64,000 nucleotides of DNA, from contig ML978126.1 in assembly GCA_010015805.1 (NCBI GenBank), forward strand, positions 1,054,001 through 1,118,000. The letters are read 5' to 3'. Below are positions 1-64,000 of this stretch, piece by piece. Made by a program: the position numbers and the translations under genes. Below the pieces are notes generated by a model. It was given only the letters and a program-made list of their open reading frames with translations. It was not told the origin of the DNA and ran no database searches. The DNA comes from Rhizodiscina lignyota. Taxonomy: Eukaryota. Within the stretch, counting starts at the first letter, position 1, and every line of letters starts with the position of its first letter.

Positions 1-3000
1 ACAAATATCCGCCAGAGAGGAGCCGCCCAAGATCTTGAGAACCGGTATATCAACATGCACTTCTTTCAGGAACCACGATCTGATCTCTACCGCCACCAGA
101 GAGTCGATCCCTAGTTTCAATAGTTGCGCGCTTGGGTCGATCGCCTCGGCAGAGACTTGCAATATCATTGCGAACTTGTCTATGCAGGCGCCCAGCAAGA
201 CAGCCAAAGCCTCTTCACTATTGCGCACCGTAGCCAGTCGGCCCTGAATACTCTGTGAAGACTGAGCTTGGTTACCGTCGGCGTCCTCCGCGCCATGCTC
301 GTTGTGGACGTAGGTGGCGAAACGAGGATTGCTGTGCCACAGAGCATTGACTTCCTCTCCGATCCCAATGATGATTTCGGGGTCTTCCTTCGAATCCGGC
401 CGCCCCGCGACGATGGCTTCGGCAAAGATCTCATGGAATTCAGGCTCCGACATCCTCATGTATCCAAACTTATTCAGGTGTTCTTCGTACTGTTCGAGAT
501 TGCGCGCGACGAAGCCGATCCCGAGGAGGAAGGCAATGTCCATGATTGAAGCCGCGACGCCCCTCTGTCTGCGCTGGCGTGTCAGAGCGTGCATGTACAT
601 GTTCGCTGCGGCGTAGTTTGACTGCCCCGGGTTGCCCATCACACACGACAGTGAAGAGAAGCAGATAAAGAAGTCCAGCTGGGTGGAGTAGAACAGCTCG
701 TCCAAATTACGGGTTCCGTCAACCTTGGGTCGGAGCGCCACTTCGAAGTCTTCCAAGGACATGTTGGTGAATAGCTTGTCGTTCAGCACCATAGCAGCGT
801 TGGCGACGCCAGCAATAGGCGGCATCGTTGCGCATAGATCTCCGTAAATCCTCAATACCGCTTCCTTGTCTGAAATGTCGAGAGGAAGAACTCTGATATT
901 GGCACCTCTGCGCTGTAGGTCCTTTAGTACTTCCGCATCGACCTTTGGGTTGCGGCTCGTGATTGCAATATGCCTCGCTCCGTGAGTGACCATCCAGTCG
1001 CAAATAGATAAGCCGAGCTCGGAGGCTAGACCAACGAGGAGATATGTCTTATTCTCCGAGAAGAGGTTGAATGCGTTAAGAGGGCTAATTTTGATGTCCA
1101 CTGATTCGACTCCTTCCCACCTAAGAACCGTGGTGGGATATACCGGACCGGAGAGTCTCGCCACTTGGTTCACGGGAATGGGTTCATGGATGGCAACATC
1201 ATCTGCGACAAAACCGAGGCTTGGAGACGATCCGGAGCGCGTGGCAATCCTAATCATCTCCTCGCGGTCATAATTGAGCACTATGGGGTTCACATCATGC
1301 CCTTGGCCGATGATCCCTCTTGTCTCAACTTCGTGGTTAGAAGTGCGAGTAACATAGTCGACCAAGTTGTTGGCCTCCCCGAAGTTCACAAAGGCCTGAA
1401 TGTCTGTCGGAACGATGGATTGCAGTTCCCGGTCTGTGGCATACGGATGAATGAACGCCTGCGTAGAATTAGAGTCGCTTCCTGGTCCCGAAGATGTGCT
1501 TAAGAACACGATGACTCCTCGTTCGGCAGCCGCACAGGCAATGAGCTTAGCCAAAAACGGATCAGCATCATGGACCCAGATTGGTCCTTTGACATCCCAT
1601 ACGAGGCTTTCAGCGATGAGGGTTCCCAAGAGCGCCTGCGCATCTTTCACAGTATCAAACTCGCCGTCGAGAGGGACTATGTCCTCCTTACTCACGCTAA
1701 GAAGCGATCGAGGAGAGGCGGAGAATGTTACCACCTTACGGTGAGTTCCCACTACCGAACCGACACATACGTAACAGGGCTTTTGGTTGCTTGTTCTGAA
1801 AGGGAAGTACGATGAAGCGTGGATTTGGATCTGGACGGTCTCGGCCGCCAACGCCACTTTGGTCGAGTCCTCCACCTGTCGAAGTGTACGGGAGCCATTG
1901 GTATCGACAATTTCCACACAATTGGATGTGGGAGACATGGCGTAGGTGATATCTCTCCTCTCCGAGTTCAACCTGTTGTTCATCGTCTCGCTAGGAAGGA
2001 TCCTCGGGATGTAGAGGGCGCCTCCTTCGACAGCTAGCTCCCATTCGTCAACCCACAACACATCTCCAAAATCGGCAGAGTCCAGACACAGTGAGCGGAT
2101 GAGCGTCTCGGCAAATAGTAGAGGATCCAATGTACTGTGATGCAGTGCATCTACATCCAGGAACCGCAGACGGAGATCAGGCAGTTCTTGTAGGACGGAT
2201 CGGCCCACGCCCACGACCATGTTGGATAGCGGATTGTCCGCACGGCAGCCTTGCGTGACCCATAGGACATGTTTAGCGTCTTGGAACACCGCCTGCGCCC
2301 CGCGAAACTTCGCAGGATTAACATCCCCGAACATGGGCGCATCCAGCTCGGAGAGGACTAGCACCGCCGCTCCAGATGGGACCTGTTCGACGTCCTCTAG
2401 CCTCCGTGCCAAAGTAAATTCTGAGACGATCGGCTGAAGGAGACTTCGAGCTTTTTGCACTAGCTTCGCTACGCGTCGCGATTCTCCCCCAACGATGAGG
2501 AGGTTATCCAGATGCGGCATTCTGTCCATGCATGAGAGAGGGTCGCGCAGGATTTCAACGCGCTCATCGATGGCCTGGCTGACGATGAGCGAGGCGAGAT
2601 ATTTCTTAGGATCGTCGTGATCTCTGTACGCAGCATCCACACCGGAGAAGCCTGTTGCCAATAACTCCTCATTCCATCGATCTTCATCGACCGTGGGATG
2701 ATACATCCGGCCGTCGTCACGGCCAAGCCACCAGCCAGGAAGGTGGGAGGAGGTGAATTGCGGTGTGAGCCCATCGTTGGTCACTTCATTGAGGATCAGG
2801 AAGCCTCCAGGCTTCAGCAAACTGCGGCAGTGAGCCAAGGTCTCCGCCAGAGACTTGGTGGCATGTAAGGCATTCGAGGACATGATGACATCGTACGAAT
2901 GGTCTTCGAAACCCTGGTCGCGGGGGCTGGCCTCTATATCCAGCACTGCGTACTCCATCAGCGCCGAATGCTCGCTAAAGAGTGTTCTCGCACTCTCGAA

Positions 3001-6000
3001 GAAGCCTGCCGAGATATCAGTATATGTATACGAATGGCAGTAGCTCCCAAGGCCCTTGAGCATGTGGATAGTCGCGCCGCCCGTTCCTGCGCCGATCTCG
3101 AGGACTTTCATGTGCGGATAGCGGTGAGCCAACTGTTCCGACACGGCGGCGAGATGACTGTACGTCTGTCGGAATGGAACGGCCTCGGCGTACAGCCTCG
3201 TAAGCATGTCGTTTTGCATCATGACCTGCAGCGCCGGGAGCTCGCCTCGGAGAATAGCAGGCTGGACTTGGCCAAGCGCCGTTATCATCTCCAGCTCCAC
3301 CATCCCTGGATACTTATCCTTCAATTGCGTCAACTCCTCACGCGTATCTGCGGCCCATTCTTTTTTGATGCGCGGGTGCCGTCCTGCTTCGACCTTGGGG
3401 AGGAGGTAGTTCAGGATCCAGTCAATCTGGATTTGGAAATGGCCTTCTAGTTCAGGAATCTCACTGGGCGAAATTTCGTCGCGTAGTCTTCGTAAATAAT
3501 AGTATGCGAGGCGTTCACAAGTATCGACGTACTCAACCTCCTCAGCGGTCAGATACTGGATTTGCTTGGGCTCAATGCCACTTGCCACATCTCTCTTCCA
3601 AACCGTCTTTGCGAAGAGTTTTCGGTCGTTTTGCGGCGTTGCTTTCGTGAAGGAGGAGCATGTCAAGGCGCGCAGCTGAATCTGTGGGTGACCGTTTGCG
3701 GACGAGGTGATGTTTACATCTCCGGACATCACTTTCGAGGTGGCTTTTGTAAGATAGCAGTCGGCAACAAGTTCACCGCTGTCGACAGGAGATGCCGAAA
3801 ACTCCAGCGCCACGGGATTGATGCGGATGTGCTGCACATTGGTGGGTAGATATGGAGTCCACAGTCGGCCGTCGCCAGGGAACGCCAAGGCGGTAAAGAG
3901 GCCATGAAAAGCAGAATCGAGCGTTGCTGGATGGAGTCGAAGTCGAGAGTTGTCCACGCGCTTAAGTGTGACCGTAGAAACATTAAGTCTCCTCTGCACC
4001 GAGTCAACGGTGAAGTCGCCTGTATACCGAAGGCCAACTTGCTCCATGTATGAATAAAGCCGGTCAACGCTGACTGGCTTCATTGGCAATCTTGGTGGAT
4101 TCCGGGCTGGCAAAACATCAATGGCAGGCGTTCCAAGACGGATAATCGCACGGCCTGTGAAATTCATGTTCTCCAGTTCCTGGGCCGCATCCCCATCCAC
4201 CTTGCAACTGTAGCACGAATACTCAGCCACAATCTGTCCTGGAGAGCGACCTGTAACTCGTATTGTGAAGGTGACTTCTGTACCGGCTGAGTCCTCCTCG
4301 AGTGTGATGGCGCGATGTATGGCGAGGTCCTCCAGCTCGACAAGTCTGACTTCCTCTGATGTCGTGAGGCGCATTGCCGCTTCGTAAGCCATGGACACAT
4401 AACCAGCAGCAGGAAAGAGAATTTGGCCCTGAAACATGTGACCTCGCAGCCACTCCATCTCCTGTACTCTCATGACGTTGCGCCAGATCACCTCGCGTCC
4501 CCCGCCGTGTGATGTCGCCGATCCAAGAAGCTCATGGATCGGGCTTTCGCGGCTGCGGTACTGTCGCGATTTGCGCGACTCCCTCCACATATGCTTACTG
4601 TGGTCCCAGGCATAAGGCGGAAGACCCTTAAGAACCGTCCCTTGGCCGATACTATCTCCAAGACAGGCCTTCCGGAATCCGCTAAAGTCGACAACAGGCG
4701 AGAGGGAGAGGAAATTGGACCAGATAAATCCTAGAGCATCCGCGAAGGAGTCCATATCGTCCTTTCCTCTGCTGAGAACACCACAATATGGTATGTCCAA
4801 GCCTGTCAGCGTCTTGAGGCTCTCTGATGCAGGAGCCTTGAGCGCCGCGTGCGGTCCGACTTCGAGCGCAATGTCGTGGCAGTGCTCTTCAGTCACCGCT
4901 CTTTCGAGTGCCTGAGAGAATAGCACTGGCTTAGTCATGTTGTCAACCCAGTAGGTGTCGTTGAGAAGGGCCTTCTCGTCTATGCTCCTTCCGTTCGAGC
5001 CATACACACTTGAGTACCATTTACACCGCAGCTGGCCTTTTCGGACTCGAATATCACAATTTCTGAGCGATTCAAGGTATGGCCCCGCACATGGATTCAT
5101 ATGATGCGAGTGGTATGCTTTGTCGACTTTGAGCACCCTTGCAAATGTCTGTTCTTCGTTCAAGAGCTCCTTGGCCTCGTCGATGGCATCCGCGTCGCCG
5201 GACAAGGTAACACTGGACCTCGAATTGCTTGCAGCTACCTGGATTCTACCAGCAAACTGTTCTCTGGTGCAGAAAGCACGCGCCTGATCAAGGCTCATGC
5301 CAACCGCCATCATCTTGCCGCTGTTCAGTCCAGCTAGATGAGCATACACACCGCGGTAATATGCGATACGGATCGCGTCAGACGCTTCCAAGTAGCCAGC
5401 GGCGTAAGCTGCTGCAATTTCTCCCGATGAGTGGCCAATAACGGCACTAAAGGTAATGCCGGAGGCATGGAGCAAGTTAATAAGAGCAACCTGGAGGGCG
5501 GTGCACAAGGGCTGCGAAATTTCCGCCTCGTGTATCCTGGATCTCTCGACCGGAGCAGTGAGCTCCACTGCTAGCGACCATGACGGAGAATCAGGCAACC
5601 TCTGTAGTGATTCTTCGAGAGCATCGATCGACTGTTTAAAGACTGATGACTGCGCGTAAAGACTAGCGCCCATCGAAGGCCACTGCGCTCCTTGGCCTGT
5701 GAATATGCCCAGGATCCGCGGCGGTAAGTCCTCCGTGACGTGGATCGCTTTTGTTGCTATCGAGTTGTGCGGATGTTGCGCTGCTTTGGCCGCCAGATCA
5801 TCCAGCTTCTTCGCCAGCTCCTCAGCAGTCGATGAAGAGACGTACGTCTTGTAGGGAAGCTCTGTACGACGAGTTTGCAGGGTCCAAGCCAAGTTCGAGA
5901 GGTCCGTCGTCTGTCCAGTCTTCAAAGCGCCAGATAGGGACCGAGCTCCGGCCAGCAGCGCCGATTCTGAATTGGCCGACAGAACGAGCGGACCACATGG

Positions 6001-7629
6001 GAGCTTTGGAGAATAAGGGCTAGGCGTAGAGGTGCTCATTGTAGTTGCTTCCGGAGTCCAGCTCTCGAGTATTGCGTGCGCGTTGGTCCCCCCAAAACCA
6101 AAGCTGTTCACGCTTGCACGCCGTGGGACGCCCGGGGGCATGACTGGCCATGGCTTGATTTCTGTCGGTATGCAGAGATTGGTATAGAATGGAGCAACCC
6201 TGGGATTAAGTCTGTTGAAATGCATGTTCGGTGGGATCAGGCCGTGCTGAACCGCCAAAGAGGCTTTCAGTAGCCCTGCTAACCCAGCGGTGCCCTCCAA
6301 GTGGCCGATGACTGTCTTTACTGATCCAATGTAAAGGCGTTCCTCTGCGTCGACGCTAGTTCGTATGTCGTCTTCGTTATCGTCTTCTGGATCTTCAGTT
6401 GCAAAGAATGCACCTTGCACAGCCTCTGCCTCGATTGCTAAAAGAACGTAAGAATTGTGAAGCAATGGATCTTGTGGTGAGGTCAAGCATACGGTCTCCA
6501 GCCATGGTCCCCGTTCCATGAGCTTCAAAATACTGGCAGCGGTCTTCCTTCCTCCGACAATCCAGTCCAGCCCTAGCATAAGTAGAGCGAATCAGCGCCG
6601 TCTGCGACATGGCACTGGGCACAGTGATTCCAGACGTGCGCCCGTCCTGGTTGACACCAGTTTCCCTGACGATGCATTCGATATGATCACCGTCTGCGAT
6701 AGCCTGAGTAAGGGTTTTAAGGAAAACCGCAGCGAAGCCCTCGCCTCGCGCATAGCCGTCTGCGTCGGCATCCCACATGCGCGATCTACCCGTCGGAGAA
6801 AGCATGTGGAGCTGGAGTATGGTCAGAGATTAGCGATTCTTTCCCTTCTTCCTCACCCAAGCTTGTCTGGGGAAGGCTGAGCTAACGCACCTTAGATTCA
6901 AGGATATATGGGTCCGGTCCAAGAATCAGATTCACGCCAGCTGCCACAGCTAGATTCGACTCGCCGCTCCTGAGCGTTTGCACGGCATGATGTAAGGCCA
7001 CCAAACTCGATGAGCACGCCGTGTCAATGGTGGTCGAAGGGCCTTTCCAGTCGAAAAAGTACGATACTCGATTAGAGAGAATGGCCCTAGACAAGCCAGT
7101 GGCGGCATATTGAGGCACACTATCCACATCTCGTAACAGCAGGTCCGAGTAGTCCTGAGTCATTTGACCGACGAACACGGCTGTCTGTGTGCCCTGGAGC
7201 TCCTGAATCGAATATCCCGCAGCATCCATGCCTTCATAAACTGTCTCCAAAAGCATACGTTGCTGAGGATCCATTGATTCTGCCTCTTTGGGGTGGATTT
7301 TGAAAAAGTTGTTGTCGAACACGCGGTGATCCTCCGTAAGAAGGTAGGAATGAAGCACGTTGGTACTCTAGAGTTTCGGAGAGTCTGTCAGTGCTATGTG
7401 CTCACGAGAACTGCCAATATGCTCATACCCCATGATATTCACCGTTCTCGTGGTAGAATCCCTTGGCATTGAATCGACTGGGAGGAATTTCCACCAAGAC
7501 ATCCCTCGGGTTTTTCAACAACTCCCACAGCTTTGACGGAGAACTCGCACCTCCTGGAAACCTACAACTACTTCCAACGATAGCGATAGGTTCCGGTGTA
7601 GATCGAGATTCGGCCATGGTGATTGCCAT
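1..7629 (-). CDS. Highly reducing iterative type I PKS of LovB/PKS-NRPS-hybrid type (KS-AT-DH-cMT-ER0-KR-ACP...), 3' end outside the window
   Basis: Manual translation gives KS ([36 protein letters not shown]), AT ([11 protein letters not shown]), DH ([18 protein letters not shown]), cMT ([12 protein letters not shown]), a degenerate ER-like spacer at ~1200-1950, KR ([23 protein letters not shown]) and ACP ([15 protein letters not shown] near 100). ATG is at 7629 or 7617. Introns are 7368-7428, 6812-6890 and 6438-6492. The last exon (from 6437) is in frame with the ACP and runs off base 1, which explains its absence from the ORF track. Confidence 0.96.
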
Positions 7630-8218
7630 ATAGCGCAATTGTATACTTGGTCGGAGGTGAAAGGGGAATTTAGTAAAAGAGATGTCTAAAGAGGGTAATA
7701 GAGCACATCCAGGTGGTCCGTATATCGATAATGCCAAGCGTCTGAATATTGAAAAAGAAAGGCGATGCACGTAGTTTTGTTTCCCTTCTTCCCCTTTTTT
7801 GGTCGTAGGTCACTACCAGTGCATGGAATATCCGGTGGTCACGTGATTCCGCTCTCAACGGCACATTATTGACAAGTGGAGGGGCCGTGCTTTCGGATGT
7901 CGGTTCAATGCGCTTACTATGAATCCAGAATGGACTATCCCGGGGGAAATGTATTATGTTTATCTCATCCATAGCATAGCCCAGGGTACTCGGTGGAATA
8001 AGCTTACTATACTAAGGGGAATGGCTTGCTCTGTGGCTTGTCAGTCAAAACTGTCGATATGCTTAAATAAAGTATCAGGGTATGCTTAAAATAAAATATC
8101 AGGGGAGTCTATCAGGATAACACCGTGGAATGAACAATGGAATTGCACAAACTTCGGTCTGATTCTCCGAAACTGCGAATGACATACTAACAAAAACAAC
8201 ACCAACTACCAAAAAGAA
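7630..8218. promoter_or_regulatory. Divergent promoter shared by the PKS and the trans-ER
   Basis: About 590 bp lies between head-to-head ATGs. It contains an inverted TTCGG-N9-CCGAA (8153-8171) and a short tandem duplication. Confidence 0.6.
8058..8104. repeat. Imperfect 23/24-bp tandem duplication
   Basis: TATGCTTAAATAAAGTATCAGGG is followed directly by TATGCTTAAAATAAAATATCAGGG. Confidence 0.8.
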
Positions 8219-9402
8219 ATGAGAACTCGAAGCACGTTAGTAGGAAAGGACGTTGGTCAGTACGAGCTGGTCCACGATGTTCCAATTCCTCGCGCGCAAC
8301 CTGAGCAGGTCATCTGCAGGGTTGCAGCCATCGCGCTCAATCCTACGGATTGGAAGATGGTAGACTTCTCTGTGGTTCCTGGCGCAGTCGGTGGGCACGA
8401 CTTTGCCGGCGAGGTAATTGAGGTCGGAGAGCAGGTAACACGGCTTAAAAAGGGCGATCGCGTGTTCGCGCTAGCAATTGGGTTCAACTCGGACGACAAG
8501 GCCACTGGCGCATTCGCCGACTACGCCATCACTTTCGCCGACGGCGCCTGGAGGATTCCGGACTGGATGTCGTATGAAGAGGCATCCACATTTGGCGTTG
8601 GTATTGGTACGGCGATCCTGGCGCTCTATCAGACGTTGGGGTTGCCACCACCAGATATCGACGGTACCACAGCATGCAAAAGGAAGCAAAAGAAGCCGGG
8701 GTACGTGTTAGTCTCTGGCGGGTCCACAGCGACAGGCACTATTGCAATCCAGCTCTTGAAAGCGTAAGAAAATTCCTCTACCGTTATACCCCCATCCGTT
8801 GGATTCTTCGGAATGAGAGTTTTGGGAGGAGTAAAGTTTCATGAGGGAATAGGGCTGACAAAAGTCTCCGTAGCTCTGGCTTCGTCCCAATCGTCACTTG
8901 CTCCCGCCAGCACATGGATATGGTCAAGTCTCTCGGCGCTGCAGCAGCGTTCGACTACAGCTCACCGCAATGCGGAAGCGAGATCCGCAGGTATACGAGT
9001 GGCACGCTCGAGTATGCCCTGGACTGCATCACCGAGGCGGGCACAATGAAGATGTGCTATGAGGCCATCAGCTCCGCAGGCGGGCGCTATGTAGGACTCG
9101 AGCCTCTGCCCACACACGTCCAGTACACGCGGCGACAGGTGCGCGCGGACTGGGTCATCGGCCGCACGCTCGCTGGGCTGCCCGTACGATTGGACGGCGC
9201 CTACGGCCGGCCAGCAAGACCAGAGGATCGCGAATTTGCCAAGCGATATTTTCCCATGGCCGAGAAACTCATTGCAAAGGGTCTGTTGAAGCCGCACCCC
9301 CTTGAGGTACGCGACGGCGGTTTAGGGGCTCTGATGGACGGCATCGACGACCTCCGGAAGGGCAAAGTCCGGGGGAAGAAACTCGTATATCCGCTTGCAT
9401 AG
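8219..9402 (+). CDS. Trans-acting enoyl reductase (LovC-like, MDR/GroES fold)
   Basis: Motifs ALNPTDWKM, GHDFAGEV, GGSTATGTIAIQLLK, VKSLGAAAAFDYSSP and GKVRGKKLVY. One intron, 8764-8873. Sits head-to-head with an ER0 PKS. Confidence 0.93.
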
Positions 9403-10572
9403 CTAAGCCATTCAAGCTTCATGAGCATCAAAACGAAAACAATCAGCGGCGCCTCGCCTTGAGTTCAATAGTGCTCCAGGATCCGCTCAGTGGGACAGGG
9501 CCAATCCTTCGGCTGGATCGAGGTACAGAGCTCCTTCGGTCACCAAGGCTGCTCGTCGACAGGTCGAACAGTGGCTGTCAGCAAGAACAGATGTTGTATA
9601 CGACTTGATAGACCCATTACCTACGCATGTAGGAGGAGGCGGGGATATTAGGTTTAGGCTTTTTTTTGGGGGAATTCATGATGTCTGTTTCGGCTGCTTA
9701 CTAAGCGCCATACCAGGAGGTATGCTGTATATACACGTGATCAGAGAGACACGCATTTCAAACCCCGTTTACACCTCACTCCCCTTTTCAATAGCCACTG
9801 CCTTCGAACAGGTACTCTGTCAACATCTTAAAGTAGGGTTTGCCTCCTAGCTTCCTCCAGTTATGATCGGTTGACTTTTTCACCGCTCACGTGACAGCGC
9901 CAAGACTTTTCAAAAGACTTCGAAAAGGCAGCCACCCAGCCCAGCCAGAACCAAATAAGAAAACGGAAACGAGTGCAAGTCTGTACTCCGCCTTACGGCT
10001 GTAGCCGTTTGAAATCATAAGCAGCAAACCTCTCATCCAGCCCTCCAAGCTCCCCAGTCCCTTTGCTGTTTAGGATATCATACAGTTTGCATTCTTTGCA
10101 CAGTCTGTGAAAGGAGGATGTTTCGCGCGATGTCTCCTCAAATACTTAACCACTTTTACGACCTCCATCCTCCTGAACATAAAATAAATGGTATTTAATT
10201 TAATAAATCTTCTAAAATCTATCGGCAAGTCATTCATTTCAAGCGTAAGAGGAGGTAAATTTATAATCTGGAAGGCAAAGTGCAACTCACGACTTTTTGC
10301 AGACCGTAATGTAATGCCAGGTCTCCAGTCGAACTCTATGGCTCTAACATTTTTCTATTTATGGCCAACATATCAGAGCGTTCTCAGATTGATTCCCTGT
10401 CCAATCGTTTGATCGGAGCATACTTCTTCGGCGCTTTAGCGATACACACGACGAAAGACGCCGACAAAATGCGCCGACGCCGCTCCGCCCAGGATTGGGT
10501 ATTTCTTCACTATCGAGTGAAAATGAGGAGAACTGGAACTAGAACGAACAGCACAGAGGAGACCAATCCAAT

Positions 10573-11865
10573 ATGCAGAAGATAATCTCGTCAGAATTCG
10601 TCAATTTCGAATATCTCCGCGTCCTCGGGACAGCCCCTTTACAAGGCGCCGAGGTCGGAGAGTGCCTCGAGGCCGCGAAAAGAATCAAGAGCAATGATCC
10701 CGAGAGCTGGTACAGTGCTTGGTCCGACGCGGCCGCAAAGAGCGAGTGGATTGCGGGAACGGCGGTGCGGTCGGGGGATCGGGAGGCAGCTCGGTGGGCG
10801 TTCCTCCGCTCGTCAAACTATCGCCGCGCCAGCGAGTTCCTTCTACACCACAATCCAAACGACCCAAGACTTCTAGAGTCTACCACAAAGTCCGTCAGCA
10901 ACTTCAAGAAGGCGTGCAGACTTTTCGACAGCCCAGTCCACTTTCTCGAGATACCCTACGAGAAGAATGCTACGCTACCGGCTTACCTTTTCATGCCGAC
11001 GGCATCGTCGCTCCGTCCAGGTAAGGTGCCCGTCGTCATTAGCACGGGAGGCTTCGACTCGATCCAAGAGGAACTCTACTACTTTACCGCTTCGGGAGCA
11101 AGGACTAGAGGATATGCAACGCTCTCCTTCGAGGGGCCAGGCCAGGGAATCGTGGCCCGCCGGGATAAGCTCCGCCTGAGACCCGACTGGGAAGTGGTCG
11201 TCGGCAGAGTACTTGACTGGCTTCACACCGCCCCCAACGAACATCCAGAATGGAACCTGGACATGTCGCGCGTGGCGCTAGCCGGAGCATCCATGGGAGG
11301 CTATTTTGCGCTGAGGGGTGCAATGGACCCACGAATCGCCGCCTGCGTTTCCATCGACGGCTTTTACGATCTGGGGGCAGTGACGCGAGCGCGCGTCTCG
11401 GGACCCTTGATGAATGCTATAGAGAAACATTACCTGCCAGACGGCGTATTTAACGCGCTTCTGGGAATAGCCGCCGCACTCAGCTTCCAGAATGGTTGGG
11501 AGTTGGGACACGCTATTCTGGCAACAGGTATCATGTCACCGGTAGAGGTGATGCGCACCTGGGCTGGCTATACTATGGCGCTACCGGACGGCAAGTCTCG
11601 CCTGAGCCAGATCAAATGCCCAGTGCTGGTAGCGGGTGCGCGAGATAGTATTTATGTTCCGTTGGAAGAAGACGAGCGAATCTACAATGAGCTGGTGCGA
11701 TTTGAGGGATCTGATAAGAAACACGAGCTGTGGATTCCAACTGGTCCGGGCCAGGGATCGTTGCAGGCAAAGGTGGCGGCGTTGGCAAGTCTCCATACCA
11801 AGACGTTTGGTTGGCTTGATGATGTTTTTGGGATCAAAAGAGAGTCTCTCGTCGTGGATCAATGA
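10573..11865 (+). CDS. Alpha/beta hydrolase, FUS2/PsoB-like (2,6-dihydropseudooxynicotine hydrolase-related)
   Basis: Intronless 430 aa. Motifs RSSNYRRASEF, GGFDSIQEELY, FEGPGQG, LRPDWEVVV, nucleophile elbow GASMGGY, and C-terminal GPGQGSLQAK as recalled for hybrid-cluster hydrolases. Confidence 0.88.
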   Translation: MQKIISSEFVNFEYLRVLGTAPLQGAEVGECLEAAKRIKSNDPESWYSAWSDAAAKSEWIAGTAVRSGDREAARWAFLRSSNYRRASEFLLHHNPNDPRLLESTTKSVSNFKKACRLFDSPVHFLEIPYEKNATLPAYLFMPTASSLRPGKVPVVISTGGFDSIQEELYYFTASGARTRGYATLSFEGPGQGIVARRDKLRLRPDWEVVVGRVLDWLHTAPNEHPEWNLDMSRVALAGASMGGYFALRGAMDPRIAACVSIDGFYDLGAVTRARVSGPLMNAIEKHYLPDGVFNALLGIAAALSFQNGWELGHAILATGIMSPVEVMRTWAGYTMALPDGKSRLSQIKCPVLVAGARDSIYVPLEEDERIYNELVRFEGSDKKHELWIPTGPGQGSLQAKVAALASLHTKTFGWLDDVFGIKRESLVVDQ

Positions 11866-12375
11866 GCTTCATCTTCGTTTCAACGTACGACCGTCGGGTG
11901 GCACTCTTTACACGATATTTGCTTTTGGGATGGAATGTGAAAATTGAGGCACGGATACGCTTAGGCTATGAATTGGCTGGTTCTTTTGTAAAGTCTTGGG
12001 GACACAGAACCTAAATCACTCTTGTTTGTAAAGACGCTGGATGTGATCCACATGTGCATGACAGGTAGTGGGCTTGAATTTCTCAATTTGTGAGTTTTAT
12101 TTCCTCTCCATGGGGGATGGTCATCGCTTTGTCTCACCCTCGCTCGTTGGAGTAAGTATCGGTGGGTTTATCGGTGCGCCTCACGACACAGTCGCTGCAT
12201 TGTATGTAAAAGCGTGAGACAACCTCCTTAGCATTTCCATCGGTGAATATTTGCATGTTAACGGACATGGGCACTGTACGTGCATTCAAGAAAGCCCAAA
12301 TCAGACCTGCGTCTAGAACGGAGAAACCCAAAAGGAGCTCCACTGAAAAAGTAGAGGACACAATTTCGAATCAAC

Positions 12376-12876
12376 ATGTCCTCAATTTTTCATGCAACTA
12401 TGCTCCTCCGCATCGCACCTCTGGTCACCTCATCCTTTTGTATCTGGTTCGCCTGGGATCAGTACTTCTTTCTTCACCTGTTCACGACTCCTGAGATAAG
12501 GCCAAAAGCGGTTCCAGTCGTTGCACCGTATCTTCGGCGGTTCTATCCTGGCGCATCTGCGCGAGTCTTTGTCACCTGGATAGCCACCTTGTCAACGTCC
12601 ATCGCAAATATCACCGCAGACCGGCAGGCCCTAGACGCTAATCAGTCTCTGCGGTGGTACACGGCAGGTCTATGCCTAGCAGCGGGTCACGCCGTATTTG
12701 CGCCCATTATACTGCCTACAATTTGGAAGATCGTTAAGTTGGAGGATGGGCCAACAGGAGAAAGGGACATCATGAAGCTCCTAGCGACATGGCTAAGAAT
12801 TCACGCTGTTCGGTCTCTGACTGTTGATCTGGCAGCGTGGATTTGCTTCGTTGTGGCTGTCACGCGCCAAACTTGA
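12376..12876 (+). CDS. Small integral membrane protein, PydX/XenD-like putative oxidative tailoring protein
   Basis: 166 aa with about 4 hydrophobic segments. The LLRIAPL...FAWDQ and WLRIHAVRSLTVDLAAWICF pattern matches, from memory, the small membrane proteins of pyrrocidine/xenoacremone-type clusters. Confidence 0.65.
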   Translation: MSSIFHATMLLRIAPLVTSSFCIWFAWDQYFFLHLFTTPEIRPKAVPVVAPYLRRFYPGASARVFVTWIATLSTSIANITADRQALDANQSLRWYTAGLCLAAGHAVFAPIILPTIWKIVKLEDGPTGERDIMKLLATWLRIHAVRSLTVDLAAWICFVVAVTRQT

Positions 12877-13109
12877 CAACGAGGCTTGTCGTACATACAG
12901 ATATGGATTTGGGCGTGAGATCAATACGTCGTCATCGTCTTTTTAGCGTCATCTCTTCGATCATGCGGTAAATTGTATAATAATAACAGTGTGCTCTTCG
13001 GCAAAATGGGAATCAATGCCAACCCTCTCATTTTGAAAGTCAGCCCTCTCTCCTTCGCTTGCCTGACCCATCGATTTATGCAGCAGGTGCCAGGATCATA
13101 TTTTGATAT

Positions 13110-14353
13110 TTACTTTTGGGCGAAATGACCTCCTGGGCCAAGTTTAGCTCTCAGATATGTTGTGAGCAGGTTTTGTGCCACAATCTCTTCCTTTCTTGCC
13201 TCGAGATCCCCGACTGTCCAGTTTGCCGAGATGAATCGCCCTCGAAGGAAGTCAGCCCGGGGAGTGCAGAGATATAAGGAAACACCGGCGGATAGTGCAG
13301 CTAACGAGGACGTATCTGTCAGCATGATACCAAGCCTCTGGATATTTACAAAATGCATACCGGTATCTATGTTCGCCCCAGCAAGCATACCGAACTGAAC
13401 TCCGTTAGGGACGATGCCTGGATGGAGGTTGAACGCCCGAATATTTGGGTGTTCTGCCAGGAGTTAGCTTGTTATTAATACTACAGCACGGCAATGGTAA
13501 GGTGGCCTGGAGGAAAAGATTGGGTGTACTAACCTGCATGCACATATTCTATAAGCCGACAGCCTGCTGACTTTGTAATGGCGTAGTTCGATCTTGTCGG
13601 GACCGTTTCCACCGCCATTGAGCTGGTCATATTGATGAATGTGACCGGAGAGTCGGATTTCAAGTTTGCAGCATGCCGTGTCAGCAGATAGAGAGCCTTT
13701 ACGTTAGTTTCCTATCAGTATTGTGGCCCTGGGTCAGCACAGTTTCGAAAGCTTCGAGTAAAGCCGCCGCGGGAAATGAAACGTACGAAATCTCCCCACC
13801 ACCCACTGATATCTGTATCTCCAATCCTCTTCATCTGCGAGCGCGATGCGGCACAGCTAACAACAACGCTGACAGTACCAAATCGGCTCACCACATTGTT
13901 CCAAAGACGTTCGACGTCCGCCTCGGAAGTCAAGTCGCATTGAATACAGACAACTTCAGTATCCCGGTAGGTATCCTCAATCTCTTTTTTCAGTGCTTCT
14001 AGCACCTCAATTCTGCGGGCAGTGATGATGATAGCTCTTGCGCCGGCTTTGGCGAACGATCGTGCATGTTCCTACTTTGATATGAGTAATGACTTCTGTA
14101 GGCAACTCCTAGGCCGCTTTTTCGATAATACCTGCCTGCACTTGCAAGGCCAATATCACTGTATGCAGACAATGCTTACCGCTCCAATTGGTCCGCTAGC
14201 ACCTGTGATCAAGACTATGCGTCCGTCCTGCTTTAATTCGGAACTTCCAGGGTCGATTGAGGGATAAACATCGTGATGGAAGGTGGGCGTAAATAATTGA
14301 TGATACACAAATCTATCCTTCTCCGCCTCTGCTTGCATTTCGGCGGCCGTCAT
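13110..14353 (-). CDS. Short-chain dehydrogenase/reductase (multi-exon)
   Basis: HHDVYPSIDP leader, Rossmann motif VLITGASGPIG, QCDLTSEADV, catalytic YAITK, FNLHPGIV and DFLRGRFISANW. About 5 exons joined by GT-AG introns. Confidence 0.88.
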
Positions 14354-15008
14354 CTTTTACGCATGAACTTGAGTCTGTCTGCCGTGAACAGCAGTGTCCC
14401 ACGCGCGAATGGGTAAGATTTTGGACTTCTACCAGTGCATATTCTACGAATGGGAGTGGTGAAATTTAAAAAGAAGAAAAGAAGAAAAGAATCAAGACTG
14501 CCCTTTCTTCAGCTTACCTGCCAGTATGTTCCAGCTCGCTCGCTTACGTAATATGGCTCACAATTGAAAATATCCTCCGCAATGTCGGCGGATATCCCTT
14601 TTATCTACCGCCCCGATTCAATCGAACGCCAAATGTTCCTGAAAATCGTCAAAGCATCAGGCATCTCACGCCCCCATTGAAACCCATCAGCTAATCTCGA
14701 GTGAGGAAGGATTTATTCGTTTATCTAAATGATTGAACTGAGAGAGTCGTTAATCCACACGGCGTGTAGAGGCCGGTTCATGTCAGCTCGGCTGGTTTAT
14801 CGGCGTGTTAGTTTCTTTCCTCATATCGACTCAACCACTTATTTGCACAGCCACTTGGATTGAAAGACCGGTGCAAATCAGACATCGGGGTTGGAGGATG
14901 AAGGACAAAAGAGCTGCTGATGCACTTTGCAATGTCTGTGAAATCAATTGGAGGCCTATAGAGGCCTGGCGCGCACGTCACCTAGGGCCCATCAAGACCT
15001 GATCAAAT

Positions 15009-18000
15009 ATGCAGACCTCATCAACATCGGCACAATCGGAGATAATGGCGCCCGATAGGAGGATGCGCGCCACGATTCTCGTCAACGAGCACGAGATAGC
15101 AGACGGCGGACGGGAACCCAGCGCGGAAGAGGTTTCCTTGCTGCTGAAGTGGAATAGCGATCGCGGCGTGCCCTCAGAGGCTGTCAACAACTGTATCCAC
15201 GAGTTGGTTGACAAACAAGTCCTTCTTCGGCCGCATGCACTAGCTGTTCATGCCTGGGACGGCCAGCTTACTTACGAGCAGCTAGACGAGCTAGCAGAAC
15301 GGTTGACACATCACCTCATCAACGACGAATATGCGGTGGGGCCTGAATCGAAAGTCCTGCTATGCTTCGACAAGTCGATGTGGGCAATAGTGGCTATGCT
15401 CGCGATCCTCAAAGCCGGCGCAGTCGTCGTTCCTCTGGGGACGATAAACCCAGTTCCAAGGCTCGCACAAATTGCCAAAGACACGGAGGCGACTCTCATG
15501 CTCGTTGGACCGCAGTACGCTTCACGGGTGGCTGGACTGGTCCCTCACGTCCTAACCGTGGATGGGTCTTTGCTCGGGAGGCTGCCGGTGCCTACAGCCA
15601 AGGCCGCCGCCAAAGTGACCGCACGGAATGCAGCCTATATTATTTACACATCCGGTAGCACAGGGGTCCCAAAGGGGGTGGTGCTCGAACATTCAGCATT
15701 GTGTACAAGTTCGCAGGCTCATGGCCGGGCGTTTGGGCTTGGACCAGACACGCGAGCAGTCCAATTTGCAGATTACGCATATGACGTTAGTTTGGCGGAC
15801 ATCTGGTTCACTCTTCACCACGGCGGCTGCATCTGTGTCATGTCCGAGCAGGACCGGATGGACAATATTGTCGGGGCTATTGGAGTGCTGGATGGGAATA
15901 CCATCAACCTTACCCCGACTGTGGCAATGTTGCTTGATCCGGCCAAGGCTCCCAAATTAAGAACTCTCATCCTAGCCGGAGAAAATTGTCATGCCTCTAT
16001 CATCGAAGCGTGGAGTAACAGGGTGGCTCTCTATAACTCATACGGGCCGTCCGAAGCCTCATTCGGAGTAACCGTCAACGGACCGGTTGTCGACTCCAGA
16101 GCTGCCGGTAACATTGGGCGTCCAGTCGCGGGCTCTCTGTGGATCGTCGATGCCGCTGACTACAATCGGCTTTGTCCCATTGGTGTTCCAGGAGAGATTC
16201 TAATCGAAGGACCACTGCTGGCGCGTGGTTATCTCAACGACTCTGCGAAAACGGCATCGGCATTCATCATGGACCCAACGTGGGCAGCTCAATATGGCCT
16301 GGGACATGGCCGTCGGATGTACCGCACTGGAGATATGGCACGGCAAAACCATGACGGCTCATTAACCTACCTAGGCAGAATGGACAACCAAATCAAGGTG
16401 CACGGCGGACGGCGAGTTGAGTTGGGCGAGATCGAACACTGGATCCGAGTTTCCCATCCCGATGTGCGGGCTGTTGCTGTCGACGCCATCACTCCTCGCG
16501 AAGACGAGGCCACACCTGTGCTAACTGCTTTCGTTGAATTTGATAAAGACAGCGTGCATGTTCCTGGGACGAATGTTTCGACGCCCGGACCGTGCCCAAT
16601 GTCGGAAGGTATGCGAGATAAGTTTAGCAACTTACAGATGTCGCTACTCAACGCATTACCACCGTATATGGTTCCCGCACTGTATATTCCCATGGCACAG
16701 CTTCCCCAAACCGCCTCTGGCAAACTGGATCGAAAGTTGATCCGCCACCTTTTTGCAAATTTTACTCGCGAGGAATTATTGAAATTTACCCTAGCAAACT
16801 CTGCTAAGGCAGCACCCACCGACTTGGAGCGCCGACTTCAGGGTTTCTGGGCAGATGTGCTGGGGCTAGGAGCCGATTCGATAGGAACACAAGACAACTT
16901 TTTCCAGCTCGGTGGAGACTCGATAGCCGCCATGCGTCTGGTGTCAATGGCTAGAGCTAATGGCCTCGATCTTGAGGTAGCGGACGTGATACGCCGTCCG
17001 ACCCTGGCCGACTTGGCCGCTAAGATATCTTTGAAAACCTCGACAGACTCTCCGGCAACGACGTACCAGCCGTTCTCGCTTTTACAGCTTGAGGTGGATA
17101 AGGATACATTTCTTTCAGAAGCCGTGTACCCTTCAACAAAGCACCTGAATAGTCCCGTGGTCGACGTTCTGCCTGCAACCGATTTCCAAGCTCTTTGTGT
17201 GGCGGGTGCCTTGTCAAATTCGCGCTGGCAACTCACCCATCTCGCTTTTGACGGCGACGGTCTGTTCAATGTTGGTAGGTTGAGGAAGGCTTGTCATCAG
17301 CTCATCGCAGAGCACCAAGCTTTCCGTACCGGTTATGTTTTCCATGCGGGACGGCTATTGCAGGTCGTTCTGCAAGCTCACGAGCCACATATCAATGTGT
17401 ATGAGACAGAAGGATCTGTCGACGATGTCACCAAGACATTACTCGAGCATGATCTATACAGACCCCCTCGGTTCGGCCAACCATTTACGCAGTTTGCGAT
17501 AGTTATCAAAACTGGAACCTTACAGCACAGGATTATCATGCGTACGACACACGCCGAGGTAGATGGCCTCACAATCCCACTCCTCGGTCGCAGCTTTCAA
17601 GACCTCTACAACGGCACTCCATCAGGTTCATACGCAAACCACGCCCATTATGTGTCTTGCTCGCTCAAGGACAGTGATAATGCGTACGGCTACTGGCGTA
17701 AGTTCCTCCAGGGCTCGTCAGTCACAGAGATTGGCCGCGCATACGCAGTCCATCCCCACCGTGCCACAGCACTGCAGGGCCACCCAGTGGAGGTGGTGCC
17801 TACCGAAGGTGCAGCGGCGCTGAAGAGCATAACGATTTCCTGCATTGTACGTGCGGCCTGGGCCTTCGTTCTCGCCCAAGTGACCGAGGCGTCCGACGTA
17901 CTGTTCTGCGACGTTGTTGCGGGCCGCGGTAACGGAGCAGATGAGAAGCTGGAGACCACAATGGGCTGCTGCGCGAACGCCGTGCCGCTGCGACTGGCGA

Positions 18001-18740
18001 TCCCGCCATCAGCCACTATCATGGACCTCCTTCTCGCCGTGCAGGACCAGGTGCTAGCACGCATGCCATACGAGACCGTCGGCTTCCGCAAGATGCTTGA
18101 GGACTGCCCCAACTGGCCCCTGTCGCGATGGACGATTGTCAATCACCTCAGCGCTATGCCGACTGCGAATATGGCCCTGAAGGAGGGTAGCCGAGGGAAA
18201 GGAGACCTCGGAGAAGAGGACACCACGACAGACTACAAGTTCTCTATCCTGCCGGCGGTAACCAACGTTGATCCGACCAATGCTCGTGTCACAACAATCC
18301 CAGGCCCCGGGTGCGTTTTTGTCCGCTTCAATTGGAACCGCGATACTGTCCCTGATGAGCTGGGCGAGGCGCTTCTCAAAGCACTATGTGCAGCGATTGC
18401 TTTGTTCGCTGCCTTCCCAGAAGATCCTCTCCCTTATTCTTTGCTCTCAACAGATGGCAATGATCATGGCAACGGAGGAAGCGATACAAAGCGGGATGAC
18501 CTGCTGGCTCGTCTGCGTGTAGCGGTTGATGACGGGCGCCGGTGGCAGCGCGAAGCATCACGGCATGTACCAGAGGAAGCCGTTCGGCAGTTCTTCCGGG
18601 GAGACAACGTCGAGGCGGCCCGGGTCGTGTTTGAATTACAGCGGGAGGGCCTCGCGGTCGGCTTGGATGATGTACTGGACTACCCTACAATAGACGCCCT
18701 AAGAAAAGCTGTCCAAACCGGGTCAGGATCTCCGGTGTAA
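15009..18740 (+). CDS. Monomodular NRPS, A-T-C(terminal type)-degenerate T
   Basis: Intronless 1243 aa. A domain: LTYEQL, LKAG, YTSGSTGVPKG, YGPSE, GEILIEGPLLARGY, YRTGD, SGKLDRK. T domain: FFQLGGDSIAAM. C domain: THAEVDG. C-terminal T-like remnant: FFRGDNVEAARVV...VLDYPTI. Confidence 0.94.
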   Translation: MQTSSTSAQSEIMAPDRRMRATILVNEHEIADGGREPSAEEVSLLLKWNSDRGVPSEAVNNCIHELVDKQVLLRPHALAVHAWDGQLTYEQLDELAERLTHHLINDEYAVGPESKVLLCFDKSMWAIVAMLAILKAGAVVVPLGTINPVPRLAQIAKDTEATLMLVGPQYASRVAGLVPHVLTVDGSLLGRLPVPTAKAAAKVTARNAAYIIYTSGSTGVPKGVVLEHSALCTSSQAHGRAFGLGPDTRAVQFADYAYDVSLADIWFTLHHGGCICVMSEQDRMDNIVGAIGVLDGNTINLTPTVAMLLDPAKAPKLRTLILAGENCHASIIEAWSNRVALYNSYGPSEASFGVTVNGPVVDSRAAGNIGRPVAGSLWIVDAADYNRLCPIGVPGEILIEGPLLARGYLNDSAKTASAFIMDPTWAAQYGLGHGRRMYRTGDMARQNHDGSLTYLGRMDNQIKVHGGRRVELGEIEHWIRVSHPDVRAVAVDAITPREDEATPVLTAFVEFDKDSVHVPGTNVSTPGPCPMSEGMRDKFSNLQMSLLNALPPYMVPALYIPMAQLPQTASGKLDRKLIRHLFANFTREELLKFTLANSAKAAPTDLERRLQGFWADVLGLGADSIGTQDNFFQLGGDSIAAMRLVSMARANGLDLEVADVIRRPTLADLAAKISLKTSTDSPATTYQPFSLLQLEVDKDTFLSEAVYPSTKHLNSPVVDVLPATDFQALCVAGALSNSRWQLTHLAFDGDGLFNVGRLRKACHQLIAEHQAFRTGYVFHAGRLLQVVLQAHEPHINVYETEGSVDDVTKTLLEHDLYRPPRFGQPFTQFAIVIKTGTLQHRIIMRTTHAEVDGLTIPLLGRSFQDLYNGTPSGSYANHAHYVSCSLKDSDNAYGYWRKFLQGSSVTEIGRAYAVHPHRATALQGHPVEVVPTEGAAALKSITISCIVRAAWAFVLAQVTEASDVLFCDVVAGRGNGADEKLETTMGCCANAVPLRLAIPPSATIMDLLLAVQDQVLARMPYETVGFRKMLEDCPNWPLSRWTIVNHLSAMPTANMALKEGSRGKGDLGEEDTTTDYKFSILPAVTNVDPTNARVTTIPGPGCVFVRFNWNRDTVPDELGEALLKALCAAIALFAAFPEDPLPYSLLSTDGNDHGNGGSDTKRDDLLARLRVAVDDGRRWQREASRHVPEEAVRQFFRGDNVEAARVVFELQREGLAVGLDDVLDYPTIDALRKAVQTGSGSPV

Positions 18741-18869
18741 GAGCGGAGGGCACCAAACGGTTTGGTCCATGTTTTGGTTACAAATAATTTCGTTGTGCCG
18801 TAAGATTCTGGTGGTGAACTTGCGGATAAGCGACAAGTATACAGCGATAGTCATCTTCCCTAGAGCGCC

Positions 18870-19100
18870 GTATATTATTTCATATTCTCCCGGTTACTTA
18901 TGCTTATAAAAGCCTAACGTGAAAGCTAGCTAACTTAGTAGTTCAGCTAGCTTAGTAGTAGATTACGTTAGCTTACATAGAATATAATTATATAGTTGAA
19001 AAGTTTAAAATGAAATTAACGGAAAAGTAGAGAGATAAGACTTTATTTTAGTCATATACTAGCCCTAAGCAGAAAATATAGGCACCAATCAACACCGTAG
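18870..19100. repeat. AT/TpA-rich patch, probable RIP-mutated repeat relic
   Basis: Abruptly AT-rich and dense in TA/CTAG/TTAG (e.g. AGCTAGCTAACTTAGTAGTTCAGCTAGCTTAGTAGTAG), lying between the convergent NRPS and MFS genes. Confidence 0.5.
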
Positions 19101-19125
19101 CTGTCACTCTATCTATATGTGTCAT

Positions 19126-21129
19126 TCACACCCGAAAAAACTTGATAGGTCTAGGATTGCTCTTAGGGATAGACTTCCTATGAGCAAGCAGTACCCTCTG
19201 ATCGGAAGGTGGTGTGATGTCCGTACTTGTACTCTGTCGACTGATCAAGGGTATCTCCATGCTAGCACCATCGCCAACATCTGCGTCGGCCCCCGTTCGG
19301 TTCGTCAGTCCATAGTTAGTCTCGAGCTTGTCACGTAGCTGCACCTGTTTAATCAGCACGGCCAATATGAAACCCACAAGGGCAAATGCGATGCCGACCT
19401 CCCAGACTAGCCTAAGGCTGTCGAGGTAGACGCTCAACACCTGTGACCTCAGCGTCGGGGTCGAGTCGAGAGAACGTAGAAACTGCGACGATGCCAGGGC
19501 ATACGCCCCGCCGTTGGCAAGGCGTCTGCGGATATCCTGATCGTCGACGCGCCTGCGTAGCCGGTCAACTTCCGAGTTGAAAATCGCGGTCGGGATTGCA
19601 GCCCCCCAGATACTGCCGAGGCTCGCAAGAAAGGCCCATGTTGCGGTTGCAACGGCCTGGTCTGATTCTGAAAGAGTAGCTTGGATGGCAGGTAGTATAG
19701 TACTGGCGAGCAAGCCGATGCCCGCGGCACTCAGCAGCTGTGTACCCACCCAGTATCCCGTCGATGAGGTTGCATCAAGCCGGGAAAATAGACCACAAGC
19801 GACGGGCAAGGCCGCCGTGCCTATGAGATGAAAAGGCCGGTACTTTCCGAATTTGGACAGAAGTACGCCCGCCAGCAGGGCAAAGGGCATGGCCCCGATT
19901 GCCGTCGGCAGGACGTCGACCCCCGATTTGCCCGGCGTAGCGCCCAAGACCGCCTGAAAGTAGAGAGGTAAGATGTAAGTGACCCAAGACGTGATCATGG
20001 CGTGGAAAAAGGCCAGGGCATAACCGGCTGAGGAGGTTCTGTTCGAGAAAAGCTGCCTTGGTACTGTCGGCTCAGCAATGAAACCAGAAAATTCCAAAGC
20101 GAAGAAGCCGATAAGCCCAAGCAGGCCCAGGACCAAAGGTAGTACAATCCTCCACGAATACCATGGGTACTGCGTTCCTCCGAAAGTTAGCGCCACCAGG
20201 ATCGAGACCACGGACGAGATCAGAACGAAGTTTCCGACAAAATCTATACGCGAGATGACGCTTTGGATACTTCTGTCACGCTCGTGCTTGAGATCCAAGA
20301 AGAGTACCAGCAGAATTAATCCCACGGCGGCCAGGGGCAAGTTGATGTAAAAGATCCATCTCCAAGACAAGTGCTGGGCAATGGCGCCGCCGACGGGCGG
20401 TCCAAAGGCGATGGCGACGGCGTAGAAGCTCTGAACTATAGCCATGTATTTGGGCCGGTCGCTCAGTGGCACAAGGTCGCCGACTATGGTATTTATCATG
20501 ACGCCAATTCCGCCGCCACCACTGCCTTGGACCGCACGGCCAGCGATAAGGGCGGCAATGTTAGGTGCAGAGCCAGAGATGGCGGAGCCCAAAGCGAACA
20601 AGAGGACCGCAGTGATGATCAAACTGCGCCGGCCGACGATATTGGCTAGCTGGCCGTACCTTTACTCAGATTGTGCAAATTAGCAGATATCCTGCGAATA
20701 TTCGAACACGCAAAGATCATTTCATGTCAAACATCCTCAAGGATGCATGCAACTGTCATCAGCTTATCTGTACAGGGGTTAAACGCCCGACTCCTAACTT
20801 CTCACACAATTTGCATAGACATATCATCATATTGCACAACAGAAGTACGTACAGGGGCTGAAAGGCCGTTTCCATGAGGATGTAAGCGTTGGCAACCCAG
20901 GCATAGGCGGAACTTGAGCCGAGATCGCGAATGATTGTCGGCAGTGCCGTAGAAATAATAGACACATCGAGTGCGGAGAGGAGCGAAACGATCGATAAAG
21001 CTGCGAAGATAGCCTAGAGAATGGCAGCGGAGGTCAGAGAAGGCAACACTGGAGTCGCTTGTTTTGTGCTCTTACCCAGAAACGCCAGCCACGATTTTTT
21101 GGAGAGCCTGGATTCTTGGGAGGATCCAT
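19126..21129 (-). CDS. MFS drug:H+ antiporter (DHA2/14-TMS type) efflux pump
   Basis: Spliced N-terminus RGWRFW/AIFAAL..LSALDVSIISTALPTI..FQPL/YGQLANIVGRR, then GRAVQGSGGGG and WRWIFYINLP, with many TM helices. ATG at 21129, two 5' introns. Confidence 0.92.
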
Positions 21130-21413
21130 CGAACTGTTGACGAGAGATACATTTGGATGAGAAAAATTGCGGCTATGTGCTGACGCAAATGCATTAAAGG
21201 CAGATTGCATCGGCGAGTTATAGTGGAGCACGGAGCATTGACGCGAGTTTGGTGATAGAGCTTGTCGTTGAATGCGCCCCAGTCGAACACCGAATTGCAA
21301 GGCCGGAGAACAGGACGACGCATCCTGACCGACGTTTCTTCAGCGGTAGTAACTGTCTCAGATTTGCATGATCCACTTTAGGGCCGTTCCAAGCCAGGGT
21401 ACCTACACTGCGA

Positions 21414-21533
21414 ATTTAGTATATGCAAGAGAAGTGGCAATTCTTAGTACCTCCTGACACTCGAAAATCAAAGCCGTGTATGTTGTTTGAAGAATTCGTG
21501 CAAATTTTGCCACTTCTTTTGCATATACTAAAT
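21414..21533. repeat. 27-bp inverted repeat (MITE-like or hairpin)
   Basis: ATTTAGTATATGCAAGAGAAGTGGCAA (21414-21440) pairs with TTGCCACTTCTTTTGCATATACTAAAT (21507-21533) with one mismatch and a 66-bp spacer. Confidence 0.85.
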
Positions 21534-21694
21534 AGGTAGCCCGGCCTCTACAGTCCTTGGCGTATCCGAAATGAAGGACTGTTAATATCCATCATCGCTC
21601 TTTTTAGAAATTGTCTACTTCTCTAAAAGGTCGTCACATGTGGTAAGCTTTCGTGGACGCTAACACAGTTAATGTAAACCCGATTCTATACCCT

Positions 21695-23212
21695 CTATAC
21701 CGCCTCTAAGTTTCTGATTAGCTGCTTTGCTGTCTTTATCCCCGCATACACCTTGTCCTGGTCGCGGTTCATCATTACCATCGCCGCCTTGATGGCTCTG
21801 ATGCACCCGGTTGATGCATCCGTAGTGCTCCCATCTGACGTAAGCTCACTATTCTCATCACCGCGGCCGACCCGCAGCCGGCGATGTGATGAGTGTCCCC
21901 GCAAATCCGGGGACTCTGAAGAACCGGAGGACGACGATGAAAGGCGGCGTGGTAGAGCTGTCGGTATCGTGGCGCTGGCAACCGGCATCATGGCCCTGTA
22001 TTCAACAAGCTGGTCGAGCGCCCGATTTAGCCGTTGGAGCTGGTGAGCGACAAGCTTTACGACTACGAGAGCTTGCGTCGTCGGCATTTCCATAAAAGAA
22101 AACGGGTTGGTTTGAAAATCTTCGCTTCGTTGTCGCTCGGGCGGAGAAAAGGTTTGTCCGCCCCCAATAGACAGGTTGACCGAACGACGGACTTGCTGGT
22201 CAATTGGAGGAAATAGAGTCTGCTTGTGTTGGCCACAGCGTCTGAGTTGGTGAGCGATAGAGCAAAGGATGCTCCAGAATGCGGTAAGCAGGCGCTGGTG
22301 ACAAGCCACGATCATCAGCACGACGCCCAAGTCTGCGCTCTTGCCGGCAGACGAACACATCCCACCATGATGCCTCGAGCCGCTGAAACAGTCATCGTCC
22401 CAATCCGGCGGAGTAGGAAACATAGAAACATCATCGTTATGCAAGTGAGTAGCAGCATTAACGCCGGAGCAGCCGCTTATGCAACGGCTGACGATCCCGA
22501 TAAAGGTCTCGCTAGCGGCAAAAATGTCGTTAAGCGCCGGTGAGGAAGCGCTCAGCAATGTCTGACCAGGCCGGGAGACCGCTTTGACCGCACGATAGAT
22601 TCGGAGACTGAGATCCGCAATCTCCTCAGTGTCTCTTTCAATGGCGTCTGCAAATGACTGCTTCATAGATCCCTCTGGTTCTGATTGGACGGGCCTGCTT
22701 GCTGGGGAAACCTCATCTTCCGAAGGGCCAGCTTGCGAACGTGACTGAGACGATGAAGATTCGATTGGCGGCATGTTAGGAACAGCAGTCAAGAAGTCAA
22801 GGTCGTAGCCAGGCGCATTGCTCAACCACAGTTCTTCCCCGACCATGAAAGGCGAAAACTGAGCTGGGTCTACAGAGACTGAGCCGCGCTGGGTTGCTGA
22901 ATCACTTGGGCGACCCACGGAAGGCCGAAATGTCCGCGGGGGAGATTGTCGCAGTCTCTTCCGAGCGTAGGATGCTGATGTAGCCGTGTCTTGTGCATCA
23001 CTCCCGAGTGGTGGCCGACCGGGCTTTTGCTGAGGACTGTAGATGCATACTGAACCAGCTCTCCTGCACCGTGAACAGGACTCAGAAGGTAGTGTCTCGA
23101 GGCCGACTTCTGCATTTCTAATGCATCGAACCTTCAAGCCGTGGCAGCGGTCGCACGACTGGCGAAGAGGCAGTGGAGAACTTTCAGGAGGCGTCGAATA
23201 TGACATTATCAT
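21695..23212 (-). CDS. Zn(II)2Cys6 pathway-specific transcription factor
   Basis: RQSCDRCHGLKVRC...SCSRCRRAGSVCIYS binuclear cluster followed by KPGRPP. Likely ATG at 23212 or 23206. Intronless, about 505 aa. Confidence 0.93.
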   Translation of the reverse strand: MIMSYSTPPESSPLPLRQSCDRCHGLKVRCIRNAEVGLETLPSESCSRCRRAGSVCIYSPQQKPGRPPLGSDAQDTATSASYARKRLRQSPPRTFRPSVGRPSDSATQRGSVSVDPAQFSPFMVGEELWLSNAPGYDLDFLTAVPNMPPIESSSSQSRSQAGPSEDEVSPASRPVQSEPEGSMKQSFADAIERDTEEIADLSLRIYRAVKAVSRPGQTLLSASSPALNDIFAASETFIGIVSRCISGCSGVNAATHLHNDDVSMFPTPPDWDDDCFSGSRHHGGMCSSAGKSADLGVVLMIVACHQRLLTAFWSILCSIAHQLRRCGQHKQTLFPPIDQQVRRSVNLSIGGGQTFSPPERQRSEDFQTNPFSFMEMPTTQALVVVKLVAHQLQRLNRALDQLVEYRAMMPVASATIPTALPRRLSSSSSGSSESPDLRGHSSHRRLRVGRGDENSELTSDGSTTDASTGCIRAIKAAMVMMNRDQDKVYAGIKTAKQLIRNLEAV

Positions 23213-23652
23213 CAAATGGTAGGAGAGGTAAATCGTCAAATTGAACGACTTGTCGGCGGAAAAAGAGATGTTAAAAAATAGCTATAGGACATTTGAATCA
23301 GGGTCAATAAGGGTCATTGAAGTCGCAGACGATTCCAAAAATATCTTGATCAGTGATCGACCGTGTATATAGGGTACATTCCAAAAGACTGGTATAGCGT
23401 CGGACCGTCGGACATGGAGTAGCTGACAGTGCACAATACCAGTTCGGGCACAGCCACCGACCAGTCAATTGCTGCTGACGTTTTCCTAGGAAACAATAGC
23501 TGTCGTAGGCATATTATTAGTATCGCCCGTTAGTCTAAGCGTCGATAGCCCCATTAGAACCACAGCTGATCTCAACTATAATAGTGAGAACGTTCCCTGG
23601 CCTATCTGCCTTAGAGCACCTTCAGTGAGGGCAAGAACACCTGGGAAACAAG

Positions 23653-25356
23653 ATGTATGTCACAGCTGCTGTAATCAGCGCGATCGCAGCCATAGCGGCC
23701 TTTTTCGCACGAGGCTCTGATTCAAGCCCACGCGTCAGCATCTCCAATGGTACCGTTATCGGGACGAGCTCAGACGGTGTTGATACTTTCCTGGGGATTC
23801 CCTACGCGCAGCCTCCCACAGATTCCCTTCGCTTGAAACGACCTCAGGCACTGTCACACACATTTGGAACCATCCAAGCCACGTCCATTCCCAGAGCATG
23901 TCCGCCGCTGAAGGTTAGGGCCGACCCTCAGATGCTGTCGCAGATCCCGCCAGAGATCGCAGGTCATCTCGCCACCTACTTCCAGGAGCCCACGTTTATT
24001 GGCGAAGATTGCTTGACGCTTAACGTCCAGAGACCCGCCTCTGTTACGCCCAATTCCAAGTTGCCAGTGCTCGTTTGGATATACGGCGGTGGCTTTGAGC
24101 AAGGATCTACCCAGCAGTACGACTTTGCTCGTCTCGTCAATACGTCTATTGCGCTCGAGCACCCCATAATCGTCGTACAGATGAACTGGCGGGTATCCGC
24201 TTTCGGCTTCCTGGGAGGGAAAGAGCTCCAGCAGGACGGCAGTACAAATCTCGGCCTACGTGACCAGCGCTTCGCTCTGCAATGGATCGCCGAAAATATT
24301 GAGGCCTTTGGTGGGGATCCGTCCAGAGTCTCTATCTGGGGCGAATCTGGAGGCAGTATGTCCGTCTTCGACCATACTATGATCAACGGTGGCGATCACA
24401 CGTATAATGGGAAACCACTATTCCGCGGTGCCATCCTGAACTCAGGAGCTGTTGGGCCTGCGCTTCCCGTGGATGCTGCGGTGGCTCAAAAGACATACGA
24501 TACCATCGTCGATACAGCCGGCTGCTCCTCGTCGACAGATACGCTCGCTTGTCTCCGAGACCTGCCGTACGAGGCCTTCCTGAATGCGTCAAATGTGACC
24601 CCAAATATGTTCAACCAGGACGGCGTGGCCGTTGCCTTTACGCCGCGACCAGATCCATCCGACAATTTTTTCCCAGTCTCTCCGGATGAGGTCTTGGTAT
24701 CTAGCCCGCCGAAGGTGGCCCCCGTGCCCATACTTGCTGGCACGATGGAGGATGAAGGCACCTTATTTGCCCTGGCGCTATACAGGGCCCCCACAAAGGA
24801 TGCGTTGATCGACATCATCCACGGCATTGCTCCGACCTGCCCCCGATCCACGTTCGAGCGTCTCTTCTCCTTCTATCCTGACGAACCAAGTCATGGCTCG
24901 CCCTTTGGCACAGGCGAGGCCAACGAGCTCTACCCTGGCTACAAGCGCAATGCAGCCATCGCTGGGGACCTCTGCTTCGCGTTCCAGCACCGTTTGCTCC
25001 TCGAGGCGGTCTCGGACATTATCCCCACGTGGAGCTACCTCTCCACGTACGGGAGGCAGACCCCATTGATAGGCACGTTCCATGGCGCTGACGTTGCGCT
25101 GCTGGCCACCGGTTTCATAGACCCATTGTACCGGGCCATGGTACAATACATCGTCAGCTTCGTGCACCATCTCGATCCCAACGTCATCAGCAAGATGGAT
25201 GGCGGCGCAAGAGGCCTCCCCGAATGGCCAAGGTACGGAAAGAAGAATAAAGATATGATGCAGTTCACGGACCAGGGGCTGCAAATTGGGAAGGATGATT
25301 TCCGGCAGGAGGCCTTCAACTATTTTTCTTCCCAAATTTCTCAAATGAGATGGTGA
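23653..25356 (+). CDS. Secreted type-B carboxylesterase/fungal lipase
   Basis: Hydrophobic N-terminus, FLGIPYAQPP, EDCLTLNV, WIYGGGF and NLGLRDQ. Nucleophile WGESGG, acid residue in EDEGTLF, His in GTFHGAD. Confidence 0.93.
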   Translation: MYVTAAVISAIAAIAAFFARGSDSSPRVSISNGTVIGTSSDGVDTFLGIPYAQPPTDSLRLKRPQALSHTFGTIQATSIPRACPPLKVRADPQMLSQIPPEIAGHLATYFQEPTFIGEDCLTLNVQRPASVTPNSKLPVLVWIYGGGFEQGSTQQYDFARLVNTSIALEHPIIVVQMNWRVSAFGFLGGKELQQDGSTNLGLRDQRFALQWIAENIEAFGGDPSRVSIWGESGGSMSVFDHTMINGGDHTYNGKPLFRGAILNSGAVGPALPVDAAVAQKTYDTIVDTAGCSSSTDTLACLRDLPYEAFLNASNVTPNMFNQDGVAVAFTPRPDPSDNFFPVSPDEVLVSSPPKVAPVPILAGTMEDEGTLFALALYRAPTKDALIDIIHGIAPTCPRSTFERLFSFYPDEPSHGSPFGTGEANELYPGYKRNAAIAGDLCFAFQHRLLLEAVSDIIPTWSYLSTYGRQTPLIGTFHGADVALLATGFIDPLYRAMVQYIVSFVHHLDPNVISKMDGGARGLPEWPRYGKKNKDMMQFTDQGLQIGKDDFRQEAFNYFSSQISQMRW

Positions 25357-25719
25357 TGTCGGCGGATACGTTGAAATAGAGTCTTGGCTAATCAGCCAAT
25401 GATGATAACTGCGACACGGAAGGTCTTGAAGGTACCAATCGAGGCAGCCAGGAGAAAAGGTGTCCACGCATTAGGGTACACGCGAAGGAGATAAACTAGG
25501 GCCACATTGTTCGCGTAGCCATGGCCGGGATGGAACAAATCGAATTTATCGTTTGGAGAGTGATAGCCGTGGTTTTAAAGTTATCGTTTGAAGTCGGTTT
25601 AAGGCATGGCCGTAGATGCCTTTTTTTATTTAACGTGCAATGGTGCCTGGTGAAAGGAGCGGCGATGGGAAGTTGTTTGAAAGTTTCCGACGAACGGAAT
25701 AATAGTCGAAGGTGTTATA

Positions 25720-26560
25720 TATAATAGCTCTGACCCGGACGGTCAGAGTGGCTCAGCCAGGGGCCACGGGTCAGGCTCCTTATTGCTCATTCGTCTCTTC
25801 CGAAGCTTGCGATCTATACGGGCCCTTTCGAGACTAGTATGTCACAGAAATCCAAGTTAGCTAAGGGTAAGCTTAGCCACGTCTCAGGGGAATCCTAATC
25901 CTAACCTTCTTTAAGGTCAAGGCGTTAATAGAGTATAGATCCTAAGGTAAAAAATAACTAAGTAAGAAATTAAGAATACGTCTAACTAAATTTAGTCTTT
26001 AAAGCTATATAACGACTTCCGTCGTTTTCAGCGCCATACCGCCCTTTTTATAGGCATTGTCTCCGGTGGTAAGACTATATAGTGCAGAAAGTGTCGACCC
26101 AAGTGTATCTAAGGCCTCGTTGACGAGCTATTTCACAAGTGTGCTTGATTTTGGCGAATCCACGCTTCGATTTTGCTTTGTGGAGATTGTGAAAATCGTG
26201 GAAATCAACTCCTTCATCTCCTCAGGTGTGTAACAATACGGAGTAGGACTGGACCCTCTCTCGGGATTGACAACGAACTCTAGCTCGAAGCTGGTTGTAT
26301 TGATGAGCCACACCGAATTTGGGCGTTTTCTCAAGCGCTAATGTAGGTCCCTTCGTATAACGGACAAGAACAGGTAAGAGGGTACATCTTGATGGTAGAG
26401 TACGCGCTCTTACGAAGGTTGAAAGATCTTTAGGATAGACAGAGATCCAACGACGCGCCCGTCGTTGGCGCTAAGCTTAATATCGCATCCGGTAATATAT
26501 CCATCTGTTTTTAAAAATAGAACTTGAAAATTCTACTTTGGAGTTTACGAAGTACGGTGC
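25720..26560 (-). pseudogene. Possible RIP-degraded coding relic
   Basis: TpA-rich segment. One minus-strand frame reads about 175 codons (26520 to ~25990) broken by only three TAG/TAA stops, then degrades further. No family recognised. Confidence 0.3.
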
Positions 26561-27031
26561 TTACCTTCGCATAGAGAGAGAGTTTGCATTCGCCCTTTTG
26601 GGCCATTGCTGGCCCACGTGGGGATATTCGCATGGTCTTGCATTATTCTGAATGTAAGGATACCGTACCTTTCGGCTCAACTGGAAGTACGCTAAAAATG
26701 GCTGCTAACCATCTCAAGTAGAGAAGTGGGATTTTTCAACTGCTTTCTTGAAAAGCGCAAGCATCTGTGCGCATCTATTGGTCAGCTGAAAGGCCGTGCA
26801 TTTTTTAGCGTACTTCCAAATTACGTATCCTTGCCTTTGTTGGGGGAGCCGATATCAACGCCGAAGAAGTATTGTAGACGCCACTCGGCGACTTTGAAAC
26901 ATCAACCACCTGTCCTCAAAGGAGCACTACATGTGCTTTTCCTCCTGTTATGCAGCTGTAAGACTTGTCAGAAGATTTTCTTTCGTGTGCAAGCTATCCC
27001 CCTGGACGTCTGGACACTTGATACCTTCATT

Positions 27032-28281
27032 ATGACCGACACGAAGAGGGGGTTCAATCTTTACCCCCGCTACATTTTGTCTCTATTTATCTCGACCATT
27101 GAAACTTCCTGGGAATGGTGCAGAAACTTCAAATCCAGAATTCGTCACAAGAAACCTCGCTACGGTGACATTACACCACCTCCACCGCTCCCAAAAACCC
27201 GTCGACGGGCACTTTCAGATCTGGAAGGTAACCGGACTGCACAGCAACAAAAGTCTCGCTTCTTCAGACTGCTGCCAACAGAAGTTCGTTTGCAAGTGTA
27301 TGATTATGTGTTCAACTCCGATAGTCAGGTCCACATCCTTGTGATGAACGGCAAGCTCGGACACGAAAGGTGCAGGATGGTTCAGTCTGAGGAACACATT
27401 AACAGCATTTTTCGGGCTCCGTTCGTGCATCGTTGTTGGGGCCGTGTCTTCCCGGACGGGACAACGCTGGAACGTTGGCCAGCTGGACCACCTGCAATGA
27501 ACCATCGCCCTATATACCCAAAAGTTGATTTCTCTGGGAAACGACCAAGAGCCCCAAAAGAAGGATTTCTGGCGCTGCCGCTGACTTGCAGGCTGAGGTG
27601 AGTTAAATCATAGCGTGGATGACATTCTCCTCCGCAAGCTTTCTTTTGTATCTTATAGTTTCAACAATCTCGCCCAAGCTCGAGGCTTTGCCTACTGACC
27701 ATCCAATCCCTAGTTACTCTGAAACAATCTCCCTCATCTACTCAACTATTTGCTTTAACATCCGCCAAGCTATCACGCTTCAGTATCTCTCTCGCACTAT
27801 CCAGCCGTGCCGCTTCGCACAGATTCGCAAATTGCAGCTTGACATCCCGACTCGCTCTTCTTCGCGCTCCGCGATCACAGCTACTGGCTATTTCCCATCT
27901 GAAGACTATCCGCCGCCAAAATACGGTGATATTTACCCCCCTGATGACCCTCATGAATGGCACACTACGTGTGCTCTGTTGACCGCAATGCCAAACCTGC
28001 AGGATCTTACCGTATCGCTCTACTGGGATGGACGCAACTTCCCCACAATCCAGGCCGTGGCTTTCTATCTACAACCTCTTACCGCAATACACCATGTTGG
28101 GTCTTTTACGGTGTCTATGTCGGTGATCTCGATATGGAACCCGGAAATGGTAGAGAGTTGGGCTATGGAATTGAAGATGATGACGGATGAGCTTATGGTA
28201 CAGCTAGAGCAAGAGATGAATAGACCCACACCATTTAAAGTTCAAGTGCACCACTCGCAGCATTGGGCTCGATACATTTGA
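27032..28281 (+). CDS. Fungal hypothetical protein, DUF7730/F-box-like
   Basis: Signature QQKSRFFRLLPTEVRLQVYDYVF ... LALPLTCR/YSETISLIYS ... IRKLQL. Intron 27598-27713 joins two ORF-track entries in frame. Confidence 0.75.
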
Positions 28282-28516
28282 TAGCAGCTTTGATCTAACC
28301 GCTAGACGACATGCGCATACATATGTGCAGGACTTCAGTTTGGTCCATAACGATAGATCATGAATGTATATTTGGTTTCGCACCTCATGAATCTCCTGCA
28401 CTGATCTATCTCGCATCTAAAGTGACTGCTACATGCAAAGGTTGACAAGAGTTGGTCCGCAATAATGGCAGCCAGATGTCGAGACTATGCCCAATTCCCG
28501 CAGCGCCCAGTCATCA

Positions 28517-29871
28517 TCAAACACTACACAGTGTGCTATTGATTTCGCTTCTTGGAGCCCTTCCTCGCAACATCCGCTGGCCAGGTAATGGCGGATAGAA
28601 GCTCCCATCGTCACGGACAAACATTCTGTCCTTGCCTAATACCATGCCGTCCATCAAACCAATCGCTTGCAGATGTCAGCATGGCGACTTAAACTACGCT
28701 GGTTGTACATACCATGTGCGTAAAACATGATAGAATCTAGCTGCCCAGTTAGCGGTAGAACAAGAATGGAGAACTATGAGAGCCTCCTACCGGCGTTGTG
28801 CTGAGGAATATCATCTTCGGCGCTCTTCCTTTCATTTGCTAGCGTTCTGCATCTGTCCCAGCCGTATTTATGATCAATGACGGCTCCTCCCCACACCCTG
28901 TTTGTGTGGGTCAGCTCGTGCAGGATGATGGTGGGAAAGTCTGTCTCGGCGCTTTCATTGATCGGAATTTCATCATCGCGACGACGCATCCATTCGCCTA
29001 GTCTTTTGTAGAACGGCATCGGGCCTGCAAGACCTTCCCTTCTCAATGTGTCTTCCCAATAACCAGGGCAGAACGTCACCTGGGTCGCCTTCTTCGGGAG
29101 TCGGACTTTCTTGATCTCTCCATTTGGCATGAGTACATCTTCTTCTTCTCCACGGGGAATCCAAGTGAAGGCCTGGTCGCCCACATTGCAACCTTTATTG
29201 ATCCAGTCAGTCCATTTGCGATGTTTAATCGAAAGCTCTGTGTCTAGACGTTGGAAGTAGCCCATCAGCAGGTAATCATGCCAAGGTATCTATGAGTAGC
29301 TGCCGAGTGCGTACCTTTATCAAACTGGTTGCCATCAACGCGTCTCTTGAAGCGCGTCAAGTCACCACAATAGAATCGCTCATTGGTCTCGTTAGCTTTA
29401 TCAGTTGTTAACCGGATTCAAAGTTCAGGTTGTCCTACCACGTCTTGGACATCATCAGGGTCGTGAATGTTATTCATTGGATTGTACGGTCCCAAGGTCT
29501 TGATGGATTCCAGTGCAGCTGCGATTCTCGGGCTTAGCTTTTGGGGTCCGTGGGTTGACGAGACACTTACTTTTCAGTGTGGTCCAGCCTGAATGTGGAA
29601 ACTTCTCGCCAACGAAGAGATTGCCAAAAAGCTGTTTTTGCTGATCTGACCAGCCTTGCTCGCTATCCCCTAGGGACTCAAAGCTAGCTGCAGCTAACTG
29701 AGTTGTCATGTGGATGGCGTCTATCACAAGCTTCTCTACATCCACTGATATCTCTCCCTTGATTTTTTTTTTACAAGAATCGTGCAACCAATAGGCATAA
29801 CTAGGTGATGAGAATAACCCCAACCAAATGAATACTGAAGAGGCGTGAAGAATGCAGAGATACAGCAGCAT
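28517..29871 (-). CDS. Secreted zinc metalloprotease, aspzincin (M35/Lys-specific)-like, multi-exon
   Basis: Signal peptide MLLYLCILHASSVFIWLGLFSSPSYA, VTFCP, zinc motif IILHELTH, DHKYGWDRC, and spliced HNA/DSIMFYA (NAD motif). Confidence 0.75.
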
Positions 29872-31465
29872 TTTTAAGATAACTGTTAAAGAAACATTCA
29901 ATCACTGACCGCAAAGAAACCGATTGCATTTCGGATATAAATATAAACCTTGTGATCGAGACGCACGTGCCGCAATGGCCTCAAAACTTGCCGATGCATT
30001 GTGTAAGCTTTGTCATTATCTCATACGACTTCGTTCAAGCGTCAATAAGCGTTGCAACCTAACAGGATGGCGATGTATAAGTCCAATCTCTGCCAAATTG
30101 CAACCCGAAGAGGCCAGTTTGAGTGGCACGACTATTCCTGGAGAAGGGTGCGCCCCGATTTATTGAAGCTCCGCCTCGCCCATGCTCTTGCTTCGCAGTG
30201 CCATTGGTTGAGCCCGTCTGATTCGGGCACAGCAGATCCCGCGAATTGCTCCTGCAGGACGAGAAGGCCTGTCTTGAGAGGATTAAAAAATGGTTTGGGG
30301 CAGACTTGGGTAATACGACATCAAAGACGAGAACCCACCGACGCGGAAACATGGAGTAGAATCTCAGAAGCCCCGTAATTGAAACTATCCAATTGACACT
30401 GCCAAGTGGCAGGAAAGCATCAAGACGGTGGCCAAAAGGGAACCTGCGGCTCGTCTAGCATCCATGTCGATGGATGCGTGAACACAGCGCACGATTGAAG
30501 GGACGCCGAGAAATCTGGGCTAGCTCACGGCCGTCATCGGCGTTATGCACTCATTATGGAGTCTAATTGGCACAGTAATCTTTCTGGTACCGGGCGTGGT
30601 GGTGCGTACGTAGGTAGATATTGTGAAGTGAGGATGCGAAAGTGTTCCAGGAGTTCACCTTTTCACTCATCAAATGACAAAACGCTATGACAAATATGGA
30701 ATAGCGCGAAGACGACCCCTGAAGCTAATCCCGTCGAACTTCGCCAGACTGATTCTCTCACCAAGGGCATGTAACTGAGCTTCATTCCCATCATCGCGCT
30801 TTCATAGTATAGCAAGTATACGAACTTCATCCCGTCCCTGTCTGCGTACGCCATTCTCAAGGGGCCGCCCGCATTTTGCGCCGCAATCCGTGCCCCTGAC
30901 ACGCGAACCATGATGTCCGGAATCTACATCGGCGAATTCAAGTGGCCACCATTGTCTCATGGTGTGTTGTCCACGCTGGGTCCTTTGCCTGGTGATAGCA
31001 GAACAACGTCTTATCTTTTTGAAGTGTGCGAGTTCTACTGCTCGAGATAGGCTGTGCCACTGGAAATCTTTTTCGCACGCTTCGCTGACCCCAAGGCTCA
31101 CTATTAGTCAGATACTACTTCTCATGGCCGAGCCATCTATACATTAGGTGCTTTTGAATCGTGAGTACCAATGAGTGCCGCACAGCTGCATTAGAGCTCT
31201 GCAATGATTCCGATCAGATTGCCGCAAACGGTTGGATCGTCGTTGCCAAACTCTTTGGCCAGGTGGCCTTCGGCGAGATTGCTACGAGCACTGCCAATTC
31301 CATTTTTGCTCCAAAGGGTTCTTGACATTTGAGGCTGCTCTGTGTTTTGATAAACGTTCAAGTTACACGTCCCTCCGCACATACCATTGTTCGCTGCTAG
31401 AGTCTACAACGAACAACGGGCTTGGGCTTTCAATCTCCAAAGTTATTGTATTCTTGAGCATTATA

Positions 31466-33425
31466 ATGGCTCTACAAGAATTACTGAATTTGCTGCTTTC
31501 ATTTAGTCTTTTTCTCGATGGTGTGTCTGCTTCGGGACCATCACCTCGAGCGATCCAGCAGTCCACTTCCACTTTTGTATTTGCTGATCCTACGGTGTAT
31601 CTGCAGAACACAGTACGTTTCGAGATGCGGAAGATGTGTAGTAGCTAACTGGCGATCACCAGCCAAAATCAGCTCCCACCGATACTCCTGATCTGAAGAT
31701 TAATGATATGAATAGAGATGGTTCTCTCGACATTTTTGTTGGCTCAGCGCTCAGCAACAGACTAAAAGAGGCTAGCATCTACTGCGAACAACTGAACGAA
31801 TCATTGTGTTTGGAATCGGTTCTGGAAGCTGTCGATCCCGATACCCTTGACTTGGAGGTTCGTAGTTTGGTGCCCACGATCGGTCTCAGTACGCCCAAGG
31901 TCTCCCCGACTTCACCTGCGGCAAGCTTTTTTGTAGCAATTGTCGCCTTTTTTGCTTATCTTTGGCGGGCTGCATCCAAGGGCCACACCGACCCTCGTCT
32001 CGGGAATGCAGGCTATGTGCACCTAAAAGCATCGGACGTTTCGAAAATCCATGCCTGGCCAGCTACAGGAACCATAGCTTTTGCCACTGCTACCAAAGAT
32101 GCCTTCGCTATCAAGGTTTCTATGCCACCGGTACAACCCACAGCAACTCCAACAAACTGCGACAATCGCGCGGACTGCCCAAAAGACGAGAACAGGATAG
32201 ACTGCGACCAGTGCGACGGGTTCAATACGACTTGTAGACAGGTGAGGTCCACTGCACTCCTGCCATACTTCAGAGTTACTGAAGTCGCATGTTTAGGGGA
32301 AATGCAAGGGTTGCCCATGTACCTGGATATCCGACGCTATAAGAACTGAATATAACAAAACAGCCCTTGACAATGCTTATTTTTTGATGGCTCACTATTT
32401 GAGAGGTGATTTCGATCCTTCTGCAAAGACGGTTTGCCAGGGTGATCAGAAACTCAGTTTATCGAGGCAGCTATGGAACAAGTAAGAGTTCTGCACTCAG
32501 TGCTTATCAAAATCTTAACTCACATCACTTGGTAGTCTCACATCCGCTTTCTGTAACAAGCGGTCTCTGCAACACTCGTTTTCCCAGACATTATCGAGCA
32601 ACGATGTGAAAAATAAGAACTCGGACTGGAGCAAGTGGGACGATTGGAAATTTGTATTTCAGTGGAAATCTAGCGGTGCTGAATGCGGCGAATTGACTTG
32701 TCAAGACGTTTTCGCAGAATTTTTGATCGATAAAGACTGTAAGTCTCTAGGCTGCTACATTCTGGGCTCCGCGCCGGAACTGAAATGTATAGGCACCCCA
32801 GGCGAGAATATTCTCAATATTGGTGGCGAACGTGATACTTGGTGTGGCCAGTGAGTTATTCCCATGTATATTCACTCTCCGGTACCTGCTGACGGAAATA
32901 ATAAGGGGAGGCTTTCATATTTCCAGTCCAACAAAGTCCACGGCCCGTCCGACAAAGACGCATAGTACTGCGACAATGAGCCAGAAGAGCTGCAATCCTC
33001 CGGCTCCTACCTATACCAGTTGTACACAACCCATACCCACCGGAGACATTGGTCAGGCCGCACAATCATTTTGCGACGCTACCAATAACAGCACCATCAA
33101 TAAGATAATAATTACGAACCCTAGTGGCGAGAAGCCGAAGGCTGCGAATTATAAAGATTTCTTACATGATGGCTACGATTTCAGGTATCTGATGACTATG
33201 AGCTGGACAGCAAAGTGCACAAATACGGACATACAAGAATTCAGCGTGGATGACTGTACGCGCAAACTGCAGTCGGTTTGGTCGGACTGTTATAGTAAGT
33301 GTGCATCACTCATTACGCGCAGTCCTGACTGTGGTTACATAGGCGTCAACAAGGGAACGGGCGGACAAGAGATTGATGGCTGCGTAGCAATATCATTTAA
33401 ACCGATGAGTTGCGCCAAATCTTGA
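31466..33425 (+). CDS. Secreted cysteine-rich protein of unknown function (about 7 exons)
   Basis: Signal peptide MALQELLNLLLSFSLFLDGVSA. Exons join in frame through GT-AG introns. Cys cluster CDNRADC..CDQCDG..C/GKCKGCPC and two C-terminal FC..W..C..C..DC..GG..C units. Confidence 0.7.
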
Positions 33426-34468
33426 CGTATGCATTAGCTTCCTGGCAAGCTGTGCGAAACAACAACATGTCGTGTTACATGCGAATTTCCAAATATTTTG
33501 TTAATGCTCACCTCTTCGTGGTCCAACGGTCCGAGAAAGTTTTTGGGCGTTGACGGCGCAATGGTTTATTTGTGTCTCTTCTCTCCAGCTTGCTCAGCCA
33601 ACTTTGACAGTCGTAACAGCAGTGATTTAGCAGTTAGTTAAAGAAAATGAATAGTATTATATCTCCTCCATTGGTGAGACTGAGCCTAGTAATCTTTATT
33701 GCCATGTGTTTAAAACCGAGCCGATTCTACCAGCCCAGGGAATAAATGTGGTAACACTCTTTTCCTTTTCTTACACTTCCTCACCAGACGCCATGACTTG
33801 CACTCTTCAATCTCAACTCCTTGTTTGGTTTAGCTATTCTACAAGCTCAATTCACAGCAGTAATATCCGTAGCACGCTATATAGACTCGACCTTTGTGCA
33901 GTACTTTCTCCGAAGCAACTCCGTGACAGCCGGGCTACAATAATGCATAGAAGAATTATGGAAGCCAAGATCTTCAAGAGCCCGGAGGGAGAACATGTAC
34001 TGGTAGATCAATCTCTATCCGAGCGCAGCCCGCCTAACTTGCACCCGACTTGTCTGGCGGTTTCTCGGATACTTTACATCATTACTCCGAAAATACTTCC
34101 GCTTTAGATCTGGTCTCACACCAACCGGAATCTCCGGTTCCTTTACCCTTTTAAGTAAATGACCCAGTCCCTCCCCAAATCTTGGTAAGCTCCATCTGCA
34201 GGCCTGGAAACACTGCGTGATGTATATGCTATCATACTGCATTGCTCGGAGCCACGAGTTTAACCATAACTGCTTCGGGAATGATGCATGCCCCGCGGTT
34301 GCTAATGCATTTAAATCAAGTACAATCCCCCTGGTGGATTCACTTTGTTGCAAGTTACTATTTCTGTATATTCACAAAGGATAAGCTTCTCTGTACATCA
34401 GTCCTTCCAATACAGAGACTTCTACTCTTTTGACGCTTTGATCCTGCTCGCAAGCTCTAATATTCAGG

Positions 34469-35455
34469 ATGGCTGCTCCAATGCTTTACTTCCTTGACAT
34501 CGGTTGGGCGGCCGACCCCAAGATCATCATACCGCATGGCCGCATCCTCAAAGGCACGGCCGATCAAGCACCTCTCGTGACTCTTGTGGGTGGTGAAGAT
34601 GCCCCGGACGGTATCGACGTCTGCCACGCTAACCAACGCCTCTACTGGACTTGTATGGGGATTCCCGACCAAAACGACGGCGCCGTGCGGTCATGTAGAC
34701 TCGATGGCACAGACATTCAATACGTAGTACCTCGCGGCGCTGTTCACACACCCAAGCAGATATTTATTAATGAGAGCGGACCGAAACCAATGCTGTATTT
34801 CTGTGATCGCGAGGGCATGCGTGTGTGGCGCTGCTACGTCGACGGAGACAACTTGGAGATTCTCTACCAGGCAGGCGACCAGAGCAATCCCGCGGACGTA
34901 ATGGACAAGCGACACCACTGCGTTGGTGTTGGTGTCGCACCAAAGCAGGGTAAGGTCTATTTTACGCTCAAAGGTCCCAGCAAAGGCAAGCTCGGCCGGT
35001 TGATGAGGATCAGCATGACCATGCCGGAAGGCTGCACACCTACAACTAGGTCTGATGTCGAATGCATCTTTGACCATCTACCCGAACCGATCGACATCGA
35101 TATTGATGAGGCCGGCGGTTGGCTTTATTGGAGTGACCGAGGCGAGCTTCCACTGGGCAACAGCGTGAACCGCATTCGGCTATCCAAGATCGACGAGCTG
35201 TTGGCGTCTGGCATGGAACCCTCTCGCAGAGCTGGCCCGGGTGTTTACCAGATCCTAGCGCGGAATCTTCACGAGGCTGTGGGAGTTAAGCTCGATGTTG
35301 TGGATAGACATGTTTATACGACGGACTTGGGTGGTGCTGTATATCGCTTTGATATCGACCATGGCGAGCATGAGGAGAAGACGGGTACCTGCCGCATTTA
35401 TGATCGCCAGGGAGATGGGGCTTTCACTGGAATTGCTCTTTGGCGCCCGTCATGA
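34469..35455 (+). CDS. YWTD/LDL-receptor-type beta-propeller protein
   Basis: Repeated blades PDGIDV..RLYWTCMG, TPKQI..LYFCDREGMRV, LPEPIDIDID..LYWSDRGE and YTTDLGG. Intronless 328 aa. Confidence 0.85.
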   Translation: MAAPMLYFLDIGWAADPKIIIPHGRILKGTADQAPLVTLVGGEDAPDGIDVCHANQRLYWTCMGIPDQNDGAVRSCRLDGTDIQYVVPRGAVHTPKQIFINESGPKPMLYFCDREGMRVWRCYVDGDNLEILYQAGDQSNPADVMDKRHHCVGVGVAPKQGKVYFTLKGPSKGKLGRLMRISMTMPEGCTPTTRSDVECIFDHLPEPIDIDIDEAGGWLYWSDRGELPLGNSVNRIRLSKIDELLASGMEPSRRAGPGVYQILARNLHEAVGVKLDVVDRHVYTTDLGGAVYRFDIDHGEHEEKTGTCRIYDRQGDGAFTGIALWRPS

Positions 35456-36351
35456 TTTTTCAACCCATCCAGGCGTGATCCGAGGGATGAGCGAGAGTGA
35501 GCGTGAGTGATGGAGTATGCTTTGACTGGGCTCGAAAATATCGTAATGCGTTCGCGTAATTTGTAGGAGACAACCTGAATTACCAATGCCTTTATCAGAA
35601 TCTCATTCACGAAACTCTACAACTCACGAAATTGCTCGAACGTTTCCCAAAAGCACTGGCAACTGGTTCCGATCCAAGACGCGACGTTCTCGTACGATAC
35701 ACGCATCCGGCAATACGTTCTTCCGTGCTTCCAAGTGGACCTCGGCTCGGAAGCCGTGTCACGTGAGCACGAGTTCCATGTCGAAACGTTCTGTTGAAAT
35801 CGAGGAGCAACAAATTTTGCTTCCTAATGACTGCACTTCTTTCAGCTAGTGACACTGCACAAATGGAGCATGGTTGGGAGCTGTTTAGCATGGGTTGGTT
35901 TCTGCGTTAGAGGAAGTACTTCACTGAACGGCTCAGTCTCCAACCTCCGCGAAGTCATATTAGCCGTGGTGTCAATATGAACCTAGCCCACGTTTCACCC
36001 ACACTCCTTATCGAACCTGAGTCTGTTCAAAACAGAAACTGATGTTGTCGTGTTCTCCTCCTCATCCGTTCTGGAATAGGTTTAGCGGTGTCCACATAGG
36101 GATGCGATATCAGGGGGTAAAGGGAGGGGCCGTGGTGGCGTGGGGGAAGCGAGCTGCAAGCACGCGAGTCTCCGCATGAGGCTCTTCTCGAGTTATTCAG
36201 CTATAAGCGGAGCTCGGACAGCCGGCGAGAGGCCTTTTTGAATACCCTTCCTGCTTTACTCCGCGTTTCAAGCTGCTCCCGCTCAATATCAACCCCATTG
36301 CCAGCAGGCTATTAGGCCCAATTGCGACAGACTTGCGCTAATGATTAATCC

Positions 36352-38325
36352 ATGCGGCTTCTTCACACGGAAACCCTCAAATTCAAGGAATTTCCAAGCG
36401 TACTTCCACCCTATGCTATCCTATCCCACACGTGGCAAACGGATGAAGTTCTGTACGAAGACATATTGAGTAACAATGCCGCGAAAAAGCCGGGAGGCTT
36501 TTTAAAGGTTCAGAAATGCTGCGCCGTAGCGGCCAGCGAAGGATTCCGGTATATTTGGATCGATACGTGCTGCATCGATAAGAATTCGAGCCAGGAGCTT
36601 TCGGAGGCCATCAATTCCATGTGGAAGTGGTATCAGCAATCGACGGTTTGCTATGCCTATCTGTCAGACGTGTCGGCGAAGGGAGATCCAACTCGACGCC
36701 TCTGGATCTATCCTCCAGTCCCGAGGAAGCATCCGGGAGCACCATCAAGATGGTTTTCCAGAGGCTGGACTCTCCAAGAACTGATCGCACCTCCGAGGGT
36801 AAGTATGCTGATAAGAGCACATTATTGTCTCGAATAATGAATCTAATCAGCCAAACAGGTGATTTTTTACGCAGAAAACTGGAAACTGATTGGCGATCGG
36901 ATGTCTCTGAAAGAGGAGATAGTTGAGATCACAAATATCGAACCAGAAATCTTGGAAGGGAATATGATGTACCTCTCCTCTTTGAGTGTTGCCGAGCGCA
37001 TGTCCTGGGCGTCGAAACGCGAGGTGACTCGTGAAGAGGATATTGCGTACTGTCTCCTGGGCCTCTTCGATGTCAACATGCCCTTGCTTTACGGTGAAGG
37101 AGGAGTCAAAGCCTTCATTCGTTTGCAAGAGATGATCATCGAGAACTCTCGGGATCTATCTGTTCTCGCTTGGACACCGGATTTATATGTCGGCCTAAAT
37201 GAGTCGCTCGGGATTTTGGCTCATCATCCGCGGGACTTTCATGGCGGTGCTGCTATTGACTCGGCAGTGAGCAGTCTAGATGAACCTATCAGCAGTACTG
37301 GTATGGGTCTGAGAGTTCAACTTCCTCTTGTTCAATTACAGTCGGCGCTTCCAACCCTCCCCTTTCTGCTTTACGGTCGTGAGGAAGTGCCGATAGGAAC
37401 GGGTCTCCTACCAGGAGAACTCGAGACACGGAGCGATTTCGAATTCTTCAATGCTAAAGATGCAGATAAAAGCCAATACCCCGATCATCTATATGCAGTA
37501 TTGAACTGCCACAAACGATTCCACTTCTGCGGCCCCATCTGCATACCGGTTCACTACAACAGCAGCCATGGCTTCTGGCTTCGCCGAAATTCACCTCCGG
37601 TCATTCTGGACTTCACAAAGATAATGTTTCCGGCCGTGGACTACTCTGCATTCTATCTTTCAAAGGTCCCACCAGCTGATCGGCTGGACAATGGAGTCGT
37701 GACAATCTGGGTGAAAACGTCTTGGATGATAAGGTGGCAGACACGCTCACGTTCAGAAGTGCGTATCACCGTTCAGGGCCACCCGACCGAGTTCTGGAAC
37801 AAGACCACTCAGGTACTCGAGCTGCCCAGAAAGGCGGGGCGAGTCATTCGGGGAACCTTTACCATCAGCTATGAGATATCTAACCAGAGTAAGGGGGACG
37901 AGGACTACGAATCAGACCCAATATTCAGAAGACCATCCGGATGGGCTTTTGATATTACCTTCGAAGCTTTAGAGGGTCCCAAACGCGCATCATCCGCACC
38001 CGAACTAGGTGGTGCAGCGGCTGATTATTTTCAGTCATTTGCGCAGCCGAGAAGATCAACGGATGAGGGCTGGAAACTTGCGATTAAACCTGTCGGCAAA
38101 CCAGCCCTAGTTGATGGGCCGATTGATGAGTATGAGAGACTTGGAGGAGCCGTCGGACGGGATCCAAAAGTACAACTTCGCCAACCATGGGGTAATATCT
38201 CGGCGTCTATTCGGCCAGAGACGGTAATGGGAAAACTTGTTCATATTGTGGATATATCGCGCAACGATCTGGGGCTTGAAGCTATCTTATGGAATGGGTT
38301 CGTGAACTGGATCAATGATAGCTGA
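36352..38325 (+). CDS. HET-domain (heterokaryon incompatibility, HET-E-like N-terminus) protein
   Basis: PYAILSHTW, YIWIDTCCIDK, ELSEAINSMWKWY, WFSRGWTLQELIAP, ERMSWASKREVTREEDIAYCLLGLFDVNMPLLYGEG. Intron 36799-36858. Confidence 0.92.
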
Positions 38326-38684
38326 GTTGACATGCTCAGAACTGGAGTCCGGCAAACCTCGACTTGGAATCAGATTGCTCAGTAAGTCATTGTACAGTTT
38401 GTACGAACACGAGTCACGGCCATATACAGTCATAATCTTCTTGTGCGTAGTTTTTAATGTACCCAAATACTTGGCTTTCGCATTTCATCTCTCGGCCATC
38501 CATGGCCCAGTATTGTACAATGCATATCAACAGCACCATCCCAACTCCCGCCTTTTCCCATTCCAATGACCTGCCATTACTTGAAACGCCATCTTGTGTG
38601 TGCTTTCCGATTCCTGTAGATCATGCCGCATCCCTCATCGAAGCACATAATACCCACTCAAGATCTTCAACAACGAGACCCATA

Positions 38685-41600
38685 TCACTTTCCAATCGAG
38701 CTTCCACCCCAGCTGCTCGGATTCAGCACACTCATCTTGTTACTGAACCAACTCCCACGACTGATTCCACTACTTCCAGTTCTACGTCCGCCAACACCGG
38801 GAACCCAACCGAACCATTTCGCTCCCCTGCCTCCACCGAGGCCAGTTGAGACGGAGCCTCCGCGCGAGCTGCCGCCGTCCATCTTGTTCCTGAATCGCAA
38901 TTTGCCCTCGGCGATAGCGTGGACAAAGTTGATGACCAAGAACGCGGTACTGCCAACACTCCTAAACAGCGCGACAGCCGCGACAGACCACAGAAGAAGC
39001 TTGAGGTAAAAGTTGTTCGCAACATGCGTATTCGAGTACGTTTCCGACACCGACATGGCGAGAATGGCGTTTGCGACCATCCACACTATGACCATGTACG
39101 TGCGCACCGCGCGATAGTAGTCCTCCTGCATCTGCGACTCGCTGGGGCCGGCAGTCGGCACATCGATGCGATCACGCAAATTGCGCAGCGCCTCGTCATA
39201 GCCAGAATCAATGTCGAGCTGCTCGCTCGGCATTTCCAGCTCCACGACTCCGCCTTTGCCAGTCGCTTTGCCCAAGTCGGTCCTGAGTACGTTATCGCCT
39301 TTCGTGCCCCAGCTGACGTCGTGCGCATTGCAGAACGCGTACACCTGCAGGGTGCAGATGTAGCTAGGAAGCAGTGCGAAATATTGGGCCGAGCTGGTGA
39401 ACATGTGCCACGGGTCCAGGTACAGGAAGCTCATGAGGAAGTAAAGACCAACTGTGCTGCACGTGCTCACGATGAGATTAGTGAAGACGTTGTTGCCGAT
39501 TTTCAACTGTGCTTTCGGATCCTCGAGCTGTTTGGCAACAATATAGATCGACGAGAAGACAGTGTAGGCCATAATGATACCGTAGAGGACCATAGATGTG
39601 AGGAACATTTTCTTCGCGCCTTGAGGTCGATTACCCATCGAGAGAATGAACTGCGTGCAAATGATGAGGACACAGGCATAGCGGAGGATGATGAAAAAGA
39701 TATTCCCGAGGCCATGGCCGAAAGGATCCAGTTTCGGGTCTGCGAGGGACCCAGCGATAAAGTAGAAGGTCAGGTAAAAGTTTGCCAGAGAGAAGTATGT
39801 GAACAGCAAGCTCACGAATTGGTAGACGAATTCGATGTGAAGCAAGATCTTGCGCCAGAGGGTGTGATCTGTCGTCCAGATCTGGCGGAAATGGAGTAGT
39901 GAGTACACAGCTGCGAAGAAAGCTCCATTTAGCCAACGTCGCCGCTGGGAAATGAATTCTGGCACAGCGTCTACAAAAAATGTTAGTGCTAATTGATACA
40001 CAAAAGTGAATAGCTCCTTGGCTCTTACCTGGTACATCAGTCTCGCCTGTCGCAGCCTTGACATACTTCAACACCCATCTCTCGCTCCTCTTCGCCACGA
40101 GCTCCCAGCACAAAATTCTGTCCTCTGCCAAATACATATTGGCAGTGAACACGTCGGCGTCTTGGCCATGCAATGTTTCGCCCTTGAAATACTGGCTCAA
40201 GGGTCCATGGCCGGTATGATCATTTTGAAGGGCATGATATCTGTATGCAGATAATGCACCTGGAAGCACAGTAATATATCCAAACACAGATTCCAATGGC
40301 TTGTCGAGGATATTGGACATCTTGTACTCGAAGTTCTGACTCGCGACAAGCGGATTTAGCAGGCCCAGGAAGCCTTTGCCTTTACCTGCTTTGATTTCGC
40401 CAGCTGCACCTGCGACGTTGGAATCCGTATCGAATGCTTTCCAGAGATGATACAGAGATGTGTTGCCAGGCTTTGTGCCCACATCAAGCAGAATGCAGAC
40501 ATTAGGGTTCAAAGCGCGGCCAAAGGCATTGAAAAACCAGCGATGAGAGTTGAGTTTCTTCTGATTCTGCTCCTTGAGGCAGAAAATAACTTGGCAGGGT
40601 ACGATGCCCTTCTCTGCGCCTTTGAATTTGAGGTCCGAGTCCAGAGAAACTTGAGTGGTGTATTCGTAGACGTGTGCATGGACTTCGTTGTTGTTGACCA
40701 TATTCTTCGCAATGCCATCCTGATACACACCTAGCGCTGCTAATGCATCCAGAGTCCGCGGGTGGACTTTCGAGCGACCGTCAGAGATGATACAGACGAC
40801 TATCTTCTGCCAGCCATCCTTTCCCCACGTACGCGATTTCGTTCGTGAACAGAAATGCATGATGTTACGCATAACGCCATGCATGGTCCGAGCAAAGCCG
40901 ATCTCATCTTCGTTGTACATCGTGATGCAGATGAATAGCTCCGTCTCCCGCTCCGTGGCGCCAAGGTTCTGGCGTAGTTTGTATCCACGCTCAACGAAGT
41001 CATCTGGGTCGCATGTCACGGCAGTATAGCGCATATGGGTAAATTCGATCGAGTCGCGGCGTGGTAGGAAGGAGAGCAATGTCGTTGGGATTTTGCATTC
41101 CAAGATAAGTTCGCCATTGGTCAGTCGCACTTCTCTCTTCACCATTTGTGCTTTGCGAGCACCACGTCGCTCTTGCTTGCCAGTTGGCGCCGGGCCCAAA
41201 TGTTCCACTTTTTCGTCGTAATCCTCAGTGAACGTATCGTCGCTCATGTATGACTCACGATTGTGGAGCCCTGGCCGACTCTCCTCAGACCCTACTCCAA
41301 AGACATCATCATCATCATCATCACCTTCATGCTCATTGATGGGGATGCTCGATAAATCGCCCGTTTCCTGCTGCGAATCTCGTGATACCGGCCGCCCTCC
41401 AGCGAAGAGCGGCGCAGGTGGCAGCGGTCGTTTCGGGCTTCGACTGTACTGCGAGGACGGTGTACCTGGTCGAGGACTACCATTTATGTCTGCCGGCTCA
41501 TATGATACGGTGGATGCGGGCGGTCTTGACCAGTCTGTTGACACTCGAGAAGGAGTCCAAGGTCGACTTGGAGAGCCGCGAGATGGACTGTTGTATGACA

Positions 41601-42207
41601 TATATGATGGCGCATCTGGAGGAGGGATACTCGGAGCTTCCTCGACGACGGATGGGGCGCGATTGAGCGGGAGCGAGGTTGTGGAGGAATGATAGGATCT
41701 GAAGCTAGGGGAATTTCTGTTTATGTTGTCTCGTAAGTGGGTGTACGCAGGGGATGGAGACAAAGGTCGTTGAGGAGCTGAAGAAACACTCTTCCGAGAA
41801 ATATTATGAAATCTTGTCTTTTTGGGCATGGACTTCTTTGGCGGATGACTGGGGTTGTTTGAGAGAAATGCTGTCGCCTCATCGAGCAAATCGCCAATTG
41901 CATCTGCTGTGTCTCGGTGCGTGCCCGTCGGACGTTGACCAATGAAGCCTGTTGCCCAATTGTTGACGCCCGAGCGACGTCGAGTGGAATGCGATCTTGA
42001 AGACCCTGAAGAGCTATGTGCCTCAATAGAAGAACTTGGTGTTACTAACGGTCTATATCCACCCTCGTCGACTGATGTCAACAAGCGCATGGTAGCCCCA
42101 TTGTGAGGCATGCTTGTAGGCGTCGACTCATCTTCCGAGCCCGCAGAGTATGCTGGAGGACCAGAATAATTCGGCGGGCCTCGAAAGGGACTTCCTGATC
42201 GACTCAT
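38685..42207 (-). CDS. Chitin synthase, probably class II (division 1)
   Basis: [50 protein letters not shown] and QRRRW, with a Ser/Pro-rich N-terminus and C-terminal TM region. One intron at ~39972-40028. Confidence 0.96.
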
Positions 42208-43016
42208 GGACTCGCGTATTTCTCGACGGAATGGTATGAGGAATGCGGGGGGGTGGGTGAAGAGGAATCGAGATGCGTTAGTCGCTGCACATGCTAGTAT
42301 TCGAGCAGAAACGATGGTGAGGTAATGAAAGATCGTAGTGCGGTTGATAGAGGGGTCTAGAGAGAGTTTTTGCGTGAATTGATGTCAAGACGGTCTTTTG
42401 CGTGAGACCGTTTACTTGACCTTGATGCGGACCATGACGGGAAGTTTGCCAAGAAGCGTTGCGATGGGCAACCGGAACAAGCTTCCCTCTCCGCCCCGCT
42501 CCCGATACTAAATAAAGAGTCTCATCGATTGGAAGACGAAAAGAAGAGACGCAAACTCTCGGAAACCTCTTGCATGAATTGCGCTTGAATCGTTCGATGA
42601 AGAAGACGGGAAAAAAATTCAAGAACTCTTTGGAGGTTACCTTCCGAGAATGCAACCGTGTGTCCAACTGATCCACCTACCGGCAAGTTCTAAGCCTGCC
42701 ATACTTGTAGGCAGTCCTTTCTCTCGAGGTACATTCAAATGCGTCCAGAAATAATTGGTTTCAACGGTGATTATGATGGATGAGCTCTGATGAGTGGATG
42801 TGCAAAAGGGATGGGCGAAATGTAGAGCTTGGTGGGGCTGCACATGGCATTCAATAGCGGCACGCTAAGATTGATTACATAAATAACGCCTCCACCCAAA
42901 TCTGGCCTCAACTTTGTTCCGCTCATCGCCCGAGTCGATCGATATCTATCTACTCCCTACCATCAATCTCATCCCCGCGCAGTGGTTGACTCTCTCGCGA
43001 CTTGCCTCTAGCAGTC

Positions 43017-44590
43017 ATGGCACTTGCTACGAAAAACCAGTCGCAGAGCATCTTCGCGAAGCTCAAGACCAAGCCCGCCAACAAAGTACGCGCCCCACAC
43101 CGCACTCTCCCCTGACTTCCTGAGCTGATGTGTGCCAGATATGCTTCGACTGCGGTACTAAGAATCCAACATGGACCTCAGTGCCATTCGGTATATACCT
43201 TTGCCTCGATTGCTCGGCGAACCACCGTAACCTGGGAGTGCACATATCCTTTGTGCGCTCCACCAACCTCGATAGTACGCGAATTTCTCGGCAAGGATTT
43301 TGAGATACATTTGCTGACAAGACAATCGCAGCGTGGCAATGGGACCAACTGAGGGTCATGAAAGTTGGCGGCAATGAGTCTGCGACAAAATTCTTCCAAA
43401 GGAACGGCGGTTCCGCTGCGCTCGCGTCGAAAGACCCGAAGACGAAGTATACTTCAAACGCCGCGACAAAATATAAGGAGGAGTTATCTCGAAGAGCTGC
43501 TGCAGATGCTAGGCAGTACCCCGAAGAAGTTGTTATCACAGATATTCCAGAGTCGGCAGTGGACTCGTCAGGTGGCACGAACACTCCTGCAGCGGAAGGC
43601 GAAGACGACTTCTTCTCGTCTTGGGACAAGCCTACCATCAAGCGCCCTTCCAACCCGCCTTCACGTACCGGCACACCATCTCAGGCTTCTCGAACAGGCT
43701 CACCCTTCCTCAAGCCAGGCGAACAGAACGGCAACGGAATCAACAGACCAAAATCGCCCCTTGCTTCATCCGAGACCGCCACCCCGCCCACTGCGACACG
43801 CACAACCTCCTCCTCTGCCATCCGAAAGACCGCTGCCGCTGCCGGTGGTGCGAAGAAACCAAACATCCTCGGCGCGAAGAAGAAGGGTCTTGGTGCAAAG
43901 AAAGTGGATGCTTCCGCTCTCGACTTCGACGAAGCCGAGAAGAAGGCCAAAGAAGAGGCTGAGCGCATCGAAAAGTTAGGCTACAATCCCGATGAAGAAG
44001 CCGCCGAAGCAAACTCAGCGGCAACGCCGTCTACCACCGAAAGCAAGATTTTCTCCCCAACACCAGTGTCTCCACGCGCCTCAGTGTCGGCTCAGAAAGG
44101 CCGCGAAAGGAGTAACTCAGAGATGGAGCGCTTGGGCATGGGTGTAGCGCGCCTTGGATTTGGACAGGTGGGAGGAGCCAAGCCTGCGCAGAAGCCTGCC
44201 GCTAAAGCAATGGGCTTTGGTTCTACAACCCGCTCGCCACCAGTCGAGGATGACTCGGAACGCTTTGCGCGTCAAAAGTTCGGCATGCAGAAAGGCATCT
44301 CGTCTGATGAGTTCTTCGGACGCGGCAACTTTGACTCCAATGCTCAGTCTGAGGCGAAGACGCGTCTGCAAGGCTTCGAAGGGGCAACCAGCATTTCATC
44401 GAATGCTTACTTTGGACGGCCTGAGGATGATGTTCCGGAAGGAGACCTTGGTGACTTGGAGGGAGCTGCGCGCGATTTCGTAAGGCGGTTCGGGCTGACC
44501 GCTGGGGATGACTTGGAGAACATCATGGGCTTGGTTGGTGAAGGAGGGCGGAAGCTGCAGGGTGCGATTAGAAGCTATCTGAACAGCTGA
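43017..44590 (+). CDS. GLO3: ADP-ribosylation factor GTPase-activating protein Glo3/ArfGAP2-3
   Basis: [50 protein letters not shown] zinc finger. C-terminal Glo3 motifs [10 protein letters not shown] and [11 protein letters not shown]. Two introns. Confidence 0.95.
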
Positions 44591-45509
44591 AGTGGTCTTG
44601 CACGTTCGTGGGTAGTAATGAACACTTCTGTATGAAGCAGGTATGGCATGAAATAACGGAGACAAGTCTTTAATGCTCACAAGGGTCTCTAGCTTTTCCT
44701 CCGTCTGCGCTTTGAGGATATAGAGATGAATGACCTGATGATGATAACCAGACTAGTTGGCGCTCGCAGGGGTGGATTAACAATTATCAAGAGCGCAAAT
44801 TATGGGCCTCTCCCAGTTTCTTTGAATTTTTTAATTTTTCGCGTAGCTGTCATTGTAAGGCGTTGATGGCGAAAAGGCTAAATCTTAGAGGAGAGAAATG
44901 CAGAACTCAATTGACAGCGCGGCCAGCCAAGAACATTTGTCCCTGCTCGGCCAGCTCCCAAAATTGAGGAAAAGGGTAATAAACTTAACGGCAATCTCAA
45001 ATACTCTCAATTCCAGTAGCTGGCTCTTGTGGGCTATGAGATGCTCATCGTTTGACAGATGCACTAGCCCCTTTACCTCTTCTTATACAGCTCGCACGAC
45101 ATGTAAGAGGGAAACTATTGGAGCAGCCTCATCTCCTTCGATTGAAGGTGCACGATGTATAGAGGCACAGTGTCATTGAAACGGCTAAGTCGAAGACGTT
45201 GTCTCGACGGGGTGTGGAGGTTGCATTCGACGGCGAGCAGAGTCCGTTTTCAGAGCTCACACGGAGTTGCAAACTAGCGGACATTTACGTTTTACCCTTT
45301 CTCCACCAAGCCGGCACTGAACTCGTAGATTCATTGAGCTATTCTGATTATTTTCATCAACAGCGCAGTCATTATCTCTGAAATTTCATTAATATCGTTA
45401 GGCACTCCTTTCACCGAGCTAGCCACCATATACTTTACATTTTTCACATTCTTCTAGTGTCTTTAGAACTTGAGCTTCAAAGTCCATATGCCCTCTCATA
45501 CCAATATCG

Positions 45510-46022
45510 TCAAACAACCTCCTTGCTACCCGGCAGCTCCTCGAACTTCTTCCTCGCCGGGTACTGCACACCGCCCTCCCACTCCTGCCTTCTGCTGCAG
45601 AACATCTCGAACTCCGGCTTCGGGATCTGCTTAAAAAGACCAAGATGCACGTCCACGTCGTCAGGGCTCCTCGGCGTGAGTTTCAGAATGGGGCTGCCGC
45701 AGCGGCCACAGAACTTGCGCTGTATAGTGTTGCCGGAGAGCGTCGCACTGTCTTCATAAGTCGTCAGATGCTCGGCTCCTTCGATGGTCACGAGGCTAGA
45801 AGATATCTTGAGGATGGATGCGGCGACTGTTCACCGAAGATGGTCAGTAGACTGGTGTGTGGATGTATGGGTAGCGATCGGTGTGAACGTACTGCATCCT
45901 CCCCAAGCGCGGCAGTTTCGACAGTGACAGATATGTCCTCGCTGTGCATCTGACTCAAGGAGATTAGAGTCGTTAATGGTGATGGTGATTGCACCACAAA
46001 GACATGTGCCTGAGAGAGACAT
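45510..46022 (-). CDS. GFA/CENP-V (Mss4-like) zinc-binding protein
   Basis: GTCLCGAI, HICHCRNCR and RKFCGRCGSPI. Two exons. Confidence 0.88.
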
Positions 46023-46836
46023 TGATAGAGATGAAGAGTGCGAAGAAGGAAGATTCGTGAAATATGTGCTACACAAGAATAAAGTTCAGCGGCTAAATGA
46101 ATATAGAAGAAATTCGAGTAAGCAGGATCTCAGACGTCAACCCATTATATAGATTGAGGCCAGTTAAACGATGGTCTTCCCACCATTCCGTCACCGTACG
46201 GCATTCAGTCGCGGAAGAGCCCTTCCTCGTACAAGTCTCGAATGTGGAGCTATGTGCTTCCATGATGCTATGCCGCGGTTCTGAGGACAGTAAACTGACT
46301 CAGCACTGTACAGTTCATGTTGTTCAAGACTTGAAAACTTAGGTCAAAGTACGCACAATAATGTGGTCTCAAGGTTCGGGAAACAGATAAGCTTTTCCCG
46401 CCTTCGCATATAACTCTGACTTCACGGACATTTTCCGCACTTCACGTTCACCTCCACCAAGCACCCGAATCTTTCGATGATGAATAACGGAATACCCAGT
46501 AGAGTCCGATGACAAGCGCGAAGCAAGACCGATGGAAGACAAGACTTGACGCAGGTGTATACCGGTGCATTCGGTTCGAACGGCGTGGGATGAAGTGGTG
46601 CGCTGAAAAGTCGCGGAATCCTTCTCATCCAGAAATAGATGTTGATAGTTTGACGTCAGTCAAAGGGCGTATATCTAGATTTGTAGACATGAAGGTGAGT
46701 TAAGGCTAGAAAGAAGGTATATATCTAACTTGAATTTGTTCCAAGTCGAAGATTTCTTCATTCATCAGACTCACTTTTACTTTTACATCTCAACATTGTC
46801 TCGCATCTCCTGAATATACCAAGATTCAAAAAGAAC

Positions 46837-48096
46837 ATGTCAACAACTCCAAAAGCAGCAATTTTGCGGCCCCTTGTGGATCTCACCAATGGCGCAGACC
46901 CCTCTCCTTTCCAAGTCGCCAACGAAGTCTACGCCAAGGGTCTCCAATATGAGAAGCCGCCCCTCCCATACAACACCACCGAGTGGGAGACTCAGGCACA
47001 CAAAGTGCTCTCCGCCAACTCATGGGGCTACGTAAGCGGCAACGCAGGCCTCGGCGAAACCGACAGCAACAACCGCGCGGCCTTCCGTAAGTGGGCGTTC
47101 ATCCCGCGCCGCCTGACGAACCAGCAGCAGTTCCCGGACCTGAGCGTCGAGTTGTTCGGGAAGAAGTATCCGTATCCGATTGCTGTTGCGCCGGTCGGCG
47201 TGCAGAGGATATTCAATCCGGATGGAGAGATGCTCACTGCCGCGGCGGCGGAGAAGGAGCGCGTGCCGTACATTATGAGCAGTGCGTCGGCAACGTCGAT
47301 TGAGGATGTGGCAACAGCCAATGGGGGTGGGCAAAGGTGGTTCCAGCTCTATTGGTCTGGCAATCAACACGACGACGTCACGGCCTCGATACTCTCGCGC
47401 GCGCAGAAGAGCGGCTACGACGTCCTTATGGTTACCGTAGACACATTCGTCGTGAGCTGGAGGCCTAAAGATATGGACAATGGCTACTCACCGTTCCTGC
47501 GTCCGGATCACGTTGGCGTCGAGATCGGCCTCACCGATCCCGTGTATCGTCAGCAGTTTAAAGAGAAGACAGGCAAGGAGGTTGAGGAAGACCTCGCTTC
47601 TGCAGCAATAAATTACGCGAAAATCTTCATCCCGGGATACCCGCATAGCTGGGAGGATCTGAAATTCCTCCGTGAACACTGGAACGGTCCGATCGTCATC
47701 AAAGGAATCCAGAGTGTCGACGATGCCCAGAAATGCGTTGAGGCAGGTATGGACGGCATTGTCGTGTCCAACCATAGCGGTAGACAGGTCGACGGCGGAG
47801 TCGGCTCACTAGACGTGCTTCCTGAGATTGTAGACGCCGTTGGTGATAAACTAGAGATCATCTTCGATAGTGGAGTTCGATGTGGAGCAGATATAGCGAA
47901 GGCTTTGGCACTGGGCGCAAAAATGGTGTTGATTGGACGCCCATGGGTGTACGGACTCGCTTTGGCAGGTGAGCAGGGCGTGAGACATGTTCTCAGGAGT
48001 TTATTAGGGGAATTGGATCTTACGTTGCATTTGACGGGTGTCTCTGGAGTGCAGCAAAGTCAATTGAACAGGAGCTGGTTGAGGAAGACTGCCTGA
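46837..48096 (+). CDS. FMN-dependent alpha-hydroxy acid oxidase/dehydrogenase (lactate 2-monooxygenase-like)
   Basis: APVGVQ, WFQLYW, VTVDT, IKGIQSVDDA, VVSNHSGRQVDG, FDSGVRCGADIAKALALGA and GRPWVYGLA. Confidence 0.93.
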   Translation: MSTTPKAAILRPLVDLTNGADPSPFQVANEVYAKGLQYEKPPLPYNTTEWETQAHKVLSANSWGYVSGNAGLGETDSNNRAAFRKWAFIPRRLTNQQQFPDLSVELFGKKYPYPIAVAPVGVQRIFNPDGEMLTAAAAEKERVPYIMSSASATSIEDVATANGGGQRWFQLYWSGNQHDDVTASILSRAQKSGYDVLMVTVDTFVVSWRPKDMDNGYSPFLRPDHVGVEIGLTDPVYRQQFKEKTGKEVEEDLASAAINYAKIFIPGYPHSWEDLKFLREHWNGPIVIKGIQSVDDAQKCVEAGMDGIVVSNHSGRQVDGGVGSLDVLPEIVDAVGDKLEIIFDSGVRCGADIAKALALGAKMVLIGRPWVYGLALAGEQGVRHVLRSLLGELDLTLHLTGVSGVQQSQLNRSWLRKTA

Positions 48097-48165
48097 ATTG
48101 AAACTTTTCTATTGTTTTATAATAAACTCCGTAGAAGAAGTAAAAGGTAGAAATGAGTAAAGTAT

Positions 48166-50151
48166 TTAAATAATACGAACGTCTCTAGTGGTGATTCTAT
48201 CCCAATCAAGCGATTCATCATAAGTGCCAATCCCAACTCGTTGGAAGTTATTGCGATCAACTTCCTTGAGCAAAAGACCCTCTATTCTTTCGCTCTGTGC
48301 CCCAGAGAACAAGGGCAGCCAATAAAAATCTTGCGCGTTCGTCCACTCCATGCGCTCCTCCCAGGGAAAGTCTTCCCATACATCTGGTGCGATGGAACCA
48401 GGCGTCTCTGCTAGAGTCTTGTCTTGAACGAATATTGATGTACCGGGAATTCCTTGCTCCGGACAGATAGTGAACTCCAAAGCTCTTTCTCTCGTATGAC
48501 GCTCTTTAATAACAGCTGTGGGACGTATCGACACCGAAACCAGTGCACCTCGCAGAATGATATAACCGTCAACTACTTCTCCATACGGATCGACGCCCTT
48601 CGGCTGACACATTCCACTGATGTAAGAAGCGTAATACTTGATGTGATTAGTATTGACTGTAGAAGTTCTCTCGAGATTCGTAAAGCCGAGATACTGGACG
48701 GGTCCTGTAATAGAGGCCCAGGAGAACGACGGCGCGTTATATCCTGGAGCTCGCGAAGTCTTGCCCGAGTGATTGCGGAACCAGCCAAGCTCATATATCA
48801 GATGATCGGACCATAAACCCGCCAAATATCCCTTTCTACCGCGTTTTGAAGCCCACATTGACGCAAGACCAGATAAGGCGGGCAGCCTGTCAGACTCCTT
48901 AGTAAGGTGAGTTCTTGTATAACGCATTACAAACTGGGTCCATTGCTCTAAATCCCAGAAGCCCCTTTTCACTGGCTCCCAAGAAAAGAAGCGATTCCGA
49001 AACATGTCGCATTGGCATTTGAAGTCTTCCTGACACTCCCATACCATTTCATCCTTAGCATAGTGCAGGACTCTAGTTGACAGCAGTCGCTCTTGTAAAC
49101 ACCATCCTCTTAAAAGAGTATGGTATTTGTCTTTGATGATAGGGTTGTAGCTCTCCGTCAGGGTCGTCGTCCATATAGAGTGTTCAATAGACAGCGTCAC
49201 ATGGATGCCAGGATATGGTGATATGGAACCGCATCTTTCGTAGAAGAGGCCATCCGTCCCACTTGCACCAGACGTAGCACATATTGTGAGATATGCATTC
49301 TGGTAAATACGCCCCATTTGTGCAGCCTGCTCCTCCCAATCGCGTTTGTCATCTTGAACAATGCATAGAGCATCTATCCAGATATATCGAATGCCTAGCT
49401 TTTGAGTGGCAAGGATTGCGTCTTTGAAAGTTTGGCTCAGCAGATTCCATGGGATATTGCGCATCATTTTGTGCATGTTGCTCGATAAAGTCTTTAGCGG
49501 AGGTTGATGCTTTGACGGGTCTCCCCAGCAGTGGCTTAGAGCAATGTAATAGCGTTCGTCAAGTTGACTCGTACAGAGATTGATCGAGGTATTTCCGGGA
49601 GTTTCGCCGACGTTAATAACGCGTTTAGGCAGCGAGCATTTAGCAATCATACATCGCGGATGCAATCTGGTACAATCATCGATCCATCCACGCACCTCTT
49701 CGAATGCTTCGGGGGAATCAAGATTCTTCATAACAGTACCAGCATGGCCAATTTGGGGCCAGCTATCTTGATCATGTTCTATGGTCTGTCAGATGAGCGT
49801 AACAATCCGTATGGTTGCAAAAAGCATAGACCGAGACCTACCTTTGTCCTTGTATATATTGAGTCCACCGATCCTCAGAGCTGGAAAGGACGAAGTTTGG
49901 AGTAAAACAACACCAAAAACTTTCGTTTTGTTGGGCCAGTACCACTCGAGTTTAACATCGGCCTCGGGACACGAGAAATGAGTTTGGACAAAATATCGAG
50001 CACTATCGGCAAGGATGCCACATCCCGAACAGCCTTGCTGCTGACTAGCGGTTAAAGCTGGTATCGTGGCATGAAAATCCCGATACTTGTCGTCGACCAG
50101 GGGATCAAACTGGAGAAAGGCACAGAGCTTGCAACGTGCTTCCGCTGCCAT
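48166..50151 (-). CDS. HET-domain protein (TOL/HET-6-like)
   Basis: LPKRVINV, YIALSHCWG, YIWIDALCIVQDD, MGRIYQNAYLTI, RGWCLQERLLS, DRLPALSGLA and APSFSWASI. Intron at ~49779-49841. Confidence 0.92.
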
Positions 50152-50563
50152 CTTCGGAAAGAGTGTCGCATAGGGTCATAAGAAAGAAGTGTCTGAAACC
50201 CCTGCGAACCTTTCTGAGTTTCTCCAAGGCAAAGTCACCTCGGAGATCAAAGTTCGACAGGCATCCAGCCAGAATTACAGCTTGGTGGCGTCTGAATGCA
50301 TGTGCTATGACGGCGGCAATTTTCTGAGAATGCTCGGCGCAACTTCGGTTTATCATACAGTAGGGTATGTTGATGAATTATTTGATTAATGTACACATGT
50401 ACGACATGAAAGGAGCATGTCTTTCTTTCTTCAGCCTGAATTATAAGCGGCAAGATCCCCAAACGCCTGATTGTCTCGAGGACTCCGCTGATCCCCATTA
50501 AAAGGAATGGCTCCAAACGCTATGCAACAAGTCAAAATGTCGATCGCCAGACTCGACGGAACT

Positions 50564-51232
50564 CTACAGTGCCGCGACGGCCAAAGCGCCCAAACCAGCC
50601 AAGACTCCCATGACTGGTGCACCTGTCGCAATGGCGGCACCGCCAGTAGACGAAGTGCTGGCAGCGTTGGCAGCGCTCGAGGCAGCGCTTGAGGCAGCGC
50701 TCGAGGCCGAAGAAGCGGCAGAGCCCGCGGCACTGGTTGCGCTGGACGCCAGAGAACCCACGTCACTCGTGACGCTCCCGGCTCCGGAAGTGACAGTCGA
50801 GAAAACACCGCCGCCCACTGAGCTGACCTCCGTGAAGACGCTTCCGCCCTTGGATGTGACGATCGTAGCAAAGCTCTTGCCGTCGGAGACAACATCGCTG
50901 GTGATGGTGCTGAGTACTCCTCCAGCTCCTGAAGTAACCACAGTGGCGATTGACTCTGCGCCAGAGGTTACTGTGGAAATGGCGCCGCCAACAGCAGACG
51001 TGACATCGGTGGCAACCGACGCTGCGCCAGATGTTGCGGTTGAAATGGCACCGCCAACAGCAGATGTGACATCGGTGGCGACCGACTCTGCGCCAGAGGT
51101 TGCGGTTGAAATGGCACCGCCAATGGCCGATGTGGCGTCGCCAACTCCGGAAGTGACATCGTTCACGATAGAGCTGAGGTCCTGCGCGGAGACTGCGGCG
51201 ACGAGGATGGGAAGGATGAATTGGTAACGCAT
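50564..51232 (-). CDS. GPI-anchored Ser/Thr/Ala/Gly-rich cell-wall protein with 22-aa repeats
   Basis: Signal peptide MRYQFILPILVAAVSA, repeats of TSAxGGAISTATSGAxSVATDV, and a C-terminal omega-like STGGA plus hydrophobic tail. Confidence 0.88.
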   Translation of the reverse strand: MRYQFILPILVAAVSAQDLSSIVNDVTSGVGDATSAIGGAISTATSGAESVATDVTSAVGGAISTATSGAASVATDVTSAVGGAISTVTSGAESIATVVTSGAGGVLSTITSDVVSDGKSFATIVTSKGGSVFTEVSSVGGGVFSTVTSGAGSVTSDVGSLASSATSAAGSAASSASSAASSAASSAANAASTSSTGGAAIATGAPVMGVLAGLGALAVAAL

Positions 51233-52316
51233 TTTGGTGAGTTGATCAAAGGATTTTTCGCAGTTTAAACGAAAGTCGATGGCGTATTAATGACTCGGTT
51301 GTATGCGATGAAAAGGGGCGATGAGCTGTAACCCGGATTTGAGGGCTGAATTCGAGCGATGGGAAGATGAGAGTAGTAAAGAACTTTGACAGAGGAGACG
51401 ATAAACGACAAGTATATAGTACAAATGCGCAGCGACGTGCATGCTTTAAAGGGAAGAGATTGAAGTACGCGTACCTTGGCCACTCGCAATCTGTGGCACA
51501 AGCCTCCGTCCGCGCCATCCCGCAAAGGTGGACGTGCGTGCGCACAGCCCTCAGCCACGAGGGTGGGTCTATGTGTCTCCTGAGAGGCTGAGGCCGCGTG
51601 TGCGCGATTCATACCGCGAAAGTACTAGTTGGAGGCAAAGTGATCTCAAGACCGTCATAGTCTTGTGGCGCGGCGTTCCACGAGCTCGAGAGTCTCTTCT
51701 TCGCAGTTTTTATGCGTGATTCGGCTACGATAGCCGGAAGCTGGAGCAGCGGCTCGGGATTAAGAGTTACTAATTTTATTAACCTTGTAGCTGGAGAGAA
51801 TGCCGCAGATCATTACTCCTACAGCCGGCTCCTCAATTTTTGAAACTGCGCCTGGACATGGGAATTACTAGCAGTCCTCTATGTGACGACATAGCCCGCC
51901 GTTCCAAGGCACCTTACAACATCTCCCATCACATTCGCACGTTTGCATCCTTCATGTTCCCAGTAGTGCTTTTAAATGGTATCCCTGCACCACGAAGCGA
52001 CCTCCATGCTAAGAAAAGTCTAGAATACTTCAATTCAACACGGAGGAGCGTAGAGGCGCTAGAGCAATGGTACTGAGGCAGTCTCACAGATGGTGCGCGG
52101 ATGTCTGTGATAGCAAACCAATCGACGAGGTAAAAATATGATATTCCGATTCGTTCTCAAATGTTGGTGTTAAGACGAGCTCAAGCTGGTCTAGAATGGT
52201 ATATATGACTTTTGCAAACCAACCTTCGGGTTTTAGATTTGCCCCGGAATGTCCTTCCAACCGAGCGCCAATGAATGAGTAGTTATAAGAACGCCCCGAA
52301 GCCATTATGGGAAATA

Positions 52317-53795
52317 TCACGATGACGGTCCCGCTTCTCCCTGCGCTTGCGATGCTGGTGCAGACGAAGGCTCTGCATCTTGAGCCACGGTCCTGTTGAA
52401 TGCTTCGATCGAGTCTACCGAGACTTTGACAGCTCCTGCTTGAACAAGCTATAGAGTAAAGATTAGCTTATGATCTTGAAAGCAATCAATAGAGAAGAAA
52501 CTTACAGCCCTCTGCAAATCATCAATCAGATCATCGACATCTTCAATCCCCACGCACAACCGGATAATGTCTTCGGGCAACTCCCTCTCCGCCCTTGTCT
52601 TCGCATCGATGCTCGCATGACTCATGCGGCACGGCATGCTAATGAGGCTGTTCACGCATCCAAACGACACACTGATACCCCACAATCGCGCGCTTTCGAC
52701 AATTCGCTCCGATAACGCAGTATCCCCAGTCTCGAAGCTCAGTACAGCTCCTGCACCACGCGCCTGGCTCCAATGAAGATCGTATTGTGGATGTGAGCGG
52801 AGTCCTGGGTACCGCACTTTGAAGCCGAGGGATTCCAGAAATTCGGCGATGCGCTGCGCATTCGCCTGCTGCTTCTCCATGCGCACTCCTAGAGTCTTGA
52901 TGCCCCGGAGCAGCAGCCATGAGTCGAATGGCGAGAGACCACAACCCGATGCGTTGATTGTGAAGAATAGTTTGTCGCCCAGGGCTGGGTCGTTGACTGC
53001 GAGCACTCCGGCCATCAGGTCGTGGTGGCCCGAGAGGTATTTTGTGCCGCTCTCGTAGACGATGTCGGCGCCGAGGTCGAGAGGGTTTTGTAGGAGGGGG
53101 GAGAGCATGGTGTTGTCTACTGCGACAACGGCCCCCGGGTTTGCGGCGTGTGTATGAGTGGCGATGGCCTGAAGATCGACAATTTTGATGAGCGGGTTTG
53201 TGGGAGTCTCCAGCAGTACCATCGCCGTCTTGCTGTTTAACACCTTCGTCACGTTCTCTGCCTTTGTAGTATCTACGTGGTGCACGACAATGCCGCCATG
53301 TGTAGAAAGGTATTTGAGGAGACGGTTTGTGCCACCGTACAGGTCGTCGCCAGTAATGACTTCATCGCCTGGCCGGAGGATGCGCGTGATTACGTCGAGT
53401 GCACCCATGCCGGACGACACAACCAGTGCTCGTCGAGCAGACATGATTTTTGCGAGATGGCGTTCGAGGTGGGTGCGTGTGGGATTTCCGGAACGTGTGT
53501 AGTCATACTCGCCTTGACCAGACGCACTCGTCTTGAAGGTTGCAGACTAGAGAAGCGCAGTCAGCCTTGAATTCACCTTTCAACATCATCCGAAGGCACG
53601 ACTGACCTGGTATATTGGCACGCTACTCGCATTGTACTGGTCGTTGCTCTCCGTATAGACCAGTTCGGTGGCCAAAGCGTACCTCCGGCCATTGTGAGGA
53701 CTGGAGGTGGCGGGCGAGGGAGGAAGGTCATGGCCATCTATATCGAGGTTTTGGAAGGCCTTCCCCATCCCGCTGACCTTCTTGTTGAAAGACAT
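52317..53795 (-). CDS. STR3: Cystathionine beta-lyase (Str3/MetG ortholog)
   Basis: DQYNASSVPIYQ/SATFKT..YDYTRSGNPTR, LLETPTNP, VDNTM, PLP lysine in ESGTKYLSGHHD, and SVSFGCVNSLISMPC. Three exons. Confidence 0.94.
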
Positions 53796-54448
53796 TATGG
53801 TCGGATGTGGGAGAGAGGGAGTCCTGTGAGTGCTGACTCCTCAGTTGAAGCACAATCGAAGAACTAGCGATGGTGCGGGACGCAAGGTTGGAAAGGCTAA
53901 AGAGGTTGCTGTTAGGAAGAAGATTCGATCAGTGTGCGAAGGCGGTCAATATTAATAGAGAGCTGAGGTGTGGTGTTCTGTTCTGCAGGTACGGGTTCAT
54001 GACTGGGATTTCGTCTCTTTGCTGGCTCCGATGGCGGGGAGAGGCCGACGATTGCGCCATTCGCTATCCTTGCTCACAGTCTCACTTCGGCACTTCCACA
54101 CTGGACATCGACATACAAAAAGTTGAGCCCGACGAACACAAACGACGTTTACTCTTCAATAAAAGCGAGAGCATCTCCGAAGGCCCCATTTAATATGCTT
54201 TGGGTGTTGTTTGTTAAGAATGCACAGCTTTGATGCACATATGCTACATTAGCTGAAGGCTGAAGATGATATGCGCATGTCTAGACTTAATCCTCAGTTT
54301 CATACTCGTTCCTTATATATTATTTTTCCTAATTTTTTTCTGCTGTGATCATTAATTCGCTAACTCCCAAGGCTGTTGAGGAGTTTGCATAGAATGGAAT
54401 TCAAAAGCCAAAGACCTCTCTCAAAAAGCCGCAAAGAAACATCGTGCC

Positions 54449-55168
54449 TCATGCCTTCAGTGCAAGAACGTCTTCAATACCAACCACATCCACGAATCGT
54501 GGCAAGACCTTCTGAAGCAAGAAATCGTTGATCTCCGGCTCATCGTCCATCACACCTTCCTTTGGAATGATAACATGAAAGTCCAAGTCAGCAGCCAGTC
54601 TCGCTCCACCCAAGATCGAGCCGATAGTAGTCAGTCCGACGAGTACCACATGCTTCACGTCCCGTGCCCTGAGGTAGGCCAACAGATCGCTTGAGCTGAG
54701 GCTTCCCGGCTGAATCTTTGGAAGAATGATCTCGTCCTTATGGCCCCAGCCTTCTGGAGGAACGAGCTCAGCGGGGACAGCGTAGTTTGGCTTGTTAGGA
54801 TCCGTCTTTGAGGCGTCAGAGAAGAACCCTTTCTTTTCGAGTTCCACCGCCCAGGATGCGAGCTTGTTGTATGGAGAGATGAATGCGTTTTGGTTGATGC
54901 CGAATGGAAGGACGTGATGGATGATCAGAGGTGCGTTTTGATACATGTTCTTTGCTGATGGCTCCGTGGGATTGTTTCGACATTCTGAAGAGGCATTGCG
55001 GAAAAACGCCAGGAGCCCTTTGATCTGTTCGAGGTAGGCCTTTTGCACTTCGGGAGAGAAGCGTGCTATAATTTGCGATTGTACGTCGGAGATAAGGAGG
55101 GCAGTGCGCGAGAGGTCGACGGGGACATAGAATGACGAAGAACCGGAAGAGGATGCTTGTGGAACCAT
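54449..55168 (-). CDS. Isochorismatase-like (cysteine hydrolase fold) protein
   Basis: TALLISDVQ, DEIILPK, LLAYLRARDVKHVVLVGLTTIGSI..ARLAADLDFHVII..VMDD. Confidence 0.85.
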   Translation of the reverse strand: MVPQASSSGSSSFYVPVDLSRTALLISDVQSQIIARFSPEVQKAYLEQIKGLLAFFRNASSECRNNPTEPSAKNMYQNAPLIIHHVLPFGINQNAFISPYNKLASWAVELEKKGFFSDASKTDPNKPNYAVPAELVPPEGWGHKDEIILPKIQPGSLSSSDLLAYLRARDVKHVVLVGLTTIGSILGGARLAADLDFHVIIPKEGVMDDEPEINDFLLQKVLPRFVDVVGIEDVLALKA

Positions 55169-55828
55169 ATTTACGTGCTTGTATAACTCTCGAGAACCAA
55201 TGGATATTTATATGTTGGGGAGAGATTTTATAGAGACAAGTCATGTTGACAAAGCCAGGGGTGACTGCGTTTAACCTTCAGTTGTGTTCGAATTGACTGA
55301 TGAATCATACGTCTGATATCCAGGAAATTCTCATGTACTTATACCTTCTTTAGCATTTCCATTGACGACATCTGAGGTTGATGTCGACGATTATTGAGAC
55401 AGCTGCAAAGTTCACGATACAACTACATGTAGGCACTAAAGACGATCGGCGTTAACACGACTGGCTGATTTAAGAGCATACTTCGAGGTTACGATGAAGA
55501 ACCGAAAGGATAGTACTACGGTCGGTCCTTACACATCCTGACACATTGTTTACTGGAGAAAACAGATCGGACTTCGACGATGTCTTGTTTCAATTGAAGT
55601 TTGAACTGACGTGTTCGTGGTGAGTAAGCCAACATCGTACGCAAACGGTCTAGCGCAAGCCACAGCAGCGCGGTCTCTCTCTAAACGCCGACGAGTCACA
55701 CACATAAAATGGGTATACACATTGCAGTCATTAACGGGTTCAAATCGCCTAAACACCTAAAGACTCCTTTCTCCGCGGTCGAATATGTCCCTGAAAGCCA
55801 TTTGGAACGCGGACATGACCGAACGCCA

Positions 55829-56340
55829 TCAATCTGTTCTCCAAGCAGAATCGTAGACATTGCCACGCGGCCCAGGCCAACCGTTTACCGGCCTGCTTGG
55901 CCTTGGGAAGAAAATGAAGATGTAAAGGAAGAACAAGACGATGCATGTGGCGAATACCGCCCTAGCGAAGTTCTCCATATGCGACCCGCTCCCGCTCTGC
56001 CGTCGATAGCTATTCGGCATTGTGCCGTAGTCGCGATGCAGCCCGGAGACGGGGTAGCCTGGCGGATATGGGTACTGTACGTTCAGTCAACTTCGTCGAT
56101 GCCAGAGACAGATGACCTTACATTCGGATCATGATGATGATGGTGGTGGTGATGATGGTGATTATCTTGATCATGGTGCCCATGATTCTCGTGGTCGTGG
56201 CCATGATGGCTGTGGTCTTGATGTCCATGATCGAAGTGGCTGTAGCTGTGGCTGTAGTCGAACGCGCCGTAGGAGTCGGAGTGCGAAGACGTAGACACGT
56301 CTGCAGCAGCCGTATGGCCTCCACCGTGATCTGTTGCCAT
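55829..56340 (-). CDS. Small His-rich protein with one C-terminal transmembrane helix (about 154 aa)
   Basis: Exon 1 (56122-56340) is His-rich and includes H10. A 47-nt intron (56075-56121, GTAAGG..TACAG) joins it in frame to YPYPPGYP...AVFATCIVLFFLYIFIFF... Confidence 0.65.
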
Positions 56341-57015
56341 TTTGGACCGAGAGAAGTATGTACAAAGCTCTTTTACTTTATTAAAATCATCCTTATAGAC
56401 TCAAAGTTAGATCTGGTTGCTTTTTGAAGAAGCAGACGTCGGCGACGCCCGACATGGCGCGGGTCATCCTTTGGAATCCTGCTTTGCTGCACGACGGAGT
56501 ACGGAATACGATACGGAGTACTGCGCCTCGATCACAGCGCTCCGATTTGCCAGTTTCATGCAACTGTGAAACATTCTGTTAATGGTATGGCCACGCGAGC
56601 AGCACTGGGAATTTCTCTCAATTTTGGTTTTCTTGGTTCTGTTGTTCAACTTGCAGCGATTGAATTAAGTCTGTGACCATTTTTCGGCTTTTACAATGCG
56701 TTTACGATATTTTATTGTGACGATAAATGAACATGCCGCGCTGAGAGCTCTTGATTGCTAACGTTGATCTTCCGCAACCCTCTCAGTGTAGCCAGAAGTC
56801 CTGACAAAGAGTTGTGTCACTTTCTCTCACTCGCAGCCAAGTGCTCTTAATCTCGCCTCGAAACACATCTTCTCGCAAACGGAACGCCACATTTTTTCGA
56901 GCCGTGCTGGATCTATCTAAGCTCTCCGCAGTGCCATCATGTCAGGGGTTATTGATGCTTGAGGTATCCATTTTCGACATCGGAGTGGTAGTCCGGGTTC
57001 CTCCCAGAACGAGGT

Positions 57016-57456
57016 TCACAGAGGACCGCCGGGACCATTGCCGACGATTCCGGTGGATATCACCAACGGTGTTATAATACAATCAAACACAGTGGCAAGA
57101 TCGGTGACAGATCCTCGACCATAGACGTGATGTACCTCCGTCCTCCGCATTAGTCCTCCTTCACCGCAAGGATCGATAGACGGCGGGCTCGTCGTCAGTA
57201 GTGGAGGCGTATCGCTGTGCACTGGATTGCCAAGTAACACTGTTGAGATTGTACTTGATGCTTGAGATGTTGCAGCACTTTCAGTCGTCTGTTCGGCTGG
57301 CACTGTTGGCGTCGAAGATGGTGCTGCTGATGTTGCAGTAACTGTCGAGACCGTCCATGACAAGTGGGAGAAGATGGAGACCAGTGTTGTGGACGATTCA
57401 TCGGCACCTGCAACAAGGCCGGTGCTGCAGACTAGGAGAAGGATCGGAACGAGCAT
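57016..57456 (-). CDS. Small secreted Ser/Thr-rich protein
   Basis: Signal-like MLVPILLLVCSTGLVAG followed by an S/T/P-rich stalk. 146 aa. Confidence 0.55.
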   Translation of the reverse strand: MLVPILLLVCSTGLVAGADESSTTLVSIFSHLSWTVSTVTATSAAPSSTPTVPAEQTTESAATSQASSTISTVLLGNPVHSDTPPLLTTSPPSIDPCGEGGLMRRTEVHHVYGRGSVTDLATVFDCIITPLVISTGIVGNGPGGPL

Positions 57457-58003
57457 CGTTGTAGAGAGATGGTCCAGTATCTACCAGAAAGAGAAGGTTG
57501 GGATCAGGGTTTTTGCATTCCGGCTGTTCAAAGGAACAGGGACAACGACAAAGTTTGGATGTGAGTAAAGATAAAAGGTTATCGCTTTTATAATTCAGGT
57601 TCCATCGTGATAGCGTCATAGCGGAGGCACCATGAATGCGGCGCTCCGCGGATTCAATTTCGGAGCAGATGGGGCGTCAGCGCCCAGTCCAGTAAACACA
57701 GCAAGAGCAATTTCTGCACTGTCTGTTGTACGCTGACGTTCAACACACCTAGCGGTGAAGCAAGCTTTGTCGTAGCTTAGGAGCCCCATAATCCAATGCC
57801 GTAAACTGTTTTCGATATATGGCACGACGGCCTTGAATTCTCAGGACTTTTACGGCTCCAGCCAGCATCGAAGTAGAATCGTGTAGCAGTCTCTTCGGTT
57901 TGGCATGTTCGCTCATCATTGCCAATCTCTTTCTGCTTCTCTTCAAGCATGAGCAAAAGCCACTGCGGTTCAAGAGAAGTCTGTGATCGCTCTACCACAG
58001 TCT

Positions 58004-59841
58004 TCAGGAATACAAACCAGCCAAACCCTGCACTATCCTTACCAGAGCTGGCACACTGCTCAAGCCCACAGTAATCGCGCCAAACAGCCCCATACTCAAA
58101 CTACTAAACGCTGCCGCCCTCGGATCCGTTGTCAACAGCAGTGCTGTTGCGATCGCACTCGAATTGCCGCCCATAGTCACACCCCTGGTGATGTAGTCGT
58201 CTTCAGGAATTCTCAGCCACGTCAGTAGCTGTGGTCCAATGATAACGCCCAGAATGCCTGATCCTAAAGCAATGACGGCCACGAGGCTGAGGTCGCCGCT
58301 GAGATTTTGTGTCGCCGGCTGTGCGAGTGCTAGAGTGAGGGAACGGGAGGGGAAAGATAGAGCGCGGGTTGGCTCGATGGATATGGCGTGGCATAGAGGT
58401 GGGTAGCCGAAGAGAGATGCGAGAGAGATTGCGCAGGTTGGGATGATGATGGGAAAGAACTATGAGATGGTAAGCTTTGTGTATGAGCAAGAAGAAAGGA
58501 GTGGTCACATACCGATCGTTTCAGCTCCGCACGATATTGATACATTGGTAATGCAAGCGAAATAATGCTCACGTCCAGGACGCTGCTGAGGAAATCACCG
58601 GCACCTGGCTTGGGGTTGGTGACACCTTGGAACATCTGGATGTACCGGGTATTCGTCCTGTATGCGCGGAGACCGTCACCAAATGTCTGGCCGTGAATCA
58701 GCGCCATGATGTAGATCGCTATCATGATGATTGGTGAGGCTACGAGAACTGGATGGAAGTATCGCCTCCATCTCGGTGGGACCGTCAACGCCGTAAAGTA
58801 AGCCAAGATCGTTAAGGAGAGTTGAGCTGGCATGGCATAGTTGGCCGCATAGTACACGGGGTTGCCGATAAAGACGAATAGTGTGCTGTAGACGAGCCAG
58901 TCAAGATATGTGTTAATCCAGGCGGCCCATAGTTGAGCGCGGCTTAGAGGCACAGGATTCTGTCGTAGCACGGCAGGTGGATGAACAGCAGCCGGGTCTG
59001 GAAGAGCTTCAGCGGGTGGTTCGCCAGCACCTGTAACTCGATTGGGATCATGCGTTGGAGATGGTACCACGAGATCCTCTTCTGGTACAACTGGAGATAA
59101 TGTTTCTAATGAAGTTCCTTCCGATGAGCCCAGCAGAGCGCCGTTGCTCAAAGTTCCCAGCTCTTGCTCTTTACCTCCAGCTCCCAGCTCCTCGGCCCTC
59201 TCGGCCATGGCGCGCTTCGGAGTTCCCAGAATGAACATCAGTCCACGTGTGATATATGCTGTGATTGTAAAAACTACAACATATCCAACAACTACGTTCA
59301 TGTCAACTTCAAGCTCTAACCATAGCAGGAGTATACATACTAAAGAGTCCCAATAGCTTCGCAACTTCTACTCCTCCAATTGCCGAGCCCAGTGGAATCA
59401 GGACGAATGCTGGACAAAAGAGTACATTGATGTATCGGAGCGAAAAGTTACCCTACGAATATTTAGTACGCGCCATCCCAGGTGGGAGATTAAGACTTAC
59501 TGGAATCTCAATCAATCGCACTATTTGTCTTGTCCGCTTGTCTCCCAGGATCGCGTTGCAGGCGAGAAGACCGAAAAAGAGCAAGATCATGCAAGCCACT
59601 GATGCTGGAAATGATACATGGCTAACCGCAATGGCCGAATTGACGCCATAGCAGGCTAAGAGAAGGAGCAGAAGACCAATCGGGGTGTAGATCCAGGAAA
59701 CCAGAAGTCGAGGCCACGAGAGGCGCGCTACCTGCTCCGCGTTAGCAATTCAATATTATTGATCTGGGGTTGAAGCCATATTACGAGAGTAGTAGCATCA
59801 AGAGCATCTTTCAAGATGCTCTGACTCTGTGTGATTATCAT
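58004..59841 (-). CDS. LrgA/LrgB (CidAB)-fusion membrane protein, PLGG1-like
   Basis: SFPASVACMILLFFGL (LrgA-like), FSLRYINVLFCPAFVLIP, PGAGDFLSSVLDVSIISLALPMYQYR and DYITRGVTMGGNSSAIATALLL (LrgB-like). Several introns. Start codon inferred. Confidence 0.85.
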
Positions 59842-60244
59842 CGGGAATATGTAGAAGAGAGAAAAGTTTCAAGCTTGATTCTACATGGGAGATTGATAGC
59901 CCTTTTATGGGCATCAAAGTATCCATATTAAACCTTACCAACTATTCCTCATTCACAGAAAGCGATAAATGACTCAGCGCACTGAAGTATACACGGCCCG
60001 AGAATAATGTCAATCCTGTCGTCCGCACAAAGATACTCCGAACATTGAGGCGGCGCATTGACCTCCCCCGATCTTTGACCGAGTCAAATTCGTTCTGCCC
60101 GCAACTCTTCCGAACTTATACACTTCTTGAATCCAACATCGTGACGATCATATTCGTTTTGAGGCGCTTCTTGGATACGGCCGAAAGGATGAAGGCTTCG
60201 TACGCTCAACAAATTTGAAGAGCCTCAGTTCAATTGGCGTCATC

Positions 60245-61508
60245 ATGCCTCAAATAATAGACGACAAGTCGGAACACTGCATCCCCTTCATCCTAGAATG
60301 TCTTGAGGAACATCGGAGAAAGTATGACGGGGGTGAAGAGGTACCTCCATTCTTCCTTGGATTGAATGGAGTTCAAGGGGCTGGAAAGACAACGTTGGTA
60401 TGTGGTTTGATGAATAGATGACCTCCTGTTGTCGATGCTTAACCCTAACCCTAACGATCTGAATATACATGCGTTGCGATCTGAATACTGTCTACTTCTT
60501 TTTGGTTTTGCAGTGGATTCTATCAAAATTTTGGAAAATATTTCGATTCATTTCTTCTTGAAATGGACTAATCAATTAGTCTTAAGGTATCAACATTGCA
60601 CAACACGCTTACGACCAGCTATCCACTAATCACTACGGCAATCGTATCAATCGATGACTTCTATCTGACCCATGAAGATCAAGTTGCTCTCGCCAAGAGT
60701 AATCCCACGAACCCCATACTGCAACACAGAGGCCAGCCGAGCACTCACGATATCCCGCTTTTGGTGTCAACATTCGCATCTCTTCGGGACGGCAAACCGT
60801 CGAAGATCCCAGTGTACGACAAATCCGCTTTCTCTGGCCAAGGTGACCGCGCACCAGAGAGTACTTGGACAAGTGTTAATGAAGGCCAAGAGAAGGTGCA
60901 GGTAGTGGTTCTGGAGGGTTGGTGTGTCGGTTTCCGTCCGGTCTCTGATGAAGCTCTGGAGGAAAAGTGGAAACGAGCAGTTGCAGAAGAAAAGAAAGGT
61001 AGCTACGATGGACAACTCGGAAAACTAAAATTCGAAGATATCAAGACTGTAAATGATGCGCTGAAGAAATATGACGAGGTTACAGAGTAGGCATTTCATC
61101 AGTCACTTCAGACGATACATGTGCTAATCAGCTTGTATAGCATGTTTGATGCTTTCATCCACATGTAAAGCAATCTAAATATGCTTGTCAGATATATTGC
61201 TAACAAATTGACAGTGATGCTGAAGATACACACTACGTTTACGATTGGCGATTGCAGCAAGAGGCCGCATTGCGCCAGTCGAAAGGATCGGGAATGACTG
61301 ATGAACAAGTCATTCATTTTGTGAATGGATGTAAGATTCTCGTATGTACACAATAAATCTCTTGCTGATCAAATATCGCGCAGATTACCCAGCATACGAG
61401 ATATACACAGATGTCCTTCGCTCAGGAGTGGTAAAAGATGCAAAAGGTAGGCAATTGAGACTGGTAGTTGGAAAGGATCGGAGAGTGAAAGAAGTTCATA
61501 AAATATAA
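60245..61508 (+). CDS. TDA10: P-loop kinase, Tda10/plant-type D-glycerate 3-kinase (GLYK)-like
   Basis: Walker A GLNGVQGAGKTTL, SIDDFYLTH, LQHRGQPSTHD, IPVYDKSAFSGQGDR, VLEGWCVGF, and YVYDWRLQQE..GMTDEQV. Multi-exon. Confidence 0.85.
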
Positions 61509-61848
61509 AGTGCAAATGCTGTTTTATATGATCTAGCGACGACGTTTGTAAACCAAATGTGTGTGGTGTTGCTCGTGCATGTGAACGTGCAGCGCCGCAT
61601 GCGTCACGAGCGCGTTTTGTGGGGAAAAGCGTCGGCTTGTGATCGTGCCTAAAGCGGTTTAGCGCCACCGCGAGCAACCGAGTCTGGAGTTTGCCTCGGC
61701 CCTGACGTTGTTCGGTGCGTCGGTGGATACATGTAGTGAGCGACATCACGGCCGTAGTGCTCAGCCGATGTCTTGAAGACCTGAGCTGCTCCTCAGTCTC
61801 TCACCTCATCTACCTTCCCTTTTACCTTCGCTCTATCACGCAGAAAAC

Positions 61849-64000
61849 ATGGCAAAAGACGAGCTCCGCTTTGACGGTCAGACCGTTGTTGTGACGGGCG
61901 CTGGCGGTGGGCTTGGAAGAGCTTATGCGGTGTTCTTTGGCTCACGGGGTGCCAATGTTGTTGTGAACGATCTGGGAGGCTCGTTCAAGGGGGAGGGAAA
62001 GTCGAATAAGGTTAGTGGAGCTCTACATTCGTTGTCGGCCCGCTAGAACAATCGCTGACAGTGGCTTTGTGCAGGCTGCAGATGTTGTTGTCGACGAGAT
62101 TAAATCCAAGGGCGGCAAAGCTGTACCGAACTACGACAGCGTCGAGAATGGCGAATCCATCATTAATACCGCGATTCAAAATTTCGGGAGGATCGACATC
62201 CTGATCAACAATGCGGGCATCCTTCGAGATATAAGCTTTAAAAACATGAAGGACCAGGATTGGGACCTTGTGCTGGCAGTTCACGTCAGAGGAGCATACA
62301 AAGTATGATTAGAATGGATTGAGGGAAACATTGGCATGCGCTGATACTACATTATCCAGTGTGCACGTGCAGCTTGGCCACATTTCCGCAAGCAAAAGTA
62401 CGGACGGGTAATCAATACGGCATCTGCATCTGGTCTGTTCGGCAGCTTCGGCCAGGCCAACTATTCAGGTACGTCGTAGATCCGACCCTTACTATGCTTT
62501 GGTCTGATACATTGCAGCCGCGAAGCTCGCGCTGGTCGGTTTCACCGAGACCTTGGCCAAAGAAGGCGTCAAATACAACATCCTCTGCAATGTAATTGCG
62601 CCTGTTGCTGCGTCTCGGATGACGCAGACCGTCATGCCTCCCGAAGTCCTCAACAACCTCAAGCCAGAGTGGGTCGTTCCGCTCGTCGCAGTCCTCACAC
62701 ACGAGTCGAATACGGAAACTGGTTCAATCTTTGAAGTTGGTGGCGGGCACATCGCAAAGTTCAGATGGGAGCGAGCAAAGGGGCTTCTACTGAGAGCAGA
62801 CAAGTCCTATACTCCCGGAGCAATTTTGGCCAAGTGGGATAAAGTGAGCGACTTCAGTGAGCCAGAGTATCCATCTGGGCCTGCAAACTTTATGGAGCTC
62901 TTAGAGAATGCCATGGAGCTCCCGCCGAATCCACCTGGAGAGAAGATTGACTTCAAGGGCAAAGTTGTCCTAATTACTGGAGCTGGTGGAGGGTGAGTGC
63001 ATCAATGCTGTAATTCTGGCTAACTTTGCTAATGGTCACTAGGTTGGGACGAGCATATGCCCTTCTGTTCGCGAAGCACGGTGCCAAGATTGTCGTTAAT
63101 GATCTGGTTAACCCAGACGATGTAGTCCAGGAAATCCGCAAGATGGGAGGTGAGGCTGCTCCCTCAAAGGCATCTGCGGAAGATGGCGACCTCGTCGTCA
63201 AACACACGATCGATGCTTTCGGTCGCGTTGATGTCGTTATCAACAACGCGGGTATCCTACGTGACAAGGCGTTTACAAATATGGACGATAAACTGTGGGA
63301 GAGTGTGATGAACGTTCATCTACGCGGCACATATAAAATCACCAAAGCGGCCTGGCCGTATATGCTGAAACAGAAATACGGACGTATTATCAACACCACT
63401 AGCACTTCTGGAATCTACGGCAACTTTGGCCAAGCAAACTATGCCGCAGCGAAATGCGGTATCCTGGGCTTCTCACGTGCGCTTGCGAGGGAGGGTGCCA
63501 AGTACAATATCTACGTCAACACAATCGCGCCAAATGCGGGTACCAACATGACCCGTACGATCATGCCGGAGGAGATGGTTCAAGCCTTCAAGCCAGATTA
63601 CGTTGCACCGATGGTTGTGCTCCTCTGCTCCGATAAAGTCCCAGAGGAACCGACTGGTGGCCTGTATGAAGTTGGATCTGGCTGGCAGGGTCGAACAAGG
63701 TGGCAGAGGAGCAACGGAGTCCGCTTCCCAATCGACGTTCCATTGACCCCCGAGGCTGTGGCCAAGGTCTGGGACAAAATCCTCGACTTTGACGATGGTG
63801 AAGCAGACAACCCTGAATCAGCACAAGATGCGCTCGGAAAGGTCATGGCCAACTTCTCAAACAAAGCTAATTCCAGCGACGATGAGGAGGACGGCGATTC
63901 CGACAAAGAAGACTACCTTGCGAACATCGAGGCGGCGAAGAAGGCCAAGGCAGAGGGAACCGAGTTCTCCTACAACGAGAAGGATGTCATCCTATACAAC
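61849..64000 (+). CDS. FOX2: Peroxisomal multifunctional beta-oxidation enzyme (hydratase-dehydrogenase), 5' part
   Basis: [39 protein letters not shown] and FGQANYS, then a second SDR domain [25 protein letters not shown]. Truncated by the window end. Confidence 0.96.

Follow-up and report, generated by a model that had tools for sequence, protein, structure and literature searches.

The left part of the window (the window being the whole 64,000-nt stretch of Rhizodiscina lignyota DNA analysed here) carries a set of biosynthetic genes, which were called as stop-to-stop open reading frames (ORFs) combined with a Pfam domain search (Table 1). An earlier note on this DNA had described nine contiguous, intact-looking genes, and all nine were recovered in place by ORFs and Pfam, with spliced models for the trans-acting enoyl reductase (trans-ER), the SDR and the MFS transporter. 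The core kit proposed there (PKS-NRPS, trans-ER and Fus2-type hydrolase) is present in the locus together with the additional A-T-C NRPS. The absence of P450 and Diels-Alderase genes, previously remarked for the part described, was found to extend to the entire window, where no Baeyer-Villiger oxygenase gene was found either, and only non-biosynthetic genes lie to the right of 25.4 kb. Regarding regulation, no 8- or 9-mer was common to at least four of the six cluster promoter regions, and CGG-N-CCG showed no common spacing across them. The upstream regions of the membrane-protein gene and of the NRPS have one 16-nt word in common, at chance level for the size of the region, and this word is not enriched at the remaining cluster promoters.

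Table 1. Genes and features of the cluster, in window coordinates.
Feature	Position	Strand	Basis or remark
PKS part of PKS-NRPS hybrid	1..7629	-	Pfam; ORF leaves window at base 1
trans-acting enoyl reductase, MDR family	8219..9402	+	ADH_N, ADH_zinc_N
Fus2/'Knoevenagelase'-type alpha/beta hydrolase	10573..11865	+	FrsA-like Pfam match
Small integral membrane protein, 166 aa	12376..12876	+	weak Anthrone_oxy match
SDR	13110..14353	-	adh_short Pfam match
Single-module NRPS A-T-C, 1243-codon ORF	15009..18740	+	Pfam
A domain of NRPS (residues 71-411)	~15213-16235	+	Pfam
T domain of NRPS (residues 611-673)	~16833-17021	+	Pfam
C domain of NRPS (residues 724-1046)	~17172-18140	+	Pfam; 200-aa tail follows
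Degenerate carrier-like segment of NRPS tail	18588..18731	+	alignment to T domains
MFS (TRI12-like) transporter	19126..21129	-	Pfam
Zn2Cys6 transcription factor	21695..23212	-	Zn_clus Pfam match
Type-B carboxylesterase, right edge of cluster	23653..25356	+	COesterase, E 1.5e-80

The leftmost gene had been read as an ER0 HR-PKS, and its PKS domains agree with this: Pfam recognized KS, AT, DH, cMT, KR and ACP, with no ER domain at E<=0.001 (NAD-bd_HRPKS_sdrA matched only below threshold). The gene proved, however, to be a full PKS-NRPS, its ORF crossing base 1 within the ACP: the same genome's full-length synthetase (P0392, 3821 aa), 100% identical to the window PKS, continues past the ACP as C-A-T-R (Condensation, AMP-binding, PP-binding and NAD_binding_4 by Pfam). 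Domain searches on the window ORFs and P0392 together gave the hybrid order KS-AT-DH-(cMT)-ER0-KR-ACP-C-A-T-R, and among solved relatives the synthetase matched PsoA best (2544 bits). The R domain retains 'TGATGFLG' and 'YEASK'; we take the 'TGATGFLG'/YxxxK pair to denote a true NAD(P)H reductase, R rather than R* (Dieckmann cyclase), and the terminal domain of P0392 is predicted to be a reductase and not a Dieckmann cyclase.

Among named Trichoderma species, at least 14 possess core orthologues with 64-77% identity. A syntenic copy (L001-L004), with the gene order HYD-TF-MFS-membrane protein-EthD-ER-PKS, is present in a metagenomic fungus. One GT-AG intron (~8764-8852) gives the window trans-ER an open spliced model of ~364 aa, 49-59% identical to the ER adjoining the PKS in the syntenic copy. 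The hydrolase, whose own protein is known from the same genome (P0122), is 77% identical to its Trichoderma orthologues. With proteins that bear the name 'fusarin C cluster-hydrolase' it shares 49-50% identity across 99% of its length, and by this identity the cluster has a Fus2/CcsE-type alpha/beta hydrolase gene; its orthologue group (at least 57% identity) does not include the named Fusarium proteins. The small membrane protein matches Anthrone_oxy weakly (E 2.9e-4, below the Pfam cutoff) and falls in a protein atlas among 'integral membrane protein' clusters of ascomycetes, where Anthrone_oxy is carried by 18-36% of the members, weakly suggesting a distant likeness to anthrone oxygenases (DUF1772). 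Its homologue in the syntenic copy is 27% identical, and those in two further loci (L016/L018) are 25-27% identical. The MFS transporter (two GT-AG introns, open reading frame of ~610 aa) and the Zn2Cys6 factor are also conserved cluster members, with 52-54% identity to the MFS of L001-L004 in the first case and, in the second, identities to the L001 factor of 49% in the DNA-binding region and 27% along 210 aa. As judged from these comparisons, the conserved cluster comprises the PKS-NRPS, the trans-ER, the Fus2-type hydrolase, the small membrane protein, the MFS transporter and the Zn2Cys6 factor. The locus, held in the earlier note to be an apparently unassigned cluster, is not an orphan in its core, which is of a widely conserved Trichoderma type and resembles, in gene set, the flavipucine cluster as far as the latter is described in the passages available; no product was found assigned to this core in the literature searched.

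The remaining genes are not shared. Between the hydrolase and the PKS, L001-L004 contain no NRPS, SDR or esterase. Neither the SDR (three GT-AG introns, open model of ~316-320 aa; tblastn, E<=1e-3) nor the esterase gave a match in 80 hydrolase-centred metagenomic loci. The esterase is represented by an exact protein in the protein collection (P0502), and its N-terminus, hydrophobic as read by eye, is the sole ground for calling it secreted.

The A-T-C NRPS described in the earlier note as A-T-C(T) is indeed free-standing and of A-T-C order by Pfam; the final (T) was not seen by Pfam, and corresponds at best to a weak, Ser-less remnant. Its reading frame is uninterrupted over 1243 codons with the A, T and C core motifs intact: motifs A3-A10 are all present in the translation, the carrier Ser lies in 'LGGDSIAAMR', and in the C-domain motif, 'THAEVDG', both the second His and the Asp are conserved. 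Single-module enzymes of this order are known to function. According to the available passages of one study, AneB, ThmA and FlvI join amino acids to terpene alcohols as esters, DrcB forms an amide with a polyketide (depside), mutagenesis of the AneB C motif QHxxxD showed the second His and the Asp to be its only required residues, and AneB acting by itself forms esters of simple alcohols, 2-phenylethanol among them (PMC10720950). The window NRPS resembles these enzymes, as there described, in its A-T-C order, carrier Ser and C-motif second His and Asp, and is set within a cluster for a different scaffold class; its partner would be a PKS-NRPS hybrid, in contrast to their terpene or depside partners, and by description they lack the additional 200 aa that follow its C domain and end in a Ser-less carrier-like segment. 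No characterised PKS-NRPS cluster of this kind with a free-standing A-T-C NRPS was found in a full-text literature search, in agreement with the earlier note.

We tentatively prefer, as a possible reading held at less than even confidence, that the SDR and the NRPS are a lineage-specific insertion in a conserved Trichoderma-type cluster, through which the product of the hybrid would gain an amino acid. The two genes sit between the membrane-protein gene and the MFS and transcription factor genes, which places them within the conserved part of the cluster. A somewhat unlikely alternative assigns the NRPS, possibly along with the SDR and the esterase, to a small pathway of its own that is only physically interleaved with the cluster and that might, for instance, couple an amino acid to an unrelated alcohol or amine as an ester or amide, or else regards it as a 'gap' gene irrelevant to the hybrid. 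Several observations are consistent with this. Co-conservation of the NRPS with the PKS, on which the earlier note had made its proposal depend, was not observed, the syntenic relative being devoid of NRPS, SDR and esterase. No NRPS orthologue was present in any of the 80 hydrolase-centred loci, six of which contained NRPS-like matches (E<=1e-10) of no more than 30% identity, at least some of them resembling the NRPS part of hybrid synthetases. Identity did not exceed 46% throughout the 120 protein matches listed, none of the named ones among them being from Trichoderma. Furthermore, in three Trichoderma genomes the accession numbers of PKS and hydrolase are 6 apart, a spacing that, going by numbering only, would fit the L001 gene order and leave no room for extra genes. 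The lack of a promoter motif common to all cluster genes and the activity of AneB alone on simple alcohols, in the same passages (PMC10720950), point in the same direction. Conversely, the SDR-NRPS pair lies between conserved members and not at an edge, no second regulator or transporter accompanies it, and the base composition of the NRPS (GC3 0.58; neighbours 0.49-0.70) matches its neighbours, with nothing foreign about it. No flanking repeats or transposon scars were found around the SDR-NRPS block.

The tail of the NRPS bears on a second, distinctly improbable alternative, namely that the gene is an inactive or decaying relic of a two-module A-T-C-A-T synthetase that lost its second A domain and second carrier Ser. 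Pfam detected no PP-binding or second A domain in the 200 aa past the C domain. The tail nevertheless aligns to both T domains of one NRPS in the collection (P0002; E 0.01 and 0.02), weak alignments (E<=1) were obtained with many of the 120 NRPS matches, at T-domain positions in the cases checked, and its segment 'FFRGDNVEA...' has Asn at the position of the phosphopantetheinyl Ser. The five closest longer relatives checked, one of them an NRPS of an ochratoxin producer with 30% identity, all have the order A-T-C-A-T; two-module NRPSs of this ochratoxin type keep a second A domain and carrier, whereas the window NRPS has neither in functional form. A decaying gene would also agree with the scarcity of close relatives among the 120 protein matches listed, and with the window's own NRPS not being found as an annotated protein of its genome: it was missing from the protein-search matches, three start variants were absent from the collection, and it may be unannotated or modelled differently there, which slightly weakens the conclusion that no orthologue exists. 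Against decay stand the unbroken 1243-codon ORF with every A, T and C core motif intact, and the fact that A-T-C alone is a working architecture in the passages cited above (PMC10720950). In addition, a protein atlas contains ascomycete clusters of 1087-1200-aa AMP-binding/PP-binding/Condensation proteins, with 66 and 126 members, so that proteins of this size and domain set are common in these fungi. The closest near-full-length relative among the 120 matches listed (P0085, from another organism) has an identical A-T-C-tail layout, with Leu where the carrier Ser is expected; since it shares this layout and a non-Ser residue at 39% identity, the A-T-C-tail architecture is old and has been maintained. 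A fold model of the tail, predicted from a single sequence, had a mean pLDDT of 45.8. A role upstream of the hybrid synthetase, in which the NRPS would supply an unusual amino-acid block or dock to the PKS-NRPS via its tail, is very improbable: the Ser-less tail could be a docking element and the adjoining SDR could modify a tethered amino acid, but C, A, T and R domains that look intact are already part of the PKS-NRPS itself, and no precedent was found in the literature searched.

The closest characterised gene set found, compared by gene kinds alone, was that of flavipucine (flv) in Aspergillus terreus, which in the passages available comprises the PKS-NRPS FlvA, the hydrolase FlvD, the hypothetical protein FlvB, two EthD proteins, two transcription factors and an MFS transporter, with FlvB proposed to perform an oxidative C-N cleavage of the pyrrolinone, with ring expansion to a 2-pyridone (PMC13525150). 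The core of L001-L004 is flv-like in its reductive PKS-NRPS, hydrolase, EthD, MFS, Zn2Cys6 factor and small protein without clear family. The window retains these gene kinds except EthD, the L001 EthD protein having no tblastn match in it at E<=1e-3. By its position and its co-occurrence with EthD and hydrolase, the small membrane protein is a candidate FlvB counterpart. Differences are also evident, as far as flv is described in those passages: the window and its orthologues have a conserved trans-ER adjoining the PKS, whereas none is given for flv; the window PKS has a cMT; a triketide is all that the flv hybrid is said to make (PMC13525150); and flv, unlike the window, is described without a second NRPS, SDR or esterase.

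In the excerpts of the studies concerned, a hydrolase gene marks pyrrolinone-forming hybrid clusters (PMC7421883), and the 'Knoevenagelase' pyrrolinone PKS-NRPS clades include fusarin, pseurotin, cytochalasin and related compounds (PMC7421883; PyiE/ORFZ, PMC7898483). The window resembles these clades, as there described, in its R-ended PKS-NRPS and Fus2-type hydrolase, and differs from them in having no Diels-Alderase, P450 or Baeyer-Villiger oxygenase. In the literature searched, no member of these families was found to possess a free-standing A-T-C NRPS. With the xenoacremone (xen) and pyrrocidine (pyd) clusters, as presented in the main text of their description, it shares the PKS-NRPS, trans-ER, hydrolase, transcription factor and small 'hypothetical' proteins; XenD oxidises a pyrrolidinone intermediate, that text naming neither a family nor a membrane nature for it (PMC8642415). 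Nothing resembling a lipocalin gene was noticed in the window. T. harzianum makes cytochalasans, the gene cluster not being given in the passages found (PMC12790558); a Diels-Alderase gene is absent from the window and from the hydrolase-PKS interval of L001, and cytochalasans are not supported as the core product. Trihazone (thn/tho), from T. harzianum and A. flavipes, was considered and rejected, tho being described with a Dieckmann-cyclase end and no hydrolase; that cluster also lists P450, FMO and alpha-KG enzymes (PMC12843353).

Returning to the preferred reading of a lineage-specific insertion, a pathway can be proposed from what is known of these enzyme families. A methylated, partly reduced polyketide would be assembled by the PKS-NRPS with the trans-ER, the chain would be joined to an alpha-amino acid and released by the R domain as an aldehyde, and the Fus2-type hydrolase would close a pyrrolinone ring. 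The small membrane protein may then oxidise the ring, possibly to a 2-pyridone, by analogy with the role proposed for FlvB in the passages available (PMC13525150). The SDR would make or adjust a hydroxyl; the NRPS would adenylate an alpha-amino acid, load it onto its own T domain and, through its C domain, attach it to the hybrid product at a hydroxyl or amine; an ester so made might be trimmed or undone by the esterase, and the MFS transporter would export the product. Since the same core is here combined with an orphan NRPS, the cluster may make a modified version of an uncharacterised compound, for which an aminoacylated or macrocyclised scaffold may be hypothesised. The more specific proposal, that the NRPS is a working aminoacyl transferase linking a second amino acid to the hybrid product as an ester or amide and using its Ser-less tail for docking or substrate presentation, is rather doubtful.

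The cluster type is known and this variant of it is unassigned; the advance is incremental for the field and brings no new principle. If true, the proposed role would make this NRPS the first A-T-C aminoacyl transferase acting on a polyketide-amino-acid pyrrolinone or pyridone in the literature searched, and would define an A-T-C-T0 subfamily that extends to at least one distant fungus. Trichoderma is a genus used in biocontrol; the core has no product assigned in the literature searched yet is present across this genus, so that finding its compound would have value in itself. Furthermore, the window copy constitutes a natural experiment, being the Trichoderma core plus an inserted SDR and NRPS: contrasting its product with that of insertion-free Trichoderma would show whether fungi diversify hybrids by recruiting single-module NRPSs, and would also probe the function of the Ser-less carrier-like tail.

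Calling genes as stop-to-stop open reading frames (ORFs) with Pfam matches, we recovered nine genes within window positions 1-25356 (see table), confirming the nine contiguous genes that an earlier note had read from the sequence. No enoyl reductase (ER) domain was detected by Pfam in the window ORF of the polyketide synthase (PKS), and canonical GT-AG introns restore open frames in all three split genes, namely the ER, the SDR and the MFS transporter. Rightward of 25.4 kb solely DUF7730, protease, chitin synthase, HET, FMN-dehydrogenase and similar genes were found; the last three genes of the table are all non-biosynthetic and therefore set the right border, so that the cluster ends at the esterase and extends leftward only.

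Genes of the cluster and of its right flank (window coordinates)
Feature	Position	Strand	Basis and remarks
PKS	1-7629	-	KS, AT, DH, cMT, KR, ACP; ORF leaves window at base 1 inside ACP
Enoyl reductase, MDR-type	8219-9402	+	ORF + Pfam
Alpha/beta hydrolase, FrsA-like	10573-11865	+	ORF + Pfam
Membrane protein, 166 aa	12376-12876	+	sub-threshold Anthrone_oxy match
SDR	13110-14353	-	ORF + Pfam
NRPS, A/T/C domains	15009-18740	+	ORF + Pfam
MFS transporter	19126-21129	-	ORF + Pfam
Zn2Cys6 factor	21695-23212	-	ORF + Pfam
Carboxylesterase, type-B	23653-25356	+	ORF + Pfam
DUF7730 gene	26696-28281		apparently split across two frames
Chitin synthase	39631-42384		class-I-type
HET-domain gene	48166-49788		

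The window PKS is the PKS part of a full PKS-NRPS hybrid. Used as a protein query, the 2197-aa window ORF retrieved the annotated PKS-NRPS of Rhizodiscina lignyota itself (P0392; 3821 aa, 100% identical to the ORF, on a 2.16-Mb contig), in which Condensation, AMP-binding, PP-binding and NAD_binding_4 domains follow the ACP. In this protein the motifs of the C ('HHIALDG'), A and T ('GGNS') domains appear intact, and the R domain retains 'TGATGFLG' and 'YEASK', which we take as marks of a true reductase and not of a Dieckmann cyclase. Its best solved-structure match was PsoA (2544 bits), followed by LovB (1792 bits). Relative to the window ORF, which stays open throughout about 1950-2450 (minus strand), the annotated model lacks approximately 165 residues of the ER0 region; the public model probably contains a false intron there, the real protein being longer. 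Three further proteins approximately 46-50% identical to the PKS part (P0242, P0243 and P0246) display odd ends, ACP-C-T without A, ACP-R without an NRPS module, and ACP-C only; the C-terminal module of this PKS family seems variable, and some of these ends may be cut gene models.

The core of the cluster is of a common Trichoderma type. PKS-NRPS orthologues 64-73% identical by best local alignment were found in T. harzianum, T. atroviride, T. barbatum, T. austrokoningii, T. pleuroticola, T. afarasin and others, with further relatives in Xylogone (58%) and A. sclerotioniger (55%). In full-length comparison, the T. harzianum protein shares 68% and the T. atroviride protein 66% identity with that of the window, and the two Trichoderma proteins are 69.5% identical to each other; the fungus of the window is therefore about as distant from either species as the two are mutually. 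At 77% identity, the hydrolase matches two 90%-identity clusters, with listed members from the Harzianum clade and from T. viride, T. gamsii and T. austrokoningii; together with T. barbatum and T. atroviride, core orthologues occur in at least 14 named Trichoderma species. Grouped with the 432-aa hydrolase at 90% identity are also two long T. gamsii models (P0526, 2831 aa; P0528, 2305 aa) and short JGI pieces named as PKS fragments, which suggests that gene models in that species fuse the hydrolase with a neighbouring synthase.

An alignment of 20 hydrolases, run against metagenome contigs, located 80 loci. Four of them (L001-L004) represent one organism in four samples, with a hydrolase 58% identical to that of the window and the order AT-rich flank, hydrolase, Zn2Cys6 factor, MFS, small membrane protein, a 184-codon ORF with no assignment, EthD, ER and PKS. 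Identities to the window genes were 52-54% for the MFS, 27% for the membrane protein, 49-59% for the ER and 52% for the PKS; no SDR, NRPS or esterase was present in L001-L004. The flanks (L001 1-9900, L002 1-4000, L004 1-7900) have 28-38% GC and no ORF of at least 110 aa, the cluster having approximately 57% GC, and look like a repeat-degraded, AT-rich edge. The accession numbers of PKS and hydrolase differ by six in T. barbatum and in strains SZMC 28011 and SZMC 28014, a numbering gap that would fit five intervening genes, as in L001. In a further group, formed by L018 together with L016 and L043, hydrolase, EthD, MFS, PKS and a homologue of the membrane protein occur, and ER is lacking.

Among characterized systems, the flavipucine cluster appears closest to this core by described gene content. 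The partial text consulted lists a PKS-NRPS, a hydrolase, two transcription factors, two EthD proteins, an MFS and the hypothetical protein FlvB, which reportedly cleaves the pyrrolinone C-N bond oxidatively to give a 2-pyridone (PMC13525150). The genes are thus of the same kinds, but that cluster is described without a trans-ER, and the likeness is a gene-set resemblance by description, not membership; conversely, no EthD gene was found in the window. The hydrolase family is described, in the portion consulted, as a marker of pyrrolinone-forming hybrids (PMC7421883), and the main text on xenoacremone presents XenD, which together with PydX served the earlier note as comparison for the membrane protein, as a hypothetical protein oxidising an intermediate, giving no family (PMC8642415). 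As for single-module A-T-C NRPSs, the excerpt consulted reports that AneB, ThmA and FlvI join an amino acid to an alcohol, that DrcB links its amino acid to a polyketide through an amide bond, and that AneB requires, of the C motif, just its second His and its Asp (PMC10720950). No characterized hydrolase-type PKS-NRPS cluster with such an NRPS was found in full-text literature covering main texts and few subscription journals. The interpretation in the earlier note, an unassigned PKS(-NRPS) cluster with a free-standing NRPS, holds in part: the cluster is real and our searches found no assignment for it, but its core is itself widespread in Trichoderma and resembles the flavipucine gene set.

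The NRPS is a single ORF of 1243 codons counted from the first ATG. Its A-domain motifs are in place, among them 'YDVS' with its Asp and 'SGKLDRK' with its Lys, residues that indicate an alpha-amino-acid substrate; the carrier has 'GGDS' and the C domain 'THAEVDG'. In a collection of 5.8 billion proteins, the best 120 of 7494 matches were at most 46% identical, included no named Trichoderma and did not contain the window NRPS itself; the best near-full-length ones among them were the 1264-aa protein P0085, 39% identical, and one from Chaetomium at 37%. Of seven relatives scanned, five proved to be A-T-C-A-T, among them an ochratoxin-producer NRPS that is 30% identical. The 200 residues C-terminal to the C domain gave no Pfam match; the last 50 or so align to both carrier domains of another relative (P0002), and weakly to many other matches, Asn standing where a carrier has Ser. 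P0085 remains collinear through to its end and has Leu in place of that Ser, and since it shares this tail at 39% identity, the A-T-C-plus-dead-carrier layout is not a fresh truncation. As exact sequences, neither the NRPS (three start variants) nor the membrane protein and the Zn2Cys6 factor, both read as single exons, were in a 15-billion-protein collection that does include three other products of this contig, the esterase, the hydrolase and the PKS-NRPS; differing gene models may explain these missing entries.

Regarding pathway membership of the NRPS, the absence of co-conservation with the core anywhere in the 80 hydrolase-centred loci or the best 120 of 7494 protein matches, and of a promoter motif common to all cluster genes, argue against it. 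A 16-nt word, TCGGNNGGTTTATCGG, occurs twice on the same strand (12159-12174 and 14788-14803), one copy 217 bp upstream of the start codon of the membrane-protein gene and the other 221 bp upstream of that of the NRPS, and was not found at the other cluster promoters; such a pair is expected by chance within 7.6 kb, and this candidate regulator site is only a lead. In favour of membership, the SDR and NRPS are nested between conserved members (the membrane protein on one side, the MFS and Zn2Cys6 factor on the other), are divergently transcribed from a 650-bp spacer, and match their neighbours in composition. Taken together, we regard the NRPS as having been added in this lineage, with a plausible connection to the pathway that we rate at slightly short of an even chance.

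Follow-up and report, generated by a model that had tools for sequence, protein, structure and literature searches.

A single-module A-T-CT-T° synthetase within a PKS-NRPS hybrid cluster of Rhizodiscina lignyota, a candidate tailoring aminoacyl-transferase

The window analyzed here, a stretch of 64,000 nucleotides from Rhizodiscina lignyota (GCA_010015805.1, contig ML978126.1, positions 1,054,001 to 1,118,000 of the forward strand), contains a gene for a monomodular nonribosomal peptide synthetase (NRPS) situated inside the cluster of a complete PKS-NRPS hybrid (Table 1). The stand-alone A-T-CT-T° protein has the architecture with which fungal cyclic-peptide synthetases end. We see an even chance that it is a tailoring aminoacyl-transferase and that the hybrid product is its acceptor. 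In the proposed scheme, the A domain would activate one amino acid and load it onto its own T domain, a P450 or the short-chain dehydrogenase/reductase (SDR) may provide an acceptor group on the product, and the altered CT domain would pass the aminoacyl group to a free hydroxyl or amino group on the released hybrid product, giving an ester or amide. The scheme corresponds to the second of two models in the original prediction, in which a full hybrid is joined by an enzyme that attaches a second amino or aryl acid: the first half of that model stood, and the second half is the best reading of a probably active enzyme.

Table 1. Features of the window and NRPS-type loci scored elsewhere in the genome
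Feature	Position	Strand	Remarks
PKS-NRPS hybrid, 5' part	1..7630	-	KS-AT-DH-MT-KR-ACP in window; C-A-T-R beyond base 1, to L002:4932
trans-acting enoylreductase (trans-ER)	8219..9402	+	two exons
PyiE/Fus2-type alpha/beta-hydrolase	10573..11865	+	GASMGG elbow; D-S-x-x-E and F-x-x-x-R motifs
CGG-N9-CGG motif, second copy	12159..12174	+	217 bp before DUF1772-like gene
DUF1772/anthrone-oxygenase-like small protein	12376..12876	+	below Pfam cut-off
SDR	13110..14353	-	introns; divergent from NRPS
CGG-N9-CGG motif	14788..14803	+	221 bp before NRPS ATG; promoter common to SDR
Monomodular NRPS, A-T-CT-T°	15009..18740	+	single ORF, 1243 aa; second possible start 15045
A domain, multimodular-NRPS type	15126..16778 (limits approximate)	+	core motifs present; catalytic Lys572
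T domain	16818..17024	+	intact GGDS serine (Ser638)
CT-type condensation domain	17055..18404	+	THAEVDG 17547-17567 (His848, Asp852)
Degenerate serine-less carrier domain (T°)	18588..18701	+	aa 1194-1231; resembles multimodular NRPS terminal-module tails
MFS transporter	19126..21129	-	
Zn2Cys6 transcription factor (TF)	21695..23206	-	
Putative cluster carboxylesterase	23653..25356	+	hydrophobic N-terminus (signal peptide judged by eye)
NRPS locus, A-T-C-dA-T-CT	C2		
NRPS locus, ferrichrome-type	C8		
NRPS locus, A-T-C-A-T-C-T	C22		
NRPS-PKS locus	C1		
A-T-first NRPS-like gene	C1		

The NRPS frame is uninterrupted, with 0 internal stops over 3.7 kb, and Pfam assigns AMP-binding (residues 69-409), PP-binding (609-671) and Condensation (722-1044) domains to it, which confirms the predicted lack of an N-terminal C domain. 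There is no space for such a domain because the SDR gene begins ~655 bp upstream on the opposite strand; an overlooked upstream exon is thereby ruled out. The leader, which terminates in SAEEVSLLLKWN (W48), had been taken for the remnant of a C-A linker. This feature proved ordinary: the WN element occurs in 31 of 50 N-terminal A modules, some of whose N-termini may be truncated gene calls, and in 439 of 606 internal ones, so that its presence does not point to a truncated protein. The A-T-CT part of the predicted layout holds, but a final serine-less carrier-like domain had been overlooked, and the layout is therefore A-T-CT-T°. T° matches the T-domain profile with an E-value of 0.003 and a profile of homologous tails with 1e-7; an atlas match to PP-binding clusters at 0.82 serves as a lead only. 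GC3 and RIP indices of the gene resemble those of its neighbours, and no RIP signature was found. The region shows 0 differences from one public contig, which may be the source of this assembly.

By sequence, the C domain is of the CT type, as had been proposed. Its best match in the PDB is the CT domain of TqaA (5DIJ/5EJD; E-value 6e-33, 118 bits, the next protein scoring 45 bits), and in a FastTree phylogeny (113 domains, 29 chosen proteins) it falls within the clade of terminal C domains, which unites all 25 terminal rows with a support of 99 and stands apart from internal C/E and hybrid C domains. The predicted replacement of HHxxxDG by THAEVDG was found at residues 847-853; the usual motif of terminal modules, SHAQYDG, is present in 49 of 84. 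Within HxxxDxxS the His and Asp are retained and Thr replaces the last Ser, while motif position 5 is Val, where 91 of 94 domains carry an aromatic residue. At a threshold of 0.8 the domain keeps 76% of the conserved columns against a median of 91% (1 of 94 is lower), whereas at the strictest threshold it retains 19 of 20, equal to the median. This divergence would fit a change of acceptor. The blocked acceptor side in the TqaA CT structure counts against a transferase.

With 54 of 55 near-invariant columns kept, the A domain is as conserved as the median among 973 such domains. Motif offsets recovered the same pocket code that had been read by eye, D-V-A-N-I-A-S-F-G-K, and, as anticipated, it permits no substrate call: the nearest codes agree with it at 6 of 10 positions, and none of them has a known substrate. 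Near 16395 the A8 motif has one extra residue; among 826 A domains with a scorable motif (1186 examined), 1 shows this insertion. Judged by its placement in the A-domain tree, the domain groups with those of multimodular peptide synthetases, far from the A domains of hybrids, which occupy a separate branch (length 2.05, support 100); its identity to the A-T region of the neighbouring hybrid is 28%, and a hybrid PKS-NRPS lineage is thus not indicated. It has no sister in this tree. No close NRPS orthologue was found, the best matches elsewhere being 48% (A) and 35% (CT), and no parent was seen among the scored NRPS loci of the genome (best A 42-43%, CT 29%). A close full-length parent was found neither in the genome nor in the databases; one may exist unsampled. 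Recent truncation of a multimodular NRPS, which the original prediction had considered, is without support, because there is neither a parent among the scored loci nor a sister in the A-domain tree. Completion of a split multimodular NRPS of this genome was likewise rejected, as no scored locus resembles a peptide synthetase from which the final module has been lost.

The NRPS may instead be a captured terminal module that is inactive or decaying and has no role in the pathway. Its layout mirrors that of terminal modules down to the T°-like tail, which 19 of the 30 closest CT relatives share, and the A8 insertion, unique among scorable domains, together with the CT divergence, that is, the loss of conserved columns and of the aromatic residue at position 5, would also fit decay. 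The lack of an orthologue points the same way, as does the absence of the gene from the ~12 kb seen of a related cluster. However, a frame of 3.7 kb without stop, frameshift or RIP signature, an A domain of normal conservation and a CT domain with the median number of the strictest columns would be unexpected in a relic, and a relic formed by recent truncation lacks a parent or sister in the sets above. On balance we consider decay unlikely. The tailoring aminoacyl-transferase is favoured since the T serine and the CT His and Asp, residues needed by AneB, are present, the frame is intact, the A domain is normally conserved and the gene lies amid cluster genes.

The first model of the original prediction had the neighbouring PKS end in ACP-C and hand its chain to the A-T of this NRPS. 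Annotation beyond base 1 instead revealed a complete hybrid, which runs on as ACP-C(HHIALDG)-A-T-R to the stop codon rather than ending in C only. It forms one open frame of 3719 codons, in the same length class as its orthologues (3961 aa), and no clustered PKS ending at ACP or ACP-C was found. Because its own line ends in ACP-C-A-T-R, the hybrid needs no partner. The sole point in favour of a split assembly line, the missing N-terminal C domain, is common to any A-first NRPS; the model was rejected, and as written its probability is close to nil.

At 65-68% identity, the closest counterparts reported for the hybrid are Trichoderma hybrids of pyrrolinone clade II-gamma, in which the accessible text of Minami 2020 (PMC7421883) places OPB36124, PON22311 and the cluster member PTB59921. 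That text gives no known product for the clade, lists an NRPS for no member, and reports EthD in most members. No NRPS is among the key enzymes listed for the Trichoderma orthologues, in a table that was not designed to detect one. Like the clade II-gamma pyrrolinone clusters, the present one combines a hybrid bearing a terminal R domain with a trans-ER and a PyiE/Fus2-type hydrolase, which matches 2jbw, 3fnb and 6hxa, the templates named for the PyiE/Fus2 family. Unlike most clusters of the clade, it lacks EthD, as do the Trichoderma clusters. The hybrid, trans-ER and hydrolase probably yield a pyrrolinone. The accession numbers of the Trichoderma orthologues were found in no paper's main text; trihazones are mentioned in two reviews without a link to these accessions.

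The NRPS gene is flanked by the hydrolase and DUF1772-like genes on one side and the MFS and TF genes on the other, and homologs of both pairs cluster with a trans-ER and a PKS in a related cluster known from four near-identical loci. The ~12 kb seen of that cluster contain no match to the NRPS, SDR, esterase or a P450. The tailoring reading is weakened because this related cluster and the Trichoderma lists are without an NRPS and no orthologue was found. It is also conceivable that the NRPS is active apart from the hybrid product and no more than a co-located or co-regulated neighbour. It would then release its amino acid, dimerise it or conjugate it to a different small molecule, or make a building block. 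Hydrolytic release by a CT domain is known from IvoA and the use of a free primary metabolite, anthranilate, from ftChyA; AneB accepts host alcohols according to the accessible text of PMC10720950, and the relatives of the hybrid appear to manage without the gene. This reading is rather doubtful in view of the position of the NRPS in mid-cluster, where no precursor or tailoring genes of its own adjoin it, and the lack of an epimerisation domain, unlike IvoA.

Promoter comparison gives a weak hint that links the NRPS to a cluster gene. A CGG direct-repeat motif occurs genome-wide only at -217 of the DUF1772-like gene and -221 of the NRPS, and 7 of 1000 CGG-anchored shuffles scored as high; the PKS/ER and hydrolase promoters do not contain it. 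With the CGG anchor dropped, 30 of 30 shuffles reached 16 of 20 matches, which is not significant, and the unanchored promoter similarity, in which the MFS 'promoter' contained ~180 bp of coding and intron sequence, was dismissed as chance level. Because the motif was identified after the fact, is shared with the SDR and is non-significant when unanchored, the tailoring reading is weakened in this respect also.

In a modified form of the first model, a C-terminated line elsewhere in the genome might be completed in trans by the NRPS, giving a thermolide/PF1163-like macrolactone. Two candidates exist: a KS...ER-KR-ACP-C protein with HHLVTDG (G000:C10, ~1251.3-1259.9 kb) and a stand-alone C-ER fusion protein beside an HR-PKS (G000:C7, ~1565.9-1568.5 kb). 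No A-T gene was found at either locus within the 30 kb examined, and PKS-C plus A-T-CT sums to the layout of PfaA. Nevertheless, both loci are on different contigs and lack the CGG promoter motif, and their C domains were retrieved with the C query of the hybrid (38% and 25%), while the A domain of the NRPS derives from peptide synthetases. Moreover, PKS-C enzymes are known to use free amines without an A domain, as does TwmB in wortmanamide biosynthesis. Such trans completion is therefore very improbable.

The precedents of AneB, ThmA, FlvI, Af12050, TqaB and ftChyA favour the tailoring aminoacyl-transferase. According to the accessible portions of the papers cited in this paragraph, the single-module A-T-C NRPSs AneB, ThmA and FlvI esterify terpenoids (PMC10720950, PMC8902786), and AneB, a protein of 1078 aa whose C domain is described as cd19545 FUM14-like, requires its T serine and C-domain His/Asp (PMC10720950). 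The present NRPS shares their A-T-C order, an xHxxxD motif without the first His, the T serine and C-domain His/Asp, and a place in the cluster of another scaffold-forming enzyme, here the hybrid as candidate source of the acceptor. It differs in that their scaffolds are terpenoids and its own C domain is of the CT type and followed by T°, AneB being compared by description only. The monomodular Af12050 (FmqC) and TqaB condense a further amino acid with a free alkaloid (PMC11546977), thus extending by one amino acid a compound that a different synthetase has released, as proposed here; their acceptor is an NRPS-made fumiquinazoline, whereas here it would be a PKS-NRPS pyrrolinone. With the terminal A-T-CT(-T°) modules of multimodular NRPSs, such as that of TqaA, the enzyme shares the CT clade and the serine-less tail, but it has THAEVDG rather than SHAQYDG, and because the upstream modules are missing there is no peptide for it to cyclise. 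In the split systems GLPKS3-GLNRPS7 (PMC4471562), thermolide ThmA/ThmB and PfaA, the last with CT release (PMC11731387), a PKS gene likewise adjoins a separate NRPS gene; in those systems the PKS depends on the NRPS for completion, whereas the present hybrid is itself complete and closes with an R domain.

Terpenes and indole alkaloids are known acceptors of single-module tailoring NRPSs; in the open-licence literature no such enzyme was found that modifies what a complete fungal PKS-NRPS makes. No new kind of split assembly line is demonstrated by the present case. With a size of ~25-30 kb, the cluster is suitable for standard heterologous expression and a reasonable target for genome mining. 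More speculatively, and with little confidence, a pyrrolinone PKS-NRPS cluster may have taken up the terminal module of a cyclic-peptide synthetase, with the CT domain re-tuned from macrocyclisation to intermolecular transfer; together with the divergent SDR and the secreted-type esterase, the module would form an add-on unit for amino-acid masking of the product for export and its unmasking outside the cell. If the tailoring reading is true, the cluster, whose hybrid belongs to a clade without a known product, would make a doubly aminoacylated polyketide, and the NRPS would illustrate in compact form how a cyclising CT domain can become a transferase.

The NRPS is encoded by a single open frame of 1243 amino acids, along which Pfam places an A, then a T, then a C domain. 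The SDR gene starts ~655 bp upstream on the opposite strand, which leaves no space for a missed exon encoding an N-terminal C domain; the original prediction that the enzyme lacks this domain is borne out, and its readings of the THAEVDG motif in the C domain and of the A-domain pocket code DVANIASFGK are both correct. It overlooked a C-terminal tail that looks like a carrier domain without its serine (T°).

The best solved relative of the C domain is the terminal condensation (CT) domain of TqaA (118 bits; the next protein scores 45), and the 30 best matches among 308 proteins all lie within 275 residues of the C-terminus, at identities of 35% or less. A FastTree phylogeny of 113 C domains, taken from a selection of 29 proteins, unites all 25 terminal C domains, that of the NRPS among them, in a single clade (support 99) separate from C domains of internal or hybrid type; together with the TqaA match, this confirms the CT type proposed earlier. 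T-like tails follow the CT in 19 of the 30 closest C-domain relatives, none with the canonical serine; in a wider set of 38 long tails, 33 are T-like and two keep the serine. For the A domain, no match exceeds 48% identity, and in a tree of 95 A domains it lacks a sister, those of hybrids being distant; of 50 N-terminal A modules, 31 carry a WN leader. From the CT clade, the T-like tails, the A-domain tree and the leader counts, we infer that the NRPS is a stand-alone terminal module with the layout A-T-CT-T°. GliP-type synthetases have a trailing T domain that is functional; here the role of T° would be structural at most, because the tail has no serine. No close parent was found among the scored NRPS loci of the genome or in the databases searched, where limited candidate sets were scored with multimodular proteins ranked first, a ranking that may hide a distant monomodular relative. 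Elsewhere in the genome, an A-T-C-A-T-C-T NRPS on contig C22 keeps the serine of its trailing T, a layout that we take to be that of GliP-type diketopiperazine synthetases, and a 2538-codon frame on C1 has the order A-T-KS-AT-KR-ACP-R, presumably that of the swainsonine synthase SwnK.

Coordinates of the features discussed (window positions, the window being G000:C6:1054001-1118000, unless a handle is given; L handles, other DNA stretches; G000:Cn, contigs of the R. lignyota genome)
Feature	Position	Strand	Contig
NRPS	15009-18740	+	
T° tail of NRPS	aa 1194-1231		
Hybrid, continuing onto L002	1-7630	-	
Hybrid A pocket	L002:5700-8000	-	
Related cluster	L008:9971-21305		
C-ER fusion	L023:3908-6535	+	G000:C7:1565908-1568535
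HR-PKS ending ACP-C	L025:7265 to L026:5927	+	G000:C10 ~1251.3-1259.9 kb
A-T-KS-AT-KR-ACP-R frame	L013:1106-8719	-	G000:C1
A-T-C-A-T-C-T NRPS	L015:8439 to L016:5321	-	G000:C22
Small genes past cluster	28774-33425		
HET-domain genes (Pfam)	36349-38325; 48166-49788; L003:7906-9999		
HET-domain gene (by eye)	L005:2459-4774		

It had also been proposed that the neighbouring PKS ends in ACP-C and hands its chain in trans to the NRPS. In the 40 kb of sequence beyond base 1, the PKS frame reads on through ACP-C(HHIALDG)-A-T-R and meets its stop 4.6 kb from that base; the hybrid is thus complete and this model fails. An unlinked C-terminated line could still take the NRPS as its trans partner: an HR-PKS with an in-cis ER ends in ACP-C (HHLVTDG) on C10, with no A-T gene of its own in the 30 kb covered, and on C7 a stand-alone C domain (HHLVLDG, 38% identical to the hybrid's C) is fused to a trans-ER-like domain, an unusual fusion that lies ~5 kb downstream of an HR-PKS whose last domain is an ACP. 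Neither gene is linked to the NRPS; we regard such a partnership as very improbable.

The closest relatives of the hybrid are Trichoderma proteins of ~3960 residues (65-68% identity over the PKS part, 61-64% over the C-terminal part). OPB36124, PTB59921 and PON22311 are placed by Minami et al. in clade II-gamma, described there as a predicted pyrrolinone clade without a product to date (PMC7421883); we take the 'x' in their table as 'absent', since this is consistent with their Table 1. The cluster's hydrolase matches all three of the structures given for the PyiE/Fus2 family, and the residues listed for that family are present in it (PMC7898483). Read by eye, the hybrid A pocket is DLEEFGLLSK, a code shared with a hybrid of Hypoxylon cercidicola, while that of the Trichoderma orthologues (DLEVFGLLSK) differs by one residue; the two glutamates of DLEEFGLLSK may indicate a basic amino acid as substrate. 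Next after the hybrid's stop comes a P450 gene with an intact haem-cysteine motif.

Metagenomes scanned with the hydrolase as query yielded four loci out of 70 candidate stretches, near-identical to one another apart from differing AT-rich flanks, with genes for the hydrolase, TF, MFS, DUF1772-like protein, EthD and trans-ER and a PKS start. Because these loci group TF and MFS with hydrolase, trans-ER and PKS, the MFS and TF genes of the window belong to the cluster, which places the NRPS within it. Two observations speak against a role of the NRPS in the pathway: the related PKS (P0373) is more distant, at 46% identity to the hybrid, and no NRPS, SDR, esterase or P450 occurs in the visible part of that cluster. 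A 16-bp CGG-N9-CGG motif has just two copies in the genome, one 217 bp ahead of the DUF1772-like gene and the other 221 bp ahead of the NRPS. CGG-anchored shuffles match its score in 7 of 1000 cases, and unanchored promoter similarity is at chance level. This shared motif lends weak support to the NRPS as a cluster gene, because it was picked out post hoc and the PKS/ER promoter lacks it. Past the cluster lie small genes, including an M35 metalloprotease-like fragment and Cys-rich ORFs without a Pfam match, and HET-domain genes surround it.

The frame of the NRPS is unbroken, with GC3 (0.58) and RIP indices similar to those of the hybrid, and the T serine and the CT His and Asp are present. 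Of 55 near-invariant columns, its A domain retains 54, which is also the median over 973 domains, but its A8 motif carries a one-residue insertion found in one of 826 scorable A domains. At a threshold of 0.8, the CT retains 76% of the conserved columns (median 91%; one of 94 is lower); the figures are 76% (median 84%) at 0.7 and 95% (median 95%) at 0.9. A normal A domain beside a shifted CT would fit a change of acceptor; it would also fit early decay, and that the NRPS is a relic we consider unlikely.

The likeliest reading, to which we give an even chance, is a pathway in which a pyrrolinone would be released by hybrid, trans-ER and hydrolase, a hydroxyl on it would come from the P450 or SDR, and the NRPS would transfer an amino acid from its T domain onto this hydroxyl via the CT. 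That the NRPS makes an independent product seems to us decidedly unlikely. AneB is described as esterifying free alcohols, with the T serine, His and Asp required (PMC10720950); FlvI and LpsB (PMC8902786) and TqaB/Af12050 and IvoA (PMC11546977) are further precedents. The acceptor side of the TqaA CT is described as blocked (PMC11546977), the ftChyA CT as working with free anthranilate (PMC9622831), and the citrinadin cluster as having a second NRPS, CtdD (PMC8260726). Each ingredient is known already, be it monomodular A-T-C tailoring NRPSs, CT domains or pyrrolinone hybrids; their combination did not come up in targeted searches of listings and abstracts in the open literature, such chemistry appearing mostly in subscription journals. 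The cluster is a sound mining target.
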